A stretch of DNA of 64,000 nt from Candidatus Aminicenantes bacterium (GTDB lineage: Bacteria > Acidobacteriota > Aminicenantia > Aminicenantales > JAFGAV01), in the NCBI GenBank assembly GCA_016933515.1, contig JAFGAV010000113.1, positions 19,023-83,022 on the forward strand. The letters are read 5' to 3'. Both the position numbers and the translations under genes were made by a program. The notes beneath the pieces were generated by a model, which had not been told where the DNA came from, made no database searches, and saw nothing but the letters and a program-made list of their open reading frames with translations. Positions 1 to 64,000 of the stretch are shown here, one piece after another. Position 1 is the first letter of the stretch. Each line of letters begins with the position of its first letter.

Positions 1-1619
1 CCGCCGCCGTCAAGGACGCTTCGATGTGCGGTCTGGGACAGACGGCCGCCAATCCCGTGCTCTCGACGCTGAAATTCTTTCGCTCCGAGTACGAAAAACA
101 CGTCCTCGAAAAGCGCTGCCCGGCCATGGTCTGCAAGGAAATCATTTCCTCGCCCTGCCAATACACCTGCCCCATCGGCCAGGAGGCCTCGACGTATATC
201 GCCCTCATCGCTCAGAAAAAATTCGAGGAGGCCTACCAAGTCATCCGCAAGGACAATCCCCTGCCCTCGGTCTGCGGCCGGGTTTGCAGCCGGACGTGCG
301 AGAGCGCCTGCAAGGCCGGAGAGATCGGCGATCCGATCGCCATCCGGGCCTTGAAACGCTTCGTCATGGACTGGGCCAAGGAAAAGGGACTGGACGTTCC
401 GGTCAAGTTCCCCATGACCAAGACTCAAAAAGTGGCCATCGTCGGCGCCGGGCCGGCGGGCTTGTCCGCCGGATACATGCTGGCCCGCCAGGGCTATCCG
501 GTCCGGATTTTCGAAGCCCTGCCCGTTCCGGGAGGCATGCTGGCCGTGACCATCCCCAGCCACAGGCTGCCCAAGGACATCCTGCAGGAAGACATCGATT
601 ACATCATCAAATCCGGAGTGACGCTCAGGACGAACGCCGCCCTCGGCAAGGATTTCACCCTCGACGACCTGTTTGGCCAGGGTTACAAAGCCGTCTTCCT
701 CGCCACGGGCGCCCATAAGCCCATCGAAATCGGCGTCCCCGGCGAAGAAGCGGAAGGAGTTCTGCAGGCCCTGGAATTTCTCAAGGATGTTCATCTCGGC
801 CGCCCGCCCGAGCTCGGAGCGCGTGTCGCGATCGTCGGCGGTGGGAACTCGGCCGTCGACGCCGCGCGGGTGGCCCTGCGCGACAAAAGCGTTAAGAAAG
901 TCACGATCCTCTACCGCCGGACGAGGAAAGAAATGCCCGCCTATCCTGAGGAAGTGGAGGCCGCACTGGAGGAGGGCATCAAAATCGAATTCCTGGCGGC
1001 CCCGACGCGCGTCCGCACCAAAGGCGGACGGGTCGTCGGCGTCGAGTGCCAGAAAATGACGCTGGGAGAAAAAGACGCAAGCGGAAGGGCCAAACCCGTG
1101 CCCGTTCCCGGATCGGAGTTCCAGGTTCCGGCCGACACCCTGATCCTGGCTTTGAGCGAGAGGGCTTACACGCCCTACCTCAAGGACAGCGACGGCCTGA
1201 TTCTTTCTCCCGAGTGGGGGACGATCGTCGCCGACCCGGTGACGATGGCCACCACGCGCCCCGGCGTCTTCGCCGGCGGCGACGTGGTGACGGGGCCGTC
1301 GAGCGTCGTCGAGGCCATCGCCGCGGGCAAGGCTGCGGCCCAATCGATCGAGGATTATCTCGAAGGCCGGCCCCTGGCCCGAGCCCGCCGCCTCACCCGG
1401 CCCTCGCGATACGTCGAGCCGGTCATGCTCAGCGAGGAAGAAATCGAGCGGGCCAAGCGGCCGAAAATGCCCCACCTTCCGCCGGGCAGGAGAAAATCGC
1501 TCCACGAGGAAGTCGAGCTGGGGCTCAGCCGGGACGTCGCGGTCCGGGAAGCCCGGCGCTGCCTGCGCTGCGACCTCGAAACCGAGGACGGGAAGAAAGC
1601 GACGGGGAAAACGATATGA
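1..1619 (+). CDS. 5'-partial NuoF C-terminus fused to GltD-like NAD(P)H-dependent oxidoreductase (glutamate synthase small-subunit homolog)
   Basis: ORF 24..1619 is open to the window edge. The N-terminal '[26 protein letters not shown]' resembles the C-terminal end of NuoF/HndC 51-kDa subunits. It is followed by a Cys-rich Fe-S segment and a GltD-like FAD/NAD(P) domain with '[15 protein letters not shown]' and a second Rossmann '[12 protein letters not shown]'. Confidence 0.8.
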
Positions 1620-2320
1620 TCACCATCCTCCTCAACAACGTCGAGGTTCAGGTCGAAGAGCACTGGACCGTTCTTGAAGCGGCCAAGTTCTACGGCCTGG
1701 AGATTCCCACGCTTTGCCACAACGAGGGCCTGAGCCCTTACGGCGGCTGCCGTCTGTGCCTGGTCGAGATCGGAGAAAAGCCGAAAACCCGTCTCGTCTC
1801 GTCCTGCACCTACCGCGTCGAGCCGGGCCTGGTGGTCAGAACGGACACGCGGCGGGTGATCCAAGCCCGAAGGATGATGATCGAACTGATGCTCTCCACG
1901 GCGCCCAACTCCAAGATCCTCCAGGATCTCGCCTCGCGCTTCGGCGTCACCCAACAGAGGTTCACGCTCCGCAACGAGGAATGCGTTCTGTGCGGGCTGT
2001 GCGTCCGGATGTGCGCCGAGCAGATGGACGGACGGGCCATCGGCTTCCAGAACCGGGGCCACAAGAAAAAAATCTCCACTCCATTCGACATCCAATCCGA
2101 GGTGTGCCGGCTGTGCGGCGCCTGCATGTACATCTGCCCCGCCTGCCAGCTTCGCTGCCAGGGGCCCGAACCCGACACCGCCATTTGCAACGCCTGCCTG
2201 ACCATGGAGCCCACCTGCCTCGAACGCTACGACGAGCTCCAGTGCTGGATGTACGACGCCGGAAGGTGCGGGACGTGCGTCCAGGACGCGCCGGAGACGG
2301 GCCGGCCGAAACCGGAATAA
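1616..2320 (+). CDS. NuoG-N-terminal-like 2Fe-2S / 4Fe-4S ferredoxin subunit
   Basis: ATG at 1616 overlaps the upstream stop (ATGA). The protein has a 2Fe-2S ferredoxin fold with '[15 protein letters not shown]', then the His-ligated and two CxxCxxC...CP 4Fe-4S motifs typical of NuoG/HydC N-termini. Confidence 0.75.
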
Positions 2321-2378
2321 CGACCCATGGACATCCCAGATCGGTTTAGGAAGAGACAGCAATTTTAAGGAGGTCCCC

Positions 2379-3956
2379 ATGTCTTATACCAAACTCAACC
2401 GCAGCGCGGCGACACTGACGAAAAACAGGACGGAAGGTTCGATCAGCCCCTTCAGCGGGATGTGCGTCACCTGCGTCGACGGCTGCATCGGCATGTGCGA
2501 GATCGGCAAATCGGCCTACCGGGGCCCGGAGGTCCTCTACCCCCAGCCCTTCGGCATCATCACCGCCGCCTCGGAGAAGGAATATCCTTTCGACCTGTCG
2601 CATTTCAGCATCATGGGCACGGCCGCCGGGGCCCACGGCTGCGCGGCCGACTCCGACGTGGCGACCTTCGAGAAAGTCAGCGTCGAGACCGCGATCGGGC
2701 GCGACAAATCCATCAAGCTCAAACTGCCCTTCGTCCTGGGAGGCATGGGCTCGACCAACGTGGCCAAACAGAATTGGGCGGGCTTGGGAACGGGCGCCGC
2801 CATCTCCGGCGTCGTCCTGACGATCGGCGAGAACGTCTGCGCCATGGACGAGGGCTCGGAAATCAAGAACGGCCGGGTCCTTCGCTCGCCCGACATGGAG
2901 ATGAGGGTCAAGGCTTTTCAGGACTGGTACGACGGCTACGGCGCGGTCGTCGTCCAGGCCAACGTCGAGGACACGCGCCTCGGCGTCCAGGAATACGCCA
3001 TCGACAAACTCGGCATCCAGGCCGTAGAACTCAAGTGGGGCCAGGGCGCCAAGGACATCGGCGGCGAGGTCAAAATCAAGAGCTTGAAAAAAGCTCAGGA
3101 GCTGCGTCGGCGGGGCTACATCGTTCTGCCCGATCCCGAGGACCCGAACGTCATCAAGGCCTTCGAGAAAGGCAGCTTCAAGGAATTCGAGCGTCATTCC
3201 CGGTTGGGCATGGTCGAGGAGGAGAGCTTCATGCGGCGGGTTGAGGAGCTGCGGCGGGCCGGCGCCAAGCACATCTTCCTCAAGACGGGCGCCTATCGAC
3301 CGGCCGACTTGGCCCGGGCCGTCAAGTTCGCCTCCAAGGCCAAGCTCGACCTCCTGACCGTGGACGGCGCCGGCGGCGGAACGGGCATGAGCCCCTGGCG
3401 GATGATGAACGAATGGGGCGTCCCTTCTCTTGAAATCTGGTCGCTGACTTACCGTTACCTGCACACGCTGGCTCAAAGCGGAGATTATGTTCCCGACACG
3501 GTTTTCGGCGGCGGCATCACTTTCGAAGACCAAATTTTCAAGGCCCTGAGCTTGGGCGCGCCCTACGTTAAAGCCGTGGGCATGGCCCGCGCCCCTTTGG
3601 CCTCGGCCATGGTGGGCAAGACGATCGGCAAGCGGATTACCGAAAGCCAGATTCCGGTCTATGTCGAACGCTTCGGCTCGTCGGTCGAGGAGATTTTCGT
3701 CACCTCCCCCGAGCTCAAGCTGTATTACGGCGACCGCTTCAAGGACCTGCCTACGGGAGCGATCGGCGTTTACACCTACTTCAAGCGCCTCAGCCAGGGC
3801 TTGCGCCAGCTCATGGCCGGGAACCGCAAGTTCGGCCTGGAATACATCACCCGGGACGACATCGCGTCGCTGACCAAAGAGGCGGCCGATATCTCCGGCA
3901 TTTCCTACGTTCTGGACGTGGACAAGGACGAGGTCGAGAAGATTCTCAAGAGCTGA
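2379..3956 (+). CDS. glutamate synthase large-subunit domain-2-like FMN-binding protein (archaeal-type GltB)
   Basis: 525 aa. It has an N-terminal Cys cluster (CVTCVDGCIGMCE) and a TIM-barrel FMN region ('GGMGS', 'DGAGGGTG'), as in split archaeal-type GltB. An AAGGAGG RBS sits 5 nt upstream of the ATG. Confidence 0.8.
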   Translation: MSYTKLNRSAATLTKNRTEGSISPFSGMCVTCVDGCIGMCEIGKSAYRGPEVLYPQPFGIITAASEKEYPFDLSHFSIMGTAAGAHGCAADSDVATFEKVSVETAIGRDKSIKLKLPFVLGGMGSTNVAKQNWAGLGTGAAISGVVLTIGENVCAMDEGSEIKNGRVLRSPDMEMRVKAFQDWYDGYGAVVVQANVEDTRLGVQEYAIDKLGIQAVELKWGQGAKDIGGEVKIKSLKKAQELRRRGYIVLPDPEDPNVIKAFEKGSFKEFERHSRLGMVEEESFMRRVEELRRAGAKHIFLKTGAYRPADLARAVKFASKAKLDLLTVDGAGGGTGMSPWRMMNEWGVPSLEIWSLTYRYLHTLAQSGDYVPDTVFGGGITFEDQIFKALSLGAPYVKAVGMARAPLASAMVGKTIGKRITESQIPVYVERFGSSVEEIFVTSPELKLYYGDRFKDLPTGAIGVYTYFKRLSQGLRQLMAGNRKFGLEYITRDDIASLTKEAADISGISYVLDVDKDEVEKILKS

Positions 3957-3980
3957 ACGGCCGTCCCGCGATTCTCCAGG

Positions 3981-4013
3981 GCTTCTCGTCCTCCGGACGA
4001 GGAGCCTTTTTTT
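3981..4013 (+). terminator. rho-independent terminator after the gltB-like gene
   Basis: GC hairpin gcttctcgtcc/ggacgaggagc followed by a TTTTTTT run. Confidence 0.5.
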
Positions 4014-4100
4014 ATCCGCGCCAGGCGCCGAAGCCCTCTCCAGCTCCCCGATCACCGGGCCTTTTTCTTTAAGCGCCGATGTGTTATAAATGACGGCGAT

Positions 4101-4775
4101 ATGAGCGTTCTCATCATCGTCTTCCAGCTCTTCGCTCTGCTGTTCGCCATCACCATCCACGAGGCGGCGCACTCCTGGGCGGCGATGAAAAAGGGCGACC
4201 TGACGGCCTACAGCATGGGCCGCGTGTCGCTCAATCCCCTGGTTCATATCGACCTCTTCGGCACGATCATCATGCCCGTCCTGCTGGTCCTGTTCCGAAT
4301 GCCGGCCTTCGGTTGGGCCAAGCCCGTGCCCGTCAACCCCTTCAACCTGAAAAATCCCCGCCGGGACAACCTCTGGATTTCCTTCGCCGGGCCGGCGGCC
4401 AATCTCTTGGCCGCCTTCGGCTGCCTCGTGCTCATCGTCCTTCTCAAATCGCTCAGCCCCGATGCTCAGTCCTTCCTCTCAAACATCGGTCTTTCCCCGC
4501 AGCTCTCCGTTCTCAAGCCACTCGGCGGCCTGGTCCTCCTGCTCTTTTATTCCGTGCTGATCAACACCTACTTGGCCGTCTTCAACATGATCCCTGTGCC
4601 GCCCCTGGACGGTTCGGGCGTGCTCATGGGGCTGCTCCCCCCTGAGGCGGCCTCCGCATACGAAAAAATCCGCCCCTACGGCTTCCTGATCGTCATCGGC
4701 CTGATCTATCTGGGAGTGTTGGGCGTGATCATCCGTCCCATCCAGAATTTCATCATCCGCGTCGTCTTCCTATGA
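4101..4775 (+). CDS. site-2 protease family (peptidase M50) zinc metalloprotease
   Basis: Has the HEAAH zinc motif, is polytopic and hydrophobic, and has an LDGS-like motif near the C-terminus. Confidence 0.75.
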   Translation: MSVLIIVFQLFALLFAITIHEAAHSWAAMKKGDLTAYSMGRVSLNPLVHIDLFGTIIMPVLLVLFRMPAFGWAKPVPVNPFNLKNPRRDNLWISFAGPAANLLAAFGCLVLIVLLKSLSPDAQSFLSNIGLSPQLSVLKPLGGLVLLLFYSVLINTYLAVFNMIPVPPLDGSGVLMGLLPPEAASAYEKIRPYGFLIVIGLIYLGVLGVIIRPIQNFIIRVVFL

Positions 4776-5770
4776 CCATGCCCCCCCCGGAGAAAAAAAT
4801 CGTCTTCAGCGGCGTCAGGCCCACGGGTCCCGCCCACCTGGGAAACTACGTCGGCGCCTTCAGAAGCTGGCTCCGCCTCCAGGACGACTATCGCTGCTTC
4901 TATTCGATCGTCTCCTGGCACGCCCTGAGCTCGGAATACGCCGACGCCCGAGCGATCGGAGGCAACATTTTCGAAATGGCCGTGGACCTCCTGAGCCTGG
5001 GGCTCGATCCCCAGCGGTGCGTCCTTTTCGTCCAATCCGACGTTCCGGAGCACGCCGAGCTCCATCTCATCCTCTCCATGTTCATCCCCCTGCCCTGGCT
5101 GGAGAGGGTCCCCACTTACAAGGAGATGCAGCAGGAGCTGGCCGACAAGGAGCTCAACACCTACGGTTTCCTCGGCTACCCCGTTCTCCAAACCGCGGAC
5201 ATCATCCTCTACAAGGCCGAGCTCGTTCCGGTGGGCGAGGACCAGGAGGCCCACTTGGAGCTCGCCCGTGAAGTGACCCGGCGTTTCAACCGCCTTGTGG
5301 CCCCCATTTTCCCCGAGCCGCAGACGCTTCTCACCGAAGTGCCCCGCCTGGCGGGAACCGACGGCCGCAAAATGAGCAAATCCTTCGGCAACGCGATTTA
5401 CCTCAAGGACTCGCCCGAAGTCGTCCGCGAGAAGATCGCGACCATGGTCACCGACACGCGGCGCAAGCGCCGCACGGACGCGGGGGAACCCGAAGACTGT
5501 CCGGCCTTCACCCTTCACAAGGCGTTCGTCGCCCCGGATGTCCGGGAGGAACTCGCCCGCGGATGCCGGACGGCGGGCATCGGCTGCCTGGAATGCAAGC
5601 AAGCGGCGATCGACGCTCTGACGAAGTTCCTCCTCCCCTGCCAGGAAAAGCGGCGTGCGTTCGAGAACAACCCGGACTCCGTCCGCGACATTCTGGCCGA
5701 GGGCGGACGCCGGGCGCGGGAAGAAGCGCGCCGGACGATGGCTGAGGTTCGGGACCGTCTGGGGTTGTAG
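4772..5770 (+). CDS. trpS: tryptophan--tRNA ligase
   Basis: Has the class I HIGH-like 'PTGPAHLGNY' and 'KMSKS' motifs at a TrpRS-typical length. Confidence 0.9.
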   Translation: MTMPPPEKKIVFSGVRPTGPAHLGNYVGAFRSWLRLQDDYRCFYSIVSWHALSSEYADARAIGGNIFEMAVDLLSLGLDPQRCVLFVQSDVPEHAELHLILSMFIPLPWLERVPTYKEMQQELADKELNTYGFLGYPVLQTADIILYKAELVPVGEDQEAHLELAREVTRRFNRLVAPIFPEPQTLLTEVPRLAGTDGRKMSKSFGNAIYLKDSPEVVREKIATMVTDTRRKRRTDAGEPEDCPAFTLHKAFVAPDVREELARGCRTAGIGCLECKQAAIDALTKFLLPCQEKRRAFENNPDSVRDILAEGGRRAREEARRTMAEVRDRLGL

Positions 5771-6535
5771 ATGGAACCGGTTCCCGTTCCGGAGGCGGAT
5801 GTCTACCAGGTCCGGCTCGAGGTTTTCGAGGGACCGATGGACCTTCTGCTGTTCCTCATCCGCAAGAAGCAGATCGACATCACCGACATCCCCATCTCGG
5901 CCATCACCCGAGAATACCTTTCCTACCTGGCGCGCAAGGAGCAGATCAACCTCGACCGGGAAGCGGAATTTCTGCTCATGGCCGCGCTTCTCATATCCAT
6001 CAAATCGCAGCTCCTCCTGCCCCGCGAACAGCCCCCGGCGGACGAGGAGGATCCGAGGCGGCCGCTCGTCGATCGGCTCCTCGAATACGAGCGGATGAAA
6101 AGCGCCAGCCTCCTCCTGCGGGAGAAGGAGGAAGCGCAGCTTCAAACCTGGCGGCGGATGTCCCCGCCGCCCATCGATGTCGCCGACGAGCCGGGACTCA
6201 TCGAGGTGTCCCTCTTCGACCTGGCCGAGTCTTTTTTTCTCCTCCTCAAGCGCCGGGAGAGCGAGAATTTCCAATACCTCAAGGGAAAGGACGTCTCGCT
6301 CGACGAAAAAATGAGGGACATCATCCGCGAACTCGAAGAAAAGCACTATCTCGACTTCCTGGAGTTCCTGGCCAGGCAGGAGAGCCTGGAGGAAGCCCTC
6401 ATCGCCTTCTTCTGCCTTTTGGAACTCATCAAGGCCGGCGCGGTCATCGCCGTCCAGGAGCGCCTTTTCCACACCATCAAAGTCTGGATGCGAAGAAGCC
6501 GGTCCTTCCCCGAAAACCATGGACAACCCGCTTAA
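5771..6535 (+). CDS. scpA: segregation and condensation protein A
   Basis: The ScpA N-terminus 'LEVFEGPMDLLLFLIRKKQIDITDIPI' is present. It is adjacent to scpB. Confidence 0.85.
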   Translation: MEPVPVPEADVYQVRLEVFEGPMDLLLFLIRKKQIDITDIPISAITREYLSYLARKEQINLDREAEFLLMAALLISIKSQLLLPREQPPADEEDPRRPLVDRLLEYERMKSASLLLREKEEAQLQTWRRMSPPPIDVADEPGLIEVSLFDLAESFFLLLKRRESENFQYLKGKDVSLDEKMRDIIRELEEKHYLDFLEFLARQESLEEALIAFFCLLELIKAGAVIAVQERLFHTIKVWMRRSRSFPENHGQPA

Positions 6536-7169
6536 AGATATTCTGGAAGCGCTCATCTTCATCTCCGTCGAGCCCCTGTCCATGGACAGGATCAAAGAGG
6601 TGCTGAGCGACCGGACCGAGGAGGAACTCCGCCGGGCAATCGAGGAGCTGTCCGCCGAATATCTCCGGGAAGGGCGGGGGCTGCGGCTCCAACAGGTGGG
6701 CGGCGGTTTCGTGCTGGCCACGCGGCCGGAGCACGACCCCTGGGTGCGGCGCCTGCTCCAGATCGAGCGCAAGACGAAACTTTCCCACGCCGCGGTGGAA
6801 ACCCTGTCGGTCGTCGCTTATCATCAGCCCGTCACCCAACCCGAAATCCAGGCCATCCGAGGCGTGGACTCCTCCTACACGATCAAGACCCTGCTCGAGA
6901 AAAAGATCGTCAAGATCTGCGGCCGCAAGAAGGCGCCGGGCTCGCCGTTGCTTTACAGGACCACAGACAGGTTCCTGGCCTATTTCGGCCTGAACGATCT
7001 CAGCGATCTGCCCTCCGTGGAGGAAGTGGCCAAGATGCTCGAGGAGGGGGACGTCCCCGAGGAGAAACGGAACGGGATGCGGGAAGAAAAAACGGTAGAC
7101 AGGAAAAAGGACGATACAAAAGAAGAGCCTCAAGAAGACGAACAGGACGAAAACCGGGACGGCTCCTGA
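6519..7169 (+). CDS. scpB: segregation and condensation protein B
   Basis: ScpB winged-helix repeats ('LEALIFISVEPLS', 'PVTQPEIQAIRGV') are present and the start overlaps scpA. Confidence 0.85.
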   Translation: MDNPLKDILEALIFISVEPLSMDRIKEVLSDRTEEELRRAIEELSAEYLREGRGLRLQQVGGGFVLATRPEHDPWVRRLLQIERKTKLSHAAVETLSVVAYHQPVTQPEIQAIRGVDSSYTIKTLLEKKIVKICGRKKAPGSPLLYRTTDRFLAYFGLNDLSDLPSVEEVAKMLEEGDVPEEKRNGMREEKTVDRKKDDTKEEPQEDEQDENRDGS

Positions 7170-7321
7170 GCGGATCGCGTCGCCGGACGACCGCCGCGCG
7201 CCTTTGGATTTGACGGGCCGGCCAGGGCCTGGTCGCGGCCGCGGCCCGTCCCCGCCTCTCTTCGAAGGTCTTTCAGGCCCTCCTCAACATCGTCGAGCTC
7301 GGCCGACTGCGTTTTCGGGCA

Positions 7322-8320
7322 TCACCTGATCATCCCCGGTTCCCAGACGATGCGCCCGCCGCGGTCGATATAGACATCCCGGCCGCTTCGAACCACCCTG
7401 GCCAGGCCGTTGATGAAATAATCCGCGCGCTCAAAACGCAACTCCACGGCCACGGCGCCCTGTTTGTCGACATAGCCCCAGCGCTCGCCCCGGCGGACTG
7501 CGGCCAAGCCCTCGTTGAAAGGCAGGGCCTCATCATAGAGGGCCATGATGACCGCTTTCCCCTCGGCGTCGATAAACCCGAATCGTCCCGAGGGCGGCAA
7601 CCGGACGGCGGCCAGCCCGTCCGAAAAACGCTGCGCCTCCTGGAAAACACGGCCTTGGAAAACAGCCGATCCCCGTTTGTCGATGTAGGACGCTCCGGAA
7701 GGCGTCCGGACCACGGCCCGGCCTTCCTGGAATTCCGAGGCGCCCTCAAACCGCGGGGGGATGACAACCCGGCCTTCCCGGTCGATGTGGCCCCAGCGGC
7801 CTTGAATCCGGACGGCGGCCAATCCCTCGAAGAAATCGCCCGCTTCTTCAAAACGGGCGGGAATGGCGCGGCGGCCCTGGCCGTCGATGAATCCCCACAA
7901 TCCCCCGGCCTTCACTCGGGCCAGGCCTTCCTGAAAAAGCCCCGCCTCTTCGACCGCCGGCATGGAAAGCATGCGTCCGGTCCGGTCGATGAAGCCCATC
8001 CGCCCCCTCAATCCGACCGCCGCCATCCCTTCGGAAAAGGGGCCGGCCCGTTCAAATCGGGCCGGAATCGCCGTCCGGCCCGAGATGTCGATGTAGCCCC
8101 ACATCTCTCCCTGTCTCACGGGACAAAGGCCCTCGGAGAAAAATCCGGCTTCCTCATACCGGGCCGGGACGGCTAAGCGGCCCGAGGCGTCGATAAAACC
8201 GACCTTGGACAGGACGCGGACTTCCCACAGGCCGCTTACGTTGTCCAGGCGTTTGTCCCGGGCCGAAAGGACAAGACCGGCTCCCAGAACAAGGAAGACC
8301 ATCGCCGTCAAACGCCTCAT
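7322..8320 (-). CDS. secreted WG-repeat (KWG-type) protein
   Basis: Has about 8 tandem ~38-aa repeats of the form 'GFID..GR.AIPARFE.AG.FSEGLA.V...G.WG'. There is a signal peptide after MRRLTAMVFLVLGAG. The start was chosen at the ATG with an AAAGGGAGGA RBS. Confidence 0.7.
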   Translation of the reverse strand: MRRLTAMVFLVLGAGLVLSARDKRLDNVSGLWEVRVLSKVGFIDASGRLAVPARYEEAGFFSEGLCPVRQGEMWGYIDISGRTAIPARFERAGPFSEGMAAVGLRGRMGFIDRTGRMLSMPAVEEAGLFQEGLARVKAGGLWGFIDGQGRRAIPARFEEAGDFFEGLAAVRIQGRWGHIDREGRVVIPPRFEGASEFQEGRAVVRTPSGASYIDKRGSAVFQGRVFQEAQRFSDGLAAVRLPPSGRFGFIDAEGKAVIMALYDEALPFNEGLAAVRRGERWGYVDKQGAVAVELRFERADYFINGLARVVRSGRDVYIDRGGRIVWEPGMIR

Positions 8321-8513
8321 GTGTTTCCTCCCTTTCATCGGGGTGTTGACCTCGCCGTGACGCTTTCTCAGGATCAAATCATAGAACATCGCCGCGAAAA
8401 GTCCAAGAGCGGCCCCCGGTCCCGGCGCCGATTCCGGCTGGAGGCGAATGCGGTTTTCCTGAGGGGAGCGCTCTCTCCCGCCCCTAAGTTCAGAGTTTAT
8501 CTACACTTAAGGT

Positions 8514-8542
8514 TGACAAACTCATTCCCGCGGAGTAGACTA
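8514..8542 (+). promoter_or_regulatory. sigma70-like promoter candidate upstream of ispH
   Basis: TTGACA, a 17-nt spacer, then TAGACT, about 35 nt upstream of the ispH ATG. Confidence 0.35.
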
Positions 8543-8575
8543 AATCACTATTTTTTGCGAGCGCATTCTCAGTCC

Positions 8576-9454
8576 ATGGAAATCATCGTCGCTCCCAATG
8601 CGGGGCTGTGCTACGGCGTCAAACGGGCCTTGAACCTCGTCCGAAAGATCCGCCGCCAACGCACCGGAGCCGTCACCACGCTGGGCGATCTCATACACAA
8701 TCCCGGCGTCATACAGGAGCTCAAAAGCCAGGGCATCGGTTCCGCCGAAACTCCGGAGGAGATACCGGAAGGCACGGTCATCATCCGCAGCCACGGCGTT
8801 TCGCCCGAAGTCTACGACATTCTCGAACGCCGCCGCCTGGACGTTGTGGACGCCACCTGTCCCATCGTGCACAGAATCCAGAAGCGCATCGCGGCCCTGG
8901 CGCGCCGCAACATCGAAATCATCCTTGTCGGCGACCGGGAACACCCCGAAATCAGGGGCCTTGTCGGCCACAGCCGGGGCAAAGCGTTGGTCCTGGACAC
9001 CGAGGAGAGCGCCACCCTCCTGCCGATCGCAAAAAAAAGGGCCGCCCTGGCCCAGTCCACGCTGGATCTCTCTCTCTTTAAAAAGATCGTCGCTGAGATC
9101 CTGGAACGAACCGCCGAACTGAGCGCCTTCAACACCATCTGCCAATTCACCCAGGCGCGACAGAAATCGACTTCGGAACTTGCCCGCCGTGTGGAGGCGC
9201 TGTTCATCGTGGGCGGCCGTTTGAGCTCCAACACCGCCAAGCTCTACCACATCTCGCGCCGCATCCTGCCCCGGACCCATTTCATCGAGTCGGCGGCTGA
9301 AATCCGCCCTGAGATGCTGGAAGGAGTCGAGCGCATCGGCATCTCCGGGGGAGCCTCGACTCCTCCCGAAGCCATAGACAAGGTCGTCCGGACCATCCGC
9401 GCCGGCCTTGAACCCAATCCCCGGATGGAGAAGAACGTCCCATGTCCGAAATGA
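8576..9454 (+). CDS. ispH: 4-hydroxy-3-methylbut-2-enyl diphosphate reductase
   Basis: Has the LytB/IspH motifs 'NAGLCYGVKRA', 'ATCPIVH' and 'SSNTAKL'. The upstream part of ORF 8321.. is non-coding leader. Confidence 0.9.
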   Translation: MEIIVAPNAGLCYGVKRALNLVRKIRRQRTGAVTTLGDLIHNPGVIQELKSQGIGSAETPEEIPEGTVIIRSHGVSPEVYDILERRRLDVVDATCPIVHRIQKRIAALARRNIEIILVGDREHPEIRGLVGHSRGKALVLDTEESATLLPIAKKRAALAQSTLDLSLFKKIVAEILERTAELSAFNTICQFTQARQKSTSELARRVEALFIVGGRLSSNTAKLYHISRRILPRTHFIESAAEIRPEMLEGVERIGISGGASTPPEAIDKVVRTIRAGLEPNPRMEKNVPCPK

Positions 9455-11199
9455 CCAAACCCCCTGAAAAAAAGAAAGAAGAAAATCTCGAGAACGAGGA
9501 CTACGCCAAGCTCCTGGACCGGTACCAGTTCAGCGCCCGGGAGATCGCCTTCGGCTCGATCGTCCACGGCCGCATCGTCCGCCTCACCCCGACCCACATC
9601 CTGGTGGATGTCGGCGGCAAGTCCGAAGGCCTGATTCCCGTCGAGGAATTCGACCCGAACGACCTGCGCCGGCTCAAACCCGGCGACACGGTGGACGCCG
9701 TCCTGGAGAGAGCCGACCCCAAGGAAGGGGCCCTCATCCTCTCCAAACGCAAGGCCGACACCGAGCACGCCCTGGACAATCTTGAGAAAGCCTTCCACGC
9801 CCGGAGCTGGATCACGGGCAAGGTCGTCGAACGGGCCAAAAACGGCTACCTGGTCAACGTCGGCATCCCGACCTTCCTTCCCGATTCCCACGCCGATTTG
9901 AGGATGGTTCGTGACCCCTCCACGCTTATCGGAAACGCCTACAAATTCAAAGTCATCAAGTTCGACCGCAAAACCGAAAACGCCGTCCTCTCCCGCAAGC
10001 TGTACCTTCAGGAGGAAAGGGAAAAAAAGAAAAAAAAGGTTTTCGGCGCCCTCGCTCAGGGCCAAAGGCTCAAGGGCACGGTGCGCTCCCTCACCAGCTT
10101 CGGCGCCTTCGTGGACATCGGCGGGATTGAAGGTCTTCTCCACATCTCGGACATGTCCTGGGGCAAGCTCGGCCATCCTTCAGAAATGCTCGAGGTCGGC
10201 CAGGAGGTGGAGGTCGTGGTCCTGGATTTCAACGAAAAAGAGGAGCGCATCTCTCTGGGGGTCAAACAGCTCACTCCCGATCCCTGGTCCGACATCACCG
10301 AGAAATATTTTCAGGGGCAAAGGATTCACGGCAAGGTCGTCAGCCTGACCGACTTCGGGGCCTTCGTCGAGCTCGAAAAAGGGGTCGAAGGCCTGGTTCA
10401 TATCTCCGACCTGAGCTGGTCGCGCAAGCTCGTCCACCCCAAGAAAATTCTTTCCGTCGGGCAGGAGGTCGAGGTGTCCATCCTCGACGTCAATTCCGAA
10501 TCCAAGCGCATCTCCCTGGGTCTGAAGCAGATCCAGCCTCATCCTCTGGAACTCCTCAAGCAGAAAATCAAGCCGGGAAGCCGGATCAAAGGCCGGATCA
10601 CGAGCATCACGGATTTCGGAGCCTTCCTCGAGGTCGAGCCCGGCATCGAAGGCCTCATCCACATCTCCGACCTCTCCTGGGAGAAGGTCAAGCACCCTTC
10701 CGACAAGCTCAAGGTCGGGGACGAGGCTGAAGTCGTGGTGCTCAACATCGACGTCGAAAAGCAGAAGGTCTCTCTGGGCATCAAGCAGCTCCAGGGCGAC
10801 ATCTGGGAGGATTTTTTCGCCCGCCACAAAACGGGCGACCTGCTCAACGTCAAGATCGTCCGCCTGGCCGACTTCGGCGTGTTCGTTGAAGTCCTGCCCG
10901 GCATCGAGGGCGTCGTCTTTCTCTCCGAGCTCGACGAGCGCCGGATCGACAACCCGGCCGAAGCGTTCAGCGCCGGAGAAGAGAAAACGGCCAAGATCAT
11001 CAAGATGAGCGCCAAAGACAAAAAGCTGTCCCTGAGCTTCCGCCAGGCCCAGGTCGAAATGCAGCGCCTCGACTATCAGAAATTCCTGAACAGTCAGGAC
11101 GACCGGCTCACCCTGGGCGATCTCATGCGGGACAAGCTGGAGAGCATCAAATCCCAGAAGCTGTCCGCCGCCAAGAAGGAGGCGAAAAGCGATGATTAA
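9442..11199 (+). CDS. rpsA: 30S ribosomal protein S1
   Basis: Six S1 domains with repeated 'G.V..I.DFGAFV....G.EGL.HISD' modules. It overlaps the ispH 3' end by 13 nt. Confidence 0.9.
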   Translation: MSEMTKPPEKKKEENLENEDYAKLLDRYQFSAREIAFGSIVHGRIVRLTPTHILVDVGGKSEGLIPVEEFDPNDLRRLKPGDTVDAVLERADPKEGALILSKRKADTEHALDNLEKAFHARSWITGKVVERAKNGYLVNVGIPTFLPDSHADLRMVRDPSTLIGNAYKFKVIKFDRKTENAVLSRKLYLQEEREKKKKKVFGALAQGQRLKGTVRSLTSFGAFVDIGGIEGLLHISDMSWGKLGHPSEMLEVGQEVEVVVLDFNEKEERISLGVKQLTPDPWSDITEKYFQGQRIHGKVVSLTDFGAFVELEKGVEGLVHISDLSWSRKLVHPKKILSVGQEVEVSILDVNSESKRISLGLKQIQPHPLELLKQKIKPGSRIKGRITSITDFGAFLEVEPGIEGLIHISDLSWEKVKHPSDKLKVGDEAEVVVLNIDVEKQKVSLGIKQLQGDIWEDFFARHKTGDLLNVKIVRLADFGVFVEVLPGIEGVVFLSELDERRIDNPAEAFSAGEEKTAKIIKMSAKDKKLSLSFRQAQVEMQRLDYQKFLNSQDDRLTLGDLMRDKLESIKSQKLSAAKKEAKSDD

Positions 11200-11473
11200 A
11201 GCCGATTTGATCAACAAGATCTCCAAGGACATGAACATCCCCAAGCAGGAGGCCGAACAGGGCGTCAACCTCTTCTTCACCACCATCCGTGAATCCCTGC
11301 TCAAGGGCCAGGAGATCGAGGTTCGGGGTTTCGGCAGTTTTCGCTTCCGGACCCGGCCGGGCCGGACGGGCCGCAACCCGCGCACGGGGGAAACGGTCTC
11401 CGTCCCGCCCAAGAAAATCCTGTACTTCAAGCCCAGCAAGCAGCTCAAAACGATGATCAACAAGGCCGGCTGA
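11192..11473 (+). CDS. HU/IHF family DNA-binding protein
   Basis: 93 aa with 'GFGSFRFRTRPGRTGRNPRTGETVSVP', the HU/IHF arm. Confidence 0.85.
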   Translation: MIKADLINKISKDMNIPKQEAEQGVNLFFTTIRESLLKGQEIEVRGFGSFRFRTRPGRTGRNPRTGETVSVPPKKILYFKPSKQLKTMINKAG

Positions 11474-12003
11474 TGGAGTTCCTGACCGCTCCCTGGCGCG
11501 AAGAATACATACGCAAGCTCTGCCGCCGGTCCAAAAGCTGCGTCCTGTGCGCGGCTTTAAAAAAAAAGGACGACAAGCGGGCTTACATTCTCCACCGCGG
11601 AAACCACAATTTCGTCATCCTCAACAAGTTTCCCTACACGCCGGGACACCTGATGATCGCCCCCTTTCGCCACCTGGACCGCTTCGAGAAGGCCTCCCAG
11701 CCGGCGGCGGAGGAACTGGCCGACATGCTGAGAGACTGCCTTCGGATCCTGGAGAGTCGTTACCGGCCTCAGGGCTTCAATGTCGGCATGAATCTTGGGA
11801 AATCGGCCGGTGCCGGCGTCACCGACCACTATCACCTCCACATCGTCTGCCGATGGGAAGGGGATTCGAATTTCATGCCCCTCGTGGGCGGAACGAGAGT
11901 TTTCATCGAGGACCTCGACACGGCTTACGCCCGCCTGCGGCCTCTGTTTCAGGCCTTGCCTCGGAGGGGAAAGAACGGGGGGAGCCGTCGCGGGCGCTCA
12001 TAA
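11473..12003 (+). CDS. HIT family protein
   Basis: Has the histidine triad 'HYHLHIV'. Confidence 0.75.
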   Translation: MEFLTAPWREEYIRKLCRRSKSCVLCAALKKKDDKRAYILHRGNHNFVILNKFPYTPGHLMIAPFRHLDRFEKASQPAAEELADMLRDCLRILESRYRPQGFNVGMNLGKSAGAGVTDHYHLHIVCRWEGDSNFMPLVGGTRVFIEDLDTAYARLRPLFQALPRRGKNGGSRRGRS

Positions 12004-12036
12004 TCCCGACGCCGGATCATCGACGGGGAGTGAAAA

Positions 12037-13182
12037 ATGCATTTCGAGCTGACGGAAGAACAGATCTTGCTCAGGAACATGGCCCGGGATTTCGCCCGGA
12101 AGGACATCGCTCCTCATGACGCGGAGCTCGAAGAACGGGAGGAATTCCCGAAGGAGATCTTGCGCCGGTTGGGTGAATTGGGTCTTCTGGGCATGAACGT
12201 TCCGTCCGAATTCGGCGGCCAGCCCATCGACTCCCTGTCCCAGATCCTGGTCCTGGAAGAACTGGCCAAGGCCTCGGCGGCCGTGTGCGTCATCGTCAGC
12301 GTCCACGTCTCGCTGTTTTGCCACGCCCTGGCCCGCTTCGGCACGGAAGAGCTCAAGAAAAAATACCTTCCCTCTGCGGCGCGCGGAGACATTCTCGGCG
12401 CCTTCTCCCTGACCGAACCCAACGCCGGGTCGGACGCCATGGCCATCCGCACCTCGGCCGTCCGACGCAAAGACACGTTCATTCTCAACGGCCGCAAGGC
12501 GTGGGTGACGAACGGCCGGAATGCGGGCGCGATCATCCTGTTCACCGCAGCCGCCCACCCTTCCGGCCGGCGGAGGCTCAATGCCTTCGTCGTCGAGCCG
12601 GGCTTCCCCGGATTCAAAATGAGCAAAGTCGAGAAAAAGATGGGGTTGCATTCCTCCCCGACCGCCGAGATCACCTTGGAGGACTGCGAGGTTCCGGCCT
12701 CGAACCTGCTGGGCGCCGAGGGACAGGGGGGGACCATCGCCCTGAACGGGCTGGACCATTCCCGGGTCGGGATCGCCGCCCAGTCCATCGGACTGGCCCA
12801 AAGGGCCCTCGAAGAAGCCGTCCGCTACGCCAAACAGCGCGAGGCCTTCGGAAAAAAGATCGCCGATTTCCAAGCCGTCCAATTCATGCTGGCCGATATC
12901 GCCACCCGCACGGAAGCCGCGCGCTTGCTGACTTACCGGGCGGCCCGACTCAAGGATTCCGACCGCCCGTTCACCGCCGAGGCCGCCATGGCCAAGCTTT
13001 TCGCCTCCGAGACCGCCAAGCAGGCCGCCGACCAAGCGCTTCAGGTCCACGGCGGTTACGGCTATTCCCGCGAATACGCCGTCGAACGGATCTACCGTGA
13101 CGCCCGCGTCCTGACGATCTATGAAGGGACTTCGGAAATCCAGAGACTGGTCATCGCCCGCCATCTGTTGAAGGAGACGTGA
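12037..13182 (+). CDS. acyl-CoA dehydrogenase (short/medium-chain type)
   Basis: 381 aa. Has ACAD signatures 'AFSLTEPNAGSD' and 'QVHGGYGY', with a GGGGAGTG RBS. Confidence 0.85.
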   Translation: MHFELTEEQILLRNMARDFARKDIAPHDAELEEREEFPKEILRRLGELGLLGMNVPSEFGGQPIDSLSQILVLEELAKASAAVCVIVSVHVSLFCHALARFGTEELKKKYLPSAARGDILGAFSLTEPNAGSDAMAIRTSAVRRKDTFILNGRKAWVTNGRNAGAIILFTAAAHPSGRRRLNAFVVEPGFPGFKMSKVEKKMGLHSSPTAEITLEDCEVPASNLLGAEGQGGTIALNGLDHSRVGIAAQSIGLAQRALEEAVRYAKQREAFGKKIADFQAVQFMLADIATRTEAARLLTYRAARLKDSDRPFTAEAAMAKLFASETAKQAADQALQVHGGYGYSREYAVERIYRDARVLTIYEGTSEIQRLVIARHLLKET

Positions 13183-13184
13183 GC

Positions 13185-15134
13185 ATGCTCAAATCTATGC
13201 GCCGCAACTTCAAATCCTTCGCGCCCGCCCTGTGGCTGGTCATCATCACCTTTATCGTCGCCCTGTTCATCTGGGTACAACCCGGCGACCAAGGCGGAGA
13301 GGCCGGGGATCTCGGAGACATGGCCGTGGCCCGCGTCGGCCGGGAGACCATCACCGCCGACCAGTACGCTTCCGCCCTGCAACAGGCCATCGCATTCAAC
13401 GAGGAACGGATCGGCGAGATGAGCAAGGAAATCATCCAGCAGATCAACCTTCCCAACCAGGTCCTCCAGGAGCTCATCAGAATCCGTCTTCTCCTCCAGG
13501 CGGCCGAAGAGCGCCGGGTGACGGTGTCCGACCGCGAGTTCCAGGAGCAGGTTCTCAGCCGTTTTCCGGTTTTTCTCGACCAGAAGACCGGCCGTTTCGT
13601 GGGGCAAGAGGAATACGAAGACATTCTGACATATTACAAAATCTCGATAGCGGAATTCGAGAAGAGCATCGCCGACGCCATTCTCCTGGAAAAGATCCAG
13701 GACCTGCTGACCGCGGGCGTGTCCGTGACGCCGGAAGAAGTGCGGGACCATTACCGACGGGAGAACGAAACCGCCCGCATCGAGTACCTGCTTCTCGAAA
13801 CGAACACGGTCGAGCTTCCGGAGCCGCCCGGAGAGACGGAAATCGAGGAACATTTCAACCGGCATAAGGAGCGCTTCCGCATCCCGGAGCAACGGTCCGG
13901 AACGGCAATCTTTCTCAATCGCGAGGATTTGAAGAAAGAGGTCGAATTCTCCGCCGAAGAAATCGAACAATACTATCGCGACAACCTCGACCAGTTCCAG
14001 AATCCCGAGGAAACGCGCTTGAGCCGCATTCACATCCCCTACGGCGGCCGCGCCCGGGAGGATGTCCGCTCCGATCTCGGCCTTCTCAAGGAGCGGCTGG
14101 AGAAGGGAGAAGATTTCGGCCTGTTGGCCCAGGCGCATTCCCGGGATTCCAAGGCTTCTCAGGGCGGAGACTGGGGCGCCGTCGAATGGCGCTCGCTCCC
14201 CGAAAAGGAACAGGAAGCGATCGCCGGATTGGCAAGCGGTCAGATGTCCGAAATCGTCGAGACGGACGAAGGGATGTCTCTGCTCAAAGTGACACAGAAA
14301 ACACCGGCCTCGCCCATTCCGCTTGAGGACGCCCGTTCGAGGATCGAAACCGTACTCGAAGACCAAAAGGCGCAATCTCTGGCCGCGGAAAGAATCGGGC
14401 GCCTGGCCAAAGAAGCCAAAAAGGACAACAATCTCGGAAAAGCCGCCGAACGGCTCGGCCTCAAAGCGGTAGAGACGGGCGCGCTCAAGGAGGGCGATCC
14501 CATGGGCGTGCTGGATCCCTCGGGCGTCGTCAGCCAAGCCCTTTTCCAGCTTGAGGAAAAAGGCCTGTCCGAGGTCCTCTACACCTACCAGGGCGTCGGC
14601 CTGGCCCAACTTCTGACCGTCATCCCCTCCCATCCGGCGACTCTGGAGGAAGTGCGCGACGAAGTCCTGGACGAGGTCGTCGAAGCCAAGAAAAAAAGCA
14701 TCATCCTGGACAGAATCCGGGCGCTCCGCGGACGTCTGGCTGAAGGCCGATGGGACAACATCGGCGCGGAGGCAGCCTTGGAATACAGGACGGTCAACGA
14801 ACACAAGCGGGGGCAATATCTGAGCACCGTCGGAGAAAGCGAGGAGGTCGACCTGCTGGCCTTTTCCCTGCCTTTGAAAGCGGTCAGCGAACCCGTGGAA
14901 TTCGAGACCGGATACCTGGTGTTGCGCGTCCTGGAGCGCAAACAGATCACCCCCCAGGAATTCGCCGAGAAGGAATCCGAGGCCCGTTCGGCTCTTCTGG
15001 ACAACAAGCGCAATCTCTTCCTCGGATCCCTTTTGGCCAAGGACATAAAAGAGAAGGGCGTCCGGGTCGAATACAACAATTTCCTTCAAGTCGTCTCGAC
15101 CGTCCTGGGCCGTTTCGAAGAAAAGGAAGAATAG
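13185..15134 (+). CDS. PpiD/SurA-like periplasmic chaperone (peptidyl-prolyl isomerase domain protein)
   Basis: Has an N-terminal TM anchor, a long coiled/chaperone region, and a parvulin-like segment ('FGLLAQAHSRDSKASQGGDWGAV'). The ATG at 13185 has an AAGGAG RBS; the ORF-track GTG at 13179 is less likely. Confidence 0.7.
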   Translation: MLKSMRRNFKSFAPALWLVIITFIVALFIWVQPGDQGGEAGDLGDMAVARVGRETITADQYASALQQAIAFNEERIGEMSKEIIQQINLPNQVLQELIRIRLLLQAAEERRVTVSDREFQEQVLSRFPVFLDQKTGRFVGQEEYEDILTYYKISIAEFEKSIADAILLEKIQDLLTAGVSVTPEEVRDHYRRENETARIEYLLLETNTVELPEPPGETEIEEHFNRHKERFRIPEQRSGTAIFLNREDLKKEVEFSAEEIEQYYRDNLDQFQNPEETRLSRIHIPYGGRAREDVRSDLGLLKERLEKGEDFGLLAQAHSRDSKASQGGDWGAVEWRSLPEKEQEAIAGLASGQMSEIVETDEGMSLLKVTQKTPASPIPLEDARSRIETVLEDQKAQSLAAERIGRLAKEAKKDNNLGKAAERLGLKAVETGALKEGDPMGVLDPSGVVSQALFQLEEKGLSEVLYTYQGVGLAQLLTVIPSHPATLEEVRDEVLDEVVEAKKKSIILDRIRALRGRLAEGRWDNIGAEAALEYRTVNEHKRGQYLSTVGESEEVDLLAFSLPLKAVSEPVEFETGYLVLRVLERKQITPQEFAEKESEARSALLDNKRNLFLGSLLAKDIKEKGVRVEYNNFLQVVSTVLGRFEEKEE

Positions 15135-15147
15135 AGAGCTGCCCTCG

Positions 15148-16089
15148 ATGACGAAACTGACGCGTGCCGCCCGCAAGGCCGTCCGCGAAAGCCTGAAGCT
15201 CAAAACCACCGACCGCTTTCTGCTCATCACGGACACCGGAAGCCTGGAGGTCGCCGAAGCTCTGGCCGGCGCCGCGCGGGCCGCCGGGACCGAGACCACG
15301 ACCTGTCTCCTCCCCGAATCCCTGAGGCCGGTCGCCGAGCCGACCGAACTCCTGCGGCTTATGGTCCGCCGGGCGACGGCCTTGGCCTACGTCCTCGAAT
15401 CCCGTTACCAGGAAAAGACGTTCCGGGGCTTTCTCGTCCGCGCCGGGCGGGCCTCGGGGCGCGTGCTCATGATGCCCGGAATGACGCGGGATATGATGGA
15501 GCGGCTGGTGGACGTCGACCTCGGCGACATGAAGCGCTTCACCCGCAAGCTGGTGAGGATCCTCAAGGACGCCGACGAGATCACGGTCGAAAATCCGAGA
15601 GGAACGCGCATCTCCTTCAGCGTCAAGGCGCGGACGTGGGTTTCCAGCCTGGGCGACTTGGGTCGGCGCGGCAGCCACGGCAACCTCCCCGCCGGAGAAT
15701 GCTACACCGCGCCCGTCGAGGAAACGTTCACCGGGCGGGTCGTGCTCAGCCTGATCGACGACAAACTCGGCCCCGGCGTCCTTATGTTCAAGCGGGGGCG
15801 CCTTGAGCACTGGAGCGGCCGGGGCGTGAAGGCCATCATGGCCCACATCGGCGAAGACAAGACGGGCCGGATCATCGGCGAATTCGGCATCGGCACGAAC
15901 CGGGGAGCCCGCATCTGCCCCAACATGCTCGAGGCGGAAAAAGCCTTCGGCACGGTCCACTTCGCCATCGGCGATTCTTACGGCCTGGGCCGGAACTCGA
16001 GCCGCCATCACTACGACGCCCTGGTGGAGAAAGCCACGATCCGCGTCGGGGAGAGAACCATCGCCCGCAACGGCCGCTTTATGATCTGA
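15148..16089 (+). CDS. aminopeptidase, M29 (AmpS)-like
   Basis: The N-terminal architecture ('DRFLLITDTGSLEVAEAL..AA..AG') and the C-terminal 'HFAIGDSYG' fit the M29 aminopeptidase family, but the protein is shorter than typical. Confidence 0.6.
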   Translation: MTKLTRAARKAVRESLKLKTTDRFLLITDTGSLEVAEALAGAARAAGTETTTCLLPESLRPVAEPTELLRLMVRRATALAYVLESRYQEKTFRGFLVRAGRASGRVLMMPGMTRDMMERLVDVDLGDMKRFTRKLVRILKDADEITVENPRGTRISFSVKARTWVSSLGDLGRRGSHGNLPAGECYTAPVEETFTGRVVLSLIDDKLGPGVLMFKRGRLEHWSGRGVKAIMAHIGEDKTGRIIGEFGIGTNRGARICPNMLEAEKAFGTVHFAIGDSYGLGRNSSRHHYDALVEKATIRVGERTIARNGRFMI

Positions 16090-16208
16090 ATGAGCATCAA
16101 GCCCAAGCCGACGGCTTTCCCATGATCACCGTCAGCCTGGTCATCCGGACCGGGCCGCTGCCGGTCAACGGGGCGGGCGCGGCGGCGGCAACCCCCTGAG
16201 AGGAACCG

Positions 16209-16973
16209 CTAGCCGGACAGGAGCTCGAAAAAAAGGGCGCGGACGCGCGCTTCCATGGCCCCGCGGAATTTCTCGATCGTCTCCCTTTCGTCCCCGCCCT
16301 GAAAATCCCTGATGTACAGGGGCGGGCCGACGTTGAGCCTCACCCGGGCGGGAATCAGCATCGGCCGGTGCGTGCCCAGGAAGGCCATGGGAGTCACGGC
16401 TACGTCCACTCCGGCGCGGACACGAAGGTTATGGGCGATATGCGCCACGCCGCTTTTAAACGGCTCGAGAAAAGGATTGGCATACATCCTCCTCAGGCGT
16501 CCTCGTCCCTGGAGGGCGACCACGGCACGGCCGGCGCGCAGATGGCTCTCGACGAGCGCCAGGGATTCGCCTTTCTGGCGGCCCGGCGAAATGTCCACCG
16601 GCACCGTTCCGATGCGCCCGATGCGCGAGGAGACGTAGCGGACAAAAGCGGACTTGAGAGGGCCGAGCAGCTTGTTGACCGTCAATCCGAACTCCTTGAA
16701 ATGGCGCTCGAGGTGGCGGCGGATGACGGCATGGAACTCCGCGGCGTCGAAAAGCTCCCGGTTGGCCGTGAAAAAGATCGGCCGGGGAACCGCCTTGAAA
16801 AGAAGAGCCACGTCCTTGAAGCTGCCGATGTGATTGCCCACCAGGACGTTCGGGCCGGAGAGCATGAAATTCCCGGCGCCTCGAACCTCGATTTTTTTGC
16901 CCAGGAGAACGACCCGCGTCAGCCTCCTGATGACGGGCCGGAACCGCTCAAGCTCTTCTTCGTATGTGGCCAT
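16209..16973 (-). CDS. lysophospholipid (1-acyl-sn-glycerol-3-phosphate) acyltransferase family protein
   Basis: Has the PlsC-type 'NHIGSFKD' (HX4D) acyltransferase motif. Confidence 0.7.
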   Translation of the reverse strand: MATYEEELERFRPVIRRLTRVVLLGKKIEVRGAGNFMLSGPNVLVGNHIGSFKDVALLFKAVPRPIFFTANRELFDAAEFHAVIRRHLERHFKEFGLTVNKLLGPLKSAFVRYVSSRIGRIGTVPVDISPGRQKGESLALVESHLRAGRAVVALQGRGRLRRMYANPFLEPFKSGVAHIAHNLRVRAGVDVAVTPMAFLGTHRPMLIPARVRLNVGPPLYIRDFQGGDERETIEKFRGAMEARVRALFFELLSG

Positions 16974-17055
16974 AAAATCGGTTTCTCTGTCGTTTCTGTT
17001 TCTTTAAGATCAATATTTTATGACCTCTCCGCTACCCGTGGCAAGCCCTTACAAG

Positions 17056-17135
17056 CTCCATGACGCCTTGTGTGCTGAATTCCGGTCTGAGGGCCAATGC
17101 TCACGCTAAAGGACCACACAAAACGTTATGGAACC
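17056..17135 (+). repeat. Copy 1 of an ~80-bp palindromic intergenic repeat family
   Basis: ctccATGACGccttGTGTGcTGAATTCCGGTCTGAGGGCCAATGCTCACGCtaaaGGACCACACAAAACGTtATgg. It has terminal inverted arms (ATGACG..GTGTGGT / ACCACAC..CGTCAT) around a conserved core. Copies at 24.8, 32.7, 53.2 and 55.6 kb match it. Confidence 0.8.
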
Positions 17136-17164
17136 GCCCGTGCAACAATTCCAGATCTTTAAGC

Positions 17165-17234
17165 GGTCAAAGGGAGCGTCTCGGCGCCTGGCGGGATTCG
17201 AATCCCGCATATCGCCTCAACGCTCCCTTTGGCC
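17165..17234. repeat. Second ~70-bp imperfect palindrome (nested stems) adjacent to repeat copy 1
   Basis: ggtcaaagggagcgt..GCGGGATTCGAATCCCGC..acgctccctttggcc. The outer 14-bp arms flank a perfect 18-bp palindrome. Confidence 0.6.
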
Positions 17235-17407
17235 CTATGCCACTCTGGTCTCGGGGAAAAAATGAGACAGAAAGAAGGTTTGGATTCCGGCCGAAGCGAG
17301 CTTCAGGCCTCTCTCCCCCCGCTCCTTGTCAGCCGGACCGACTCGTGCTAGTTTAAGCTCTCTGCCGGGCCTGGAGACGGCCGCATCGAAACGACGAGGA
17401 GGACGCC

Positions 17408-18583
17408 GTGATCACTGTCATCCGCCGCGGAACGGTGTTTGCCCCCCAGCCTTTGGGTGTCAAGGACATCTGGATTTTCGGCGAACGGATCGGTTCGATC
17501 GTCGAACCCGGCGCCGTAAACGTCGAGGGCGTGTCCGTCAAAACAATCGACGCCGAAGGGTTTACGGTCGCGCCCGGGATCATCGACCCCCACGTCCACA
17601 TCCTGGGCGGAGGCGGCGAGGGCGGCCCGGCGACCCGGGCGCCCGAAATCCGCGTCGAGGACATCATCCGCAGCGGCGTGACCACGGTCATCGGCTGCCT
17701 GGGGACGGACGGCGTCACGCGGCACGCCTCCTCCCTGCTGGCCAAGGCCCGGGCCCTCGACATCGAGGGCGTCACCGCCTACATTTTCATCGGCTCCTAC
17801 GAGGTTCCGGTCCGGACGCTGACCGGCAGCGTCCGCTCCGACCTGGCGCTCATCGACAAGATCATCGGAGCGGGCGAGGTTGCCGTGTCGGACCACCGGT
17901 CCTCACAGCCGACATTCGAAGAAATCGCACGCCTGGCCGCCGAGTGCCGGGTGGGGGGCCTTCTGGGCGGCAAGGCCGGCGTGCTCCATCTCCATTTGGG
18001 AAGCGGCGCGCGGAAGCTGGAGATGCTTTTCCGGCTGACGGCTGAGACCGAGATCCCTCCCACCCAGGTCATCCCCACCCACGCCAACCGCAATCGGGCC
18101 CTCCTCGAGGAAGGCCTGCGTTGGATCCAAGGCGGCGGCTGGGCCGATCTCACAGCCGGCACGGAGCCCGAGAAGGAGAGCGACGAAGACGTCAGCGTCG
18201 AGACGGCGCTGCGACTGGCGCGGGAGCGGGGCGTTCCGCTCGAGCGGTTCACGGTGAGTTCCGACAGCAACGGCAGCCTGCCGGTGTTCGATTCGCGGGG
18301 CGAGCTCACCGGCCTGACCGTAGCCTCCCAGGACGCTCTGCTCTCGACCTTCCGCTCCCTCGTCCGTCGAAACATCCTCTCGCTGGAGGAAACCGTCCGG
18401 CTGTTCGCCTTCAACCCCGCCCGTTTTTACAAGCTCGAGCGCAAGGGCGAACTCGCCCCGGGGAAGGACGCGGACCTCATTCTCCTCGACAAGGACCTCG
18501 CCCTCAAGGGCGTCATCGCCCGGGGAGCGGAGATGATGTCCGGCGCGCGGCTTCTCGTCCGCGGAACGTTCCGGCCCGCATAG
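17408..18583 (+). CDS. isoaspartyl dipeptidase / beta-aspartyl peptidase (amidohydrolase superfamily)
   Basis: Has 'GIIDPHVHILGGGGEGGPATR', the metal-binding HxH typical of IadA. GTG start with a GAGGAGGA RBS. Confidence 0.75.
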   Translation: MITVIRRGTVFAPQPLGVKDIWIFGERIGSIVEPGAVNVEGVSVKTIDAEGFTVAPGIIDPHVHILGGGGEGGPATRAPEIRVEDIIRSGVTTVIGCLGTDGVTRHASSLLAKARALDIEGVTAYIFIGSYEVPVRTLTGSVRSDLALIDKIIGAGEVAVSDHRSSQPTFEEIARLAAECRVGGLLGGKAGVLHLHLGSGARKLEMLFRLTAETEIPPTQVIPTHANRNRALLEEGLRWIQGGGWADLTAGTEPEKESDEDVSVETALRLARERGVPLERFTVSSDSNGSLPVFDSRGELTGLTVASQDALLSTFRSLVRRNILSLEETVRLFAFNPARFYKLERKGELAPGKDADLILLDKDLALKGVIARGAEMMSGARLLVRGTFRPA

Positions 18584-18596
18584 GAGGCGCCTCGAA

Positions 18597-20042
18597 ATGG
18601 AAGACCACGGCCAGACGGCCCCCGCCCCGCGCGGGAAAAAAACGCCCTTCGGCGTGGCTCTCCTTCCCCTGATCTTCATGGCCGTCCTTCTCGGCGTGGG
18701 CTACGGCGTCTACAAAATCAAGCCCCAGGTCCTGCTCGTCACGGCGGCTTTTTTCACGGGCGCCATCGGCTTTCTCCTCGGCTTCACCTGGCGGGAGATG
18801 CAGCAGGGCATCGTGGACAGCATCCATAAGGCCATGCCCGCCATCCTCATCATGCTCTGCGTGGGCATCCTCATCGGCACCTGGATTTCGTGCGGCACGA
18901 TCCCTCTGGTCATCTACTACGGCCTGAAAATCATCTCCCCCCAATTTTTCCTCGTGACGGCCTGCGTGGTGTGCACTCTGACCGCCATGGCCACCGGCAC
19001 GTCCTGGGGGACGATCGGCACCCTGGGCGTGGCCTTCATGGGGATCGCCATGGGGCTGGGCATCCCCGCCGGCCCGGCGGCCGGGGCCGTGGTCGCCGGC
19101 GCCTACATGGGCGACAAGATGTCGCCCCTGTCCGACATTCCCAATCTGGCCACGGTCGTCTCGGGCGCGAACCTGTTCGATCACATCAAGCACATGATGA
19201 AATCCGGCCTGCCGGCCTGGCTCATCGGCCTGGGCGTGTACACGGTTGTCGGGTTGGGCTACGGGCAGGAACACGTCCGTTCCGAGACCGTCACCCTCAT
19301 CACCGACACGCTGCGCCGGAATTTCCTCGACCGGGGTCTCGGCTTGAACCTGTTGCTTCTGCTCCCGATGGCCATTGTCTTTTTCTTCGCCGTGGCCAAA
19401 AAGCCCACCATTCCCGGCATGCTCCTCTCCTCGGCCGCGGCCGCGGTCCTGGCGCTGGTCATTCAGAAGGAATCGCTGGTCGACGTGGCCGCCGCCGTCA
19501 ATTCCGGCTACAAGGCTTCGACCGGGGTCGATGTCGTGGACGGGCTCATCTCCCGGGGCGGATTGATGAGCATGATGGAAACACAGCTCGTGGCCTTCAC
19601 CGCCTTCAGCTTCGGCGGGATCATGCAGAGCACGGGAATGCTCCGGGTCATCCTGGACCGCATCGCCTCGTTCTGCCGCCGGGTGTGGAGCCTGGTCCTG
19701 ACCACGGTGGGGACGGCCGTCGTCTCCGCCCTAGTGACGGGCAGCTCCTACCTGTCGATGATCATCCCCGCCGAGCTCCTGGGCCCGATGTACCGGGAGA
19801 AGGGGCTGGCGGCCAAGAATCTCTCCCGGATCGTCGAGGAGAGCGGCGGAATCATCGTGCCCCTCATCCCGTGGAGCATGGCCGGGGTCTACATCACCGG
19901 CACGATCGGCGTTCCGACGCTGTCCTATCTTCCGTGGGCCGTTCAGAATTACACCGCGGTCCTGATCCTCATCTTTTTCGGCGCCACGGGCCTGACGATG
20001 TCCCGCCGCCGGCGCGAGGACGAAACCCAGGCCGGGAGCTGA
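18597..20042 (+). CDS. Na+/H+ antiporter NhaC family protein
   Basis: 481 aa and polytopic, with the NhaC-like repeat organisation. TAGGAGG RBS. Confidence 0.8.
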   Translation: MEDHGQTAPAPRGKKTPFGVALLPLIFMAVLLGVGYGVYKIKPQVLLVTAAFFTGAIGFLLGFTWREMQQGIVDSIHKAMPAILIMLCVGILIGTWISCGTIPLVIYYGLKIISPQFFLVTACVVCTLTAMATGTSWGTIGTLGVAFMGIAMGLGIPAGPAAGAVVAGAYMGDKMSPLSDIPNLATVVSGANLFDHIKHMMKSGLPAWLIGLGVYTVVGLGYGQEHVRSETVTLITDTLRRNFLDRGLGLNLLLLLPMAIVFFFAVAKKPTIPGMLLSSAAAAVLALVIQKESLVDVAAAVNSGYKASTGVDVVDGLISRGGLMSMMETQLVAFTAFSFGGIMQSTGMLRVILDRIASFCRRVWSLVLTTVGTAVVSALVTGSSYLSMIIPAELLGPMYREKGLAAKNLSRIVEESGGIIVPLIPWSMAGVYITGTIGVPTLSYLPWAVQNYTAVLILIFFGATGLTMSRRRREDETQAGS

Positions 20043-20053
20043 CGGCCGCCGAT

Positions 20054-20347
20054 CTAGGCTTTTTCTTCCTGCTCTTCTTCCTCGTTCGTCTTCCCGCTGC
20101 TCAGGGCCTGTTCGAATTTCTCGCGGGCCTTTTCGTGCTTCGATTTCTCGAGCTCGGCCGTGGCTTCGAACTTGCGCTCGAATCCCTCCCGCCGCTGTTT
20201 TTCCTTGCTGAGAAGATCGTCGAGCGAAGACTTCTCCCGGCCGGCCCCTTTTTCCGACCCGACCACGCTTCGGGAGACGGCATCGATCCACAGAGCCGCG
20301 CGGCAATGGGGGCAACGGACCTCGAAGACGTGCTTCTCGTCGTCCAT
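20054..20347 (-). CDS. small zinc-ribbon protein with Lys/Glu-rich C-terminal tail (hypothetical)
   Basis: Has 'CPHCRAALWID', a CxxC knuckle, then a charged low-complexity tail. The start is uncertain: the ORF extends to 20470 but the upstream part is Arg/Ser-rich. Confidence 0.4.
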   Translation of the reverse strand: MDDEKHVFEVRCPHCRAALWIDAVSRSVVGSEKGAGREKSSLDDLLSKEKQRREGFERKFEATAELEKSKHEKAREKFEQALSSGKTNEEEEQEEKA

Positions 20348-20489
20348 AAAGTTCACTTTATCAGAAAAAAGCGGCTTTGGACAGGAGCGACTCCGCCGCT
20401 TTTCCCCGCCTTCTGAATGAAGAACCCGTTGGTTCTTCGAGCGGGAGCGGGAGCGGGATACCGGCGGCAAACTGATGCTCCGTCGCCGT

Positions 20490-21482
20490 TCACGTCAGGT
20501 TGTGCCGGCGGAGGAGCTTGAACAGTCCCTGCCGGCTCAATCCGATGCCCCAGGCCGTTTTCGTCTTGTTGAAGCCGTATCGGCTCAACGCCTGCCGCAA
20601 AAAACGCTTCTCGAATCCCGCGCGGGCGGTGAAATAGTTGAAACCGTCCGGCTCTCCGTTCTTGGACATCCGGAGGATTCTCTCCGAAAGCCACTCCTGG
20701 CCGATGGGATCCCCGGGAGAGGAAAGCGCTAGGCAGCGCTGCACTTCGTTGTGCAGCTCCCGGACGTTTCCCGGCCATTGATAGAGAACGAGCTTGGAGG
20801 CGGCCTCCGGGGAAAGAGAGGCCGGCGGGCGGCCTAAAGCCCGGCATCCCAATTCGAAAAAATATTCAAGGAGAGGGAACAGGTCTTCGGGGCGTTTTCT
20901 CAACGGGGGGATGTCGATCGTCACCACGGCCAGACGATAATAGAGATCTTCGCGGAACCGGCCCTCGGCGATCTCCGCGGCCAGGTCCCTGTGGGTGGCG
21001 CTCAGGAAGCGGACATCCGCCCTTCGCGTCCGGTTCTCCCCCACCCGGCGGAATTCCCTCTCCTGAACGAGCCGCAGCAGCTTGGCCTGGAGCGCCGGGG
21101 AAAGGTCTCCGGCCTCGTCCAGGAAAAATGTCCCGCCCTCGGCTTCCTCGACCAGGCCCGGCCGCTCCCTGAGAGCGCCGGTGAACGCGCCGCGGCCGTG
21201 GCCGAAGAGCTCGCTCTCGAGGAGGGTCTCGGGGATCGCCCCGCAATTGACGGCCACGAACGGCCTATCGGCCCTCCGCCCGAGATCATGAACGGCCCGG
21301 GCGATAAGCTCCTTGCCCGTCCCGCTCTCCCCGAGGATGAGGACCGGCACGTCGCTCGCCGCCACGCGCCGGACGAGAGCGCGGACGCGCCGCATGTCCG
21401 GGCTGCGGCCGACGATCCGCGCTTCGAGGTCGATCCCGCCGCGCCCCGGGATCCGGCCGGCTTCGTCCTTCATTCCTTCCAT
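20490..21482 (-). CDS. sigma-54-dependent transcriptional activator (AAA+ and HTH only; no receiver or sensor domain)
   Basis: Has Walker A 'GESGTGKE', the 'GAFTGA' sigma54 contact motif, the arginine finger region, and a C-terminal Fis-type HTH. The start was taken at MEGMKDE (GGAAGGA RBS). Confidence 0.75.
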
Positions 21483-21694
21483 CGGGCTTTTCCTTCCCCG
21501 CACTCTCCTTGCTTTCTCCGGCGCCTGGCGGCCGAGTCTCTTTGCTATGGGATAACGCTCCGCCGGCCTCATCTGTCTCAGGTCGAAATCATTCTTCCGG
21601 CCGCCGATTCGAACGAGGCGCTCTGTTTCTTGCCACTGTCACAACTTTTCTGCTAGAGTGAAGGCCTCTCGGAAGCATCCGGAAGGGGGCAACC

Positions 21695-22501
21695 ATGAAC
21701 AAGCGGGCGAAGATCTTTCCCAGCCTTTGTGTCTTCATGCTGCTCTGGGCGTGGGCCGGTCCGGGACCGCTTCGGCCGGCGGCTAAAACCTACTGGCATT
21801 TCACCCTTCTGGCCAACATCAACGGCACCGCCGCCCAGGAATGGCTGTGGGCCACGATGGTCGAATTGTCCAAAGAGACGGCGTTCCCCGATGAGGCGCT
21901 CCTGGCCGAGGGGATGGGCGGCAAGCTCGAAGGCACGATCTTCGGTCAGGTCCGCGCCGCGGCCTGGAGATCGGAATACACTTACTCCTTCGACACCAAG
22001 TGCAAGGGCCGCAAGTCCAAAAAAGAGATTGCCTACAGCCAAAGCCGGAGCGATTCCGTTTTCGTCCACGGTCAGATCGTCAGGCCGCGCGATCCCGCCC
22101 ACGACATGGAATTCCGCTGGGGGGTGTGCAATCACCGGGTCTTGACGGAGGACGGCCGCTGGCGGGAGCTCGAAGACATGGCCCATGTTTTCGTCGGGCC
22201 GATCCGTGTCGAGGGCCGGGAGGCGGAGGAAATGCGCGGCGAGTTCGGAATCGACGGAGTCATTTATGACGACCAAACCCGCCGCGTCAAGCGGTGCGGC
22301 GACTCCTGGATCGAGGACTTCGATTCGGTGTTCAAGCATTTCGAGAGTCATTCCCTGAGGGACAGTTTCGAGCCCGGCGCGCGAGACGTGTTCGGCCAGC
22401 GTTTTTGGAAATTTCACGGACTCGATGTCCAATGCGTCTATTCGGTCATTCGCTCCCCGGAGCGCGCACACCCGTTTTGGAAGCAGCGGCGGATGCGCTG
22501 A
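21695..22501 (+). CDS. secreted hypothetical protein (signal peptide)
   Basis: 268 aa with an N-terminal hydrophobic signal 'IFPSLCVFMLLWAWAG'. No recognisable family. Confidence 0.5.
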   Translation: MNKRAKIFPSLCVFMLLWAWAGPGPLRPAAKTYWHFTLLANINGTAAQEWLWATMVELSKETAFPDEALLAEGMGGKLEGTIFGQVRAAAWRSEYTYSFDTKCKGRKSKKEIAYSQSRSDSVFVHGQIVRPRDPAHDMEFRWGVCNHRVLTEDGRWRELEDMAHVFVGPIRVEGREAEEMRGEFGIDGVIYDDQTRRVKRCGDSWIEDFDSVFKHFESHSLRDSFEPGARDVFGQRFWKFHGLDVQCVYSVIRSPERAHPFWKQRRMR

Positions 22502-22558
22502 CCGCGCCGCATTCCTTCCCAAGGCGACGCAATCCCTTCAAAGACGACGAGAGCATCC

Positions 22559-24658
<2,100 letters not shown>

Positions 24659-24800
24659 GTCTTTTGATGTTGCCGAGGAAGACCGGCCGGGAAGGAGAGG
24701 ACAAATCAGCGGTTATGGGGAAACAATCCGGATCTTCATGTCAAGGGCCCGCGCCGGCCGCGGAAACGAGGCGAAGCGGCCTGATGGCCCCTATTCAGAT

Positions 24801-25079
24801 GGCTCTATGACAAATTGTGTGGTGAATTTTTAAACTGAGAGCCAAGGGTCTGGGGGAGGGTTGAGGCGCCATAAGCGGTTTAGCCCGGAATCGACGGGTT
24901 TCGAAGGGTTCTGGCCTATTCTTGCCGGCCGGCTGAGCACATCTCGCGTCAGCGAGCGTATCGCGAAGCCGACTGAGAAACCCGGAGATTCCGCGGCGTG
25001 AAAAACCGCGGCCGGGCGCCGAAGCCCTCCCCCAGGCCCAAGGCTAACCCTAAAGGACCACACAATACATCATGGAGCC
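24801..25079 (+). repeat. Copy 2 of the ~80-bp repeat family, disrupted by a nested insertion
   Basis: Left arm ggctctATGACaaatTGTGTGGTGAATTtt...ctgagagccaagg. Right arm caaggctaaccctAAAGGACCACACAAtacATCATggagcc. The arms are separated by ~194 bp of unrelated sequence. Confidence 0.75.
24846..25039. mobile_element. Nested MITE-like insertion with 25-bp terminal inverted repeats
   Basis: TIRs GGGTCTGGGGGAGGGTTGAGGCGCC / GGCGCCGAAGCCCTCCCCCAGGCCC (22 of 25 complementary). Short direct repeats (CAAGG) flank both ends. There is no ORF inside. It interrupts the core of repeat copy 2. Confidence 0.55.
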
Positions 25080-25088
25080 GATTCGGAT

Positions 25089-25117
25089 TTGACATCAACG
25101 GGGAAGTCCATTACATT
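25089..25117 (+). promoter_or_regulatory. sigma70-like promoter for the cytochrome / Cyc2-like operon
   Basis: TTGACA, a 17-nt spacer, then TACATT, about 60 nt upstream of the GGAGGA RBS and ATG at 25177. Confidence 0.5.
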
Positions 25118-25176
25118 AGGCGGTAATTCCCCATGAACACTCTCGCATCCGGGAGCCGCCTCGAAACGGAGGAGTC

Positions 25177-26541
25177 ATGAAAAAGGCCTGGCCCTTGATC
25201 GCCCTCGCAGCCGTTCCCTTTGTCCTGCTCCTGGCGGCCCAATCCGAACAGGCCGTCAAAGCCGGCGACGAAGCGTTGGGCACCCGGAGATACGAGGATT
25301 ACGACACGCCCCGGTTCTGCGGCACCGCCTGTCACACGGACATCTTCCAGCAGTGGACCCAATCCATGATGTCTCAGGCCTACACTCATCACTGGGACGA
25401 AATCGAATATTTCCGGCTGGCCGTGCCGCATGCCGAAAAGGATCCGGCCATGGCCCAAGCCCAGGAGGGGTGCAACGGCTGTCACGCTCCGATCGCTTTT
25501 CTGGCGGGCGACGTCCCGCCCCCTCGTCCGGAGAAGAACAGCCGGGCCAATGAGTCGGTCTCGTGCGATCTGTGTCACACCGTGACCGGCTTTTCGGGCG
25601 ACGTTCCCTTCAACTTCAATTGGATCTCGGTCCCCGGGAAAACCAAATACGGACCTCGGGGCGGGGGCGATTCCCCGGAGCACAATCTCCAGCAGTCCGC
25701 ATTTCTGGCGTCGAGCGAGTTCTGCGGAACATGCCACAACGAAAAAAGCCCCTTCGGGGCCTGGGTCAAGGCCACCCAACTGGAATTCCAGGAGGGACCT
25801 TACGCGCGGGAAGGCTTCCGATGTCACGATTGTCACATGACCTATGCCCCGGGCCGGTCGGCCGCCATGGGCAACACCTACCCCGACGTCCGCCAGCATT
25901 TGTTCCACGGAGCCCACGACCCGGGTAAAGTCAGAGGCACGGTCGAACTCCGCATCCATCCCGACATCCGCGAGGCGGAGCCGGGAGAAACCGTCAAATT
26001 CACCATCGTTCTCTTCAATCAGAAAACCGGGCACAAATTTCCCACCGGGTCCGTCGAAGACCGCATTGTCTGGATGCACGTCGAGGCCCAGGACTCAAAA
26101 GGACAGGTCCACCATTTGCCCGTCGACAAAAAGGGTTTTCCCGGCGAGGACACGACGATCGCCGGCGAGGCCCTGGCCTACCAGGACATGGGAATCCCTC
26201 TCGGCAAGCCGGATTTCCCCGGAGTCGCCCGGGACGGCGTTCCCGCCGGCGACCGCATTTTCCGCATGGCCTATTTCGACCCGCAGGGGCGCATGACGAT
26301 CCAGCAATGGAACACCAAATCCTTCGGCGTGGATTACCGCTTCGGCCCCCGGGAATCCAAGATTGAAACCTGCACCTTTTCTCTGCCCGCCTCGCTCCCC
26401 CCCGGCCCCCTGACCGTCACCGCCGCCCTGTATTATCAAAAACTGATCAAATCCATCGCCGATTTATTGAACGTCCCGGCCGAAGAGGCCGAGCCTCTCA
26501 AAGTCAACGAACATTCCACAACCGTCATGATCCTCGACTAA
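25177..26541 (+). CDS. secreted pentaheme c-type cytochrome
   Basis: Has a signal peptide and five CxxCH motifs (CGTACH, CNGCH, CDLCH, CGTCH, CHDCH) in the N-terminal half. The ~230-aa C-terminal domain is heme-free. Confidence 0.8.
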   Translation: MKKAWPLIALAAVPFVLLLAAQSEQAVKAGDEALGTRRYEDYDTPRFCGTACHTDIFQQWTQSMMSQAYTHHWDEIEYFRLAVPHAEKDPAMAQAQEGCNGCHAPIAFLAGDVPPPRPEKNSRANESVSCDLCHTVTGFSGDVPFNFNWISVPGKTKYGPRGGGDSPEHNLQQSAFLASSEFCGTCHNEKSPFGAWVKATQLEFQEGPYAREGFRCHDCHMTYAPGRSAAMGNTYPDVRQHLFHGAHDPGKVRGTVELRIHPDIREAEPGETVKFTIVLFNQKTGHKFPTGSVEDRIVWMHVEAQDSKGQVHHLPVDKKGFPGEDTTIAGEALAYQDMGIPLGKPDFPGVARDGVPAGDRIFRMAYFDPQGRMTIQQWNTKSFGVDYRFGPRESKIETCTFSLPASLPPGPLTVTAALYYQKLIKSIADLLNVPAEEAEPLKVNEHSTTVMILD

Positions 26542-26551
26542 AGGAATGCCG

Positions 26552-27724
26552 ATGAAAAAAACGCTCCTGACGGTCTTCCTGGGGTTCCTTGTCCTTACGG
26601 CCACGGCGGCTTCCGTGTCCGGCATGCCGGCTTTCGGCCGCCGGTACAGCCTGTCCTGCAAGACCTGCCATGCGCCGTTCCCCCGCCTTCTGGCCTACGG
26701 GGAGGAGTTCGCCGGGGACGGCTTCGTCATCAAGGACAAGGACTCCCCGCGGTACTTCCAGGACACGGGCGACGACCTCCTGTCCCTGATCCGCAACATC
26801 CCCGTCGCCCTCCGCTTCGACGGATTCACGGCCTTCAACAACGCCGCTACGGGGCGGTTCGATTTCAACACTCCTTATGTCCTCAAGCTCCTGTCCGGCG
26901 GCGAGCTCTTCAAAAACGTGTCGTATTATTTCTATTTCTTTTTCAGCGAGCGAGGCGAAGTGGCGGGCATCGAAGACGCCTTCATCATGTTCAACAACCT
27001 TCTGGGAACAGGCCTGGCCCTCACCATGGGACAGTTCCAGATTTCCGACCCGATGTTCAAAAGGGAGCTCCGCCTGACCCTGGAAGACTACCAGGTCTAT
27101 CGCGCCCGGCCCGGGCTGTCGGGCATCAACCTGACCTACGACCGGGGCCTGATGCTCACCTTCGGCCTCCCGACCGGGACGGACGTCACGGCGGAGATCC
27201 TGAACGGCGCAGGAATCGGTCCGGCCGACGACGACAGGAATTTCGACAACGACGCCTTCAAGAATTTCGCCTTTCACCTCTCGCAGGGTGTGGGAGACAA
27301 GATCGGCCTGGGCGCGTTCGGTTTCCTGGGCAAGGAACGGCTCGGGGATTTCCGGAACAGCGTGTGGATGTTCGGCCTCGACGCCACCGTCGCCAGCCCT
27401 CCTTTCGAGTTCAACTTCCAGTATCTTGAGCGCCGCGACAACGATCCGTTTTTCGTCGGGGCCGTCGACGACAGCCTGTCCACCCGCGGCGCTTTGGCCG
27501 AGATCATCTATCTGCCCCGCGGCGACGACTCGCGCTGGTACGGGGTGGGCCTGGTCAACTGGATCGTCTCCGACGCTCCCGGCCTGGACGTCTTTTCCTT
27601 CACCTTCGGAGGGGGCCATCTCCTGCGGCGCAACATGCGGCTCGTCGCCGAGGTCACGTATTACGACCAAAGCCCCTGGGGGCGCTATTTCCGGGTGGCC
27701 TCCGGCTTGGTGACCGCTTTTTAG
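26552..27724 (+). CDS. Cyc2-like fused monoheme cytochrome c / outer-membrane beta-barrel porin
   Basis: Has a signal peptide, then 'PAFGRRYSLSCKTCHAPFPRL' (a single CxxCH directly after the signal). After that come ~350 aa of amphipathic beta-strands ending in a C-terminal aromatic (..GLVTAF). Cyc2 iron oxidases share this architecture. An AAGGAA RBS sits 5 nt upstream. Confidence 0.65.
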   Translation: MKKTLLTVFLGFLVLTATAASVSGMPAFGRRYSLSCKTCHAPFPRLLAYGEEFAGDGFVIKDKDSPRYFQDTGDDLLSLIRNIPVALRFDGFTAFNNAATGRFDFNTPYVLKLLSGGELFKNVSYYFYFFFSERGEVAGIEDAFIMFNNLLGTGLALTMGQFQISDPMFKRELRLTLEDYQVYRARPGLSGINLTYDRGLMLTFGLPTGTDVTAEILNGAGIGPADDDRNFDNDAFKNFAFHLSQGVGDKIGLGAFGFLGKERLGDFRNSVWMFGLDATVASPPFEFNFQYLERRDNDPFFVGAVDDSLSTRGALAEIIYLPRGDDSRWYGVGLVNWIVSDAPGLDVFSFTFGGGHLLRRNMRLVAEVTYYDQSPWGRYFRVASGLVTAF

Positions 27725-29835
27725 CCGGCCGAGGTTTTGAGCGTCCGAATGCGGCGGGAGACGTTCCGATACTGGGGGTTCCAGCTCTTGACTTCGGAGA
27801 ACATGCCGAGGGCTTTGTCTTTCTGCTCCATCTCTTCGAACAGGGCGCCCAGTTCATATTTGAGCACATAGGATTTCCGGGAGCCTTCCTTGACTTGGCC
27901 TAAGGCCTTGTTGATCCATTCCAGGGCCTGGACATAGTCCTTCCGGGCCCGGTAGCAGAGGCTGATGAGGTTGTAGCAGTCGGCTCGGCGCTTTTCGTCC
28001 TCGGCGGCCAGCTTGAATTCCTCGGCCGCCTCCTCGTAGAGATCCTGCTCGTAGAAGGCCATGCCCAGGCTGTAGCGCACCTCCAGGTTGGACGGTTTGA
28101 ACTTTTGCTCCACGTCCTTCCGGAAATCGCTGATGATGTCCGACAACTCGTTCTCCACGAGGGCCGTCGCCTTCTTCTGCTGTTGGTAGGTCGCGGCCTC
28201 GATGAGAGCCAGTTCCTCGACGATGATGTCGGCCAGATCCGGGAAGAGGCCCTCGTCAAAAGCCATGGGCCGGGACAGGCTTTCGAGGCCGTCGAACACA
28301 TCCACGGAACTGACCTGTTCCTTGACGCTCAGATCGGGCATGGGCCGGGCTTCGGATTTTCGGGACCGCCCCGCTTTCTGCTCCAGGACGGCGGCCTTCT
28401 CCACCAGGCGCGGAATGGCCTCCCTGGACGCCGGTCCGGCGACGCTTTTCAGAGATTCGAGCCGATTCCGGACCCCCCGGTCTTCCGGATAGAGAAGCAG
28501 AAGGTTTTCCAGAATCCGTTTGGCGTTCAGGGCCAAGCCCTGCTGAAGATAGAGCTCGGCTTTGGACAAATTGATCCGGATCGTCTCCTTGTCCTTGGCC
28601 GTCAACCGCGCTCCGCCGTCCTGTTTGGCGCCCGCGGCCGACGGCAGATGTTGTTCTGCTCCGGATTGGGCGAATTCCCGAGCCAGGACCTGGTCGTCGG
28701 GACAAAGGTCAATGAGCTCCCTGAGCACGACGAGCGCTTTCTGGCGCATGCCCTTGAGGCGGTATTCCTGCAGGAGAATCCGCAGGGCCGCCTCGAGGTT
28801 CGCCTTTTGATTTCGGGATTTGAAAATGACCGAGAGCTTCTCCAGAGCGGGAAGGTAGGCCTCCTTCCCCATGACGAGCTGGCCCAAAAGTCCGATGGCC
28901 TTGTCTTCGCGATTTTTACTGAGCAGCGTGTTGACCAGGGGTTCGTAGAGGTCGTACCCCCTGTCGAGCTTGTTGAGCTGGATGAAGGCGTATCCCAACC
29001 GGACCCGGGTGTTGATGTCGTTGGGATTGTGATCGTACATGCGGGAGAAGATCTCCTCGGCTTTTCGAAATAGCTTTTCGTCGAGGTACAGCCCACCGAT
29101 CTGGGAGAGAAGATCCTGATTGTCGGGGTGATGGCGCAGGCTGTCTTCGGCCAGCACGATGGCTTCCGCACGGCGCCCGCGCCGCTTCATCAGCTCAACG
29201 TAATTGAGCGCCGTCCGAAGATGCCCTTTCTTCAGCTGGTTGGCCTGGCCGAGGATTTCCTCGGCCTCCTTCAGGTCCTGGCGGTCCAGCTTGATTTCGG
29301 CCGCCTCGTTGAGCATGTCCGCGGCCTCATCGATCGAGCCTTCCTTGATGTACAATTCCGCGAGGCGCCTTTTGACCCTGGCGTCCGCGCGGTCGAGCTT
29401 GGCCATTTTCTCCAGGACGAATATCAGTCCTTTGACGTGGCGCTCTTTCTCCAGCCGGTCGACGATCTTCTGAAAACCGTTTTTGGCCTCGGAAACGAAC
29501 CCCAGGAGGGCGTACAACTCGGCCAGCTTGATGGCCGTGGGAACGTCGTCGGGTTTGACCTTGCTGATTTTTCTGTAGCTGGCCAGGGATTGGGAGTACT
29601 GCCCTTTGGCTTCGTAGTGGCTGGCGATTTTCAGAAATTGCTCGATGCCCTTGCTCGGTTTGCCGAGCCGGACGTAAAGATCGCCGATGATGTTGGCCAG
29701 GTTGACGTCAAGGACGCCGTCTTCCTCGAGCCTTTCGTACTCCTTGACGGCCTCGCGCAATTTCCCCGCCCGGAAGAACTTCTCGGCGCCTTCCAGAATC
29801 GTCTGTCTCTCTTTTTTGGAAATCATTTTTTCCAC
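27721..29835 (-). CDS. TPR repeat protein
   Basis: 704 aa with many 34-aa TPR-like repeats (A..Y..AL.....A). The start is either the GTG at 29835 or the ATG at 29826. Confidence 0.75.
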   Translation of the reverse strand: MEKMISKKERQTILEGAEKFFRAGKLREAVKEYERLEEDGVLDVNLANIIGDLYVRLGKPSKGIEQFLKIASHYEAKGQYSQSLASYRKISKVKPDDVPTAIKLAELYALLGFVSEAKNGFQKIVDRLEKERHVKGLIFVLEKMAKLDRADARVKRRLAELYIKEGSIDEAADMLNEAAEIKLDRQDLKEAEEILGQANQLKKGHLRTALNYVELMKRRGRRAEAIVLAEDSLRHHPDNQDLLSQIGGLYLDEKLFRKAEEIFSRMYDHNPNDINTRVRLGYAFIQLNKLDRGYDLYEPLVNTLLSKNREDKAIGLLGQLVMGKEAYLPALEKLSVIFKSRNQKANLEAALRILLQEYRLKGMRQKALVVLRELIDLCPDDQVLAREFAQSGAEQHLPSAAGAKQDGGARLTAKDKETIRINLSKAELYLQQGLALNAKRILENLLLLYPEDRGVRNRLESLKSVAGPASREAIPRLVEKAAVLEQKAGRSRKSEARPMPDLSVKEQVSSVDVFDGLESLSRPMAFDEGLFPDLADIIVEELALIEAATYQQQKKATALVENELSDIISDFRKDVEQKFKPSNLEVRYSLGMAFYEQDLYEEAAEEFKLAAEDEKRRADCYNLISLCYRARKDYVQALEWINKALGQVKEGSRKSYVLKYELGALFEEMEQKDKALGMFSEVKSWNPQYRNVSRRIRTLKTSAG

Positions 29836-30452
29836 GCCCCGGGCTTCCCGCGGAAACTCGCCCGGTGGAGCGGCGTTCGGCCCTGCCGCTCCAGAACCCG
29901 GAAGTGTTCCCGCGTCCCGTACCCCTTGTGACGCGCCAACCCCAGTCCCTCGAAAAGGCGATCCAAGCTGTCCATCATTCCGTCGCGAAGCACCTTGGCC
30001 ACGATCGAAGCCGCGGCGATGGTCAGGCTCCGACGATCGCCCTGCTTCACTCGCTGCTGAAGATAATGTACTCCTTTCAGCTCGAAACCGTCAACCAAGA
30101 CCACATCGGGACGTCGCGACAGGGCGGCCACGGCCCTTTTCATGGCCGTGAGCGACGCCCGGTGGACGTTCAGCCCGTCCACCTCCCGGCTCGTCGCCGC
30201 TCCCAGCCCGACGGCCTGGGCCTCCCTGAGGATGAGTCGGCAGAGGATTCGCCTTTTGGCCGGACGAAGGGCCTTGGAATCGTCGACCTCCGAAAGCCAG
30301 GGCGGGAACATCCCCTCGATCCATTCGCGGGGAAACATCACGGCCGCCGCCACGACGGGACCGAAAAGAGAGCCTCGTCCGGCCTCGTCCACTCCGGCGA
30401 TTCCCTCGAAATGCCTCCGCGAATACTCGCGTTCGATCGAAAAATCAGGCAC
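29823..30452 (-). CDS. rnhB: ribonuclease HII
   Basis: Has the catalytic 'GVDEAGRGSLFGPVV' motif. It is the last gene of the rplS operon. Confidence 0.85.
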   Translation of the reverse strand: MPDFSIEREYSRRHFEGIAGVDEAGRGSLFGPVVAAAVMFPREWIEGMFPPWLSEVDDSKALRPAKRRILCRLILREAQAVGLGAATSREVDGLNVHRASLTAMKRAVAALSRRPDVVLVDGFELKGVHYLQQRVKQGDRRSLTIAAASIVAKVLRDGMMDSLDRLFEGLGLARHKGYGTREHFRVLERQGRTPLHRASFRGKPGAWKK

Positions 30453-30512
30453 CTTTTCTCGACCGCTCCGGCCGGCCCGAAGACTGGCGCCTCAGCCCGA
30501 AGCCCGGCGCCC

Positions 30513-30860
30513 TCAGGACCGGTCTTCCTTCAGCCGGGCGGCCTTGCCCTTGAGCTTCCTCAGGTAATACAGCTTGGCCCGTCTCACCTTCCCGCGTTTG
30601 ACGACATCCACTTTCTTCACCGCCAGGGAGTGGAGGGGAAAGATTTTCTCGACGCCCACGCCGAAGGAAATTTTGCGCACGGTGAACGTCTCGCCCAGGC
30701 CCGAACCCCGGCGGGCGATGACGTCGCCCTGGAAAACCTGGATGCGCTCCTTGTTTTCGGCTTCCTTGATGATGATGTGAACCTTGACCGTGTCGCCGAC
30801 TTTGAAGGGGGTAATGTCCTTCCTGAGACTCTTGTCTTCATAAGCCGTCATGATGTTCAT
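30513..30860 (-). CDS. rplS: 50S ribosomal protein L19
   Basis: 115 aa with '[34 protein letters not shown]'. Confidence 0.9.
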
Positions 30861-31603
30861 GGCGTTTTCCTCTCTTTGCGTTCCTTGTCCATCCGTTCCA
30901 ACAGTTTTCTGTCCTCGGGGCTGAGGTCGGCCTTCGCCAAGAGGTCCGGCCTCTTGAGCCGCGTTTTTTCCAGGGCCTTTTTCCTCCTCCAGGACGAAAT
31001 CTTCCCGTGATTGCCGGAAAAGAGGACCTCGGGGGTCTTCATTCCCCGAAACTCCCTCGGCCGCGTGTAATGGGGAAAATCGAGGAGCCCGCGGCTGAAG
31101 GAATCCCGCGCCACCGATTCCTCCTTGCCCACCACTCCGGGGACGAATCTCGAAACGGCGTCCACGATGACCACGGCCGCCGGCTCCCCTCCGGTCAGGA
31201 CGTAATCCCCGATGGACACTTCCTCGGCGGCCAAGAAGCGGCTCACCCTCTCATCCACGCCCTCATAACGGCCGCAAATGAGAAGAATCCGCGGGAACCG
31301 GGCCCATTCCTCGGCCAGGCGCTGGTCGAATCGGCGACCCTGGGGGGAGAGCAGATAGGCGGGCGCGTCCGAGCCGCCCCTCAGGCTTTCGACGGCGGCG
31401 AAAATCGGCTCGGGCTTGAACACCATGCCCTCGTCTCCGCCGAAAGGACGGTCGTCCACCTGCCGGTGCTTGCCGGTCGCGTAGTCGCGCAGGTTGTGCA
31501 CGTTCACCTGGATCAACCCTCTCTCCACGGCCTTGCGGATGATCCCTCCCGAGAACACCGAGGCGAACATCTCGGGAAAGATGGTGATTATATCAAATCT
31601 CAT
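30857..31603 (-). CDS. trmD: tRNA (guanine37-N1)-methyltransferase
   Basis: Has '[13 protein letters not shown]' and the SPOUT knot '[15 protein letters not shown]'. Confidence 0.9.
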
Positions 31604-32114
31604 TCAGGTCCAAAAGACCGTCCGGAGGATCCACCCGGATCCGTCCCTCCTCAGGGCGGATCTCACGGCAGATGCGGGCCGAGAGGGGGATCAGGACTTC
31701 TTTCCCCTCTCGCTCCACGACCAGCAAGCCGGATTCCCCGACCGGGACGACGGCCGTCACCGCGCCCAGATCCTCTCCGGACAGGGTGACGACCCGGCAG
31801 CCGATGAGCTGGCCGGCGAAAAAGGCGTCCTCGCCGGGCGGAGGGAGGTTGCTTACGGAAAGAAGGATCTCGCTTCCTCTCATTGCTTCGGCCGCCACCG
31901 AACTGTCGACGCCCTCGAGCTTCAGGAACCCGCTTCCCCGCTCACGGCGGACGGACCGCACCGCGAACCGTTCCACGTTTCCCGCGCGCCGGAGAAAAAG
32001 GAACGGGACGCCTTCCAGCCTGAAATCCGGGAACAGTTTGAATTTCATCTCCCCGCCGGCCCCATGACTCCTCAAGATCCGGCCGACGGGGTGGAGAACG
32101 TCAGCCTTTTTCAA
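31593..32114 (-). CDS. rimM: 16S rRNA processing protein RimM
   Basis: Has the RimM N-terminal beta-barrel and a PRC domain, in the conserved rimM-trmD position. Confidence 0.8.
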
Positions 32115-32337
32115 TGATCTCCAGGTTGAATCTCCGCTTGAGTTTCATGCCCGCGGCGCCGAGTATGATCCGAATGGCCCGGGCCGTACGGCCTTGCTTG
32201 CCGATCACCTTGCCCAGGTCTTCGGGGGCGACTTTGAGCTCCAGGATGGTGGTCTGCTCCCCTTCGAGCTGGGACACCAGCACCTTCTCCGGATTGTCCA
32301 CGAGCGCTTTGGCGATGAGTTCAACAAGTTCTTTCAC
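32101..32337 (-). CDS. KH domain RNA-binding protein (UPF0109 family)
   Basis: 78 aa with '[17 protein letters not shown]', the KH GxxG. It is the typical rpsP-rimM spacer gene. Confidence 0.75.
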
Positions 32338-32364
32338 GGCGACCTCCTTTCGTCGGTGTCGGAC

Positions 32365-32619
32365 TCACTTGGATGATTGGAATCGTTTTTCCGCTTTGTG
32401 CAGGAGCGATTGAACCGTGCGGGACGCACGCGCGCCCCTGGCCAGCCACATTTTGGCCTTGTCGAGGTCGAGCTTGATTTCAGCCGGCTCGACAAGGGGA
32501 TTGTAATGCCCGATCGTATCCTTGGCTTTGCTCTCCCTGGGTTTCTTGGAATCCATGACCACGATTCTGTAGGCGGGCTTGCCTTTGGCTCCGAACCGCA
32601 TCAGTCGCATAGCTAACAT
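32365..32619 (-). CDS. rpsP: 30S ribosomal protein S16
   Basis: Has 'MLAMRLMRFGAKGKPAYRIVVMDS', a canonical S16 N-terminus. Confidence 0.9.
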   Translation of the reverse strand: MLAMRLMRFGAKGKPAYRIVVMDSKKPRESKAKDTIGHYNPLVEPAEIKLDLDKAKMWLARGARASRTVQSLLHKAEKRFQSSK

Positions 32620-32698
32620 CTTCGATCTTCTCTCGGCTTGGATTTTTGTGAGAGAGAATTTTATCCGAATCCTCCGTCAAAGTCAACTTGGAGGCGGC

Positions 32699-32777
32699 TT
32701 TATGACGTTTTGTGTGGTCCTTTCGCGTGAGCATTGGCCCTCAGACCGGAATTCACCACACCATTCGTCATAGAGCC
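32699..32777 (-). repeat. Copy 3 of the ~80-bp repeat family, between ffh and rpsP
   Basis: Its reverse complement is gggctctATGACGaatgGTGTGGTGAATTCCGGTCTGAGGGCCAATGCTCACGCgAAAGGACCACACAAAACGTCATa. Confidence 0.8.
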
Positions 32778-32826
32778 CTTGGGGGCCGTTCCTCCCTGCC
32801 GGAGCCGGCCGACGGCCCGCCGCGGG

Positions 32827-34161
32827 CTATCCCGACTTGAAAAAACCCGAAGACATCATTTTCTTGAAACCGGGCTTTTTGATCATGCGCTTCATCTCCG
32901 CGAACTGCTTGAGGAGCTGGTTGACTTCCTGGATCGGCCGCCCGCTGCCCCGGGCGATGCGCTTGCGGCGGCTGCCGTCGATGATCCTCTCATCATTGCG
33001 TTCGCGGGGGGTCATGGATCTGATGATCGCCTCAAAATGAGACACTCTTCGGTCGTCCACCTGCGCCCGGGCCAACGCCTTGAAGGGACCGGATCCGGGC
33101 AGGTGACCGAGGAGTCCCGAAAGGGAGCCCATTTTTTTGAGTTGCAGGAGCTGCTTGAGAAAATCCTCCAGCGTGAACTCCTCCCGGCGGAGGCGTCGGG
33201 CCAATTCCTCGGATTCCTTGAGGTCGGCCTCTCCCTCGGCTTTTTCGATGAGCGTCAGCAGGTCGCCCATGCCCAGAATGCGGGAGGCCATACGGTCGGG
33301 ATGGAACACTTCGAGCTTGTCGGAATTTTCCCCCACTCCCATGAACTTGACGGGCAAACCGGTGACCGAGACGATCGACAGAGCCGCTCCGCCGCGGGCG
33401 TCGCCGTCGAGCTTGGTTAGGATGATCGAGGTCAGGCCGATGCGCTCAAAGAACGCCTTGGCGCTTTTGACCGCATCCTGTCCGGTCAGGGCGTCGCCGA
33501 CGTAGACGACCTCCGCGGGATTGAGAACGTCCCGAACCATGCGAAGCTCCTCCATGAGCTCTTCGTCGATATGGAGGCGGCCGGCCGTATCCACGATGAG
33601 AGGGTCATAGGCCCTGTCGCGGGCGAAACGGACGACCTCCCTGAGGGCCTTTTCGGAAGATGCCGGCCGTCCCTCGGCAGCCTCATAAAAAGCCGCTTTG
33701 ACCTGGCCGGCGATCTGTCTGATTTGCTCCTGGGCCGCCGGCCTTTTCATGTCGAAAGACACAAGAAGGGGGTTGCGACCGAGTCCCTGAACATATCGGG
33801 CCAGCTTGCCGCAGGTGGTCGTCTTGCCGCTTCCCTGGAGCCCGACGAGCATGAAGACCGACGGAGGGGCGGCGGCGAAGTTCAGCGGCTTGGTTTTGGA
33901 TCCCAGCATGACGGTCAATTCGTCCCGGACGATTTTGATGACCTGCTGGGCGGGCGTCAGACTGTCCAGGACGTCCCGGTTGAGCGATCGGGCCCTGATT
34001 CTCTCCTCAAAATCCCTGACAACCTTATAGTTGACGTCGGCCTCAAGGAGGGCCAGTCGGAGCATCCGCAGAGCTTCGGCCATGTTCTTTTCCGTGATCT
34101 TGGCCTCGCCCCGAAGATATTTCAGGACTTTCTGCAGACGTTCCGACAGCTGATCGAACAT
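32827..34161 (-). CDS. ffh: signal recognition particle protein Ffh
   Basis: Has the NG domain 'GLQGSGKTTTCGKLA' and 'DTAGR', and a C-terminal Met-rich M domain. Confidence 0.9.
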   Translation of the reverse strand: MFDQLSERLQKVLKYLRGEAKITEKNMAEALRMLRLALLEADVNYKVVRDFEERIRARSLNRDVLDSLTPAQQVIKIVRDELTVMLGSKTKPLNFAAAPPSVFMLVGLQGSGKTTTCGKLARYVQGLGRNPLLVSFDMKRPAAQEQIRQIAGQVKAAFYEAAEGRPASSEKALREVVRFARDRAYDPLIVDTAGRLHIDEELMEELRMVRDVLNPAEVVYVGDALTGQDAVKSAKAFFERIGLTSIILTKLDGDARGGAALSIVSVTGLPVKFMGVGENSDKLEVFHPDRMASRILGMGDLLTLIEKAEGEADLKESEELARRLRREEFTLEDFLKQLLQLKKMGSLSGLLGHLPGSGPFKALARAQVDDRRVSHFEAIIRSMTPRERNDERIIDGSRRKRIARGSGRPIQEVNQLLKQFAEMKRMIKKPGFKKMMSSGFFKSG

Positions 34162-34173
34162 CGGCGTTGTCCG

Positions 34174-35274
34174 TCAGTCGTCGACGCCCAGGCTCGTGCC
34201 CACGCAGCGGGCCACTTTGAGGAGGGGATGGTTGACCGGCACGGTTTTCATGCGGCCGGCCACCTCCTCCAGGGGAACGGACACGATGTCCTCTCCCCGG
34301 AGAGCCGCCATGCGGCCGAATTCCCCCCGGCCGATCATCTCCGCCGCCGCCACTCCAAAACGGGTCGCCAGAATGCGGTCGAAGGGCGTCGGAGTCCCGC
34401 TGCGCTGAAGATGTCCGAGGATCGTGACCCGCGTTTCCAGTCCCGTCTTCTCCTCGATCTCTTCGGTCAGCTTGGTGCCGATGCCTCCCAGCCGGGGCCG
34501 TCCCCGGCTGGCGGGCGTCTCTTTCTGAAACACGACTTCCCCGCCCCTCGGTTTGGCCCCCTCGGCCACGCAGACGATGCTGAACTTCCGTCCGATCCGC
34601 CTGCGGAACCTGAATTTTTCGCAGACCGTCTCCAGGTCAAAATCGAGTTCGGGAATGAGGATGACATCCGCGCCCCCGGCCACTCCCGCTCCCAGGGCCA
34701 GCCAGCCGGCGTACCGCCCCATAACCTCCACGACCATCACCCGATGGTGGGATTGCGCCGTGGTGTGAATCCGATCGATGGCCTCGGCTGCCACCGAGAC
34801 GGCGGAATCGTAGCCGAATGTGACGTCCGTTCCCCACAGGTCGTTGTCGATGGTCTTGGGCACGCCCACGACCTTGAGCCCTTTGTCCCTCAGCGCCTGG
34901 GCGATGGTCATCGATCCGTCGCCGCCCAGGCAACAAACCGCCTCCAACCCGGCCGCTTCCATATTGGCCAAGGCCCGGCCGGAGAGGTCGCGGGAGACGA
35001 CTTCACCGCCCTCGGTCACTGGATAATGAAACGGGTCGGCCTTGTTGGACGTTCCCAAGATCGTCCCCCCAATCTGAAGAATGCCCGACACGTCGTCATA
35101 AGACAGGGGACGAAAACGGTTTTCGACCAGCCCCTCGAAACCGTCTTCAATGCCGAAAACCTCGATGTCGAACCGGCTGATCAGGGACTTGGTCACGGCC
35201 CGGATCACGGCGTTCAGGCCCGGGCAGTCGCCTCCTCCCGTCAGGATGCCGATTCTTTTTCTTCGAATGCCCAT
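34174..35274 (-). CDS. pfkA: 6-phosphofructokinase
   Basis: Has 'GILTGGGDCPGLNAVIRAV' and 'GGDGS' and 'PKTIDND' PFK motifs. Confidence 0.85.
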   Translation of the reverse strand: MGIRRKRIGILTGGGDCPGLNAVIRAVTKSLISRFDIEVFGIEDGFEGLVENRFRPLSYDDVSGILQIGGTILGTSNKADPFHYPVTEGGEVVSRDLSGRALANMEAAGLEAVCCLGGDGSMTIAQALRDKGLKVVGVPKTIDNDLWGTDVTFGYDSAVSVAAEAIDRIHTTAQSHHRVMVVEVMGRYAGWLALGAGVAGGADVILIPELDFDLETVCEKFRFRRRIGRKFSIVCVAEGAKPRGGEVVFQKETPASRGRPRLGGIGTKLTEEIEEKTGLETRVTILGHLQRSGTPTPFDRILATRFGVAAAEMIGRGEFGRMAALRGEDIVSVPLEEVAGRMKTVPVNHPLLKVARCVGTSLGVDD

Positions 35275-35396
35275 GATCGATCCTTTTCAAAATTCAAGGA
35301 AATTACGATACAGGATTTCCGGCTTTATGTAAACTCGAACCGGGCAAAAATCAATCCGCCCCGTCCTCTTTGGAGGACAATCCGGCCTGATTTTCC

Positions 35397-35425
35397 TTGA
35401 CAACACCTACCCTCATGGTTAAGGT
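35397..35425 (+). promoter_or_regulatory. sigma70-like promoter candidate for accBC
   Basis: TTGACA, a 17-nt spacer, then TAAGGT (a weak -10). Confidence 0.3.
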
Positions 35426-35450
35426 ATTACTGCCTTTTCAGGTGGTGCCA

Positions 35451-35924
35451 ATGAACAAGCCAGCGATAAATTACGACGAGATTCTTAAGCTCATCGCTCT
35501 CCTCGAAGAAAAAAAGCTGTCACATTTTGAGCTCGAAGTGGACGGTTTCAAGATCCGGATGAGCAAGAACACTTCATCGGTCCCGACGTCGGAAACCAGG
35601 TCCGTCCCGCCCGCGAACGCCGCGCCCTCAGGGTCCGTTCCCGAAGCCGCGGAGGCCGTTTCCCAGGGCCTGGAGCCCAACCTTCACTTCGTCACCTCGC
35701 CCATGGTCGGCACGTTTTACCGCGCCCCCAACCCCACCTCCCCGCCCTTCGTCGAAGCGGGCGAGCCCGTGAAAAAAAAGCAGATGCTCTGCATCATTGA
35801 GGCCATGAAGCTCATGAACGAAATTGAATGCGACGTGGACGGCGTCGTCAAGGAAATTTTCGTCGAGAACGCCAAGCCCGTCGAGTTCGGCCAGAAATTG
35901 TTCTCCATTCTGAAGACCGGCTGA
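35451..35924 (+). CDS. accB: acetyl-CoA carboxylase biotin carboxyl carrier protein
   Basis: Has 'EAMKLMNEI' (the biotinyl-lysine AMKM-type motif) and a Pro/Ala-rich linker. The start was taken at MNKPAIN (AGGTGG RBS). Confidence 0.85.
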   Translation: MNKPAINYDEILKLIALLEEKKLSHFELEVDGFKIRMSKNTSSVPTSETRSVPPANAAPSGSVPEAAEAVSQGLEPNLHFVTSPMVGTFYRAPNPTSPPFVEAGEPVKKKQMLCIIEAMKLMNEIECDVDGVVKEIFVENAKPVEFGQKLFSILKTG

Positions 35925-35928
35925 CCTG

Positions 35929-37311
35929 ATGTTCTCCAAGATCCTGATCGCCAACCGCGGGGAAATCGCCCTGCGCATCATCCGTGCCGCCCGGGAGCTG
36001 GGCTTCAAGACCGTGGCCGTTTATTCCGAAGCGGACAAGACCGCCCTGCATACGCTGCTGGCCCATGAAAAGATCTGCATCGGTCCGGCCAAGGCGTCCG
36101 ACAGCTATCTCAATATCCCCAACCTGTTGAGCGCCGCGGAAATCACCAAGGCCGACGCCATTCATCCCGGCTACGGTTTCCTTTCGGAAAACGCCCGCTT
36201 CGCCGAGATCTGCGAGACTTCGGGCATCGTTTTCATCGGTCCGCCGGCTTCGGCCATCCGCCTCTTGGGCGACAAGAACCGGGCCCGTCAGGAAATGAAA
36301 AAAGCCCGCGTGCCCGTCATTCCCGGCGGGGAGAAAATCCTCCAGGACATGGAGGAAGCCAAGAAGCTCGCCCGCCAGTTCGGATTCCCCGTCATTCTCA
36401 AGGCGGCCTCCGGAGGCGGCGGCAAGGGGATGCGCATCGCCCACAACCCGGCCCAGCTCGAGGAGCAGTTTCCCATCGCCCAGAACGAGGCCAAATCCGC
36501 CTTCGGCGACGCGTCTCTCTATATGGAGAAGTTCCTGTCCAGCGCGCGGCACATCGAGATCCAGGTGGCGGCCGATAAAAACGGCCGGGTGCACGCCTTC
36601 GGCGAAAGAGAGTGCTCCGTCCAGCGCAAATACCAGAAACTCATCGAGGAAACCCCCTCCACGATGGTCGACCCCCGCCTGAGGCGGAAAATGATCGCCG
36701 CCGCCGAGGAGGCGGCCCGCTATCTCGGTTATCAGAGCTTGGGAACCTTCGAATTTCTCGTCGACGAGAAGAAAAACTTCTTTTTCATGGAAGCCAACAC
36801 CCGCGTCCAGGTCGAACATCCCATCACCGAGGCCGTTTACAACATCGACCTTCTGAAAATGCAGCTCCGCATGGCGGCCGGGGAAAAGCTCAATGTCCCC
36901 GAAGACATGGAGATGCGCGGCCACGCCATCGAATGCCGCATCAACGCCGAAGACCCGGAGACGTTCGTCCCTTCTCCGGGGAAAATCGATTTCCTGGTCT
37001 TTCCGGGGGGAGAGGGCATCCGGGTGGATTCCGCCGCCTACTGCGGCTGTGAGATCCCTCCCCATTACGACTCGCTTCTGGCCAAAATCATCGCCCTCGC
37101 GCCCACACGCCAGGCAGCCATCAAGAAGATGATCACCGCCCTGGAGATGACGACCATCGTCGGCGTCAAGACCAATCTGCCCCTCCACCTGAAAATCCTC
37201 TCCGACCGGGAGTTCCAAACCGGCAGCTACGACACTCGCTTCATGGAAAGGTTCCTGTCCCGCAAAGAAACGGAAGCCCGGGAACAGACCCCCGGCGAGC
37301 GGGGCGCGTGA
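35929..37311 (+). CDS. accC: acetyl-CoA carboxylase biotin carboxylase subunit
   Basis: Has 'MFSKILIANRGEIALRIIRA' and ATP-grasp signatures. Confidence 0.9.
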   Translation: MFSKILIANRGEIALRIIRAARELGFKTVAVYSEADKTALHTLLAHEKICIGPAKASDSYLNIPNLLSAAEITKADAIHPGYGFLSENARFAEICETSGIVFIGPPASAIRLLGDKNRARQEMKKARVPVIPGGEKILQDMEEAKKLARQFGFPVILKAASGGGGKGMRIAHNPAQLEEQFPIAQNEAKSAFGDASLYMEKFLSSARHIEIQVAADKNGRVHAFGERECSVQRKYQKLIEETPSTMVDPRLRRKMIAAAEEAARYLGYQSLGTFEFLVDEKKNFFFMEANTRVQVEHPITEAVYNIDLLKMQLRMAAGEKLNVPEDMEMRGHAIECRINAEDPETFVPSPGKIDFLVFPGGEGIRVDSAAYCGCEIPPHYDSLLAKIIALAPTRQAAIKKMITALEMTTIVGVKTNLPLHLKILSDREFQTGSYDTRFMERFLSRKETEAREQTPGERGA

Positions 37312-37330
37312 TCGGTTCCTGGACGGCGCG

Positions 37331-37987
37331 TCAGCGCAGGAGATAAAGCTTCACTTCGTAGGAGCCTTCGTTGTCCCCCACGACGAGCTCATTGATTCCC
37401 AGATAGAAACGGCCGCGGCTGGGAATGGTCACCTCTGCGCGGCTGCCGACGGGGAAAACAGTCACGATCTCGTCCCGGACTTCTCGTCCCGTCTGGGGAT
37501 CGGCGTGGGAGGACAGGAAGAGGACGATCCGACCCACCAAGGCTCCGATATTGAGGTCGGGGAGAGGCTGTTGGACGGTTCTCAAAGCGTATCCGTCCGG
37601 ACCGCAGATCGCCGTGGGATTGCCTTTTTGAAGGGAGATGGCGCCGGAGGCCAGGACGTAAAATCTTTGGCCCTCGGACACATCCAGGCCCGTATCCGTC
37701 CAGGGGACGTCGCCCCGCACGGTGAGAAGATGGAGCGATTCGAAGTCGGCCGGAGCCGGATCGGCGGCCTCGAGTTCGATGTCCCTCTCTTCCGGGGCCG
37801 GGAAGATCCCTTCCTCGGGCTCCTCGGCTTCCGGAACGGATTCCTCTCCTTCCCCCCCATGGAGGGGCGGAGGAGGAATCAACCTCGGGTCGGACGAAGA
37901 GCAGCCGGAAAAGCAGGGAAGAATCCAAATCGCCAACAGCGCGGCGGCGAGCCGCCTCGAACGGGAAGGATCCCGAAAACTCACCAT
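37331..37987 (-). CDS. hypothetical lipoprotein
   Basis: Has a signal peptide with the lipobox 'LPCFSGC', an acidic linker, then a ~140-aa beta-rich domain. Confidence 0.5.
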   Translation of the reverse strand: MVSFRDPSRSRRLAAALLAIWILPCFSGCSSSDPRLIPPPPLHGGEGEESVPEAEEPEEGIFPAPEERDIELEAADPAPADFESLHLLTVRGDVPWTDTGLDVSEGQRFYVLASGAISLQKGNPTAICGPDGYALRTVQQPLPDLNIGALVGRIVLFLSSHADPQTGREVRDEIVTVFPVGSRAEVTIPSRGRFYLGINELVVGDNEGSYEVKLYLLR

Positions 37988-38125
37988 GGGCGTATTTTAT
38001 CAGCTCCCTCCCCCTCCGGCAACTTCCGGTGAATCCGAAACCGGCAGGGACGGATGAGATCGCGGCCTCGTCTCGGACGTCTCTTTACCATGATGATCTT
38101 AGACGGCGCCGGAGGGGTCAACGCT

Positions 38126-38154
38126 TTGCGTCGGAAACCGTATTAAGATATGAT
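38126..38154 (+). promoter_or_regulatory. sigma70-like promoter candidate for the adaptor/ABC operon
   Basis: TTGCGT, a 17-nt spacer, then TATGAT. Confidence 0.35.
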
Positions 38155-38175
38155 AAACGTCAGAAAGGCTGAATC

Positions 38176-39432
38176 ATGCCCTCTCCAAAAAGCTTCTTCC
38201 AGCGCAGAAAAAAGGCGCTCCTCGCCGCCGGCGCGCTTGTTTTTTTGGCGATCGTCTTCCTCTTCAACCTCCGCTCTCAGAGAGAGAGTCCCGTCAAGGT
38301 CACCGTGGAGACCGTCTCCTCCCGAAACCTGACCTCGATCATCTCCGCCTCGGGCGAAGTCCGGCCCCGCAAAAGCGTCAACATCAGCGCTCATGTGCCG
38401 GGACGCATCGTCCGCATCGGCGTTCGGGAGGGCCAGCCGGTCCGGAAAGGCGATTTCCTTCTGAAATTGGATTCCACGCAGTATGAGGCCAACGCAGACC
38501 GTGACCGGGCGATCATTCGCTTTTATAAAACCGAGCTTGAGAAGACCCGCGTCAAAAAAGACCAGGACCGGGCGGTCTACGAGCGCCAGAAACAACTGTT
38601 TTCCGGCCAGCTCGTCTCCCGGGAACAGATGGAAGCGGCCAAGGTTCAATATGACATCTCCCAGGCCCAGTACAATTCGATCCTTCATCAGATCGAGCAG
38701 TCCGAAGCCTCTCTGCGCGTCACGCTCGATTCCCTGAGCAAAACGGTCTTCGAGGCGCCCCTGGACGGGATCGTCACCAGCCTCCGGGTCGAGGAGGGCG
38801 AGGTGGCCATCATCGGCACGATGAACAATCCGGGCACCGTCCTCATGACCCTCGCCGATCTGTCCATCATGGAAGTCGAAGTTCAGGTCGACGAAACCGA
38901 CGTCATCGATGTCCGGGTCGGCCAGACGGCCGAAGTGCACGTCGACGCTCTTCCCGGACGGGTGCTCCCCGGGAGGGTGACGGAAGTGGGCAGTTCCGCC
39001 CTGCGGCCTTTGGGAACCGCCGCCTCCTCCACTCAGGAGTCCAAGGACTTCAAGGTCGTCGTCACCCTGGACGATCCGCCGCCCAATCTCAGGCCCGGCC
39101 TGTCCGCTTCGGCCGACATCATTACCGCCGAGAAAACCGGTGTTCTGGCCGTCCCCATTTCGGCGCTCGTGCTTCAGGAGCGGAAAGACGACGCGGCCGA
39201 CCGAACCACCCGGGCCCAGGCCGAGGTCGAGGGCGTGTTCGCGGTCGGGAAGGACGGGCGGGTGAAGTTCGCGCCGGTTGTGAAGGGCATCACCGGCGAC
39301 CTGATGATCGAAATCGTCTCGGGTCTCGAGGATGGGGCCGAAATTGTGGTCGGTCCCTACAGCGCTCTTCGCCAGCTTCGGGACGGGACCCTGATCAAGC
39401 CGGAGCCCCCCTCCGAAAAAACCCTTCCATGA
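38176..39432 (+). CDS. HlyD/MacA-family periplasmic adaptor subunit
   Basis: Has an N-terminal TM anchor, a biotinyl-lipoyl-like domain, a long coiled-coil hairpin, and beta-barrel and MP domains. Confidence 0.75.
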
Positions 39433-40133
39433 TCGGGAAAAACGGCGGGGACGGCGACCTCATCCGGGTCGAGGGATTGTGGAAGATCTATGAGCTCGGG
39501 AAGCAACGCGTCCCCGCTCTGCGCGACGTCAGCTTCTCCATTCCCCGAAACGAAATCGTGGCCATCATGGGTCCCTCAGGATCGGGGAAATCCACGCTCC
39601 TCAACCTCCTCGGTTGCCTCGACACGCCCACGAAGGGGCGGTACCGCCTGAACGGCAAGTTGGTCAGCGACCTTTCCGAAATCGAACTGGCCGACATCCG
39701 CAACAGAGAAATCGGCTTCGTTTTCCAGGTGTTCAATCTCCTGCCGCGGGCCACGGCCTTCCGCAACGTGGAGCTGCCTCTCATTTACCGGGGCTCGCCC
39801 AAGAGCGAACGGGAGGAGCGGACCCGAAAGGCCTTGGCGATGGTCGATATGACCGACCGGCAGGGACACCGCCCGGCCGAACTCTCGGGCGGGGAACGGC
39901 AGAGGGTGGCGATCGCCCGGGCCCTGGTCAACGAACCGTCGCTTCTCCTGGCCGACGAGCCGACGGGGAACCTGGACTCTCGGACGGGGGAAGAAATCCT
40001 GAGCCTCTTTCACAAGCTCCACCGCGAGGGGAACACCATCATCGTCGTCACGCACGACACGGACGTGGCCCATCAGACGCAGCGCATCATCCACATCCGA
40101 GACGGGCAAGTCGAAAAAGACGAGCGGAGGTGA
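39429..40133 (+). CDS. ABC transporter ATP-binding protein (MacB/LolD-type ATPase domain only)
   Basis: Has Walker A 'GPSGSGKST', the signature '[15 protein letters not shown]', and Walker B '[12 protein letters not shown]'. There is no fused FtsX domain. Confidence 0.85.
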
Positions 40134-40136
40134 GGA

Positions 40137-40805
40137 ATGAACCTGCCGTCCAGAATTCAGGGAGTTTTTTTCGAGCCCCGGACGACCCTGCGCGCCGTCG
40201 CCGCCAAGCCGGTCTGGACGGACGTCCTGGCGGTGACGCTCATCGCCCTGGCCGTCTACACGATTTTCATTATGCCCTACGCCTCCCGGGAAGCCTTCAG
40301 CCACTACCAGGCTCAGGGGCAGGAGGCGCCGGATCTGAGCCGCATGCCCAAGTGGCTGCTGGTCATTCCCGTCCTCATCGGGCTTTTTTCGATGACGGCT
40401 GTCGTTTTTTTCTCGAGCGGAGTCGTCTATCTTATGGGCCGCCTGTTTTCCCCGCATGGGGAGTTCAAGGCCGTTCTGGCCGTCTATCTGCATGCCGGGC
40501 TGGTGGACGCCCTTCTGGGGAACGCCGTCCGTCTGGCCGTGGCCCTCACGAAAAAGTCGGCCCTGGTGGTCACGGGACCGGCGATGTTTTTCCCCGAAAT
40601 CCCGCCGCGCTCTTTCCTCTTCCTGGCCCTCGGGTCTTTCGATTTCTTCCGCCTGTGGGCGTTCGGCATTCTGGCCTGCGGCCTGGCTGCCGTTTTCAAA
40701 GTCGAAATGAAAAAGGCTTTTCTGATTGCGTTCCTTTCCTGGCTTGCTCTGGCCTCGATTTCCGTCGGCCTGGGCGGTCTGAGCATGGCCGTCGCTCGGC
40801 GCTAG
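40137..40805 (+). CDS. Yip1-family integral membrane protein
   Basis: 222 aa with 5 predicted TM helices. The N-terminal 'GVFFEPRTTLRAV' is typical of the Yip1/DUF1282 family. Confidence 0.55.
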   Translation: MNLPSRIQGVFFEPRTTLRAVAAKPVWTDVLAVTLIALAVYTIFIMPYASREAFSHYQAQGQEAPDLSRMPKWLLVIPVLIGLFSMTAVVFFSSGVVYLMGRLFSPHGEFKAVLAVYLHAGLVDALLGNAVRLAVALTKKSALVVTGPAMFFPEIPPRSFLFLALGSFDFFRLWAFGILACGLAAVFKVEMKKAFLIAFLSWLALASISVGLGGLSMAVARR

Positions 40806-40955
40806 GCGCAACCCGCCGGCGCCGAACGGCTCATGTCCTCTCGGGGCGAAAAGAATTCAAGAGAGCCGGACGCCGAATTCACAATGAGGCCGGCGATGGA
40901 CTTGGGGTTCAACCGGCACGTTGACACGTCCGCCCGGGCCGACTACATTGAGAGC

Positions 40956-42044
40956 ATGGAAGACATCCCGTCCCAGGGAAGCCTGAGCGATCATCCGCTG
41001 CCCCGGCTCCTCCACCTCTTGTGGCGGCAAAAAAAGACGGGCCGTCTCAGCGTCACCGGGCCGCGAGAGGAAGTCCGGTTGAGCCTGATGAGAGGGCTTC
41101 TCGCCCTGGATCGGGAAGCGCTGGACGAAAAACGCTTTCTGAAGCATCTCGGCGACCGGGGGCTGTTGACTCCCGCCCGGAAACGGCGCCTGCGAAGCCT
41201 GGCGAGCGGCAAAACCCGGCCTCTCCTCCAGCGTCTTGCCCAGAAGGGCGTTCTCGACTCCGCCCTCCTGTGGCGCGAACTCGAGGCCCATTTCCAAAAC
41301 CGTCTCGTCGGGATGTTCGAATGGCCCGACGGCCGGTTCGATTTCTCTTCGTCCTCAACCTTGGATCTTGATCTGCTGCTGGCCGGGATGCCCACTTCCG
41401 ACCTGATCCTGTCGGGCATCAGGCGCATGGCGCGACTGGAAGCCGTCGACAAATGGCTCGCGCGGGACCAGTTGCTCTGGCAGGCCTTTTCGCCGGCGCA
41501 TCCGGGCCCCGCGGTTCTCGAACCGCACGAACGTTACATCCTTCATCAGCTTTCCGAAGGACGGACCGTGGCGGACATTCTGTCCCTCAGCCATCTGTCG
41601 CGGCCCGAAACGTCCAAGGCCCTTTTTGCCCTGGCCTGCACGGGTCTGGCCGGCCCGTCCGTCTCCCGTCCTCATTCCAGGACGCCCTCTGATTTTTCCT
41701 TTTCCAATTACGAAAAAATTCTGAGCCATTTCAAAAACAAGGCCGGCATCATTTACCGCTACGTCTCCAAAGAAGTCGGCCCCGTGGCCATGAGCATCAT
41801 GCGCCAAGCCCTGGAAGAGGTCAATGCCTGGCTGGGGCCGGGATTGCCCAAAGTGACCCTCGATTCCGACGGCTGCCCGGACGTCAAGGCCCTGCTGCGC
41901 GGCCACGCCGGACTGTTCCGCGAAGATGACTCCAAAAACCTTTTCCGCATCCTGGACGAAATCCTGGCTGCGGAAGTCCTCATGGTCAAACGAACCCTGG
42001 GCGGCGAACACGAGTCCGCCTTGGTGAGAGCCCTGGAACGATGA
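40956..42044 (+). CDS. DUF4388 domain-containing protein
   Basis: The N-terminal 'GSLSDHPLPRLLHLLWRQKKTGRLSV' fits the DUF4388 (PatA-N-like) start. The start was taken at MEDIP rather than the ORF-track 40833. Confidence 0.5.
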   Translation: MEDIPSQGSLSDHPLPRLLHLLWRQKKTGRLSVTGPREEVRLSLMRGLLALDREALDEKRFLKHLGDRGLLTPARKRRLRSLASGKTRPLLQRLAQKGVLDSALLWRELEAHFQNRLVGMFEWPDGRFDFSSSSTLDLDLLLAGMPTSDLILSGIRRMARLEAVDKWLARDQLLWQAFSPAHPGPAVLEPHERYILHQLSEGRTVADILSLSHLSRPETSKALFALACTGLAGPSVSRPHSRTPSDFSFSNYEKILSHFKNKAGIIYRYVSKEVGPVAMSIMRQALEEVNAWLGPGLPKVTLDSDGCPDVKALLRGHAGLFREDDSKNLFRILDEILAAEVLMVKRTLGGEHESALVRALER

Positions 42045-42125
42045 ACGGACCTCCGATCTCCCGCCGCCAGCTTCTGGGACTGCTTGCGTTCCTGTCTCTT
42101 TTGGCCGCCGGGGTCCTGGTGACGC

Positions 42126-43049
42126 TTGGACGCTAGCGCCAAATTCGCCCTCATCATTCTCGGCCCGACGGCCGTAGGGAAAAGCGGTCTCGCTCTCTTT
42201 CTGGCCCGCCGGTTCGGGGGGGAGATCGTCAACGCCGATTCCATGCAAGTCTACAGGGGATTCGACATCGGCACGGACAAACCGGAGGCTTCGGACAGGG
42301 CGGATGTCCCCCACCACCTTCTGGATATGCTCGATCCCGAAATCCAGTTTACGGCCGCGGATTTCGCCCGCCTGGCCTCCGCCGCCGTGAGGGACATCGA
42401 CTCCCGGGGGCGGCTTCCCATCGTCGTCGGAGGAACAGGGCTTTACCTCAAGGCTTTGACGGACGGCCTTTTCCCGGGTCCGGGGAGCGATCGTCTTGTT
42501 CGGCGCAGGCTCGAAGAAGAGGCGCACGTCCGGGGAGTGGAAAGCCTTCACCGCCGCCTGGCGGACGTCGATCCCGAATCCGCCCTCCGGATCTCGCCCC
42601 GGGACAAAATCCGCATCCTCCGCGCCCTGGAAGTCTTCTCCCTGACCGGAATCCCCCTGTCGCTGCATTTCAGGAAGACCGAGCCGCCTCTGAAGGATTT
42701 TCAGCTGGTTCGAATTGGTTTACAATTGGAACGGCGGGAGCTTGTGAGGAGGATCGAACTCCGCGTGGACAGAATGTTCGAACGAGGCATCGTCCAGGAA
42801 GCGAAGGCCTTGCTGCAGCAAGGTTTCAAACGGGAGGCCCCTCCGTTTCGGGCTCTCGGCTACCGGCACGTGCTTGTGGCTCTCGAAGGTTCGATCACCG
42901 CCGCGGAGGCCGCGGCCTTGACCAAGCGGGACACACGCCGGTATGCCAAGCGCCAAATGACCTGGTTTCGGAAAATGAAGGACATCGTTTGGTTCCAAGC
43001 CGACGACCGTCAGGCCGCGGCCGAGTACGTAAAGGCACGTTTGAACTGA
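42126..43049 (+). CDS. miaA: tRNA dimethylallyltransferase
   Basis: Has the P-loop 'GPTAVGKS', 'VNADSMQVYRG' and 'VVGGTGLY'. TTG start: it is the first start after an in-frame stop and there is no upstream ATG. Confidence 0.85.
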   Translation: MDASAKFALIILGPTAVGKSGLALFLARRFGGEIVNADSMQVYRGFDIGTDKPEASDRADVPHHLLDMLDPEIQFTAADFARLASAAVRDIDSRGRLPIVVGGTGLYLKALTDGLFPGPGSDRLVRRRLEEEAHVRGVESLHRRLADVDPESALRISPRDKIRILRALEVFSLTGIPLSLHFRKTEPPLKDFQLVRIGLQLERRELVRRIELRVDRMFERGIVQEAKALLQQGFKREAPPFRALGYRHVLVALEGSITAAEAAALTKRDTRRYAKRQMTWFRKMKDIVWFQADDRQAAAEYVKARLN

Positions 43050-44314
43050 TGGACCGCGCCATTCTGATCCACGTGTCCCTTTCGGCGCGGGAAAAGGCCG
43101 AAGCCGATTCTTCTCTCGACGAACTGGCCGGCTTGACCCGGGCCGTAGGTGCGGCAGTCGTCCACCGGTTGAGGCAAAACCGGATCCGGCCCAGCCCGCG
43201 GACCTTCATCGGCGAAGGGAAAGTCCGGGAGTTGGCTCTCCTGGCCGAGGAACTCCGGGCCGACCTCATCGTCTTCGACCGCAACCTGACTCCCGTACAG
43301 CAGCGCAGCCTGGAGGATTCCCTGCCCGCCCGGGTCGTCGACCGAACTCAACTCATTCTGGACATCTTCGCCCGTAGGGCGGCTTCCCGCGAGGGAAAGC
43401 TCCAAGTCGAGTTGGCTCGTCTGATGTACCGGCTTCCCCGGTTGACGGGCAAGGGCAAGACGTTCTCCCAGCCGGGCGCCGGGATCCGGACCCGGGGCCC
43501 CGGAGAGCAGAAGCTCGAGGAGGACCGGCGCCGCATCCAGAGCCGCATCACCGGAATCAAGCGGCAAATCCGGAGCCTCGGCCTGCGGCGGGCCGGACAG
43601 CGATCGAGCCGCCGGAAATCCCCCATGCCCGTCGTGTCCCTGGTGGGTTACACCAGCGCCGGCAAATCCACGCTGTTCAACGCCCTCTCCCGGGAACGCG
43701 CCTTCACCTCGCCCATGCTTTTCGCCACGCTCGATCCCGTCCTCAGGCGCGTTTCTTTCCCGGACGGCCTCTATTTTCTGCTGAGCGATACGGTCGGCTT
43801 CCTCCGCAACCTCCCCGTAGAGCTCGTCACCGCTTTCCGCGCCACGTTGGAGGAAATCCGCGAGTCGGACTGCATTTGCCACGTCATCGACCTCGCCTCT
43901 CCCCGGAGCGGAGAGCAGGCCGAGGCTGTGGAGAACGTTTTGGCCGACATCGGCGCCGGCGACATCCCTCTCGTGCGTGTCTTCAACAAGATCGACCTCC
44001 TTCCCGGACGCGAGGGGCTCCTGTCCCCCGGAGAGAGGCCGGGCGCCGCCGGCCGGGCCTATGTTTCGGCCAAGACGGGCGAAGGCATCCCCGACTTGAA
44101 ACGCCTCTTGCGGGGAATCCTTTTCCAGGACCGGCGCCTGTTCCGCTTCAGGCTGCCGGGCGACCGCCGCGCCCTGCTTCCCGAAATCGCCGAACGGGGA
44201 GTCATCCTCAAGACGGCGGAAAGCCCGGACCATGTCGATCTGACCCTCATGGCCCGGCCGGAGTCGGTCAGGGACCTTCTTCCCGAGTTTGCCGAAGGAG
44301 AACCGCTATGTTGA
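43049..44314 (+). CDS. hflX: GTPase HflX
   Basis: Has the HflX N-domain, G1 'GYTSAGKST', 'DTVGF' and 'NKIDL'. The start overlaps the miaA stop. Confidence 0.85.
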   Translation: MDRAILIHVSLSAREKAEADSSLDELAGLTRAVGAAVVHRLRQNRIRPSPRTFIGEGKVRELALLAEELRADLIVFDRNLTPVQQRSLEDSLPARVVDRTQLILDIFARRAASREGKLQVELARLMYRLPRLTGKGKTFSQPGAGIRTRGPGEQKLEEDRRRIQSRITGIKRQIRSLGLRRAGQRSSRRKSPMPVVSLVGYTSAGKSTLFNALSRERAFTSPMLFATLDPVLRRVSFPDGLYFLLSDTVGFLRNLPVELVTAFRATLEEIRESDCICHVIDLASPRSGEQAEAVENVLADIGAGDIPLVRVFNKIDLLPGREGLLSPGERPGAAGRAYVSAKTGEGIPDLKRLLRGILFQDRRLFRFRLPGDRRALLPEIAERGVILKTAESPDHVDLTLMARPESVRDLLPEFAEGEPLC

Positions 44315-45633
44315 AAAAAACCGCCGCCCTGTTTCTGGCCCTCGCTCTCAGCGGGGCCTGCGCCACCTGGCAAGCCCCTCTCCCCACATTCCACGTCGAC
44401 AATCTCCCTCCCGGATCGGTCACCGCCCTGACGCTCGAAGAGCGCATCATTCTCGAGGAAGCCTGGTCGCGGATCCGACGTGGAGACGCCAAGGGCGCCG
44501 AGAAGCTCTTTTTCCGCCTCGGGGCCGACAACTCCTTTTACGAAGCGGGCCTGGGATACGTGGCCCTTCTCCGGGAACAGGATCAGGCGGCCGAAACGCT
44601 TTTGCTCGAATCCCTGAACGTATACCCGGAGATGACCGTCAGCCGCATCGGCCTGGCCCAGCTCTACCAAAAAACGGGCCGCATCGACGCCGCCTTCAAC
44701 GAATATTTGGAGGTCTTGAAGATCGACCCTGAGAACGCCTGGGCCCTCAGGGAAAGCGAGGCCATCCGCGAGCGCCAGACGGAAATTCTCCTGCGCGAAG
44801 GCGTGGCGCACTTCGAACAGGGCTCGATCGAGGAAAGCAAGGAAGCCTTCAACAAGGCCCTTCACTACTCCCCGAAATCCCTGGAAGCGCATCTCAATCT
44901 CGGCCGGCTTTACATGAAAGAGAACCAGCCCAACAACGCTCTCGTGCATCTGGACGCCGCGGCGGCCGCGGCCCCGAAAAACCAGGAGATCCTGAGGGAA
45001 TACGCCGAGGCGCTTCTCCAAGCCGGACAATTCGGCCGAAGCCTGGAAGTGTTCGAGAAACTGCTGGACCTCGATCCCAAGAACAAGGACATTCTCGCGC
45101 AGGCGGAAAAGCTGAAGAACCGGCTGGGCATTTTCGAGCTGCCGAGCCAGTATGACCTGATTCCCGCCGCGGCCGCCGTCACGCGGGAGGACATGGCCGC
45201 CTTGATCGCGGTCAAGCTCAAGGATTTTCTGGAGGATCCCGGAACCCGCCCTCCGGTCATCATCGACATCGCCACGTCTTGGGCGTCCCGGCTCATCCTC
45301 AAGGTCGCTTCCTTGGGATTGATGGAGGTCTATCCCAACCACACGTTCGAACCCAAGCGGATCCTGTCGCGCGCCGAGACGGCCGAAATGGTCATGAACC
45401 TCGTGAATCACCTCAAGCGCCGCGGCGGGCGGCCGTTCATCCGCCAGTTTCCTCCGGAAATGATCCGGATTTCCGACGTTTCGACCGAAAACATTCATTA
45501 TCAATCCATCGTCGAAGTCGTCTCCCTGCAGCTCATGGATCTCGACCCGGAAAAATCGTTCCGCCCCGACCAGCCCGTTTCGGGCCGTGACGCCGTCCGC
45601 ATCCTCGACCTGATCCTCGCTCTCTTGAACTAG
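44308..45633 (+). CDS. TPR-repeat lipoprotein with SLH-like C-terminal segment
   Basis: Has the lipobox 'LALSGC', 4-5 TPR repeats, and C-terminal 'ILSRAETAEMVMNLV', an SLH-like motif. GAAGGAG RBS. The part of ORF 43876 upstream of 44308 overlaps hflX and is an artefact. Confidence 0.6.
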   Translation: MLKKTAALFLALALSGACATWQAPLPTFHVDNLPPGSVTALTLEERIILEEAWSRIRRGDAKGAEKLFFRLGADNSFYEAGLGYVALLREQDQAAETLLLESLNVYPEMTVSRIGLAQLYQKTGRIDAAFNEYLEVLKIDPENAWALRESEAIRERQTEILLREGVAHFEQGSIEESKEAFNKALHYSPKSLEAHLNLGRLYMKENQPNNALVHLDAAAAAAPKNQEILREYAEALLQAGQFGRSLEVFEKLLDLDPKNKDILAQAEKLKNRLGIFELPSQYDLIPAAAAVTREDMAALIAVKLKDFLEDPGTRPPVIIDIATSWASRLILKVASLGLMEVYPNHTFEPKRILSRAETAEMVMNLVNHLKRRGGRPFIRQFPPEMIRISDVSTENIHYQSIVEVVSLQLMDLDPEKSFRPDQPVSGRDAVRILDLILALLN

Positions 45634-45644
45634 CCGGATCGGAT

Positions 45645-46271
45645 ATGAGCGATCCCGCTTCCCCGCCCCGAGCCGGCTTGTGGACCGCGCCCAATCTCTT
45701 GAGCCTCGCCCGCATCCTTCTCGTCCCCGTCTTTCTGTGGGTCCTGACGTCCGGGAGGCCGCAGGCGGCGTTTTTCGTCTTTTCCGCCGCGGCCGCCACG
45801 GATTTTCTCGACGGATTGGCCGCCCGCCTTCTCAGGCAGAAATCGCGTTTGGGGCTTTTCCTCGATCCCGCGGCCGACAAGCTGCTGATGACCGCCGCCT
45901 TCATCGCCTGCGCCTGGCCGGGCGTCTGCCGGCCCAACGCCCTCCCCCCGGCGTTGACAGTGGTCGTCGTTTCCCGGGACCTGGCCATCGTCCTCGGCGC
46001 CTGGATTCTTTACCGGGCGGCGGCCGTCAAAAGCTTCGCGCCCTCCCTGTGGGGAAAAATCAGCACGATCTGCCAAATGGCCTGTCTTTTTTCGGTCCTG
46101 CTGTTCAACGCCCTGAATGTGAAGCCGGCCGGCTTTCTGGCGGCCGCATACGTCCTGACTCTGGCAACCACGCTCCTGTCGGCGGGACACTACTTCTGGG
46201 AGGGATTCGTCAAAGTGCTGGCCCGTCGGCCGACGTCCCGGGGAGGGGCTACTTCACGCTCCGGTCGATGA
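45645..46271 (+). CDS. CDP-alcohol phosphatidyltransferase (PgsA-like)
   Basis: Has the 'DFLDGLAAR...G...D.AADK' CDP-OH-P transferase motif. Confidence 0.75.
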   Translation: MSDPASPPRAGLWTAPNLLSLARILLVPVFLWVLTSGRPQAAFFVFSAAAATDFLDGLAARLLRQKSRLGLFLDPAADKLLMTAAFIACAWPGVCRPNALPPALTVVVVSRDLAIVLGAWILYRAAAVKSFAPSLWGKISTICQMACLFSVLLFNALNVKPAGFLAAAYVLTLATTLLSAGHYFWEGFVKVLARRPTSRGGATSRSGR

Positions 46272-47703
46272 ATCCCTTGCGGAGCGTCATCCACGCGATC
46301 TTCAAATCCAGCGCCAGGGACCAATTCTGCATGTAATAGAAATCGAACTCCAGCCGCTTCTCGATCGAGGTGTCCTGGCGCAAGCCGTGGACCTGAGCCC
46401 AGCCGGTGATGCCGGACTTCACCTTGTGGCGGAGCATGTACTTGGGGATCTTTTCGCGGAAATCCCTGACGAAAAAGGGGCGCTCCGGCCGGGGCCCGAT
46501 AAGGCTCATCTGGCCGCGCAGGACATTGACCAGCTGCGGAAATTCGTCGATGCTGTACCTGCGCAGAAAGCGTCCGACGCGCGTCATCCGCTTGTCCCCG
46601 GGCTGGCACATGACCGGGCCGCTGTTTTTCTCCGCGTCGCTGACCATGGTTCGAAACTTGATGAGATCGAAGGCTCTGCCGTCCAGTCCGACGCGCTCCT
46701 GCTTGTAAAACACGGACCCCCGGGACGTCAGCTTGACAAGAAGGCTCACCACGAGAAACAGGGGCGAGAGCAGGAGGAGCAGCACCCCGGAGACGACCAG
46801 GTCGATCGCTCGCTTGACCGCCAGTTTTCCTCCCCGCAGGGACACCTCATCGATGGAAATGACCGGGATGCCGTCCAGATCCTGGATGTTGGACTTCAGC
46901 GTCAGGAGCTGGAAGAGATCCGGAATGAGGCGCACGCGGACGGTGTGTTTGTGAACGACCTTGAGCGTCTCCAGAATCTGTGCATAATTGCCTAAGTCCA
47001 GGGCGACATACACCTCTTGAATGTCCCCCGCCTCGAGGACCGCCGCCAGGGATTCGAGGGGACCGAGGACCCGGACGCCGACGCCGTCGATATCGACGGT
47101 CTCTCCCGCGGGCACCTCGTCGTCGAGGAAGCCCTTCAGGACATAGCCCAGGTCTTTATATTGAATGATTTTTTGGGCGACGGTGCGTCCCATCTCGCCC
47201 GCGCCGACGATGATCACGTTCTGGAGATTCAGCCCCCGGGCGTAGCGACGCTTTAAAAGGAAATAAATCTGGTTGCGCAGGAAGGAAATGAGCAGAATGA
47301 CCGACGCGAAGTACACCGCCAGAAAACCGTGGGAGAGCTTGAAACTGATTCGGAACAGAGGGGAGGTTCCGGTGCTGTAGGCGTAGAGGTAGTTCAGGAC
47401 GGCCTGGACGAGGAGGATTGTGATCCCGGCGTTGAGGGAGATGAGAATGAAATCGTCGAATTTGGTCCGCTTCAGGCGCGAACGATAAAATCCCTGAAGG
47501 TAAAAGATGAAAAGGTGCAATCCCAGAAACAGGGGAAAGACCAGGATGTAATCGGACAGGGGCGGAATCCCCTTGGCCGGATCCACGGGGATGATGTAGG
47601 CGTAAAAGCGGAAGGCGTAAGAATAAAAATAGGCGGCCAACACCCCCAGGACGTCGCCCACGAGAAACAGGCCGATCAGCCGGATGCGCTTTTGGGTGAT
47701 CAC
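46249..47703 (-). CDS. undecaprenyl-phosphate hexose-1-phosphate transferase (WbaP/exopolysaccharide priming glycosyltransferase)
   Basis: Has 4 N-terminal TMs, a Rossmann-like linker, and a C-terminal sugar-transferase domain with '[11 protein letters not shown]'. Confidence 0.8.
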
Positions 47704-48818
47704 GAACGCCCCGCCTGCTCAACCCATGCCCGGCGGATGAGCCGGGACATGCGGTTCTTGAAGATCGTCCGGGAAAATTTCATGGCAAAGTTCCGCGCGG
47801 TGTTTTTATTAAAGGGGAGCCGTTCCAAATTGTCAAGGGCCCGCTCGAGACCGGAAACGGTCGGCGCATCGTACAGAATCCCCGTCATTCCCTGAAGAAC
47901 CGTTTCCGCCGCCCCGCCCCGCCCGTAGGCCACGACCGGAATCCCGCACGCCTGCGCTTCCAGGGTCGCGATGCCGAAATCTTCTTCCCAAGGCTGGAGA
48001 AGCGCCCGGGCGCTCCGGTAGGCGCGGAGCAGCTCTTCCGGAGACAGGTTCCCGAGAAAACGGATGTTGGGCCGGGCCGCCTTTTTCAGCCTCTTCAGGT
48101 CGGGACCCCGCCCGACGACGCGCAGCTCCCGCCCCGACCGGTTGAACACTTCGATCGCCAGGTCGATCCTCTTGTAGGGCACGAGGGCCGAGACGATGAG
48201 GAAGTGATCTTCGGTCTTCTCGGGGCCGGGACGGAAGAAATCGGCGTCCACCGGCGGCGGGACGACCTCCGCCCGGCGGCGGTAATACTTGGCGATGCGG
48301 CGGGCGACGTTCTTCGAATTGGCCACAAAGAGGTCCGTCCGGGCCGAAGAAGACTCATCCCAAAGACGAAGGAAGTGGACGACGGGCGGAACGGCCCACC
48401 GGGAAAGGGGCCCCATCCGGGACGGGGAAAAATAGGTGTGATACTCGTTCCAGGCGTAACGCATCGGGGAATGGACATAGCTCACGTGGAGGGCGTCCGG
48501 ACGGGGAATGATTCCTTTGGCCGCGCAGTGCGAGCTCGAGACGACGAGGTCGTAGTCCTGAAGGTCGAAGAGCTCGACGGCCAGGGGATAGAGCGGCAGG
48601 TAAGAACGGTATTTCGTCCGGGCAAGGGGCATCCTCTGGAGAAAACTGGTGTGGATTTTCCTCTTCTCGATGTCGGGAACCTGGCTGCCGCGGACGTGAA
48701 ACAGAGTGTAGACGGGCGCGCCGGGAAACATTTCGGCCAGGGCTTCGAGGACCTTCTCCCCTCCCCTTTGTCCCGTCAGCCAGTCGTGAACCAGGGCGAC
48801 TTTTTCGGGCGCTTTCAT
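47700..48818 (-). CDS. glycosyltransferase family 4
   Basis: GT-B fold with the 'EEDFGIATLEAQACGIPVVA' E-X7-E motif. Confidence 0.75.
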   Translation of the reverse strand: MKAPEKVALVHDWLTGQRGGEKVLEALAEMFPGAPVYTLFHVRGSQVPDIEKRKIHTSFLQRMPLARTKYRSYLPLYPLAVELFDLQDYDLVVSSSHCAAKGIIPRPDALHVSYVHSPMRYAWNEYHTYFSPSRMGPLSRWAVPPVVHFLRLWDESSSARTDLFVANSKNVARRIAKYYRRRAEVVPPPVDADFFRPGPEKTEDHFLIVSALVPYKRIDLAIEVFNRSGRELRVVGRGPDLKRLKKAARPNIRFLGNLSPEELLRAYRSARALLQPWEEDFGIATLEAQACGIPVVAYGRGGAAETVLQGMTGILYDAPTVSGLERALDNLERLPFNKNTARNFAMKFSRTIFKNRMSRLIRRAWVEQAGRS

Positions 48819-50839
48819 CGCTGGAGATTATATGCCGTTTCGATCTCTTGATACAACGTCCCGGTCAGCTCCAACATCCGGTCGAGGTCGAAGTGCGCCG
48901 GGACGGATTTCCGCGCTGCGGCCGCCAAGCGGCGCCTCCGGGCGGGATCGTCCAGGAGCCCGTTGACGGCCCGTTCCAGCGCCGCGGAGTCGGCCGGAGG
49001 CACGAGGAGGCCGTTCTCGCCGTCCCGGATGACCTCGCGGGTGCCCTCGATGTCCGTGGCCACGATCGGACAGCCGGCCCGAGCCGCCTCGCCCAGCACA
49101 TAAGGCAATCCTTCCCAGAGCGAAGGAAGGGCGAAAACGTCAAACCGGCCCAGGATGCCGGTTGCGTCCGCCCGCTCGCCGAGAAAAATCACGGCGTCGC
49201 CGACTCCCAGGCGGCGGGCCTCCGCTTCGAGTTCCCGTCTTAAGGGTCCGCCACCGGCGATGACGACCCGGGTGCGGGGATGGGCCTTGACGATCCCGGG
49301 GACGGCTCGCAAAAGATGGATCAGGCCTTTTTGCCTGTGGAGTCTGGCCACCGTGCCGACGACGAAGTCCGTCCGTCCCAGACCGAGCTCCTTCGCGAGG
49401 CGGCCGGGCGTCCCGGCGGGGGGGGCGGATTGAAAATCGATGCCGTTTTTTATCAGCCGGAGCGTTCCGGCCGGCGCCAGCCTCAGAGCCGCAGCCTTAT
49501 CGAGGTCGGCCTGCGAGACGCAGACGACGGCGTCCGTCGAACGCGACATCCACCGCTCCAGAATCATGAAAAGCCGTCTCAGGAAGACGTTGCCGTAATG
49601 AAGGTAATGGATTCCGTGCAGAGTGTGAACGACTCCGGCCCCCGTCCCGCGGGCGGCCATCCGCCCGTAAAAGCCGGCCACGCCGCCGTGAGTGTGGACG
49701 ATGTCGAACGGGCGTTCCCGGATGAGCCGGCGCATGGCGCGGACGGGCCTCAGGCTCAACCTCTTCTCCAGGGGGAGCGCCACGTGCTCGATCCCCCGCC
49801 GCTCCAGCTCCCGGACGAGGGGCCCGCCGGCCGCGGAACAGACGGAGACTTGGAATTTTCTCTTGTCCAATCCCGCGGCCAAGAGGAGAACGGTCCGTTG
49901 GCCTCCGCCCAGAAACGGTTTGTCGATGACCTCCAGGACGCGGATGATGTTCCTCCGGCCCTCGGATTCCCCGGTCCGGAGCAGGCGGAGAAGCGCCCGG
50001 CCGAACGTCTTGGCCCGTGAATCCCTCCGCCGGAAGATCGCAGCCGCCCGGGCCTCAAATCCCAGGTAGGCCCGAAGCAGCCTCTGCGACAGCCGCGAGG
50101 CGTGCCGGCCGTAGAATCGGAGCTGGCTTCTCCGGTATTCGAGGCGGCTCCGGAGCGGAACGGCGGAGGCCGAGGCGCCGCCGGAGTGAAAAACGCGGGC
50201 CGGGGGGAAGAACAGCACCTTGTAATTCGCCTGCCGGATCCGATAGCAGAGATCGATGTCCTCGAAGTACAGAAAAAACCCTTCATCGAATCCGCCGCTC
50301 TTCTCCAGCGCCTCGCGCCGCACGATCAGACAGGCCCCGCTTGCCCAAGCGACCGAGCGCGGACGGCGCGTCGATTTCAGCCGGACCTTCCACACGGCGT
50401 TCAAGACGGTTTTCTGAACGAGCTCCTTGAAAAAATGAACCCGCCCGCCGAAAGACACCTGAAAGGATCTCGGTCCGGCGAGCAGCGCCGGTCCCGCCGC
50501 TCCGATGTCCGGACGAGCCTCCATCGCCCGCACGAGAACATCGAGGGCGCCCGGGAGCACCCGCGTGTCGGGATTGAGAAACAGAACGTGTCGTCCCCGG
50601 CTTTTTTGGATTCCCAGGTTGTTGGCCGCGGCGAAACCCGTGTTCCTCGTGTTGCGGACGAGCCGGACATTCGGAAAACTCCCGGCCACCATGTCCGCGC
50701 TTCCGTCGTCCGAGGCGTTGTCCACGACGAGGATGTCCCATTCCCGGCCGGCTCTCTCCCTTTCCAGGGAGGACAGGCAATCGGACAGGCAGTCTCGGGA
50801 GTTGTGGCTGACGACGATCACCGACAGTTCAACGGCCAC
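48815..50839 (-). CDS. bifunctional glycosyltransferase (N-terminal GT2, C-terminal GT4)
   Basis: The GT2 part has 'LSVIVVSHN', 'VVDNASDDGS' and 'YFEDIDLCYR'. The GT4 part has 'EGLPYVLGEAARAGCPIVAT'. The start was taken at the GTG at 50839 (GGAGAG RBS, overlapping the upstream stop). The Arg/Ser/Pro-rich upstream extension of the ORF is not coding. Confidence 0.7.
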   Translation of the reverse strand: MAVELSVIVVSHNSRDCLSDCLSSLERERAGREWDILVVDNASDDGSADMVAGSFPNVRLVRNTRNTGFAAANNLGIQKSRGRHVLFLNPDTRVLPGALDVLVRAMEARPDIGAAGPALLAGPRSFQVSFGGRVHFFKELVQKTVLNAVWKVRLKSTRRPRSVAWASGACLIVRREALEKSGGFDEGFFLYFEDIDLCYRIRQANYKVLFFPPARVFHSGGASASAVPLRSRLEYRRSQLRFYGRHASRLSQRLLRAYLGFEARAAAIFRRRDSRAKTFGRALLRLLRTGESEGRRNIIRVLEVIDKPFLGGGQRTVLLLAAGLDKRKFQVSVCSAAGGPLVRELERRGIEHVALPLEKRLSLRPVRAMRRLIRERPFDIVHTHGGVAGFYGRMAARGTGAGVVHTLHGIHYLHYGNVFLRRLFMILERWMSRSTDAVVCVSQADLDKAAALRLAPAGTLRLIKNGIDFQSAPPAGTPGRLAKELGLGRTDFVVGTVARLHRQKGLIHLLRAVPGIVKAHPRTRVVIAGGGPLRRELEAEARRLGVGDAVIFLGERADATGILGRFDVFALPSLWEGLPYVLGEAARAGCPIVATDIEGTREVIRDGENGLLVPPADSAALERAVNGLLDDPARRRRLAAAARKSVPAHFDLDRMLELTGTLYQEIETAYNLQR

Positions 50840-52001
50840 GGCGGCTCTCCTCGAGGACGCTTCGGAAAATCCCTTCCATCTTTCGGGCCTGCGTTTCCGC
50901 CCGGAATTCCCTTGCCACCGACTTCCGGGCGTTTCCGACGACGCGGGCAACCTCCGCTTTTTTCCTGGAAAAAAAATCGACAAGCGCCCCGGCCAGGGCT
51001 TCGGGACGGTTCGACTCGACGAGGAAGCCGTTGACGCCGTGCCGGATGATCTCGGGCACGCCTCCCGTCGCCACGGCCAGGACGGGAATCCCGGCGGCCT
51101 GAGCCTCGACGATCGTCCGGCCGAAGGATTCGACCCGGGACGCCGAAACAAGAAGGCTCATGAGCGGCAGAACGGAGAACACGTCCGCGAACGAGCCGGC
51201 GAATCGGACGTCGCCCTCGACGTCCCGCCGGACGGCCGTTTCCCGAAGCCGGCCGAGGAAACGCCCGCCGGCGGCCGGACCGACGAACAACACTTTCAAT
51301 CCCTTTACCCTCCCGCGGACCAGGGCCAGGGCCTCGACCATTTCAGCCTGCCCTTTCGCCGGAGCGAGCCTGCCGACCACGCCTACGACCCTGTCCGGGA
51401 CGCGCAGCCCAAGTTTTTTCCTCAAGGCGGGATCGGGCGCGGGCTTCGTGCGGGGAATGAGAATTCCGTTGTGAACGACATCAACCCCCGGCGCCGGTCT
51501 GAACGCCGCGCCGGTGGCCAGGGAATTGACTACGACTCTCCGCGACAGGCGGCGGATAACCCGGACGAAAAGCCGGTTGCCCAGAAAGAAGCGGAGCAGA
51601 GGGCGCGGACCCGAAAGGATCTCATGAATGATCCAGACGTGGGGCCGTCCGGCGAGCCGCGCCGCCAACGCGCCGCCCACGGCGGCCGCCGAATTCGAGC
51701 ACACGAGATCGATGCCGCGCCTTCGGATCAGGCGCCGCAGCCGGAAAACGGACCGGATGTTCCACAGCCAGGCCGGCGGCTGCCTCCAAGCGGTTCCGGG
51801 AGCCGAAAGCCACCATTTCATGGGGACGACAACCGAGGGAATGTTCAAGGCCTCGGCTTCCTTGCGGAGAGGACCGCTTCGCGGGACGACAAGGAGAGGC
51901 CGGAAAACACGCCGATCCAGAGACCGCAGAAGATCGAGCAGCATGCGCTCGGCGCCGTTGAGCTCGGCGGTATGGGATACGAAAAGCACCCTCGCCGGCA
52001 T
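50829..52001 (-). CDS. glycosyltransferase family 4
   Basis: GT-B fold with 'VESFGRTIVEAQAAGIPVLA'. Confidence 0.75.
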   Translation of the reverse strand: MPARVLFVSHTAELNGAERMLLDLLRSLDRRVFRPLLVVPRSGPLRKEAEALNIPSVVVPMKWWLSAPGTAWRQPPAWLWNIRSVFRLRRLIRRRGIDLVCSNSAAAVGGALAARLAGRPHVWIIHEILSGPRPLLRFFLGNRLFVRVIRRLSRRVVVNSLATGAAFRPAPGVDVVHNGILIPRTKPAPDPALRKKLGLRVPDRVVGVVGRLAPAKGQAEMVEALALVRGRVKGLKVLFVGPAAGGRFLGRLRETAVRRDVEGDVRFAGSFADVFSVLPLMSLLVSASRVESFGRTIVEAQAAGIPVLAVATGGVPEIIRHGVNGFLVESNRPEALAGALVDFFSRKKAEVARVVGNARKSVAREFRAETQARKMEGIFRSVLEESRRGR

Positions 52002-52004
52002 ATC

Positions 52005-53132
52005 TCAGACCACGCTCCTGTAGAATTCCAGGGTTTGCCGGGCGGTTTCCGCCCACCGGAAGCGGCGGGCCCGTTGCGCGCCCCTGCTGGAGAGGTCGCG
52101 TCTCAGGGAGTCGTCCTCGAGAAGCCGGAGGACGGCATCGGTGAGGGACGCGGCGTCCTGGGGGTCGAAAAGGAGCGCCGCATCGCCGGCGACTTCGGGC
52201 AGGGCCGAAACCGAAGAGACGGCTGCGGGAAGCCCGGCGGCCATGGCCTCCAGAAGCGGAAGCCCGAAGCCCTCGCACAGGGAGGGAAGAACAAAAGCGG
52301 TCGCCAGGCGATAGAAGCCCTTCAACTCCATCTGCGGGACGTAGCCCGGCATGAGGACCGACGTCTCGAGTCCGAGGCGCCTCACCGCGGCCTTGACGTT
52401 GTCGAAATCTCCGCCCGCGCGCCCGGCGAGGACCAGGACGGCCTCCGGCCGACGGTTGAGGACGCCCGGCCAGCTCTCCACGAGCCGCGGCAGGTTTTTC
52501 CTCGGCTCAAAAGCGCCGACGAACAGGACGAACGTCTCCGGGAGGGCGTATCGGCGCCGCAGTCCTTCCAGGTCCTCCGGGGACGGCGGCTCGAAAAATC
52601 CCGGGTCGACCCCGAGCGGAACGGCGCGGACGGCGGTTTCGTCCGCGCCCAACCGCTCCAGAATCACCCGGCGGGAATACTCGGAAATCGTGATCACACC
52701 GTCGGCCCGGGCTACCGCCGCGGCGGCCCGTCGGGAAAACTCCCGTCGCGCTTCCGCGTCGGCAAGCTCGGGGTGCTCGAGGAAAAAAAGGTCGCAGACG
52801 GTCACGATCTTCCGTCCCCGTGTGGGAAGAAAGAGCGGCACCGGAGAATGCGTCACGTCCAACCGCGTTCCGAAAAAGGAATCGAGCGTCGGCCTTCCGA
52901 ACCTGTACCAGAGGGCATTCACCAGGCGCACGGGCAGCCGGACGTCCCGAAAGCGCTGCCTGGCGAATCCGGGAAGCTTGCTCCGGGGAAAACGGTCCTT
53001 CCACGACGAGGAAAACAGAAAATACTCGTTTTCCCGGTCGACGGCGGCCAGCTCGCGGAGAAGGTTTCTGAAGTAAACGCCGACGCCCGTCTCTTCCTTG
53101 AGAAACGGCCGGAGGTCGAAGCCGATGCGCAT
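52005..53132 (-). CDS. glycosyltransferase family 4
   Basis: Has 'MRIGFDLRPF' and 'CEGFGLPLLEAMAAGLPAAVS'. The start was taken at the internal ATG; the TTG at 53153 is also possible. Confidence 0.7.
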   Translation of the reverse strand: MRIGFDLRPFLKEETGVGVYFRNLLRELAAVDRENEYFLFSSSWKDRFPRSKLPGFARQRFRDVRLPVRLVNALWYRFGRPTLDSFFGTRLDVTHSPVPLFLPTRGRKIVTVCDLFFLEHPELADAEARREFSRRAAAAVARADGVITISEYSRRVILERLGADETAVRAVPLGVDPGFFEPPSPEDLEGLRRRYALPETFVLFVGAFEPRKNLPRLVESWPGVLNRRPEAVLVLAGRAGGDFDNVKAAVRRLGLETSVLMPGYVPQMELKGFYRLATAFVLPSLCEGFGLPLLEAMAAGLPAAVSSVSALPEVAGDAALLFDPQDAASLTDAVLRLLEDDSLRRDLSSRGAQRARRFRWAETARQTLEFYRSVV

Positions 53133-53177
53133 GGACCCCAAATGTATGCGCAACCCCTTGAAAAGTCAACGCGGTCC

Positions 53178-53255
53178 GGGCTCTATAACGCATTGTGTGG
53201 TGAATTCCAGTCTGAGGCCCAATGCTCACGCTGAAGGACCACCCAAAACGTCAGG
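53178..53255 (+). repeat. Copy 4 of the ~80-bp repeat family
   Basis: gggctctATAACGcattGTGTGGTGAATTCCAGTCTGAGGCCCAATGCTCACGCtgaAGGACCACCCAAAACGTCAgg. Confidence 0.8.
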
Positions 53256-53338
53256 AAGCCCGCGGTCCGACGGCCCGTCTTGCCTGCGCCTGCGGAGTCT
53301 GTTAAGATGATTTCCAATCGACGGGTTTGAGGATTCCC

Positions 53339-54568
53339 ATGGACGCATTCGAAAAAATCTCCAAACGCATTGACTCCTATCGGGACGAAATGATCGAAGC
53401 CCAGGTCCGGCTCTGCTCCCACCCGGCCGTCGCCCCCTCGTCCGGAGGCGAGGGGGAGGCCCGAAAAGCGGAATACCTCCTGGGGCTGCTGAAAACGATC
53501 GGGTTCCAGGACATCTCCCTGGTCAAGGCGCCGGACCCCGACGCGCCGTCCGGCTTTCGGCCGAACATCCTGGCCTGGTTCAAGGGCCGCAGCGCCGCCC
53601 GCACGGTGTGGGTCATGACCCACATGGACGTCGTTCCTCCCGGCGACCTGGCGCTGTGGCGGGGAGATCCGTTCAAAGCCTGGATCGAGGAAGGACGGAT
53701 CTACGGCCGAGGAACCGAGGACAACCAGCAGGACATGGTGGCCTCCCTGTTCGCCGTCAAGGCCCTGTCCGAGGAAGGTCTCATTCCCCCGAACGACATC
53801 GCCGTCGCCCTGGTGGCCGACGAGGAGACGGGCAGCGAAAAAGGCATCGGCTATGTTCTCGCCCATTCCAATCCGTTCAGGAAAAACGACCTCATCCTCG
53901 TCCCGGACGCCGGAAGCCCGGACGGTTCGATGATCGAAGTGGCCGAGAAGAGCATTCTGTGGCTGAAGTTCAAGACGCAGGGCAAGCAGACCCACGGCTC
54001 GACCCCCGAAAAGGGCAACAACAGCTTCCGGGCGGCGAGCTCTCTCGTCGTCGACCTGGGGAAGCTCTACCGGCTTTTCCCCGAGTCGAACAGGATCTTC
54101 GACCCGCCCACATCAACGTTCGAACCGACCAAGAAAGAAGCCAACGTCCCCAACATCAACACCATTCCCGGCGATGACGTGTTCTACATGGACAGCCGCA
54201 TCCTGCCCGCCACCGACGTGGAGGACGTCCTGAAAGCGGTCCGGCGCCTGACGCGGCGTGTGGAGAAGACATTCGAAGTCAAAATCCAAATCGAGGAAGT
54301 GCAAAACGCCCCTGCCGCCCCGCCGACGAGCGTCCGGGCGCCCGTGGTGCAGGCTCTCAAGAAGGCGGTCAAGGCGGTCTACGGCGTCACGGGCCGGGCC
54401 CAGGGAATCGGAGGCGGAACGGTGGCGGCACTGTTCCGCCGGGCCGGCTTCGAGGCCGCTTGTTGGTCGAAGCTCGACGACACCCTCCACCAGCCCAACG
54501 AATATTGCGTCATCGACAACTTGATGGGCGATTCCAAAGTCTTCGCCCACGTCTTTCTTCAGGAATGA
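53339..54568 (+). CDS. M20 family metallopeptidase (ArgE/DapE-like)
   Basis: Has 'VMTHMDVVPPG', 'GRGTEDNQQDM' and 'ADEETGSEKG' M20 metal ligands. GAGGA RBS. Confidence 0.75.
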   Translation: MDAFEKISKRIDSYRDEMIEAQVRLCSHPAVAPSSGGEGEARKAEYLLGLLKTIGFQDISLVKAPDPDAPSGFRPNILAWFKGRSAARTVWVMTHMDVVPPGDLALWRGDPFKAWIEEGRIYGRGTEDNQQDMVASLFAVKALSEEGLIPPNDIAVALVADEETGSEKGIGYVLAHSNPFRKNDLILVPDAGSPDGSMIEVAEKSILWLKFKTQGKQTHGSTPEKGNNSFRAASSLVVDLGKLYRLFPESNRIFDPPTSTFEPTKKEANVPNINTIPGDDVFYMDSRILPATDVEDVLKAVRRLTRRVEKTFEVKIQIEEVQNAPAAPPTSVRAPVVQALKKAVKAVYGVTGRAQGIGGGTVAALFRRAGFEAACWSKLDDTLHQPNEYCVIDNLMGDSKVFAHVFLQE

Positions 54569-55542
54569 CTGGCTGGCGGCCGAGACGGTAAAATCCTGAA
54601 CCGGCGCAGGGTCTTCTGGGCGACGGAGATCGTATTGAGGTGGATGGCGACCACGTCCTCCACGTCGGCCGCATAGCCGCCGGCCAGAACCACAGTCAAA
54701 GGGATGCCGAGGCGCCGGGCGTTTTCAATCACGATCCTGTCTCTCTCGCGCAGCCCCTCCCGGGTCACCTTCAAGCCGCCCAGCTGGTCGCCCACAAAGG
54801 GATCGGCGCCGGCCAGGTAGAAAACGATGTCGGGCGCGAATTCCCGGTACAAACGCGGAAAATAGGCGTTCATGGCCGACAAATATTCCTCGTCCCCGTC
54901 TCCGGACCACAGGCCGACATCCACGGTGCTCGGCGGCTTCTCGGCCGGGTAGACGTCCATCTGATGAATGGAGAACGTGAACACGAATCCCTGGCGGGAA
55001 AAGATTGAAGCCGTGCCGTTCCCCTGATGGAGATCGCAGTCGACGATCATGGCTTTTTGAATTTTCCTCTCGACCTTGAGCTTGAGGCAGGACACGGCCA
55101 CGTCGTTGAGCAGGCAGAATCCCTCGCCGTGGTCGGGGAAGGCGTGGTGGAAACCGCCGCCCAAATGAACGGCCAGGCCGCACCGCAGGGCCTGCTCGGC
55201 GGCGATGACCGTGCCGCCGACGCTCAAGAAGGCGAAACGGACAAGGTCCGGAGAAAAGGGAAGCTCGAGAGCCGTCGCCTCGGCGTGGGACAGGCCTCCC
55301 GTCTTGAGCTTGCGGAGGTATTTGGGCGTATGGACCAAGAGGAGATCTTTTTCCGTCGCCGGACGCGGCTTCAAAAAATCCTCCCGCCGGGCGCCGCGGG
55401 AGGCCAGCCTCTCGTAGACCATGCGGTATTTTTTCACCGGAAAGACATGCTTGGCCGTGGGCCACATCCAGTACTCGGGGCTGTAGACATAGCTCAGCCT
55501 TTGTCGTCCGAGAGGAAGGAGGAAGGACAGGATGTTCGGCAT
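54559..55542 (-). CDS. histone deacetylase superfamily protein (AcuC/acetoin-utilisation-type deacetylase)
   Basis: Has 'HLGGGFHHAFPDHGEGFCLLNDVAV' and 'DCDLHQGNGT' HDAC catalytic motifs. Confidence 0.8.
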   Translation of the reverse strand: MPNILSFLLPLGRQRLSYVYSPEYWMWPTAKHVFPVKKYRMVYERLASRGARREDFLKPRPATEKDLLLVHTPKYLRKLKTGGLSHAEATALELPFSPDLVRFAFLSVGGTVIAAEQALRCGLAVHLGGGFHHAFPDHGEGFCLLNDVAVSCLKLKVERKIQKAMIVDCDLHQGNGTASIFSRQGFVFTFSIHQMDVYPAEKPPSTVDVGLWSGDGDEEYLSAMNAYFPRLYREFAPDIVFYLAGADPFVGDQLGGLKVTREGLRERDRIVIENARRLGIPLTVVLAGGYAADVEDVVAIHLNTISVAQKTLRRFRILPSRPPASHS

Positions 55543-55600
55543 GTCGGCAAAGGACCCCTACCATACCAGAAAACCGGTCCGAGGTAAACGGAAGTCCGGC

Positions 55601-55680
55601 TCCATGACGTTTTGTGCGGTCCTTCAGCGTGAGCATTGGCCCTCAGACTGGAATCCACCACACAATGCGTCATAGAGCCC
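55601..55680 (-). repeat. Copy 5 of the ~80-bp repeat family, an inverted partner of copy 4
   Basis: Its reverse complement is gggctctATGACGcattGTGTGGTGGATTCCAGTCTGAGGGCCAATGCTCACGCtgaAGGACCGCACAAAACGTCATgga. That is about 94% identical to copy 4. Confidence 0.8.
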
Positions 55681-55877
55681 GGAAGTCCTCGCCGCCGTGA
55701 GCGCCCGGCGAAGACATCCCCATCGAGGAGGCGGACCGGCAGGAACGCGTTGCTGGGAACGAGCGGGGGGAGGCGGAGATTGCGGGTCCGGGATGAGGTC
55801 GCTCGGAAGGCTCTGCCCGTGAAAGAGGACGGCCGTCCGCGGGCGGAGCGGAGATGCGGGAAGCGACGGAAAAAAGC

Positions 55878-55907
55878 TTGAAATCGGCGGACGAAAATCA
55901 CTATGAT
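55878..55907 (+). promoter_or_regulatory. sigma70-like promoter candidate for proline dehydrogenase gene
   Basis: TTGAAA, an 18-nt spacer, then TATGAT, about 45 nt upstream of the ATG at 55951. Confidence 0.4.
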
Positions 55908-55950
55908 AGACGCTCATGGCAAATCCCATGCCTCCCAAGGAGACCGTCCC

Positions 55951-56796
55951 ATGAAACTTTTCACCCGAATGGCCGGGAGCTTCGTCGCCGGCGAGACGGC
56001 CGAAGAAGCGCTCAAACAGGTTCGCAAGCTCAAGGACAAAGGCATTATGGTCACTCTCGACATCCTGGGCGAGAGCGTCACGGACCGCGCCCAGGCGGAC
56101 AAGGCCGTCCAGGATTACCTCGATCTCTTGGACATTCTGAAAGAGAACAAGGAAGACTGTCACGTCTCCCTGAAACTGACCCAAATGGGGCTGGACATCG
56201 AAGAGGAATACTGCTACCGAAACATGGTCAGGATCGTCTCCAAGGCCAAGGAGAGCGGCCGTTTCGTCCGCATCGACATGGAAGGCTCGGATGTGACCCA
56301 GAAGACCCTGGACATCTTCTACCGCTTGAGGAAAGAGTTCGACAACGTCGGCATCGCCGTCCAGGCCTACCTCCACCGCACGGCGAAGGATGTGGACGAC
56401 ATCATCAAGGCCAAGGGCAAGATCCGGCTTTGCAAGGGCGCCTACAAGGAGCCGGCCAAGGTGGCCATCAAGAAGATGAAGGACATCCGCGAAAACTTCA
56501 TCAAGCTGACGGAAACGCTTCTTCGGGAAAGCGACTATCCCGCAATCGGCTCCCACGACGGCAAAATCATCGAATGGACCAAGGCATACGTCGAGGAGAA
56601 CAAGATTCCCCGCGACGCCTTCGAATTCCAGCTCCTCTACGGCCTGCGGAACAAGACCCAGCAGAAGCTCGCCGCCGACGGCTGGCGCGTCCGCGCCTAC
56701 GTGCCCTTCGGCACGCATTGGTTTCCCTACTTTTTCCGCCGCCTGCGGGAGCGCAAGGAAAACGTCTTCGTCGTTTTGAAGAACATGTTCCGCTGA
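55951..56796 (+). CDS. proline dehydrogenase (stand-alone PutA-like PRODH domain)
   Basis: About 280 aa with PRODH-family 'FVAGET..EAL' and 'RLCKGAYKE' motifs. An AAGGAG RBS sits 8 nt upstream. Confidence 0.75.
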   Translation: MKLFTRMAGSFVAGETAEEALKQVRKLKDKGIMVTLDILGESVTDRAQADKAVQDYLDLLDILKENKEDCHVSLKLTQMGLDIEEEYCYRNMVRIVSKAKESGRFVRIDMEGSDVTQKTLDIFYRLRKEFDNVGIAVQAYLHRTAKDVDDIIKAKGKIRLCKGAYKEPAKVAIKKMKDIRENFIKLTETLLRESDYPAIGSHDGKIIEWTKAYVEENKIPRDAFEFQLLYGLRNKTQQKLAADGWRVRAYVPFGTHWFPYFFRRLRERKENVFVVLKNMFR

Positions 56797-56883
56797 GGGA
56801 ACGGGTCCTCGTCCCCTTTTCCCTCCATCCTGAGGGAGAAAACCTCCGGCTTCCGCCGGCAAAAAAGAAAGGAGAATCCGGCG

Positions 56884-58116
56884 ATGAACGATCCGCGACG
56901 CTTCAACCGGCGGGAATTCCTCAGGAGGTCCGCCGCGGCCGCAGCGGCGGGTCTGGCCGGCGGCCTGGCCGGACAGTCGGCGTTCGCCGAAGCGGATCCG
57001 GTCGGCGAAGCCGCGCGGAAGGTCGGGCGGCTGCCGCGCCGCAAGCTGGGCCCGAGCGGACGCGAGGTGAGCGTTCTCATCGGCGCCGGAGACCTGGCCC
57101 CGGCGCCGGCCGAAGCGGCCATCCTGTGCGGCGTCAACTTCTGGCACAAGGCCAACCGTTGGGCGCGGAACGGGGCTCCGGAAGCCGTCCTGAAAAACCG
57201 GGAGGCGCATTACTGTCAGGTGACCGTGGACCGCGTCGGTGGAAACCATGAAGTCGGCCGGATCGACGAGCAGGCGCATTACGATTTCGTCAAGGAGATG
57301 ATCGCGCGCACCGGCCTCCGTTATTTCGACGACATGCAGCTGCACTACGGATACCACAACCGGGCCGAGGTCAAAGCCGAACGCGGCTTCGTCCGGGCTT
57401 TCGAACGGTTGAAAAAGGAAGGCCTGGTCAAGCATCTCTGCCTATCCCAGCACGGCTACGCCGGGAACGCCCGGGTGCCGGGCGGCGAGAGCGCCGCCGA
57501 GATCCTGACCGCGGTCGTCGAGGACGGTCTCTACGAGCACGCCCAGATCATCTATTCCTACGGTCCGGACAAGGACATCAACGACTTTCTGAGCTTGGCC
57601 CGCAGGAAGAATTTCGGGACGATCGCCATGAAAACCGCCCGGGGCCTGGGCCGGATGAAGCAGGACGGGGATTTCATGGCCGCGCTGCCCGAGGGCGCGG
57701 CTCCCCACAACGCGCTCGTCCGCTGGCTGACCACGGCCACGGAACTCGACGCCGTCGTCATCCGCGTCCGCAGCCTGGACGAATTCGTCGAGACGTTCTC
57801 GGGCGCCGGAAAACCGCTGAGGAGCGCGGACGCAACCGCCGTCGCGTTGATGACCGCCCGGGCCGACAGGACGGCCTGCCGCCTGTGCACCGCCTGCCAG
57901 CCCCATTGTCCCCAACGCGTGCCCATCGCCGAGATCCTGCGCTTCGAGCGCTACGCTTTGGACGACGGGGATTGGCAGAAAGCCCGAGCGCTCTATGCCG
58001 GGCTCGAACGCCGGGCCGACGCCTGCCGGGCCTGCGGGACGTGCGTGGCGCATTGCCCTCTGGGTTTGCCCATCCCCGAGAAGCTGGCCGCGGCCCACGC
58101 CGTTCTTTCCGCCTGA
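56884..58116 (+). CDS. Tat-exported aldo/keto reductase-like oxidoreductase with C-terminal 4Fe-4S ferredoxin domain
   Basis: Has a twin-arginine signal 'RREFLRRSAAAAAAGLAG', an AKR-like TIM barrel, and a C-terminal 'CRLCTACQPHCP...CRACGTCVAHCP' domain. Confidence 0.7.
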   Translation: MNDPRRFNRREFLRRSAAAAAAGLAGGLAGQSAFAEADPVGEAARKVGRLPRRKLGPSGREVSVLIGAGDLAPAPAEAAILCGVNFWHKANRWARNGAPEAVLKNREAHYCQVTVDRVGGNHEVGRIDEQAHYDFVKEMIARTGLRYFDDMQLHYGYHNRAEVKAERGFVRAFERLKKEGLVKHLCLSQHGYAGNARVPGGESAAEILTAVVEDGLYEHAQIIYSYGPDKDINDFLSLARRKNFGTIAMKTARGLGRMKQDGDFMAALPEGAAPHNALVRWLTTATELDAVVIRVRSLDEFVETFSGAGKPLRSADATAVALMTARADRTACRLCTACQPHCPQRVPIAEILRFERYALDDGDWQKARALYAGLERRADACRACGTCVAHCPLGLPIPEKLAAAHAVLSA

Positions 58117-58214
58117 TAAAAGAGCGGCATCGCCTCTCCTCTATCGTTTTTCCGTTCAAATCGAGAGGGTTTTTTCCTCTTCCTTCCCCGCTCGTTCAGG
58201 AACCGCGCCGCGGG

Positions 58215-59849
58215 CTATTTCAGGGGCGCGTGATATTTTTTCCCGTCCAGGGGCGACCAGTACCCGAAGCTTTCCTCCTGGACGCGGCACCGGCCTTCGG
58301 ACGTCCAGCGGACGCCGTAGTTGTAGCCGAACCATAGGTATTCGTCCCCGCCGCCGTTCTCGGTGGTGATGATGTAACGGGCGGCGACATTCCCGATGCC
58401 CAGGGCCTTGTCCCCGGCGGGAGCGCCCTCGCCCCGGTCGCCCTTGTTGACGTCGAACGGCAGCCAGCCGTAGGGCGGCAGATAAACTTCCGTCCAGCGG
58501 TGAAAGACGTCGTCGACGCTGGCGTCGTCGCCCCGGAGGCTCACGGCCCCGACGTAGCGGATGGGAACGCCCAGGGAACGGCAGAGAGCGATCATGGCGT
58601 AGGAGTATTCGGAGCACGAGGCCGTCCCCCGACGAAGAACGGTCGGGGCGGGATTCCAGCCGCCCACGGGCTTGAGATTGTAGCTCAGGTTGTCGGCCAG
58701 GTATTCATAGATCCGCCGCACGATCCAGTACGGATTCTTCTCCTGCCCGGCGATCTTCCGGGCGAGTTCCCGGATAAAGGGATCGCTCAGCCGGTACTTG
58801 TCGCCGTCTTGAGTGTACTTCCGTCTGATGTCCGCCGGGATGTCGTCCAGGGCGCCGATCCGGTCGGGGTAAAGGAAATATTCGACCGCACAGATTTCGG
58901 CCTCCGCTCTCCAGGCCGGACGGACGACCGCGCATCCCTTGAGGTCCCGGTAGGCGAAATGGGCGATCTTCTGTCCCCAGGCATCCTCGATGATCTCGGC
59001 CGGCTCGTCGCCGAACGCGACAGGGCCGAGAAGCTTCTGGTTGTCCCGGTCCTCGGGAAGGGGCAGATAGACATCCAAGCTCGTGACCGTCCCCGGGCCG
59101 TAGTTGCGGAATTCCTTGACGAAATCGAGCGCCAGTGTCTTTTTGTCCCACTTGGTCAGGATGTTGGAATCAAAGACCCGAATCTTGTAGATTTCGTCGT
59201 TTTCGTAATCGACGCACCACAGGGCGTCGCCTCCCCAAGCCATCCCGGAAGGAAACGGGCCGTAAGAGCGAAGCGAGGAGAGATAGAGGCCGTCCGCGGG
59301 ATTGAGGAGGTAGACGCGGTCTGCGCCCCTGTCGGCGACCCAAAGGTATTTTCCGTCGAAGGTCAGGCCCGTGGGCTCGCCGGAGGGCGCGCCGACGGTC
59401 TGGACCATCATCCCGTCCACGGTCGAGACCTTGATCAGGATGTCGCTCCGGAAATCGGCGATCCAGACGTATTCGCCGTCGAAAGCCAGGTCGCGGGGGC
59501 TGGGGCTGTTCGATTCGAGGACGGAAAGGGCTTTCCCCGTCTCGGGATCGAGCTTGTACATCAGCCTCTCCCCCGAATCGACGTGCCAGAGATGACGGCC
59601 GTCCCAGGCCAATCCTTCGGGGTGATGGCCCGGAGCGTCGAAGCTCCGGAGCGTCTCGCCGGTCTCGGGGTCGATCTTGTAAATCTTGTCCGTAAAATCC
59701 TCCGCCAGCCAGAGATGCTGTCCGTCGAAAGCCAGGCCGGTCGGGCGCGGCCCCGGCGTCTTGATGACCTTGAGCACATCGCCGACCGTTCCCCAGGAGA
59801 GGGCGGCGCAGAATACGATAAGGCAGAGACAAAAACCCAATTTTTTCAT
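58215..59849 (-). CDS. secreted beta-propeller (glutaminyl-cyclase-like repeats) plus transglutaminase-like cysteine protease domain protein
   Basis: Has a signal peptide, five 'G(L/M)A(F/W)DG..LW..D' blades, and a C-terminal 'GTASCSEYSYAMIALCRSLGVPIRYV' transglutaminase core. An AAGGAG RBS sits 7 nt upstream of the ATG at 59849. Confidence 0.7.
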   Translation of the reverse strand: MKKLGFCLCLIVFCAALSWGTVGDVLKVIKTPGPRPTGLAFDGQHLWLAEDFTDKIYKIDPETGETLRSFDAPGHHPEGLAWDGRHLWHVDSGERLMYKLDPETGKALSVLESNSPSPRDLAFDGEYVWIADFRSDILIKVSTVDGMMVQTVGAPSGEPTGLTFDGKYLWVADRGADRVYLLNPADGLYLSSLRSYGPFPSGMAWGGDALWCVDYENDEIYKIRVFDSNILTKWDKKTLALDFVKEFRNYGPGTVTSLDVYLPLPEDRDNQKLLGPVAFGDEPAEIIEDAWGQKIAHFAYRDLKGCAVVRPAWRAEAEICAVEYFLYPDRIGALDDIPADIRRKYTQDGDKYRLSDPFIRELARKIAGQEKNPYWIVRRIYEYLADNLSYNLKPVGGWNPAPTVLRRGTASCSEYSYAMIALCRSLGVPIRYVGAVSLRGDDASVDDVFHRWTEVYLPPYGWLPFDVNKGDRGEGAPAGDKALGIGNVAARYIITTENGGGDEYLWFGYNYGVRWTSEGRCRVQEESFGYWSPLDGKKYHAPLK

Positions 59850-60010
59850 AGCCGTCTCCTTTTTTCTTTTGATTATACTATACGGGGTTGCGTCTACACT
59901 TTCCAATTATATTAGCGCTTCCGGGGCGAGGCGGCGCGGCGCTTCGAGCGCCGGAGCGGCCTCCGCCGTCCACGCTGCGGATTTCGGTAAAAATGGCCTG
60001 TCCGGAACAC

Positions 60011-60472
60011 TCAGGCCGGAGGGCGTTGCCGCCGCCGGGCGAGAACTTCGTCCAGGGAGAGGCGGTCTCGGAAGCCGAGCAGAATCATCACCGACATTCC
60101 GAGGAGAACAAAATCCTGAATGAGAAGGAGGGCGTCGGCCTTGCCGCTGAAACTTCCGAAGCAGCCGCATGAGACGTCCAGGCCGCTGATGATCGTGGCC
60201 GCCACGAGAACGATGAATCCCGTCAGAAAAAGGGAGGCGGACAACGCGGCCGGTCTGCGGAACAGGCCCAGAATGAGGAGAACTCCGCAGGCCGTTTCGA
60301 CATACGGCAGGGCCAGAGCCAGGAAAAAAGCCGCCGGACGCGGGAACACACGGTAGGCCTCGATGCTCCGGGCGAAGGCCATAGGGTCGAGCACTTTGAT
60401 CACTCCCGCCCAGAGGAACACCCCGCCGACGACGATCCGGAACAGCGGGATGAACCGGCTGATAAAATTCAT
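60011..60472 (-). CDS. DoxX/MauE family membrane protein
   Basis: Four TM helices with 'RIVVGGVFLWAGVIKVLDP', the DoxX start. The ATG overlaps the rhodanese stop (ATGA). Confidence 0.7.
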   Translation of the reverse strand: MNFISRFIPLFRIVVGGVFLWAGVIKVLDPMAFARSIEAYRVFPRPAAFFLALALPYVETACGVLLILGLFRRPAALSASLFLTGFIVLVAATIISGLDVSCGCFGSFSGKADALLLIQDFVLLGMSVMILLGFRDRLSLDEVLARRRQRPPA

Positions 60473-60969
60473 CGTCCCCACTCCACGGGAAGCCCGGCCG
60501 CGTTCCATTCGGCCCAGCCCCCGACATAGACCCTGAGGTTCCGCCAGCCCAACCGGGATATGCGGCGGGCCAGGATCAGGCTGTCCTGGCAGAGATCGCC
60601 CGAGCAATAAACGACGACATCCGCCTCCTGGGAAACGGCCAGGCTCTCCCAGATCATGTCCGACCCGGGGTCGTAGAGGGGAACGTTCTTCGCCCCGGCG
60701 ATGTGGCCGGCCTCGTATTCTTCCGGAGTGCGGGCGTCGATGAACACGGCCCGGCCGACGGCGAACAAATCCGCGGCTTCGGGCAGGGTGATGAGGGGAG
60801 GATCCTCGGAGGCCGCCGCTTCGGCGAAAACCAGCCGGTATTCCCCCCGGAAATACTTCACGACATGGCCGACATTGACCGCCAGGCCGACGGCCGCAGA
60901 GACGCAGGTTAGGAGAACGGCCCGGAGAATGATCCTTCTCCAGGATCCTTTTGCGTCGTTTCCGGTCAT
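60469..60969 (-). CDS. rhodanese-domain sulfurtransferase (membrane-anchored)
   Basis: Has an N-terminal TM helix and the active-site 'VVYCSGDLCQDS'. Confidence 0.75.
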   Translation of the reverse strand: MTGNDAKGSWRRIILRAVLLTCVSAAVGLAVNVGHVVKYFRGEYRLVFAEAAASEDPPLITLPEAADLFAVGRAVFIDARTPEEYEAGHIAGAKNVPLYDPGSDMIWESLAVSQEADVVVYCSGDLCQDSLILARRISRLGWRNLRVYVGGWAEWNAAGLPVEWGR

Positions 60970-61112
60970 AAAAGGCCTCGCTTCATTTTTCTTACAATCG
61001 CACCCGCCGGCTCCTTCGAAACTTTGCGCCTTTCGGCCAAAAAGGAGGGACCCGCCCGGCCACGCCGACTTTCATTGTCCCCGACAAGGCAAGAAGGTCT
61101 GTCCGTCGCCCG

Positions 61113-62309
61113 TCAGGGAAAAAGCTTTCGGTATTTTTCCAGGCCGGCCCGGAGGACGCGCACGGCCTCGCGCAGGTCCTTCTCGTTGAGGACGTAGGCC
61201 ATCCGGACCTCATCGAGCCCCCGGCCGGGCGTGGAATAAAATCCCGGCCCGGGAGCGACCATGACCGTCTGCCCGTCGAGCTCGAACTCGGTCAGCATCC
61301 AGGCGACGAAATGATCGGCGTCCTTGATGGGCAGCCGGACGACCATATAGAACGCGCCCTGGGGTTTGAGCACCAGGGTCCCGGGGATGGAGGAGACGCC
61401 CTCGAACAGGACGTTCCGGCGCCTCTCGTACTCCTCGCGGATGGGCTTGAAGAAATCGATGCCCATGCGGTAGGCGGCCAGCGCCGCCTTTTGTTCGATC
61501 GACGGCGGACAGAGCCGGGCCTGCGCGAAACGCAGGGCGGCTTCGAGCACCCGCTCGTTGCGGGTGACGAACGCGCCGATGCGCGCCCCGCAGGAGGAGA
61601 ATCTCTTGGAGACCGAGTCGGTGACGATGACATTGTCTTCCAGCCCGGAAAGCTCGAGGATGCTTTTGTGGACGAGGCCTTCGTAGGTGAATTCTTTGTA
61701 CACTTCGTCGCCGATCAGAAAGAGATTGTGTTTCTTGACCAACGCTCCGACCCGATCGAGCTCCTCGGGCGTATAGACCGTGCCCGTGGGATTGTTGGGC
61801 GAGCACAGCACGACGGCCCGGGTGCGCGGCGTGATCCGCGCCTCGAATTCCGCGGTCGGCGGCAGGCGGAAACCGTCGTCGGCTTTGAGCGTCAGGGGAA
61901 CGATTTTGATGTCGGCGAGGGAAGCGAACCCGTTGTAGTTGGTGTAGAAAGGCTCGGGGATGATGACTTCGTCGCCCGGATCGGCCACGGCGCAAAAGGC
62001 GAAAAAGACGGCTTCCGATCCGCCGGTGGTGATGATGATGTTGTCCTCGGTCAGGGGGATCTTGTAAGAGCCGAAATAAGCGGCCACGGCCTGCCGGAGC
62101 TCGAGGAATCCCTGGGCCGGCCCGTAACTCAGGATTTCTTGATCGAATTCGTGGACGGCGTCCAGAATGGGCCTCGGCGTGGGAATGTCCGGATCCCCGA
62201 TGTTGATGAACAAAACCCGCAAGCCCCGGGCGACGGCGGCGTCGGCCAGCGGTTTGAATTTGCGGATGGGGGAAGCCTGAATGGTCTTTCCGCGGCGGGA
62301 AATATCCAT
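61113..62309 (-). CDS. pyridoxal-phosphate-dependent aminotransferase (class I, aspartate aminotransferase-like)
   Basis: Has 'SVSKRFSSCGARIG' (the PLP-lysine region) and 'SPNNPTG'. Confidence 0.85.
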   Translation of the reverse strand: MDISRRGKTIQASPIRKFKPLADAAVARGLRVLFINIGDPDIPTPRPILDAVHEFDQEILSYGPAQGFLELRQAVAAYFGSYKIPLTEDNIIITTGGSEAVFFAFCAVADPGDEVIIPEPFYTNYNGFASLADIKIVPLTLKADDGFRLPPTAEFEARITPRTRAVVLCSPNNPTGTVYTPEELDRVGALVKKHNLFLIGDEVYKEFTYEGLVHKSILELSGLEDNVIVTDSVSKRFSSCGARIGAFVTRNERVLEAALRFAQARLCPPSIEQKAALAAYRMGIDFFKPIREEYERRRNVLFEGVSSIPGTLVLKPQGAFYMVVRLPIKDADHFVAWMLTEFELDGQTVMVAPGPGFYSTPGRGLDEVRMAYVLNEKDLREAVRVLRAGLEKYRKLFP

Positions 62310-62442
62310 GGATGAGTCCTCCGAAACCGACGAAGAATTGCAACCGGTTTATTTTAGCATAAATCTCAGCCCTCCTGAAGCCGTCGTCTTGCGCCTTGGG
62401 CCGGATTCTGCTATGTATTCAGGCGGAACGGGACTTCTCCAA

Positions 62443-63252
62443 ATGCGCCTCGACCCGACCGCCAAGATAACGAACAAAGAACGCTGGGGCGGCTACCATC
62501 TTCTCATCCTGGAATCGCCCGACATCGCCCGGGAAGCGGTGCCGGGGCAATTTCTCATGATCAGGGTCGCTTACGGCTCCCGGCCCTTGCTGCGGCGGCC
62601 GTTCGGCGTTCACAGCCGCAGCGACGGTTCGCTCGGCATATTCTTCAAAATCGAAGGCGAGGGCACGAATCTCCTGGCCGGGAAAAACCCAGGAGAGACG
62701 CTGGACCTCATCGGCCCCCTGGGAAAGGGATTCAACCTCGGTCTCGGCGAAGAAGGCGAAGCGCATTCGGGAGCGCCGGCGCTGGTCGTGGGCGGGGGAC
62801 GGGGCATCGCCCCCCTCGCATTCCTTGCGGCCGAGATGAGGAAAAACGGCCGGACGGTCAAGATCCTTTACGGAGGTCGGAGCCGGACCGACATCCCCCT
62901 CAAAGACAGGTTGAAAGCCGAGGGCGGGGACTTGGTCTGCGCGACGGACGACGGATCGTTCGGATTTTCCGGGCTCGTGACCGATCTCCTCGACAAGGAA
63001 ATCCAAAAGTCGCCCGCCTCGGCCGTCTACGCCTGCGGCCCCGAGCCCATGCTCGAGACCGTAAACCGCATCGCCGCGGCGGCCGGCCTGCCGTGCGAGC
63101 TTTCGCTCGAAGCCCGGATGGGCTGCGGATTCGGCGCCTGCTGGGGATGCGTCCGCCGCATCCGGAAGAACGGAGCCGAGAGCTGGGTCAAAATATGCGA
63201 GGACGGCCCCGTCTTCTCGGGCGGCGACGTCGTCTGGACGGTGAAGGGATGA
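62443..63252 (+). CDS. pyrK: dihydroorotate dehydrogenase electron-transfer subunit
   Basis: Has an FAD/NAD ferredoxin-reductase fold and a C-terminal 2Fe-2S 'CGFGACWGCV'. The start at 62443 was chosen by family N-terminus; the ORF is open from 62281. Confidence 0.7.
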   Translation: MRLDPTAKITNKERWGGYHLLILESPDIAREAVPGQFLMIRVAYGSRPLLRRPFGVHSRSDGSLGIFFKIEGEGTNLLAGKNPGETLDLIGPLGKGFNLGLGEEGEAHSGAPALVVGGGRGIAPLAFLAAEMRKNGRTVKILYGGRSRTDIPLKDRLKAEGGDLVCATDDGSFGFSGLVTDLLDKEIQKSPASAVYACGPEPMLETVNRIAAAAGLPCELSLEARMGCGFGACWGCVRRIRKNGAESWVKICEDGPVFSGGDVVWTVKG

Positions 63253-64000
63253 CCGTCCGCTCGGCCGTCGATCTCTCCGTCGACCTGGGATTCCTGCGCC
63301 TCAAGAATCCCGTCCTGGCCGCTTCGGGCACATTCGGCTACGGCCCGGAATTCGAGCCGTTCCTCGATCCCGGCCGTCTGGGCGGATTCGTGGTCAAAGG
63401 CCTGCATTTCGATCCCCGGCCCGGCAATCCCCCTCCCCGACTGGCGGAAACCCCTTCGGGCCTCATCAACGCCGTCGGACTCCAGGGCGTCGGCGTCGCC
63501 TCTTTCTGCGAAAAAACCCTCCCCCGCCTGCGCGGCTATAAGACGGCGGTCATCGTCAATGTCTGCGGCGCGGATACGGAGGAGTATGTCCGCGTCGTCG
63601 AATATCTGGACGGGCACGAGGGCATCGCCGCCTACGAGCTCAACATCTCCTGCCCCAACGTCAAGGCCGGCGGCGCCTGCCCGGCTCAGAGCCCCGCCGC
63701 GACCCGCAAGGTCGTCGCCGCAGTCAAGAAGCGCTCGCGCCGGCCGGTCATCACCAAGCTCTCGCCCAACGTCACCGACGTGGCGGCCGTCGCCGCCGCA
63801 GCCGAGGAGGCCGGCACGGATGCGGTGTCCCTGGTCAACACGTTCCTGGCCATGGCCGTCGACGTCGAAACGCGCCGGCCGAAAGTGGCCAACGTCTACG
63901 GCGGGCTGAGCGGCCCGGCCATCCGCCCCATCGCCCTGCGGATGGTCCATCAGACCGCCTCGCGGGTCCGGATCCCCGTCATCGGGCTGGGAGGTATCGC
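63249..64000 (+). CDS. pyrD: dihydroorotate dehydrogenase catalytic subunit (class 1B), 3'-partial
   Basis: ATG at 63249 overlaps the pyrK stop. Has 'LKNPVLAASGTFGYG', 'NISCPNV' and 'VKLSPN' motifs. It runs off the window end. Confidence 0.85.
   Translation, partial: MTVRSAVDLSVDLGFLRLKNPVLAASGTFGYGPEFEPFLDPGRLGGFVVKGLHFDPRPGNPPPRLAETPSGLINAVGLQGVGVASFCEKTLPRLRGYKTAVIVNVCGADTEEYVRVVEYLDGHEGIAAYELNISCPNVKAGGACPAQSPAATRKVVAAVKKRSRRPVITKLSPNVTDVAAVAAAAEEAGTDAVSLVNTFLAMAVDVETRRPKVANVYGGLSGPAIRPIALRMVHQTASRVRIPVIGLGGI

Follow-up and report, generated by a model that had tools for sequence, protein, structure and literature searches.

A repeat at the upstream edge of predicted promoters

The window analysed here, a 64-kb stretch of DNA from the uncultured Candidatus Aminicenantes bacterium, holds five copies of a short repeat, which measures 82 bp in four cases and 279 bp in the fifth (Table 1). 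A profile search of the window with nhmmer recovered exactly these five copies and no further ones, and three distinct sub-patterns of the repeat gave 4-5 matches each, against 0.00 expected from 100 shuffles. Mean column identity across the five copies is 93%, and their density in the window is about 1 per 13 kb. The copies lie in both orientations, always between genes; all five are upstream of genes, and none is found at a gene 3' end or between convergent genes. A six-frame peptide profile of the repeat found no protein among 5.8 billion protein sequences. The original prediction of at least five copies of about 80 bp, strictly intergenic and without coding capacity, is thus upheld, and the coordinates first given needed only small refinements. 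L041, a Logan contig from this organism, breaks off within copy c32, which is how repeats behave in assemblies.

Table 1. Copies of the repeat in the 64-kb window, with their flanking duplications and the predicted promoters that they adjoin
Feature	Length	Position (strand)	Flanking duplications, or own inverted termini for the nested repeat	Promoter-facing end and gene	Predicted -35	Spacer	Predicted -10
c17, MITE	82 bp	17054..17135 (+)	17045-17053 / 17136-17144, GCCCTTACA / GCCCGTGCA, 7/9	left; acyltransferase gene 16209-16973 (-)	TTGCCA 17039-17044 (-)	18 bp	TAAAAT 17015-17020 (-)
c24, MITE, long form	279 bp	24801..25079 (+)	24792-24800 / 25080-25088, TATTCAGAT / GATTCGGAT, 7/9	right; multihaem cytochrome gene 25177-26541 (+)	TTGACA 25089-25094	17 bp	TACATT 25112-25117
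Second repeat nested in c24	202 bp	24845..25046 (+)	CTGGGGGAGGGTTGAGGCGCC / GGCGCCGAAGCCCTCCCCCAG
c32, MITE	82 bp	32696..32777 (-)	32778-32786 / 32687-32695, GCCCCCAAG / GCCTCCAAG, 8/9	right; rpsP operon (element between ffh, 32827-34161 (-), and rpsP, 32365-32619 (-))	TTGACT 32681-32686 (-)	17 bp	TAAAAT 32658-32663 (-)
c53, MITE	82 bp	53179..53260 (+)	53170-53178 / 53261-53269, CGCGGTCCG, perfect, 9 bp	left; glycosyltransferase gene 52005-53132 (-)	TTGACT 53164-53169 (-)	17 bp	TACATT 53141-53146 (-)
c55, MITE	82 bp	55598..55679 (-)	55680-55688 / 55589-55597, GGACTTCCG (- strand reading), perfect, 9 bp	right; deacetylase-family gene 54559-55542 (-)	TTTACC 55583-55588 (-)	17 bp	TATGGT 55560-55565 (-)

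Structure and mobility of the element

In the 82-bp unit, 36 bp of non-coding filler are flanked by terminal inverted repeats of 23 bp (GGCTCYATGACGYWTTGTGTGGT) that differ by 3 mismatches in the consensus. Inverted termini had been described from the first and are real, but they form one continuous 23-bp repeat rather than two short stems separated by a four-nucleotide spacer. The core had also been taken for the most conserved part, which it is not: compared with a copy from another metagenome (L082), it differs at 6/36 positions and the termini at 3/46.

The core tolerates an insertion of 202 bp. The long form, c24, corresponds to the 82-bp element with an unrelated second repeat of about 200 bp inserted in its core. 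This second repeat is free-standing in a relative (L042, 801-986, 79% identity), nested at the same place as in c24 in L098, and located beside the same terminus as that of the MITE in L083.

Each window copy is flanked by a target-site duplication of 9 bp, matching at 9/9, 9/9, 8/9, 7/9 and 7/9 positions, and the copy in L082 by one matching at 8/9; at lengths of 7, 8 or 10 bp, flank matches are at chance level only. L098 shows no recognisable duplication (4/9), and the element in L083 is truncated. For four of the five insertions (c24, c32, c53 and c55), relatives have an empty orthologous site in which the target stands only once. The ffh-rpsP (c32) and DsbH-cytochrome (c24) sites are empty in L042, whose Ffh is 91% identical, and the GT-M20 (c53) and deacetylase-proline dehydrogenase (c55) sites are empty in L103 and L105, whose M20 proteins are 89% and 85% identical to that of the window; overall, the flanking proteins share 85-91% identity. 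The identities first suggested for the repeat were a REP/BIME unit, a non-autonomous MITE, a structured small RNA and a protein-binding site, and it is the MITE that the ISL3-type terminal inverted repeats, the 9-bp duplications and the empty orthologous sites bear out.

Probable origin from an ISL3-family insertion sequence

The terminus pattern GGCTCYATGACGNNTTGTGTGG, which the MITE ends also fit, occurs at 58 metagenome loci, and the same 22-nt terminus bounds 1,443-bp elements on both sides in metagenomes (L059, L065, L085 and L094). The single open reading frame of the L085 element (8367-9809) contains the domains DDE_Tnp_ISL3 (3e-67), HTH_Tnp_ISL3 and Zn_ribbon_ISL3, and scores 320 bits against the NCBIfam model transpos_ISL3 (NF033550; cut-off 180). 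Its closest annotated relative is ISIde1 of Ideonella dechloratans (72-73% amino-acid identity), which has the ends GGCTCTATGCCGTTTCCAGTGG and an 8-bp duplication. These insertion sequences resemble the MITE in terminal sequence, DDE type and flanking target duplications; they are, however, about 1.4 kb long and carry a transposase gene, whereas the MITE has 82 bp and none. Full-length ISL3 elements with matching termini came only from other metagenomes, and a full-length partner with the exact terminus subtype was found neither in the window nor in related contigs of Aminicenantes totalling about 150 kb.

The terminus is also common to many further MITEs, 209-450 bp in length. Target duplications in the ISL3 family are usually stated as 8 bp, and 11/18 of the other same-terminus elements have flanks that match at 7-8 of 8 positions at that length. 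The window subfamily, with 9 bp, departs from this norm. As a repeat family, the element is nevertheless ordinary, namely a MITE of a known insertion sequence family in an uncultured bacterium.

A fixed register beside the -35 box

The position of the insertions is less ordinary. The subfamily sample comprises eight elements, the five window copies and three in metagenome contigs, and a promoter motif was accepted when its -35 and -10 boxes each matched at 4/6 or more positions, with a spacer of 16-18 bp. In 8/8 elements a -35-like hexamer (TTGACA, TTGACT, TTGCCA or TTTACC) begins at precisely 9 bp from one of the ends, so that the duplication abuts the hexamer, and is followed by a 17-18 bp spacer, a -10 box and a gene. 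By chance, a motif of this kind would turn up at 0.10% of positions across the window and at 0.51% of intergenic insertion positions. At offsets of 7, 8 or 10 bp the subfamily elements give no motif matches, and 65 ends of other same-terminus elements give at most one match at any offset. The window MITE thus combines a 9-bp duplication with strict placement, whereas the same-terminus elements have an 8-bp duplication and no strict placement at -35 boxes. Neither the target duplications nor the fixed position beside -35 boxes had figured in the original prediction.

A promoter scanning tool independently reported TTGACT-17-TACATT at 53169-53141, and the same predicted promoters are kept in relatives that lack the element at the sites of c24, c32, c53 and c55. 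Among intergenic hexamers matching TTGACA at 5/6 or more positions, those followed by a -10 box (at least 4/6) are occupied in 4/8 cases and those without one in 0/15 (Fisher p ~0.008), a contrast that favours the whole promoter over the hexamer as the target. The element occupies roughly one in two of the strong promoter-like sites of the 64-kb window.

The intergenic pattern is partly one of survivorship, as purifying selection removes insertions in genes, but survivorship cannot explain the exact 9-bp register. For these eight elements and their predicted promoters, the fixed nine-base placement points to an unusual, promoter-targeted insertion. Taken together, we consider it highly probable (roughly 0.85) that the repeats are a MITE family derived from an ISL3-family insertion sequence and placed by its transposase against the upstream side of sigma-70 promoters.

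Alternative explanations

The placement could also have arisen after the event, if a MITE inserted essentially at random and positive selection kept the copies in the -35 register, in which a terminal inverted repeat lies at about -45 to -67 and might serve as a regulator site or UP-like module. Either end of the element faces the promoter (4:4), and the 23-bp repeat is common to both, so one and the same sequence always comes to lie a set distance away from the -35 box; furthermore, the genes downstream of the adjoining promoters include highly expressed ones, such as the rpsP operon and secA, along with the multihaem cytochrome gene. We nevertheless regard such domestication as improbable, since reaching an exact single-base register in 8/8 cases by chance and selection would need very many insertions, yet no window copy occupies any other intergenic position. 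Moreover, the genes served are functionally unrelated, and relatives use these promoters in the element's absence.

A structured small RNA was another of the original suggestions, made with the proviso that a structure unsupported by compensatory changes would tell against it; the repeats would then be genes or cis-elements for such an RNA, either a long hairpin with a conserved loop or a leader or riboswitch-like element. The copies are 93% alike and can form a stable hairpin (-33.4 kcal/mol, z = -4.6). Yet the check for compensatory pairs, once run, found 0; pairing is broken in 10/105 cells, and the observed pairing (90.5%) equals that of the shuffled control (90.5%). Rfam yielded nothing for the repeats, whether at the gathering cut-offs or at E<=1. 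In addition, the copies lie upstream of the predicted promoters and not in 5' UTRs, with either end toward the gene; the loop is more variable than the stem between lineages and accommodates the 202-bp insertion; and the elements, flanked by target duplications, are missing from orthologous sites in relatives. An RNA function is on these grounds very unlikely, and the hairpin would be a by-product of the inverted repeats of a MITE.

Least credible of all are REP/BIME palindromes spread by a RAYT (IS200-like Y1) transposase, another early suggestion: such units are likewise small, imperfectly palindromic, intergenic and dense, and a Y1_Tnp gene is present in a relative (L106, 1994-2785), but the window elements make 9-bp duplications, have termini identical to those of DDE-type ISL3 elements, and sit upstream of predicted promoters, with no copy at a gene 3' end or between convergent genes. 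REPs are usually located at gene 3' ends and lack inverted termini of the insertion sequence type; to our knowledge they make no target duplications.

A possible mechanism of promoter targeting

Lacking a transposase gene, a MITE derived from an ISL3-family element must be moved in trans, presumably by an ISL3-type DDE transposase that binds its inverted repeats. Integration proceeds through a 9-bp staggered cut, which leaves the 9-bp duplications observed at the target sites. On this reading, target choice is not random: in every case the duplicated 9 bp borders, on the upstream side, the -35-like hexamer of a promoter that existed before the insertion and is predicted to be active, so that one strand-transfer point falls at about -36. 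Because the 9 bp beside the -35 box are duplicated, the core promoter and its first nine upstream bases are left unchanged, while sequence further upstream is displaced by 91 bp, or by about 290-360 bp in the case of the long form.

The transposase may recognise the complete promoter, for instance one on which RNA polymerase holoenzyme sits, its sigma region 4 contacting the -35 box, or one whose upstream DNA is bent. Recognition of the whole promoter is the preferred reading and recognition of a bare hexamer appears less likely, although the sequences are compatible both with recognition mediated by RNA polymerase and with direct reading of a -35/-10-like sequence. We tentatively suggest, as a possibility that we would not put at even odds, that the ISL3 transposase and its MITEs read functional sigma-70 promoters, most likely via RNA polymerase holoenzyme or the DNA shape that it imposes, and that they integrate on the upstream border of the -35 box, precise to the base.

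Relation to known elements and significance

Bacterial MITEs such as the Correia/NEMIS elements of Neisseria, MITEAba12, RUP and ERIC are likewise short, non-coding, multi-copy and mostly intergenic, with terminal inverted repeats and target duplications, and are moved in trans. They often alter the expression of neighbouring genes. Correia elements differ from the window MITE in their TA duplication and in having IHF sites and a promoter of their own. We know of no MITE family that keeps a fixed single-base register to the -35 hexamer of host promoters.

A parallel in logic is offered by 'safe haven' elements that target a landmark set by the machinery of the host, including Ty1/Ty3 (Pol III promoters), Tf1 (Pol II promoters), IS1397/ISKpn1 (REP sequences), group IIC introns (terminators) and Tn7 (attTn7). 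As with the window MITE, a functional landmark sets the distance at which insertion takes place, and genes are left undisrupted. What sets the window MITE apart is the would-be enzyme, a bacterial DDE transposase from the ISL3 family, and the landmark, namely the upstream border of a -35 box of sigma-70 type. Our literature search found no precedent for such targeting.

It is the placement that is out of the ordinary: all copies examined share one exact -35 register and have a 9-bp rather than an 8-bp duplication, and neither trait is found in the sister same-terminus elements of other bacteria. If the transposase does target promoters, it would offer a rare example of promoter choice at single-base resolution by a bacterial DDE transposon, a bacterial counterpart of the promoter targeting of Ty3 or Tf1, and would add a 'safe haven' strategy new to bacterial mobile DNA. 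Such insertions would also be a means of wholesale regulatory rewiring, in which upstream operator and activator sites are pushed 91 to about 350 bp away and the core promoter stays intact. Finally, the elements, which may occupy between a quarter and half of strong promoters, would be a natural marker of active promoters, and would provide free promoter annotation for a phylum without cultured, genetically tractable members.

Anatomy of the repeat and its sequence as RNA

The predicted family of five repeats is borne out: a sequence of about 82 nt was read at all five places where it had been reported, and a profile built from the copies returned exactly five matches in the window, each of them between genes, as had also been predicted (see table). 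Three sub-patterns of the consensus gave 4-5 matches each in the window against 0.00 expected from shuffles, and per-column identity amounts to 93% across the four uninterrupted window copies and one copy from another metagenome. The inverted termini described in the original prediction are present. Its two short stems separated by a four-nucleotide spacer are not, the actual arrangement being a single 23-bp terminal inverted repeat (left arm GGCTCTATGACGCATTGTGTGGT; right arm, as its reverse complement, GGCTCCATGACGTTTTGTGTGGT) enclosing a 36-bp non-coding core. A six-frame translation profile of the element, used to catch spurious open reading frames over further copies, gave no matches.

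Elements, 9-bp flanking direct repeats, adjoining promoter-like motifs and second-repeat loci; c copies (named by position, recovered by sequence reading and by profile) and the repeat nested in c24 are in window coordinates, L handles denote metagenome contigs
Feature	Position	Strand	Flanking direct repeat	Match	-35	Spacer (bp)	-10	Gene	End facing promoter
c17	17054-17135	+	GCCCTTACA / GCCCGTGCA	7/9	TTGCCA	18	TAAAAT	acyltransferase	left
c24, long form	24801-25079	+	TATTCAGAT / GATTCGGAT	7/9	TTGACA	17	TACATT	multihaem cytochrome	right
c32	32696-32777	-	GCCCCCAAG / GCCTCCAAG	8/9	TTGACT	17	TAAAAT	rpsP operon	right
c53	53179-53260	+	CGCGGTCCG	9/9	TTGACT	17	TACATT	glycosyltransferase	left
c55	55598-55679	-	GGACTTCCG	9/9	TTTACC	17	TATGGT	deacetylase family	right
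L082, 82 bp				8/9	TTGACA	17	TATAAG	secA	right
L083, truncated					TTGACA	17	TATAGT	gene follows	left
L098, 348-bp long form			none recognisable		TTGACA	18	TAGAAT	gene follows	left
Second repeat, nested in c24	24845-25046
Second repeat, nested at same position in L098	463-733
Second repeat, beside same ISL3-type terminus in L083	8765-8857
Second repeat, free-standing in L042 (91% relative), 79% identity	801-986

The core had been regarded as the most conserved part of the element and likened to a structured small RNA. The element does fold strongly (-33.4 kcal/mol, z = -4.6), as a result of its inverted termini. Among five full copies, however, no pair shows a compensatory change, so that a structured RNA is not supported; pairing is broken in 10 of 105 cells and the observed pairing equals that of the shuffled control. 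Between lineages the core differs at 6 of 36 positions and the termini at only 3 of 46, the reverse of the predicted conservation, and the core tolerates a 202-bp insertion. Rfam searches of the whole window (gathering thresholds) and of three sub-regions (E<=1) found nothing meaningful. A riboswitch or regulon was rejected in view of the unrelated genes downstream of the copies (amidohydrolase/acyltransferase, cytochrome, rpsP, glycosyltransferase/M20 peptidase and deacetylase).

Between c17 and the amidohydrolase gene at 17408 lies a single-copy, very stable nested hairpin (17164-17236; -51.9 kcal/mol, z = -7.25), which had no significant Rfam match (best E = 0.56). It includes a T-arm-like palindrome, GGCGGGATTCGAATCCCGC; this T-arm-like sequence (17190-17209) does not belong to a tRNA gene, as ARAGORN detected no tRNA.

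Target duplications and empty sites

Direct repeats of 9 bp lie directly outside the elements, the flanks matching at chance level for lengths of 7, 8 or 10 bp. Inverted termini combined with target duplications of fixed length are the signature of DDE transposition. The M20-peptidase and deacetylase genes are bracketed by c53 (+) and c55 (-), which lie in inverted orientation to each other (53179-55679); a composite transposon was rejected because each copy has a perfect duplication of its own, and the two are thus independent insertions. In three related contigs (L103, L104 and L105) cutA1 is found between the same two genes. It is absent from the bracket in the window, where the L103 CutA1 protein had no tblastn match.

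Ffh and the M20 peptidase of the window have counterparts of 100% identity in a Candidatus Aminicenantes MAG. Relatives retain four of the five sites in the empty state. The JGI contig L042, which encodes an Ffh of 91% identity, keeps the gene order and lacks the element at two sites, between ffh and rpsP (...GGACCAAG|TTGACTT...) and between the DsbH and cytochrome genes (...CCCCCTATTAGAT|TTGACATC...). The c53 and c55 sites are likewise empty in L103 and L105 (M20 peptidase 89% and 85% identical), whose sequence there equals that of the window with the element and a single duplication taken out. Insertion is thus specific to the window's lineage for four of the five copies. The organism is also represented in Logan by a short-read assembly contig (L041, SRR13394437), which begins at element position 24 (contig positions 1-59) and so breaks inside the MITE, as expected of a dispersed repeat. 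Assemblies of this lineage are probably fragmented by the family, and MAGs are likely to undercount its copies.

The ffh-rpsP spacer varies in other relatives. Two contigs with an Ffh 83% identical (L043, 11330-11530; L044, 4575-4775) hold an additional, unrelated stretch of about 120 bp there, which stops immediately upstream of the TTGACT promoter conserved in these contigs too, indicating that the site upstream of the rpsP -35 box has been altered more than once. In L106 (Ffh 81% identical) a two-component system is inserted between ffh and rpsP, and a gene for a 263-aa Y1_Tnp protein of IS200/RAYT type (1994-2785) lies near the ffh region; neither is related to the MITE.

Derivation from ISL3 elements

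When metagenomes were scanned, the core pattern CCAATGCTCACGCNNAAGGACC had 0 matches, which points to a lineage-specific core, and the terminus GGCTCYATGACGNNTTGTGTGG was retrieved at 58 loci. The terminus pattern had 0 matches in viral contigs. Single matches to a 16-base core pattern in 40 genome contigs of unrelated taxa all fell within genes and were dismissed as chance, and nhmmer detected no further copies in related Aminicenantes contigs totalling about 150 kb (L042-L044, L103-L108). Four of the 58 loci hold a 1,443-bp element bounded on both sides by the terminus; in L085 this contains a single 464-aa ORF matching DDE_Tnp_ISL3 (3e-67), HTH_Tnp_ISL3 and Zn_ribbon_ISL3, and scoring 320 bits against NCBIfam transpos_ISL3 (cut-off 180). 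Among annotated elements ISIde1 is the closest (72-73% amino-acid identity), with ends GGCTCTATGCCGTTTCCAGTGG and a flanking 8-bp duplication, ATATTTTT. The 1,443-bp elements also share their terminus with many non-coding elements (209-450 bp) from metagenomes of 31-54% G+C. Since they share the terminus of these ISL3 elements, the window repeats are a MITE family derived from this ISL3 clade. Three members of the window subtype occur elsewhere (L082, L083 and L098), all on high-G+C contigs and two of them from samples that also contain Aminicenantes relatives.

The long form c24 encloses a second repeat, from a family whose members measure about 190-270 bp and have inverted termini of their own (CTGGGGGAGGG.../...CCCTCCCCCAG), a conserved interior (GCGGTTTAGCCCGGAATCGACGGGTTTCGAAGG...) and no Rfam match. 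The view of c24 as a unique nested insertion had to be revised, as the same composite is present in L098 and the inner repeat stands free in L042. The second repeat is possibly a MITE as well, and the long form may have spread as a composite in its own right.

Insertion in register with promoter-like motifs

At one end of all eight elements of the subfamily, a -35-like hexamer lies immediately beyond the 9-bp duplication; further out come a spacer of 17-18 bp, a -10-like hexamer and a gene. Either end can face the putative promoter. Motifs of equal quality begin at 0.10% of the positions in the window and would adjoin 0.51% of possible intergenic insertion points there; the chance of finding eight of eight in register is about 5e-19. 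The signal is confined to an offset of 9, with none at 7, 8 or 10, and for 65 ends of further elements sharing the terminus no offset gave more than one such match. The c53 promoter was also called independently by a promoter scanning tool. The putative promoters are conserved in relatives without the element, and hence predate the insertions rather than having been brought by them.

The target could be the hexamer alone or the whole promoter. Twenty-three intergenic hexamers in the window match TTGACA at 5/6 or better. Eight are paired with a correctly spaced -10 matching at 4/6 or better, and the MITE occupies four of these; the 15 without a -10 are all unoccupied, including a perfect TTGACA at 24739 (Fisher's exact p about 0.008). 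Survivorship does not account for this absence, as insertions beside non-promoter intergenic hexamers should be neutral. The numbers, though small, favour recognition of whole promoters over that of a bare hexamer.

As an ISL3-family MITE the element is of a known kind. What sets the subfamily apart is the 9-bp duplication, against 8 bp in the ISL3 relatives measured here, and the -35 register, which is not a feature of its closest relatives measured here. A literature search turned up no ISL3 element or bacterial MITE known to target -35 boxes, which is an absence of evidence only.

Proposed mechanism and consequences

The MITE would be mobilised in trans by an ISL3-type transposase, whose gene would be flanked by GGCTCTATGACGAATTGTGTGGTGAATT; no autonomous partner was found in the window or in the related Aminicenantes contigs (about 150 kb). 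The transposase would cut with a 9-bp stagger, placing the promoter-side edge at the -36/-35 boundary, and might be directed there by a promoter-bound complex or by a promoter-specific DNA shape. With this geometry an insertion preserves the core promoter and the first 9 upstream bases, and displaces upstream regulatory DNA by 91 bp, the long form displacing it by about 290-360 bp. Only about 6.5% of the window (about 4.2 kb) is intergenic; if the rest of the genome is similar, the MITE would occupy a large fraction of its strong promoters.

Follow-up and report, generated by a model that had tools for sequence, protein, structure and literature searches.

A 279-bp composite transposable element with a conserved, putatively structured centre upstream of a multihaem cytochrome operon in Candidatus Aminicenantes

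A 279-bp composite inserted as a single unit, with a 9-bp target duplication, directly 5' of the -35 box of a multihaem cytochrome operon in Candidatus Aminicenantes. The composite occupies positions 24801-25079 of the stretch of DNA analysed here (64,000 nucleotides; hereafter the window). On the reading that we favour, with some reservation, it is one non-autonomous transposable element bounded by terminal inverted repeats (TIRs), the long form of an 82-bp MITE, and it carries a conserved structured module. The 82-bp repeats found elsewhere in the window are probably an internally deleted short form of the composite that was amplified in the source lineage, as suggested by alignment of the two forms. 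We infer that recent acquisition of a second MITE by a short copy did not give rise to the composite. The appearance of a MITE inside a MITE can be that of a single old mobile unit and is no proof of recent transposition. The composite would be a rare case of a bacterial MITE of which one part is visibly under selection across genera, and the long and short forms are a tractable pair for asking how MITE families originate.

Insertion of the composite as a single unit

The closest sampled relative (L090/L091) is colinear with the window at 86-88% nucleotide identity, and its cytochrome is 91% identical in amino acid sequence. The site is empty in this relative. A single CCCCCTATTAGAT runs into TTGACA at the position of the composite, and the DUF255-cytochrome spacer measures 188 bp, compared with 518 bp in the window. 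Colinearity returns once 288 bp, i.e., the 279-bp composite and one 9-bp duplication, are taken out of the window (..CCCCTATT(C)AGAT / TTGACATCA..), so the composite inserted as one unit, and it did so after its lineage split from that of the relative. The solo 82-bp copy at 32696-32777 is likewise missing from L090/L091, and the two empty sites directly demonstrate the mobility of both. The first-pass annotation had seen direct evidence of mobility in the nesting itself and had envisaged an empty site that lacked only the inner part. Mobility was borne out by the empty sites, but the nesting provides no evidence of a recent second transposition. What is missing from the relative is the whole composite and not its inner part, which excludes a recent local nesting event. 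Cytochrome loci L003-L006 were considered as further empty sites and found to be unusable, as their synteny differs (LPG_synthase_C upstream).

The outer 82-bp family is a genuine MITE. The window holds five copies in 64 kb, consisting of the single long form and four short copies, of which shuffled sequences are expected to yield none (Table 1). Flanking duplications of 9 bp are found at all five (9/9, 9/9, 8/9, 7/9 and 7/9 matches), with a chance probability of 4e-6 to 1e-3 per copy, and the duplication around the composite has the same length as those around the four solo copies. The family ends are GGCTCTATGAC..GTCATAGAGCC, and in the terminal inverted repeats GGCTCTATGACGCATTGTGTGGT pairs with ACCACACAAAACGTCATGGAGCC; the repeats of the composite match at 83% over 23 nt. 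Both forms are small (82 bp and 279 bp) and lack conserved coding capacity. The sole ORF of the composite (77 aa, minus strand, 24830-25063) had no homologue among 5.8 billion proteins, in a search that was also meant to find homologous loci, and neither a reading frame nor a start codon was found to be conserved across the homologues. A small peptide encoded by the core was rejected, as ATG is changed to ATA in three homologues and the stop codons differ. The claim of the first-pass annotation that the insert has no ORF is therefore effectively right.

No transposase gene was found near any copy in the window or next to any homologue, and no recombinase or HUH-type (single-strand DNA nuclease) gene was found beside any copy. 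Plasmid and phage collections gave no match. A scan of viral contigs with the terminal repeat gave one chance match, and other viral-contig scans likewise gave chance matches only. Duplications of 9 bp fit enzymes of the IS1, IS4 or IS903 type, and the element may be moved in trans by a transposase that makes duplications of this length.

The composite abuts the promoter-like site of the cytochrome operon, TTGACA-17-TACATT, in agreement with the position immediately upstream of the promoter that had been assigned to it. This site is conserved in L090, L002, L003 and L004, all of which lack the element, and the composite displaces AT-rich upstream DNA that is present in the relative. The earlier label of the operon as Cyc2-like is not retained; the downstream protein has five CxxCH motifs and matches to multihaem cytochrome Pfam families. 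An insertion flush with the -35 box may alter expression of the respiratory gene cluster. A similarity of L002 to the right closing arm of the element was dismissed, as 74/2000 shuffles scored equally and better chance matches occur elsewhere in the window. The L002 contig, like L001, extends only 161 nt upstream of the ATG. The latter, a Logan contig from the same organism, begins exactly at window position 25016, i.e., the assembly breaks at the hairpin.

Table 1. Features of the composite, its flanks and the solo copies (window positions)
Feature	Position	Strand	Remarks
Solo 82-bp MITE copy	17054-17135	+	target duplication GCCCTTACA / GCCCGTGCA
Left target-site duplication of composite, TATTCAGAT	24792-24800	+	7/9 against 25080-25088, P about 1e-3
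Outer arms	24801-24823 and 25057-25079		23 nt, 83% complementary
Outer left part: MITE TIR (24801-24828, GGCTCTATGACAAATTGTGTGGTGAATT) and spacer homologous to interior of 82-bp family	24801-24841	+
Left CCAAGG, previously annotated as inner target duplication	24842-24847	+	TTAAGG in L086; ..AGAGG / ..AAAGG in other homologues
Closing stem, 5' arm (helices 1-2), including left 25-nt inverted repeat	24845-24870	+	mean identity 78% between homologues; pairing retained through compensatory changes
Inner inverted repeat	24846-24870 / 25015-25039		21/25 complementary
Conserved core, 5' strand (CATAAGCGGTTTAGCCCGGAATCGACGGGTTTCGAAGGG)	24871-24909	+	mean pairwise identity 94%, five homologues from different lineages
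Apical three-way junction with two variable hairpins	24910-24972	+	identity 69%, compensatory changes
Conserved core, 3' strand (..CTGAGAAACCCGGAGATTCCGCGGCGTGAAAAACCGCGGCCGG)	24973-25014	+	mean pairwise identity 88%; pairs with 24871-24909
Closing stem, 3' arm, including right inverted repeat (25015-25039)	25015-25040	+
Right CCAAGG	25038-25043	+	CCAATG in 82-bp family and in L086
Outer right part: spacer and right MITE TIR (..AAAGGACCACACAATACATCATGGAGCC)	25044-25079	+
Right target-site duplication of composite, GATTCGGAT	25080-25088	+	directly abuts cytochrome -35 box
Promoter-like site of cytochrome operon	25089-25117	+	outside the element
Solo 82-bp MITE copy	32696-32777	-	target duplication 8/9; missing from colinear relative L090
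Solo 82-bp MITE copy	53179-53260	+	perfect 9-bp target duplication CGCGGTCCG
Solo 82-bp MITE copy	55598-55679	-	perfect 9-bp target duplication GGACTTCCG

Homologues of the centre and the origin of the nesting

The sequence features that the first-pass annotation had placed in the 279-bp composite are all present there. Alignment with the 82-bp family supports its view that both arms of a family member are retained around an insert-like centre, the left part being kept to ..GAGAGCCAAGG and the right part resuming from CCAAGGCTAACC.. in the interrupted copy. The centre is bounded by a 25-nt inverted repeat, as had been described, though the pairing runs through and beyond it. A repeat search extends the inverted repeat to 31 nt at 81%, and nearly the whole insert is predicted to be one long hairpin with a three-way junction at its tip. 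The direct repeat at the junctions, previously given as the pentamer CAAGG, is the hexamer CCAAGG; a centre of the size reported (about 194 bp) does exist, but because of the hexamer it measures 190 bp. Identical words on either side of the centre, as in the window, are just what a genuine target duplication would leave. Removal of the insert and one CCAAGG leaves 83 nt that can be aligned over their full length with the 82-nt consensus (69/83 columns identical).

Seven independent homologues of the ~190-nt centre were found in other Aminicenantes-type genomes and metagenomes (L086, L063, which is identical to L056, L066, L081, L079, L046 and L028; E 1e-31 to 1e-60). Each is single-copy and each lies at a different locus, with gene contexts that include the interval between pyrD and pyrF, that between a glycosyltransferase gene and asd, a site upstream of a tRNA gene and sites near Ser/Thr kinase genes. 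The copy in L066 adjoins pyrD, and pyrD also lies just past the end of the window, a candidate place for another copy. The outer left arm is recognisable in six of the seven homologues (L086, L079, L046/L028 and L063, and in degenerate form L066) and is doubtful in L081; both outer arms are intact in L086 and L063. Because homologues elsewhere carry the outer arms and are single-copy, the nesting is old and shared and not local.

The first-pass annotation had looked to further copies of the inner TIR. Neither the inner repeat nor the core was found a second time within the window, and the complete 3.18-Mb Aminicenantes chromosome behind L028 matched the closing-arm pattern (one 21-nt pattern) once. 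A scan of the genome collection with this pattern gave 46 single matches, about the number expected by chance, among which only L028 and L046 are real homologues. Only six loci were recovered from the JGI metagenome collection, compared with thousands of Aminicenantes homologues of the neighbouring cytochrome. Solo short copies were seen in the window only (four in 64 kb); some 120 kb of sequence from other Aminicenantes loci, 22 kb of it from the sister lineage, yielded none.

The centre had been interpreted as a second, distinct MITE. An account of this kind, in which an independent MITE of ~190 bp inserted into the loop of an 82-bp copy and duplicated CCAAGG, is unlikely, but it has several points in its favour. 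It accommodates the 25-nt inverted repeat with identical junction words and the restoration of a family-length element when the centre is removed. The right-hand homology to the short form (direct-repeat family D2) aligns from 25034 and starts at AGGCCCAAGG, so that it forms, together with AGAGCCAAGG on the left, a direct repeat of 8/10. Small hairpin inserts sit inside the element in L028 and L086, so insertion of a hairpin into a hairpin does happen in this group. However, none of the eight independent loci has a core that clearly stands apart from the outer arms, and the core is never multicopy. Nested transposition would thus require an event in a distant ancestor, followed by spread of the composite as a unit.

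The junctions also argue against a second MITE. In L086 the words are TTAAGG and CCAATG, which match at only 3/6 positions, although the L086 arms retain 95-98% identity to the family consensus; a duplication of recent origin would be expected to have remained intact. In the remaining homologues no direct repeat is present at the junctions, where the stem simply continues, and in every homologue the stem crosses the supposed boundary (AGAGGG/CCCTCT and similar). As CCAAGG is a near-palindrome (CCWWGG), a direct repeat arises, given the stem, as soon as the central dinucleotides match. In the alignment, the left CAAGG falls on a purine-rich ..RAGG hairpin base found in all homologues, and the alignment makes it more likely that the left CCAAGG is this base than that it is a target duplication. 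The word is indeed repeated at both junctions of the window copy, but its reading as a duplication was not supported, and it was not reproduced at other copies. The selection-like rate heterogeneity and the covariation of the core, described below, point in the same direction.

The arms of the window composite match the family consensus at only 83%, with three mismatches in the outer stem and an intact core, while those of L086 fall within the diversity of the short forms. Arms that are 17% diverged in one composite and within short-form diversity in the other are unexpected under one ancient nesting. The short-form consensus corresponds to the two outer parts of the L086 composite (95% and 97.6% identity) joined at consensus positions 40 and 41, with no duplication at the join. 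A clean indel alone cannot separate deletion from insertion.

Conservation and predicted structure of the centre

The 279-nt composite is predicted to fold at -160.9 kcal/mol, compared with -99.3±4.9 kcal/mol for shuffled sequences (z = -12.7), and the hairpin of the ~190-nt centre comprises about 69 base pairs in the predicted fold. Identity between homologues is highest in the core strands (94% and 88%), where the conservation is partly ascertainment, the core block having served as the metagenome search pattern; it is lower in the closing stem (75-78%) and the apex (69%), and the spacers are unalignable. The 5' strand of the core is near-invariant across seven sequences. The RNAalifold consensus of five sequences has 69 pairs, with 91.3% of all cells paired. 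Nine pairs changed on both sides, compared with 4.1±1.6 in shuffles (1/500) and with 0-2 when the sequences were slid as a control; five full-length and three partial homologues are available, and the covariation test covered five sequences and was not a formal R-scape analysis. The two apical hairpins vary in a paired manner (CUGGC/GCCGG and CUGAC/GUCGG in the first; CUCGC-GUCA-GCGAG, GCUUCC-GCA-GGAAGC and GCCUCC-GGA-GGAGGC in the second), and a U-A to C-G change at alignment columns 42/170 favours the long-range helix over a local CCGCGG hairpin. These changes suggest that the helices are kept by compensatory substitutions, with covariation that is suggestive and, at this sample size, not statistically conclusive. 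Judged from the alignment, the inner part is evolving as a selected structured element, unlike a decaying MITE. The module is dispensable at least sometimes, because it is disrupted in L028, which carries two recent internal insertions, and in L086, whose apex is replaced by a different hairpin of ~87 nt, and is truncated in L079.

It seems most likely that the module is under selection and acts as an RNA read on the + strand. The predicted fold of the + strand RNA is the more stable one in 5/5 full-length homologues, by 2.6-25.4 kcal/mol, and this strand has 21 G·U cells compared with 12 A·C cells. In the five loci whose annotation is usable, the element and the downstream gene run in the same direction. 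A weak promoter-like site, ATGACA-18-TAAACT, lies in the left arm at 24807-24836; sigma-70-like sites occur there only in the window and L079, and a conserved left-arm promoter was not relied on. No terminator was found after the element in the window. Such an RNA would form a rod-like stem-loop of high stability, co-transcribed with adjacent genes or read through into them, for which processing, stability or a barrier function are plausible roles. Rfam gave no gathering-score match in the window, and Rfam 15 searched at E up to 10 with the window region, L046 and L081 returned noise only, plus a true tRNA beside L081. A search of the literature on non-coding RNAs of Aminicenantes and on nested bacterial MITEs found nothing specific. 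The centre is a concrete candidate for a structured RNA, ~190 nt long and without a family in Rfam, from a phylum whose members are known through metagenomes alone.

A more far-reaching version, which we put forward as tentative, is that the ~190-nt core represents an undescribed class of structured Aminicenantes non-coding RNA, with one functional copy per genome, that is relocated by MITE arms, the 82-bp family having been born by loss of the core. If so, the 82-bp family would provide a bacterial counterpart to families of repeats derived from RNA genes.

It is improbable that the centre is instead a chromosomal housekeeping non-coding RNA gene, e.g., a divergent, rod-like 6S-type RNA, with MITE arms that are incidental or that captured it. 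The length of ~190 nt, the rod-like fold, the single copy per genome, the conserved core in variable contexts and the more stable + strand fold would all suit such a gene. Escherichia coli ssrS shares the short words GGUGAGCAUG, CCGAGAA.GCC and GGAGAUUCC with the L046 version, which we take to be a lead and not a test. Yet no Rfam family, including 6S, matched any of three homologues even at E = 10 with lax filters, and the predicted helices are continuous where 6S RNA needs an open central bubble. A housekeeping role is also hard to reconcile with the rarity of the element (six loci in the JGI metagenome collection), its disruption or truncation in L028, L086 and L079, and its absence from the orthologous site of the sister lineage, and with its movement as a transposon with target duplication.

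The palindrome could also act as DNA, in the form of a cruciform, a single-strand hairpin or a protein-binding site such as a recombinase or replication recognition site, and compensatory changes fit DNA hairpins equally well. Both core strands are almost invariant, beyond what pairing alone requires, and assemblies break at the hairpin. Nevertheless, we consider a DNA-level function very improbable: no recombinase, transposase or HUH-type gene adjoins any copy, the solo 82-bp form transposes without the core, and both the consistently more stable + strand fold and the preferred orientation relative to downstream genes point to RNA.

Comparison with known systems

Structured non-coding modules of about 180-200 nt inside transposable elements are also found as the omega-RNA/HEARO of IS200/IS605-IscB/TnpB and as the bridge RNA of IS110. 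Unlike in those systems, no TnpB, IscB or IS110 recombinase gene is adjacent here. The element described here has TIRs together with a target duplication, whereas the IS200/IS605-IscB/TnpB and IS110 families lack both, and it gave no match to HEARO in Rfam. The centre resembles 6S RNA (SsrS) in its length of ~190 nt, its rod-like fold, its single copy and its variable gene context. It differs from 6S RNA in lacking a covariance-model match and a central bubble and in being rare, dispensable and transposed with target duplication.

Nested MITEs, in which one MITE has inserted into another, are well described in plants. The composite shares with them inverted repeats within inverted repeats and the restoration of a family-length outer element when the inner part is removed. 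In contrast to nested MITEs, the inner part here belongs to no repeat family and its junction duplication is not reproducible, and the nested whole is passed on and moved as one unit, not formed locally. An internal module of another kind, a minisatellite, is present in the BrickBuilt MITE of Porphyromonas gingivalis (PMC4596501).

Bacterial MITEs with a DR-TIR-core layout and long hairpins include the Correia elements of Neisseria, ERIC, RUP and QMITE1/2 of Coxiella (PMC10969869; PMC5896051), and RNA-level effects such as processing by RNase III or RNase E have been documented for Correia and ERIC (PMC10969869). The Aminicenantes element is like this group in being small and non-coding, with TIRs of about 25 bp and a target duplication of fixed length, and in its intergenic, promoter-adjacent position and the folding of the whole element into one stable hairpin. 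As in Correia and ERIC, long and short forms are linked by an internal indel; Correia elements occur in lengths of 150 nt and about 105 nt, and variants of ERIC with insertions or deletions exist. The target duplication is 9 bp here and TA in Correia, and the 82-bp/279-bp element, unlike the members of this group, has no known parent insertion sequence. In contrast to the members of this group, its long form is single-copy per genome and common to divergent lineages, and, unlike in uniformly decaying MITE copies, its centre is far better conserved than the arms and spacers and shows covariation.

Anatomy and mobility of the composite

The flanking proteins identify the DNA as a Candidatus Aminicenantes MAG. 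The composite at 24801-25079 has arms of the 82-bp repeat at both ends (GGCTCTATGACAAATTGTGTGGT ... ACCACACAATACATCATGGAGCC; 23 nt, 83% complementary) and an inner inverted repeat (24846-24870 / 25015-25039, 21/25 matching), as the first-pass annotation had described. Alignment of the interrupted copy with the 82-bp family (A2) reveals that the left part of the family is kept through GAGAGCCAAGG and that the family resumes from CCAAGGCTAACC. A repeated junction word is present, but it is the hexamer CCAAGG (24842-24847 and 25038-25043) rather than CAAGG; the insert is therefore 190 bp, not about 194 bp. Once the insert and one CCAAGG are removed, what remains is 83 nt long and colinear with the 82-nt consensus. 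Neither the inner repeat nor the core, the two conserved strands of the centre, has a further copy within the 64-kb window.

The outer 82-bp family is a true MITE. Besides the composite, the window contains four solo copies that lack the centre, versus none in shuffled sequence, and 9-bp direct repeats flank all five copies (9/9, 9/9, 8/9, 7/9 and 7/9 matching). The duplication of the composite is the 7/9 pair TATTCAGAT / GATTCGGAT. These two mismatched positions of nine, together with arms that match the family consensus at only 83% (solo copies, 91-95%), place the composite among the older insertions here.

Features in the window and setting of the homologous centres
Feature	Position	Strand	Setting or source
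Solo 82-bp copy	17054-17135	+	repeat search of window
Solo 82-bp copy	32696-32777	-	repeat search of window
Solo 82-bp copy	53179-53260	+	repeat search of window
Solo 82-bp copy	55598-55679	-	repeat search of window
DUF255/thioredoxin gene	22559-24658		upstream of composite
Promoter-like TTGACA-17-TACATT	25089-25117		starts 9 bp past composite end
Multihaem cytochrome, 454 aa, five CxxCH motifs	25177-26541		downstream of composite
L066 centre			between pyrD and pyrF
L046 and L028 centres			between glycosyltransferase and asd
L081 centre			in front of tRNA
L063 and L086 centres			near Ser/Thr kinases

Mobility is directly shown by empty sites. Two sister-lineage contigs (L090 and L091), located through the DUF255 protein, are colinear with the window across about 14 kb at 86-88% nucleotide identity (cytochrome, 91%), and their DUF255-cytochrome spacer is 188 bp versus 518 bp in the window. 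Their sequence at the site is CCCCCTATTAGAT joined to TTGACATCAGGG; removal of 288 bp from the window, the 279-bp composite plus one 9-bp duplication copy, restores exact alignment. L090 (19787-19791) also lacks the solo copy at 32696-32777 and about 47 nt beside it, so that the family shows presence/absence polymorphism at two sites. The mobility proposed earlier is thus confirmed, but the unit that moved at the cytochrome locus is the whole composite, not its inner part.

The promoter-like sequence is also kept in relatives without the composite. The downstream product is a multihaem cytochrome c, with weak Pfam matches to Cytochrome_C554/C7; given its five CxxCH motifs, the previous label "Cyc2-like" does not apply. 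A conserved 392-aa protein without a Pfam family follows the cytochrome gene. In L090 (8972-9928), L091 and L092, an LPG_synthase_C gene lies between a 268-aa gene and DUF255, and is missing at window 22501-22559. Two independently assembled contigs, L001 (Logan, same organism; position 1 = window 25016) and L002 (JGI, from a relative whose cytochrome is 83% identical), both stop exactly 161 nt 5' of the cytochrome ATG, probably an assembly break at the long hairpin. The resemblance between L002 and the right closing arm was not significant (p about 0.04).

Homologues of the centre

When a genome collection was scanned with the closing-arm pattern, matches were at chance level but included two real Aminicenantes homologues, L046 and L028; the latter comes from a complete 3.18-Mb chromosome with a single match. 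Scanning metagenomes with a conserved block of the core yielded L086, L063 (identical to L056), L066, L081 and L079 as well. The gene context of the centre differs between these loci (table), and inspection of the neighbourhoods found no transposase near the centre in any of them.

Homology continues from the centre into the MITE arms. Both arms are present in L086 and L063, and the left arm in L079, L046 and L028 (GGCTCTATGACGAATTGTGTGGT / GCTTTATGACAAATTGTGTAGT). The L066 arms are degenerate, with pairing still held by compensatory changes (TTGGCGA / TCGCCAA), and L081 has a doubtful left arm only. These arms indicate that the nesting is old and common to several lineages, rather than the product of a second MITE that transposed into one local copy, as originally proposed. 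The pyrF start codon falls within the outer right arm remnant in L066 (3264-3520; GATCATGAGCC). Since the window breaks off within its own pyrD orthologue (63261-64000), the gene that the L066 copy adjoins, a second copy may lie just past the window end. Directly after the element in L081 comes a tRNA gene (1030-1101, 67 bits) that has a promoter-like TTGACA..TAATAT of its own.

The supposed inner target duplication is not reproduced in these loci, an outcome that the first-pass annotation had itself listed as refuting its reading. CCAAGG is a near-palindrome within an extended stem, in which AGCC-AA-GGG pairs with CCC-AA-GGCU. The junction words of L086 are TTAAGG and CCAATG, and in the remaining homologues the stem runs on through the junction, for instance as AGAGGG/CCCTCT. 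In the alignment, the left ..AAGG falls on a purine-rich base found in every homologue.

The hairpin module is not essential, given two internal insertions in L028, a replaced apex in L086 and a truncation in L079. In L028, an insertion of about 150 nt (3990-4140) in the invariant 5' core lies across the helix from an insertion of about 89 nt in the 3' strand. L046 (7249-7348), 96% identical over the locus, has neither, so both are recent; in L028 the core may no longer be active. A third small hairpin of about 87-90 nt (termini GCCGGAGACAsCT / AGsTGTCTCCGG) occurs inside the conserved core at different positions, in place of the apical hairpins in L086 (560-646) and between GCCGGAGA and TTCCGCGG in L028 (4232-4321). 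This hairpin, absent from the window, may likewise be a mobile element, with the one described here as its target. Three diverged 46-nt direct repeats at window 59332-59746 (spacing 123 and 246 nt) are probably a repeated protein domain within a gene, unrelated to the composite.

Conservation and fold of the core

Identity among five full-length homologues is 94% and 88% in the core strands, 75-78% in the closing stem (the inner inverted repeat) and 69% in the apex, and the arm-centre spacers can be aligned only between the window and L086. Since arms, spacers and centre move as one and are of uniform age, their unequal divergence implies constraint on the core. The homologues compared share no conserved ORF or start codon in the centre, and searches of Rfam gave no matching family, even at E = 10.

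The 279 nt have a predicted fold of -160.9 kcal/mol (z = -12.7), in which pairing spans almost the entire insert, beyond its 25-nt ends, with a three-way junction at the hairpin tip. RNAalifold gives a single consensus fold of 69 pairs, on which 91.3% of cells are paired. In this small set of five sequences, nine pairs changed on both sides, versus 4.1±1.6 in shuffles (nine reached in 1/500) and 0-2 in slid controls. Compensatory changes occur in the apical hairpins (CUCGC/GCGAG, GCUUCC/GGAAGC, GCCUCC/GGAGGC) and elsewhere (CUGGC/GCCGG versus CUGAC/GUCGG; U-A to C-G at columns 42/170). These comparisons show a conserved, covarying predicted hairpin module in the composite, and the centre, judged from the alignment, evolves like a selected structured element. 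The + strand RNA fold is more stable than its complement in all five homologues (by 2.6-25.4 kcal/mol), G·U cells are more numerous than A·C cells (21 versus 12), and element and downstream gene share orientation at all loci with usable annotation, hinting at an RNA-level role on the + strand.

Long and short forms

Solo short copies are known only from the 64-kb window; the roughly 120 kb examined from other Aminicenantes loci, 22 kb of it from the sister lineage, has none, whereas composites are found across lineages. The short-form consensus differs by 4% from the L086 composite arms (identities of 95% and 97.6%) and by 17% from those of the window composite, and joining the outer parts of L086, with no duplication between them, reproduces that consensus. 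This closeness and the restricted solo copies fit a short form that arose by internal deletion of an L086-like composite and was then amplified in the window lineage, the reading favoured here, although the direction of change cannot be proved from a clean indel. Insertion of the centre into an 82-bp copy in an ancient nesting event is a serious rival, but a rather unlikely one; a single shared nesting fits the 4% and 17% differences less well.

The results show the insertion of a long-form MITE, as one unit, beside the cytochrome promoter. It would have been moved in trans by a transposase making 9-bp duplications. The centre module is probably kept by selection and would act as a structured RNA of high stability, co-transcribed with adjacent genes. 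Analogy with Correia and ERIC elements, for which RNase III and RNase E effects have been described (PMC10969869), makes a processing, stability or barrier function plausible. What sets the composite apart from an ordinary nested repeat is its core, which is conserved, structured and without a known family. Its kind is nevertheless already known: a MITE that has a long and a short form and carries an RNA-level hairpin.

Follow-up and report, generated by a model that had tools for sequence, protein, structure and literature searches.

A Cyc2-family fused cytochrome-porin gene in Aminicenantes is paired with a gene for a pentaheme cytochrome

No gene is used more widely as a marker of microbial iron oxidation than that of the fused cytochrome-porin Cyc2, which is routinely scored in metagenomes, also for the Aminicenantes, a group abundant in anoxic sediments; the route by which electrons leave Cyc2 on the periplasmic side is poorly defined. 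Members from lithotrophic iron oxidisers, such as Acidithiobacillus ferrooxidans Cyc2, Mariprofundus ferrooxydans Cyc2PV-1 and Leptospirillum Cyt572, are proteins of ~400 aa with a signal peptide and a single N-terminal CxxCH. According to Keffer et al. 2021 (PMC8406198), the family is recognised by the succession AxPxFAR[K/Q][Y/T]...CxxCH...PxL together with an OprP/OprO-like porin of ~16 strands; the same work reports the fold as OprP-like and explicitly considers the function of the cluster 3 proteins uncertain. The canonical setting is the cyc2-cyc1-cox-rus chain of A. ferrooxidans, or a Cyc2 with a c4/Cyc1 partner. In Aminicenantes MAGs, cyc2 has already been reported on the basis of FeGenie (PMC7005843, PMC7914226).

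In MtrCAB, MtoAB/PioAB and the Omb/Oma/Omc and Ext clusters of Geobacter, a barrel gene adjoins a multihaem cytochrome gene, presumably for outer-membrane electron transfer. Porin-cytochrome complexes of the MtrAB/MtoAB type consist of a 20-26-strand barrel enclosing a multihaem protein. Among pentaheme proteins, MccSep is a periplasmic five-haem polysulfide reductase, a multihaem selenoprotein with an Ig-like C-terminal domain; in Geobacter sulfurreducens, the gene of ExtKL adjoins that of the outer-membrane beta-barrel ExtI within the extHIJKL cluster. A second type is represented by Thermochromatium tepidum c552 (PDB 5ZE8) and by the PHC family proposed for cable bacteria and Geobacter (PMC11976967), which have ~435-454 aa, a five-haem N-terminal domain and a C-terminal Ig-like beta-sandwich. 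The title of the paper on T. tepidum c552 presents it as a low-potential cytochrome, and we found no report in the literature that connects it with a porin gene of the Cyc2 type. Published descriptions of Aminicenantes portray them as fermenters, acetogens or sulfate reducers (PMC7914226), which, like the low potential given in that title, is at odds with Fe(II) oxidation.

The locus described here lies in a window of 64 kb (64,000 nt) from a Candidatus Aminicenantes bacterium and comprises two co-directional open reading frames, ORF1 and ORF2 (Table 1). A reading of this stretch made from the sequence alone (hereafter, the sequence-only reading) had proposed that both genes sit behind a near-consensus promoter, are separated by only 10 nt and form an isolated module in a housekeeping neighbourhood, and all three points held. 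The TAA stop codon of ORF1 (26539-26541) and the ATG of ORF2 are indeed 10 nt apart, with an AAGGA motif and no terminator inside the gap. An alternative ATG for ORF2 exists at 26546; the start at 26552 is favoured because AAGGA sits 6 nt 5′ of it, and it agrees with the 390-aa NCBI protein, which is 100% identical (JW747_09745). As for the promoter, the consensus scan returned two such sites in 3.8 kb, compared with 0.8 expected from shuffled sequence. Both hexamers are kept in the two closest relatives (loci L006 and L007), where identity over the entire aligned upstream region is only 63%, and a TTGAC[AT]-N16-18-TAnnnT motif precedes the ORF1 homolog in 15 of 67 related loci, compared with 1% of control windows (~20-fold enrichment). 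An Rfam search of the 518-nt upstream spacer gave nothing credible. A sigma-54 activator gene at 20490..21572 was the reason to consider a sigma-54 promoter as well, which was rejected: the sole TGGC..TTGC-like site upstream (~24913..24926, by eye) is off in spacing by one base.

Table 1 Features of the ORF1-ORF2 locus (window coordinates).
Feature	Coordinates	Strand	Basis or remark
Sigma-70-like promoter, TTGACA-17 nt-TACATT	25089..25117	+	consensus scan, 10/12 match
ORF1 ribosome-binding site, GGAGG	25168..25172	+	4 nt 5′ of ORF1 ATG; kept in L006 and L007
ORF1, predicted secreted pentaheme c-type cytochrome, T. tepidum c552/ExtKL pentaheme family, 454 aa	25177..26541	+	
ORF1 signal peptide, ~residues 1-26	25177..25254	+	sequence inspection: MKK, hydrophobic core, then AAQSEQA
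ORF1 haem motif 1, CGTACH (CxxxCH), residues 48-53	25318..25335	+	CxxxCH in 30/31 aligned sequences
ORF1 haem motif 2, CNGCH	25471..25485	+	invariant
ORF1 haem motif 3, CDLCH	25564..25578	+	Cys and His invariant
ORF1 haem motif 4, CGTCH	25723..25737	+	Cys and His invariant
ORF1 haem motif 5, CHDCH	25822..25836	+	Cys and His invariant
ORF2 ribosome-binding site, AAGGA	26541..26545	+	inside 10-nt gap, overlaps ORF1 stop codon
ORF2, Cyc2-family fused monohaem cytochrome-porin, 390 aa	26552..27724	+	
ORF2 signal peptide, residues 1-24, predicted cleavage after VSG	26552..26623	+	sequence inspection; site kept across homologs, directly 5′ of (I/M)PAF
Cyc2 signature region, GMPAFGRRY-SLS-CKTCH-APF-PRL	26621..26689	+	CKTCH at 26657..26671
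Predicted outer-membrane beta-barrel, residues ~85-390, 16-18 strands	26804..27721	+	ends in GLVTAF, C-terminal beta-signal (27704..27721)

Within the 64 kb window, ORF1 is the sole other cytochrome ORF beside ORF2: neither a further multi-haem ORF nor genes for a terminal oxidase, cytochrome c maturation or other respiratory functions were found. The canonical Cyc2 chain is thus not what this locus encodes, as dihaem c4-type (Cyc1) cytochrome, rusticyanin and terminal oxidase (cox) genes are missing from the window and the immediate neighbours are housekeeping genes; instead, a dedicated gene for a pentaheme cytochrome stands before that of ORF2. The order relative to the TPR, RNase HII, L19 and TrmD genes is common to other Aminicenantes and the GC content resembles that of the surroundings, so recent horizontal transfer is unsupported.

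Judged by its sequence and predicted fold, ORF2 belongs to the Cyc2 fused cytochrome-porin family, because it combines the diagnostic motif, a fitting length (390 aa, relative to a lower limit of at least 365 aa for Cyc2), an OprP/Omp32-like predicted fold and full-length homology to proteins from iron-oxidiser lineages. By inspection, its N-terminus reads MKK, hydrophobic core, VSG|MPAF, a position kept in all 120 close homologs listed, and the single haem motif (residues 36-40) follows ~12 residues past the likely cleavage site, in line with the spacing of up to ~15 residues that had been claimed for it. Each of these 120 homologs carries exactly one CxxCH, at an identical offset in 112, and the motif recurs in 43 of 44 full-length distant representatives; being invariant among relatives, it is no chance feature of a haem-free porin, and the features of the locus taken together lie far beyond chance. 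The strict form PxFAR[QK][TY] is found in 105 of the 120 homologs listed, always 3 residues before the Cys and with the consensus A(I/M)PAFARKY. Compared with canonical Cyc2, the copy in ORF2 is degenerate: it retains P, F, R and Y at the usual spacing and has three substitutions (two of A to G, one of K to R), and GMPAFGRRY would fail the strict regular expression that was used to screen the published Cyc2 tree. The nearest relatives of ORF2 likewise carry PAFGR[RK]Y. The PxL element begins at the 4th residue past CxxCH in ORF2, and P.L lies within 8 residues downstream in 118 of the 120 homologs listed.

The remainder of the protein is predicted to form the barrel with terminal Phe that the sequence-only reading had anticipated, the structure model being closest to the 16-strand porins Omp32 and OprP; the cytochrome domain (residues 20-74) is modelled with pLDDT < 50. 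Pfam and NCBIfam searches returned nothing for ORF2, a phmmer search of PDB sequences gave only noise, and cluster look-ups for ten distant representatives yielded almost no names. Homology to the known family came instead from a BLASTP match to the Gallionellaceae MAG protein P0432 (35% identity over 288 aa, E 6e-48) and from hhalign of the ORF2-family profile with a Gallionellaceae/Acidiferrobacterales/Thiobacillaceae-type alignment (A4; probability 100%, E 9.8e-55, 354 columns), in which the proteobacterial reference proteins are MAG proteins annotated 'hypothetical', taken as canonical Cyc2 from lineage, size and motif. Neither of the two outcomes that would have spoken against a Cyc2-like identity, a missing barrel or a chance CxxCH in a heme-free porin, occurred.

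ORF1 is likewise predicted to be secreted, with no lipobox cysteine (its first Cys is C48) and no in-frame stop or UGA codon. The five CxxCH motifs ascribed to it earlier need a correction: there are five c-type haem motifs, all in the N-terminal half, of which four are CxxCH and the first is CxxxCH, the rule in this subfamily. An alignment of 31 family members contains, in addition to the five conserved motifs, 11 further invariant His and, in the Ig-like beta-sandwich that makes up the C-terminal domain, numerous invariant polar residues; the only non-motif Cys of ORF1, C399, is variable, and no non-motif Cys is invariant. We can add a family name, which had not been given before, as ORF1 is detectably similar to the T. 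tepidum c552 structure (sequence or fold) and matches its length and two-domain layout and those of the PHC proteins. The relation is a distant one, with only ~15% identity to T. tepidum c552, which has CxxCH as its haem 1 motif where ORF1 has CxxxCH. The AlphaFold2 model of ORF1 is poor (pLDDT 46.6) and served solely to check agreement with the sequence match to 5ZE8, haem-ligand geometry not being drawn from it.

The pairing of the two genes extends well beyond this genome. An ORF1 homolog lies directly upstream of the ORF2 homolog in 77 of 80 species-level loci, and contig ends account for two of the three exceptions. The hosts span several phyla, with Aminicenantia, Ignavibacteria/Melioribacteraceae and others, and include the isolate Rosettibacter primus. 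Divergence of ORF1 is correlated with that of ORF2 (Spearman 0.54, 73 loci), mean identity across loci being 73% for ORF1 versus 57% for ORF2. The conserved unit is the pair itself, because the flanking genes differ between lineages. In the proteobacterial and more distant Cyc2 relatives examined, by contrast, the cyc2 gene stands alone, with no adjacent ORF1 homolog, which bears out the suggestion that a multihaem partner is non-canonical for Cyc2. A literature search for Cyc2 with a pentaheme cytochrome, and for Melioribacter, Rosettibacter and Aminicenantes multihaem proteins, returned no description of the gene pair; as far as we found, its occurrence across dozens of anaerobic species has not been described.

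We therefore favour, with a probability of roughly 0.55, the reading that ORF1 and ORF2 form one operon which builds a minimal outer-membrane electron path, most likely for a soluble substrate and probably for iron. The N-terminal peptide of ORF2 (~50-60 residues) would hold a single c-type haem in, or at, the opening of a 16-18-strand porin on the periplasmic side. This differs from the porin-cytochrome complexes in barrel size, in the covalently fused monohaem domain and in that no extracellular lipoprotein cytochrome is encoded at the locus; the pentaheme ORF1 must stay outside the pore. Because a pore of such size cannot sheath a multihaem protein, the ORF2 haem could exchange electrons only with small soluble species that enter it, most likely Fe2+ or chelated Fe3+, by homology with three biochemically tested Cyc2 proteins. 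ORF1 would be exported by Sec to the periplasm and act as the dedicated redox partner, its five-haem chain passing electrons between the Cyc2 haem and redox enzymes of the periplasm or inner membrane; by default, flow would be inward, that is, Fe(II) oxidation. Starting from the gene structure, family membership, predicted fold and strictly conserved pairing established in the present analysis, we infer haem attachment, localisation, ORF1-ORF2 contact, substrate, extracellular electron exchange and the direction of flow. The last of these is the least secure, given that most hosts are anaerobic fermenters or iron reducers.

The same conduit might also run outward, from the periplasmic pentaheme cytochrome via the Cyc2-type haem to soluble acceptors such as chelated Fe(III), humic quinones or flavins, in which case cyc2 would not indicate iron oxidation in such lineages. 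We regard this as possible, if rather doubtful. It would suit hosts that are anaerobes or belong to known iron-reducer lineages, i.e. Aminicenantia and Ignavibacteria/Melioribacteraceae (PMC7914226, PMC6344600, PMC7399161), as well as a pair that no oxidase genes accompany and whose pentaheme component has, as its closest solved relative, a cytochrome presented as low-potential in the title of its paper. However, all Cyc2 proteins assayed biochemically to date oxidise Fe(II) (PMC8406198, PMC7005843). In the alignment with c552, moreover, an invariant Met-Met of ORF1 stands opposite Met-His, which, speculatively, might mean a His/Met haem of higher potential.

An unlikely alternative is that ORF1 is itself a periplasmic multihaem enzyme, for instance a reductase of S, Se or N species as MccSep/ExtKL is for polysulfide, and that the Cyc2-like protein mainly serves as its substrate porin, with a haem perhaps used for redox sensing or priming. 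ORF1 shares with ExtKL/MccSep the predicted periplasmic location, five haems, a C-terminal Ig-like domain and a neighbouring outer-membrane barrel gene, although the barrel partner of ORF1 bears its own haem and ExtI is not described as haem-bearing. The NCBIfam ExtKL model (NF040886) matches 31 of 31 aligned ORF1-family sequences, weakly (best E 4e-15), and the stronger conservation of ORF1 than of ORF2, like the invariant polar residues of its C-terminal domain, is as often seen in enzymes. Yet ORF1 scores only 45.3 bits with this model, far under the 250-bit equivalog cut-off, and what defines catalysis in MccSep, a haem-ligating Cys (distal, haem 2) and a Sec/Cys in a C-terminal loop, is absent, with no conserved Cys in ORF1 that could supply either. 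The stretch D353-G354-V355-P356 resembles the MccSep D-G-U-P loop, and R352, D353, G354 and P356 are invariant in the family; the alignment with the ExtKL model (residues 153-311 to model 176-334) does not put it at that loop, and we do not treat the two as equivalent. Since the catalytic residues of MccSep are missing, ORF1, judged by its sequence, more probably carries electrons than acts as an enzyme, and a mere substrate channel would not explain an ORF2 haem that is invariant across ~160 relatives.

It is very unlikely that the pair serves iron homeostasis, oxidising Fe2+ at the outer membrane to limit influx or toxicity, or sensing external redox state, with no respiratory feed: its place among housekeeping genes in conserved synteny would fit, as would a VIT1-family iron transporter gene adjoining the cyc2-like gene in two unrelated loci (L059, from Rosettibacter, and L005) and an ECF sigma/anti-sigma trio, a typical envelope-stress regulator, flanking the pair in 20 of 80 loci, but the VIT1 linkage is limited to 2 of 85 loci, the trio is absent throughout the 64 kb window, and a five-haem partner is expensive for detoxification alone.

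For the Cyc2 family, a clade that is always paired with one specific pentaheme cytochrome provides a concrete candidate partner, and the pair is a recognisable two-gene signature that can be scored by gene-neighbourhood tools. It raises the question of whether cyc2 in such anaerobes, the ORF2-type hosts being Aminicenantia and Ignavibacteria rather than lithotrophic iron oxidisers, reports iron oxidation, and its presence in the cultured Rosettibacter primus 4148-Me makes the module directly testable. A bolder and tentative view is that this is a distinct, largely vertically inherited Cyc2 clade, hard-wired to a c552/ExtKL-type pentaheme cytochrome; in anaerobic Aminicenantia and Ignavibacteria, the module would serve as the central redox device of the outer membrane and work in a way not known for Cyc2, by exporting electrons to soluble acceptors or by feeding or gating a novel multihaem enzyme of the periplasm. 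If true, ORF1 would be the first case of a periplasmic partner that is genetically tied to a Cyc2, and many calls of iron oxidation made from cyc2 in sediment metagenomes of such lineages would be misassigned.

The locus scan, which took one genome per GTDB species, found 295 confirmed loci. Of the best 80 of the 295, 77 have a homolog of ORF1 (the multihaem cytochrome gene) immediately 5′ of the homolog of ORF2 (the gene for the Cyc2-like haem-porin), and in two of the remaining three the contig ends there. The gap between the partners is roughly 5–118 nt by alignment (<35 nt in most), and identities to the ORF1 and ORF2 of the window correlate across loci (Spearman 0.54, 73 loci). Flanking genes vary between lineages; the pair itself is the conserved unit. 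Hosts in the best 80 of the 295 loci include Aminicenantes/Aminicenantia, Ignavibacteria, Melioribacteraceae, Holophagae and others, with one isolate, Rosettibacter primus 4148-Me, among them. Many pair loci with Aminicenantes-type synteny reside in records labelled 'uncultured Eubacteriales/Clostridia' (L007, L011–L015, L019, L021–L023 and others, from MAGs whose titles read 'uncultured Eubacteriales', 'Clostridia' or 'Clostridiales bacterium'). In several of these records TPR and RNase HII genes also flank the pair as in Aminicenantes, and the labels are probably wrong.

The linkage extends to a representative scoring ~467 bits against the ORF2-family profile: it has a 454-aa multihaem gene as its partner, on a contig that also encodes a protein with a T9SS-type secretion tail (Por_Secre_tail). 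Weaker ORF2 relatives (P0263, P0264 and P0308) lack a pentaheme partner and stand alone, as do the proteobacterial Cyc2-type genes examined. Since close relatives are paired and the weaker and proteobacterial ones are not, the pentaheme-linked form is a distinct subclade of Cyc2. This supports the earlier proposal, made from the sequence alone, that the multihaem partner departs from the canonical Cyc2 arrangement.

Keffer et al. 2021 (PMC8406198) characterise Cyc2 proteins as ≥365 aa long, with a signal peptide and one CxxCH only. Just upstream of the CxxCH stands AxPxFAR[Q/K][T/Y], a motif said to be unique to Cyc2, PxL follows four residues downstream, and the porin has 16 strands and resembles OprP/OprO in structure. 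Among the 120 close ORF2 homologs listed, all contain exactly one CxxCH (at the same offset in 112), 105 carry a strict PxFAR[QK][TY], always three residues before the Cys, and 118 have the downstream PxL; their consensus reads A(I/M)PAFARKY. The signature of the window's own ORF2 is slightly degenerate (GMPAFGRRY-SLS-CKTCH-APF-PRL), PAFGR[RK]Y being common to its nearest relatives. An exhaustive profile search gave 2,334 clusters at 50% identity, and 43 of the 44 full-length representatives listed from it have the haem motif, nearly all of these with a recognisable signature. AlphaFold2 (41 sequences) modelled ORF2 as a barrel of 18 strand segments at pLDDT 70–85, with the cytochrome peptide (residues 20–74) at low confidence. 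As a bridge to classical Cyc2, we collected relatives of P0342, a distant representative from the profile search; they derive from MAGs of Gallionellaceae, Acidiferrobacterales, Thiobacillaceae, Chromatiales and Nitrospinota. ORF2 is 35% identical to a Gallionellaceae protein across 288 residues (E 6e-48), sharing barrel motifs that include YYFY..E.GE and GQFQ(I/V)SD.MF.RE.RLT, and profile–profile comparison of the ORF2 and P0342 groups gave a probability of 100% (E 9.8e-55, 354 columns). Motifs, predicted barrel and homology to Gallionellaceae-type proteins thus bear out the suspected Cyc2 likeness and support ORF2 as a Cyc2-family fused cytochrome–porin.

For ORF1, the sequence-only reading had counted five CxxCH motifs. 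Four are indeed CxxCH; the fifth, haem motif 1, is a CxxxCH (CGTACH, residues 48–53, window 25318–25335), and with this exception the initial observation is essentially correct. CxxxCH is the rule at this position in the subfamily (30 of 31 aligned sequences), CxxCH occurring there in Thermochromatium tepidum cytochrome c552 and in one ORF1 homolog, P0231. Haem attachment at CX3CH and CX4CH is known from other multihaem cytochromes, so that ORF1 is still best read as a five-haem protein. Pfam returned weak generic multihaem matches only. The NCBIfam ExtKL model matches ORF1 at E 4.5e-12 (45 bits, cut-off 250) and all 31 aligned family members, and a PDB profile search identified T. tepidum c552 (5ZE8, 435 aa; E 1.4e-5) through three collinear segments across both protein halves. 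A study of cable bacteria places c552, ExtKL and Gsu2801 together in one family of pentaheme cytochromes (PHC) that carry an Ig-like domain at the C-terminus (PMC11976967). Judged by these alignments, ORF1 is a distant member of the c552/ExtKL pentaheme family. Its Sec-type signal peptide, the absence of a lipobox and eleven invariant His beyond the haem motifs in the 31 aligned sequences suggest a soluble electron carrier of the periplasm. After haem 1, an invariant Met-Met (M64–M65, window 25366–25371) occupies the place of Met-His in aligned c552; speculatively, this could switch a distal haem ligand from His to Met, yielding a His/Met haem of higher potential.

In the Candidatus Aminicenantes MAG, adjacent hypothetical proteins JW747_09740 and JW747_09745 are 100% identical to ORF1 and ORF2, and each has >2,500 homologs in the protein collection, nearly all unnamed. 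The 10-nt gap initially counted between the ORF1 stop and the ORF2 start is correct: the preferred ATG is preceded by AAGGA at 6 nt, the identical NCBI protein has 390 residues, and an alternative ATG at 26546 leaves no space for a ribosome-binding site. The near-consensus promoter noted upstream of ORF1 is weak taken alone (2 such sites per 3.8 kb versus 0.8 expected from shuffles). Both hexamers are, however, kept in the two closest relatives, where the whole aligned upstream stretch is only 63% identical, and in 15 of 67 related loci the 260 nt preceding the ORF1 homolog contain TTGAC[AT]-N16-18-TAnnnT, which appears in 1% of the control windows drawn from those loci; on the strength of this conservation and enrichment, we accept it as a probable promoter. 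The spacer in front of ORF1 is unusually long, gave no credible Rfam match and, the promoter block excepted, shows little conservation among the closest relatives; the small ORF within it is probably spurious. At the other end, the ORF2 stop codon overlaps the 3′ end of a convergent TPR gene by 4 nt (27721–27724), and no convincing intrinsic terminator was found 3′ of ORF2.

Features of the operon and of related loci (coordinates refer to the window unless a locus is named)
Feature	Position	Strand	Remarks
ORF1	25177..26541	+	454 aa; GGAGG 4 nt before ATG
ORF2	26552..27724	+	390 aa; ATG 26552 is the preferred start
Promoter-like site, TTGACA-17-TACATT	25089..25117		consensus scan; probable promoter
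Spacer 5′ of ORF1	24659–25176		518 nt
ORF within spacer	24830..25063	minus	77 aa; probably spurious
TPR gene	27721..29835	minus	704 aa; convergent with ORF2
DUF255/thioredoxin-like (YyaL-type) gene	22559–24658; L014 978–3038; L048 1090–2853		directly upstream of operon
ECF trio, examples	L001 4417–6232; L003 3873–5807		
VIT1-family gene	L059 7898–9010; L005 5087–5782		adjoins cyc2-like gene
Dihaem cytochrome c gene	L059 9181–10164		after VIT1 gene

The surroundings are housekeeping in character, as first described, and no other ORF with >1 haem motif exists across the 64 kb window. ORF1 follows a gene for a DUF255 thioredoxin-like protein, whose CHWCH we rejected as a haem site, it being a thioredoxin-type CxxC; farther upstream lie Na+/H+ antiporter and sigma-54 activator genes. 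Downstream of the pair are genes for the convergent TPR protein, RNase HII, L19, TrmD, SRP54 and phosphofructokinase, and the genes sampled elsewhere in the window include those for ribosomal protein S1, biotin carboxylase, glycosyltransferases and the like. In GC content the pair does not differ from its surroundings. Unrelated to the operon are two further genes of the window, one for a TPR protein bearing an S-layer-homology domain (43876–45633) and one for a WG-repeat beta-propeller protein (7322–8389).

Downstream TPR, RNase HII, L19 and TrmD genes recur in many Aminicenantes (TPR in 33 and RNase HII in 30 of the 80 loci). In 20 of the 80 loci (L006–L085), a trio encoding an ECF sigma factor, a zf-HC2 anti-sigma factor and a conserved secreted protein of ~240–250 aa (faint Secretin_N match; 41% identical between L001 and L003) sits beside the pair, upstream or downstream. 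The trio is absent from the whole window (1–64000), and only a fragment is left in L007, an 83%-identical relative; it may regulate the operon in particular lineages only. In Rosettibacter (L059), thiamine-biosynthesis genes lie upstream of the pair, and genes for a VIT1-family iron transporter and a dihaem cytochrome c downstream. VIT1 linkage occurs in only 2 of 85 loci, in two unrelated contexts, and may be coincidence.

How might the pair work? With 16–18 predicted strands, the ORF2 barrel would leave no room inside for a 45-kDa cytochrome, in contrast to the 26-strand barrels of MtrB/MtoB (PMC8406198), so the membrane step would depend on a single redox centre, the ORF2 monohaem. Its reaction partners would be small soluble species that enter the pore, as has been proposed for Cyc2, and ORF1 would bind on the periplasmic side and pass electrons on. 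In Acidithiobacillus, Cyc1/c4 acts as the electron relay partner, a role that ORF1 is proposed to fill here. Because every biochemically tested Cyc2 oxidises Fe(II) (PMC7005843, PMC8406198), inward flow from Fe2+ would be the default assumption, the direction being uncertain. Doubt arises as most hosts are anaerobic or iron-reducing (PMC7914226, PMC6344600, PMC7399161), c552, the closest solved relative of ORF1, is termed low-potential in a paper title, and no oxidase accompanies the pair. Against the Fe(II) oxidation by all tested Cyc2 proteins, we consider outward electron disposal through the pair unlikely, albeit with an appreciable chance.

An enzyme-plus-porin arrangement analogous to ExtKL–ExtI appears improbable. 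ExtKL, a Geobacter multihaem selenoprotein, was recently identified as MccSep, a periplasmic polysulfide reductase whose catalysis relies on a haem-2-ligating Cys and a Sec/Cys in the Ig-like domain. ORF1 has no counterpart: the 31 aligned sequences share no invariant Cys outside the haem motifs and ORF1 contains no in-frame stop, which argues that it is not a MccSep-type enzyme. A loop in its C-terminal domain, D353-G354-(V/I)355-P356 (window 26233–26244), resembles the D-G-Sec-P active-site loop of MccSep, with Val/Ile at the Sec position and D353, G354, P356 and neighbouring R352 invariant; in the alignment to the ExtKL model, the two loops do not clearly coincide. An iron-homeostasis role of the pair is very improbable.

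A Cyc2 homolog in Aminicenantes is in itself not new, since cyc2 was already reported in Aminicenantes genomes (Garber et al. 2020, PMC7005843; Martins et al. 2021, PMC7914226) and in Ignavibacteriaceae (PMC6344600). For its pairing with a pentaheme cytochrome, we found no description in the searchable literature; the conserved pentaheme–Cyc2 operon thus appears to be an undescribed variant, and one that is testable in a cultured relative.
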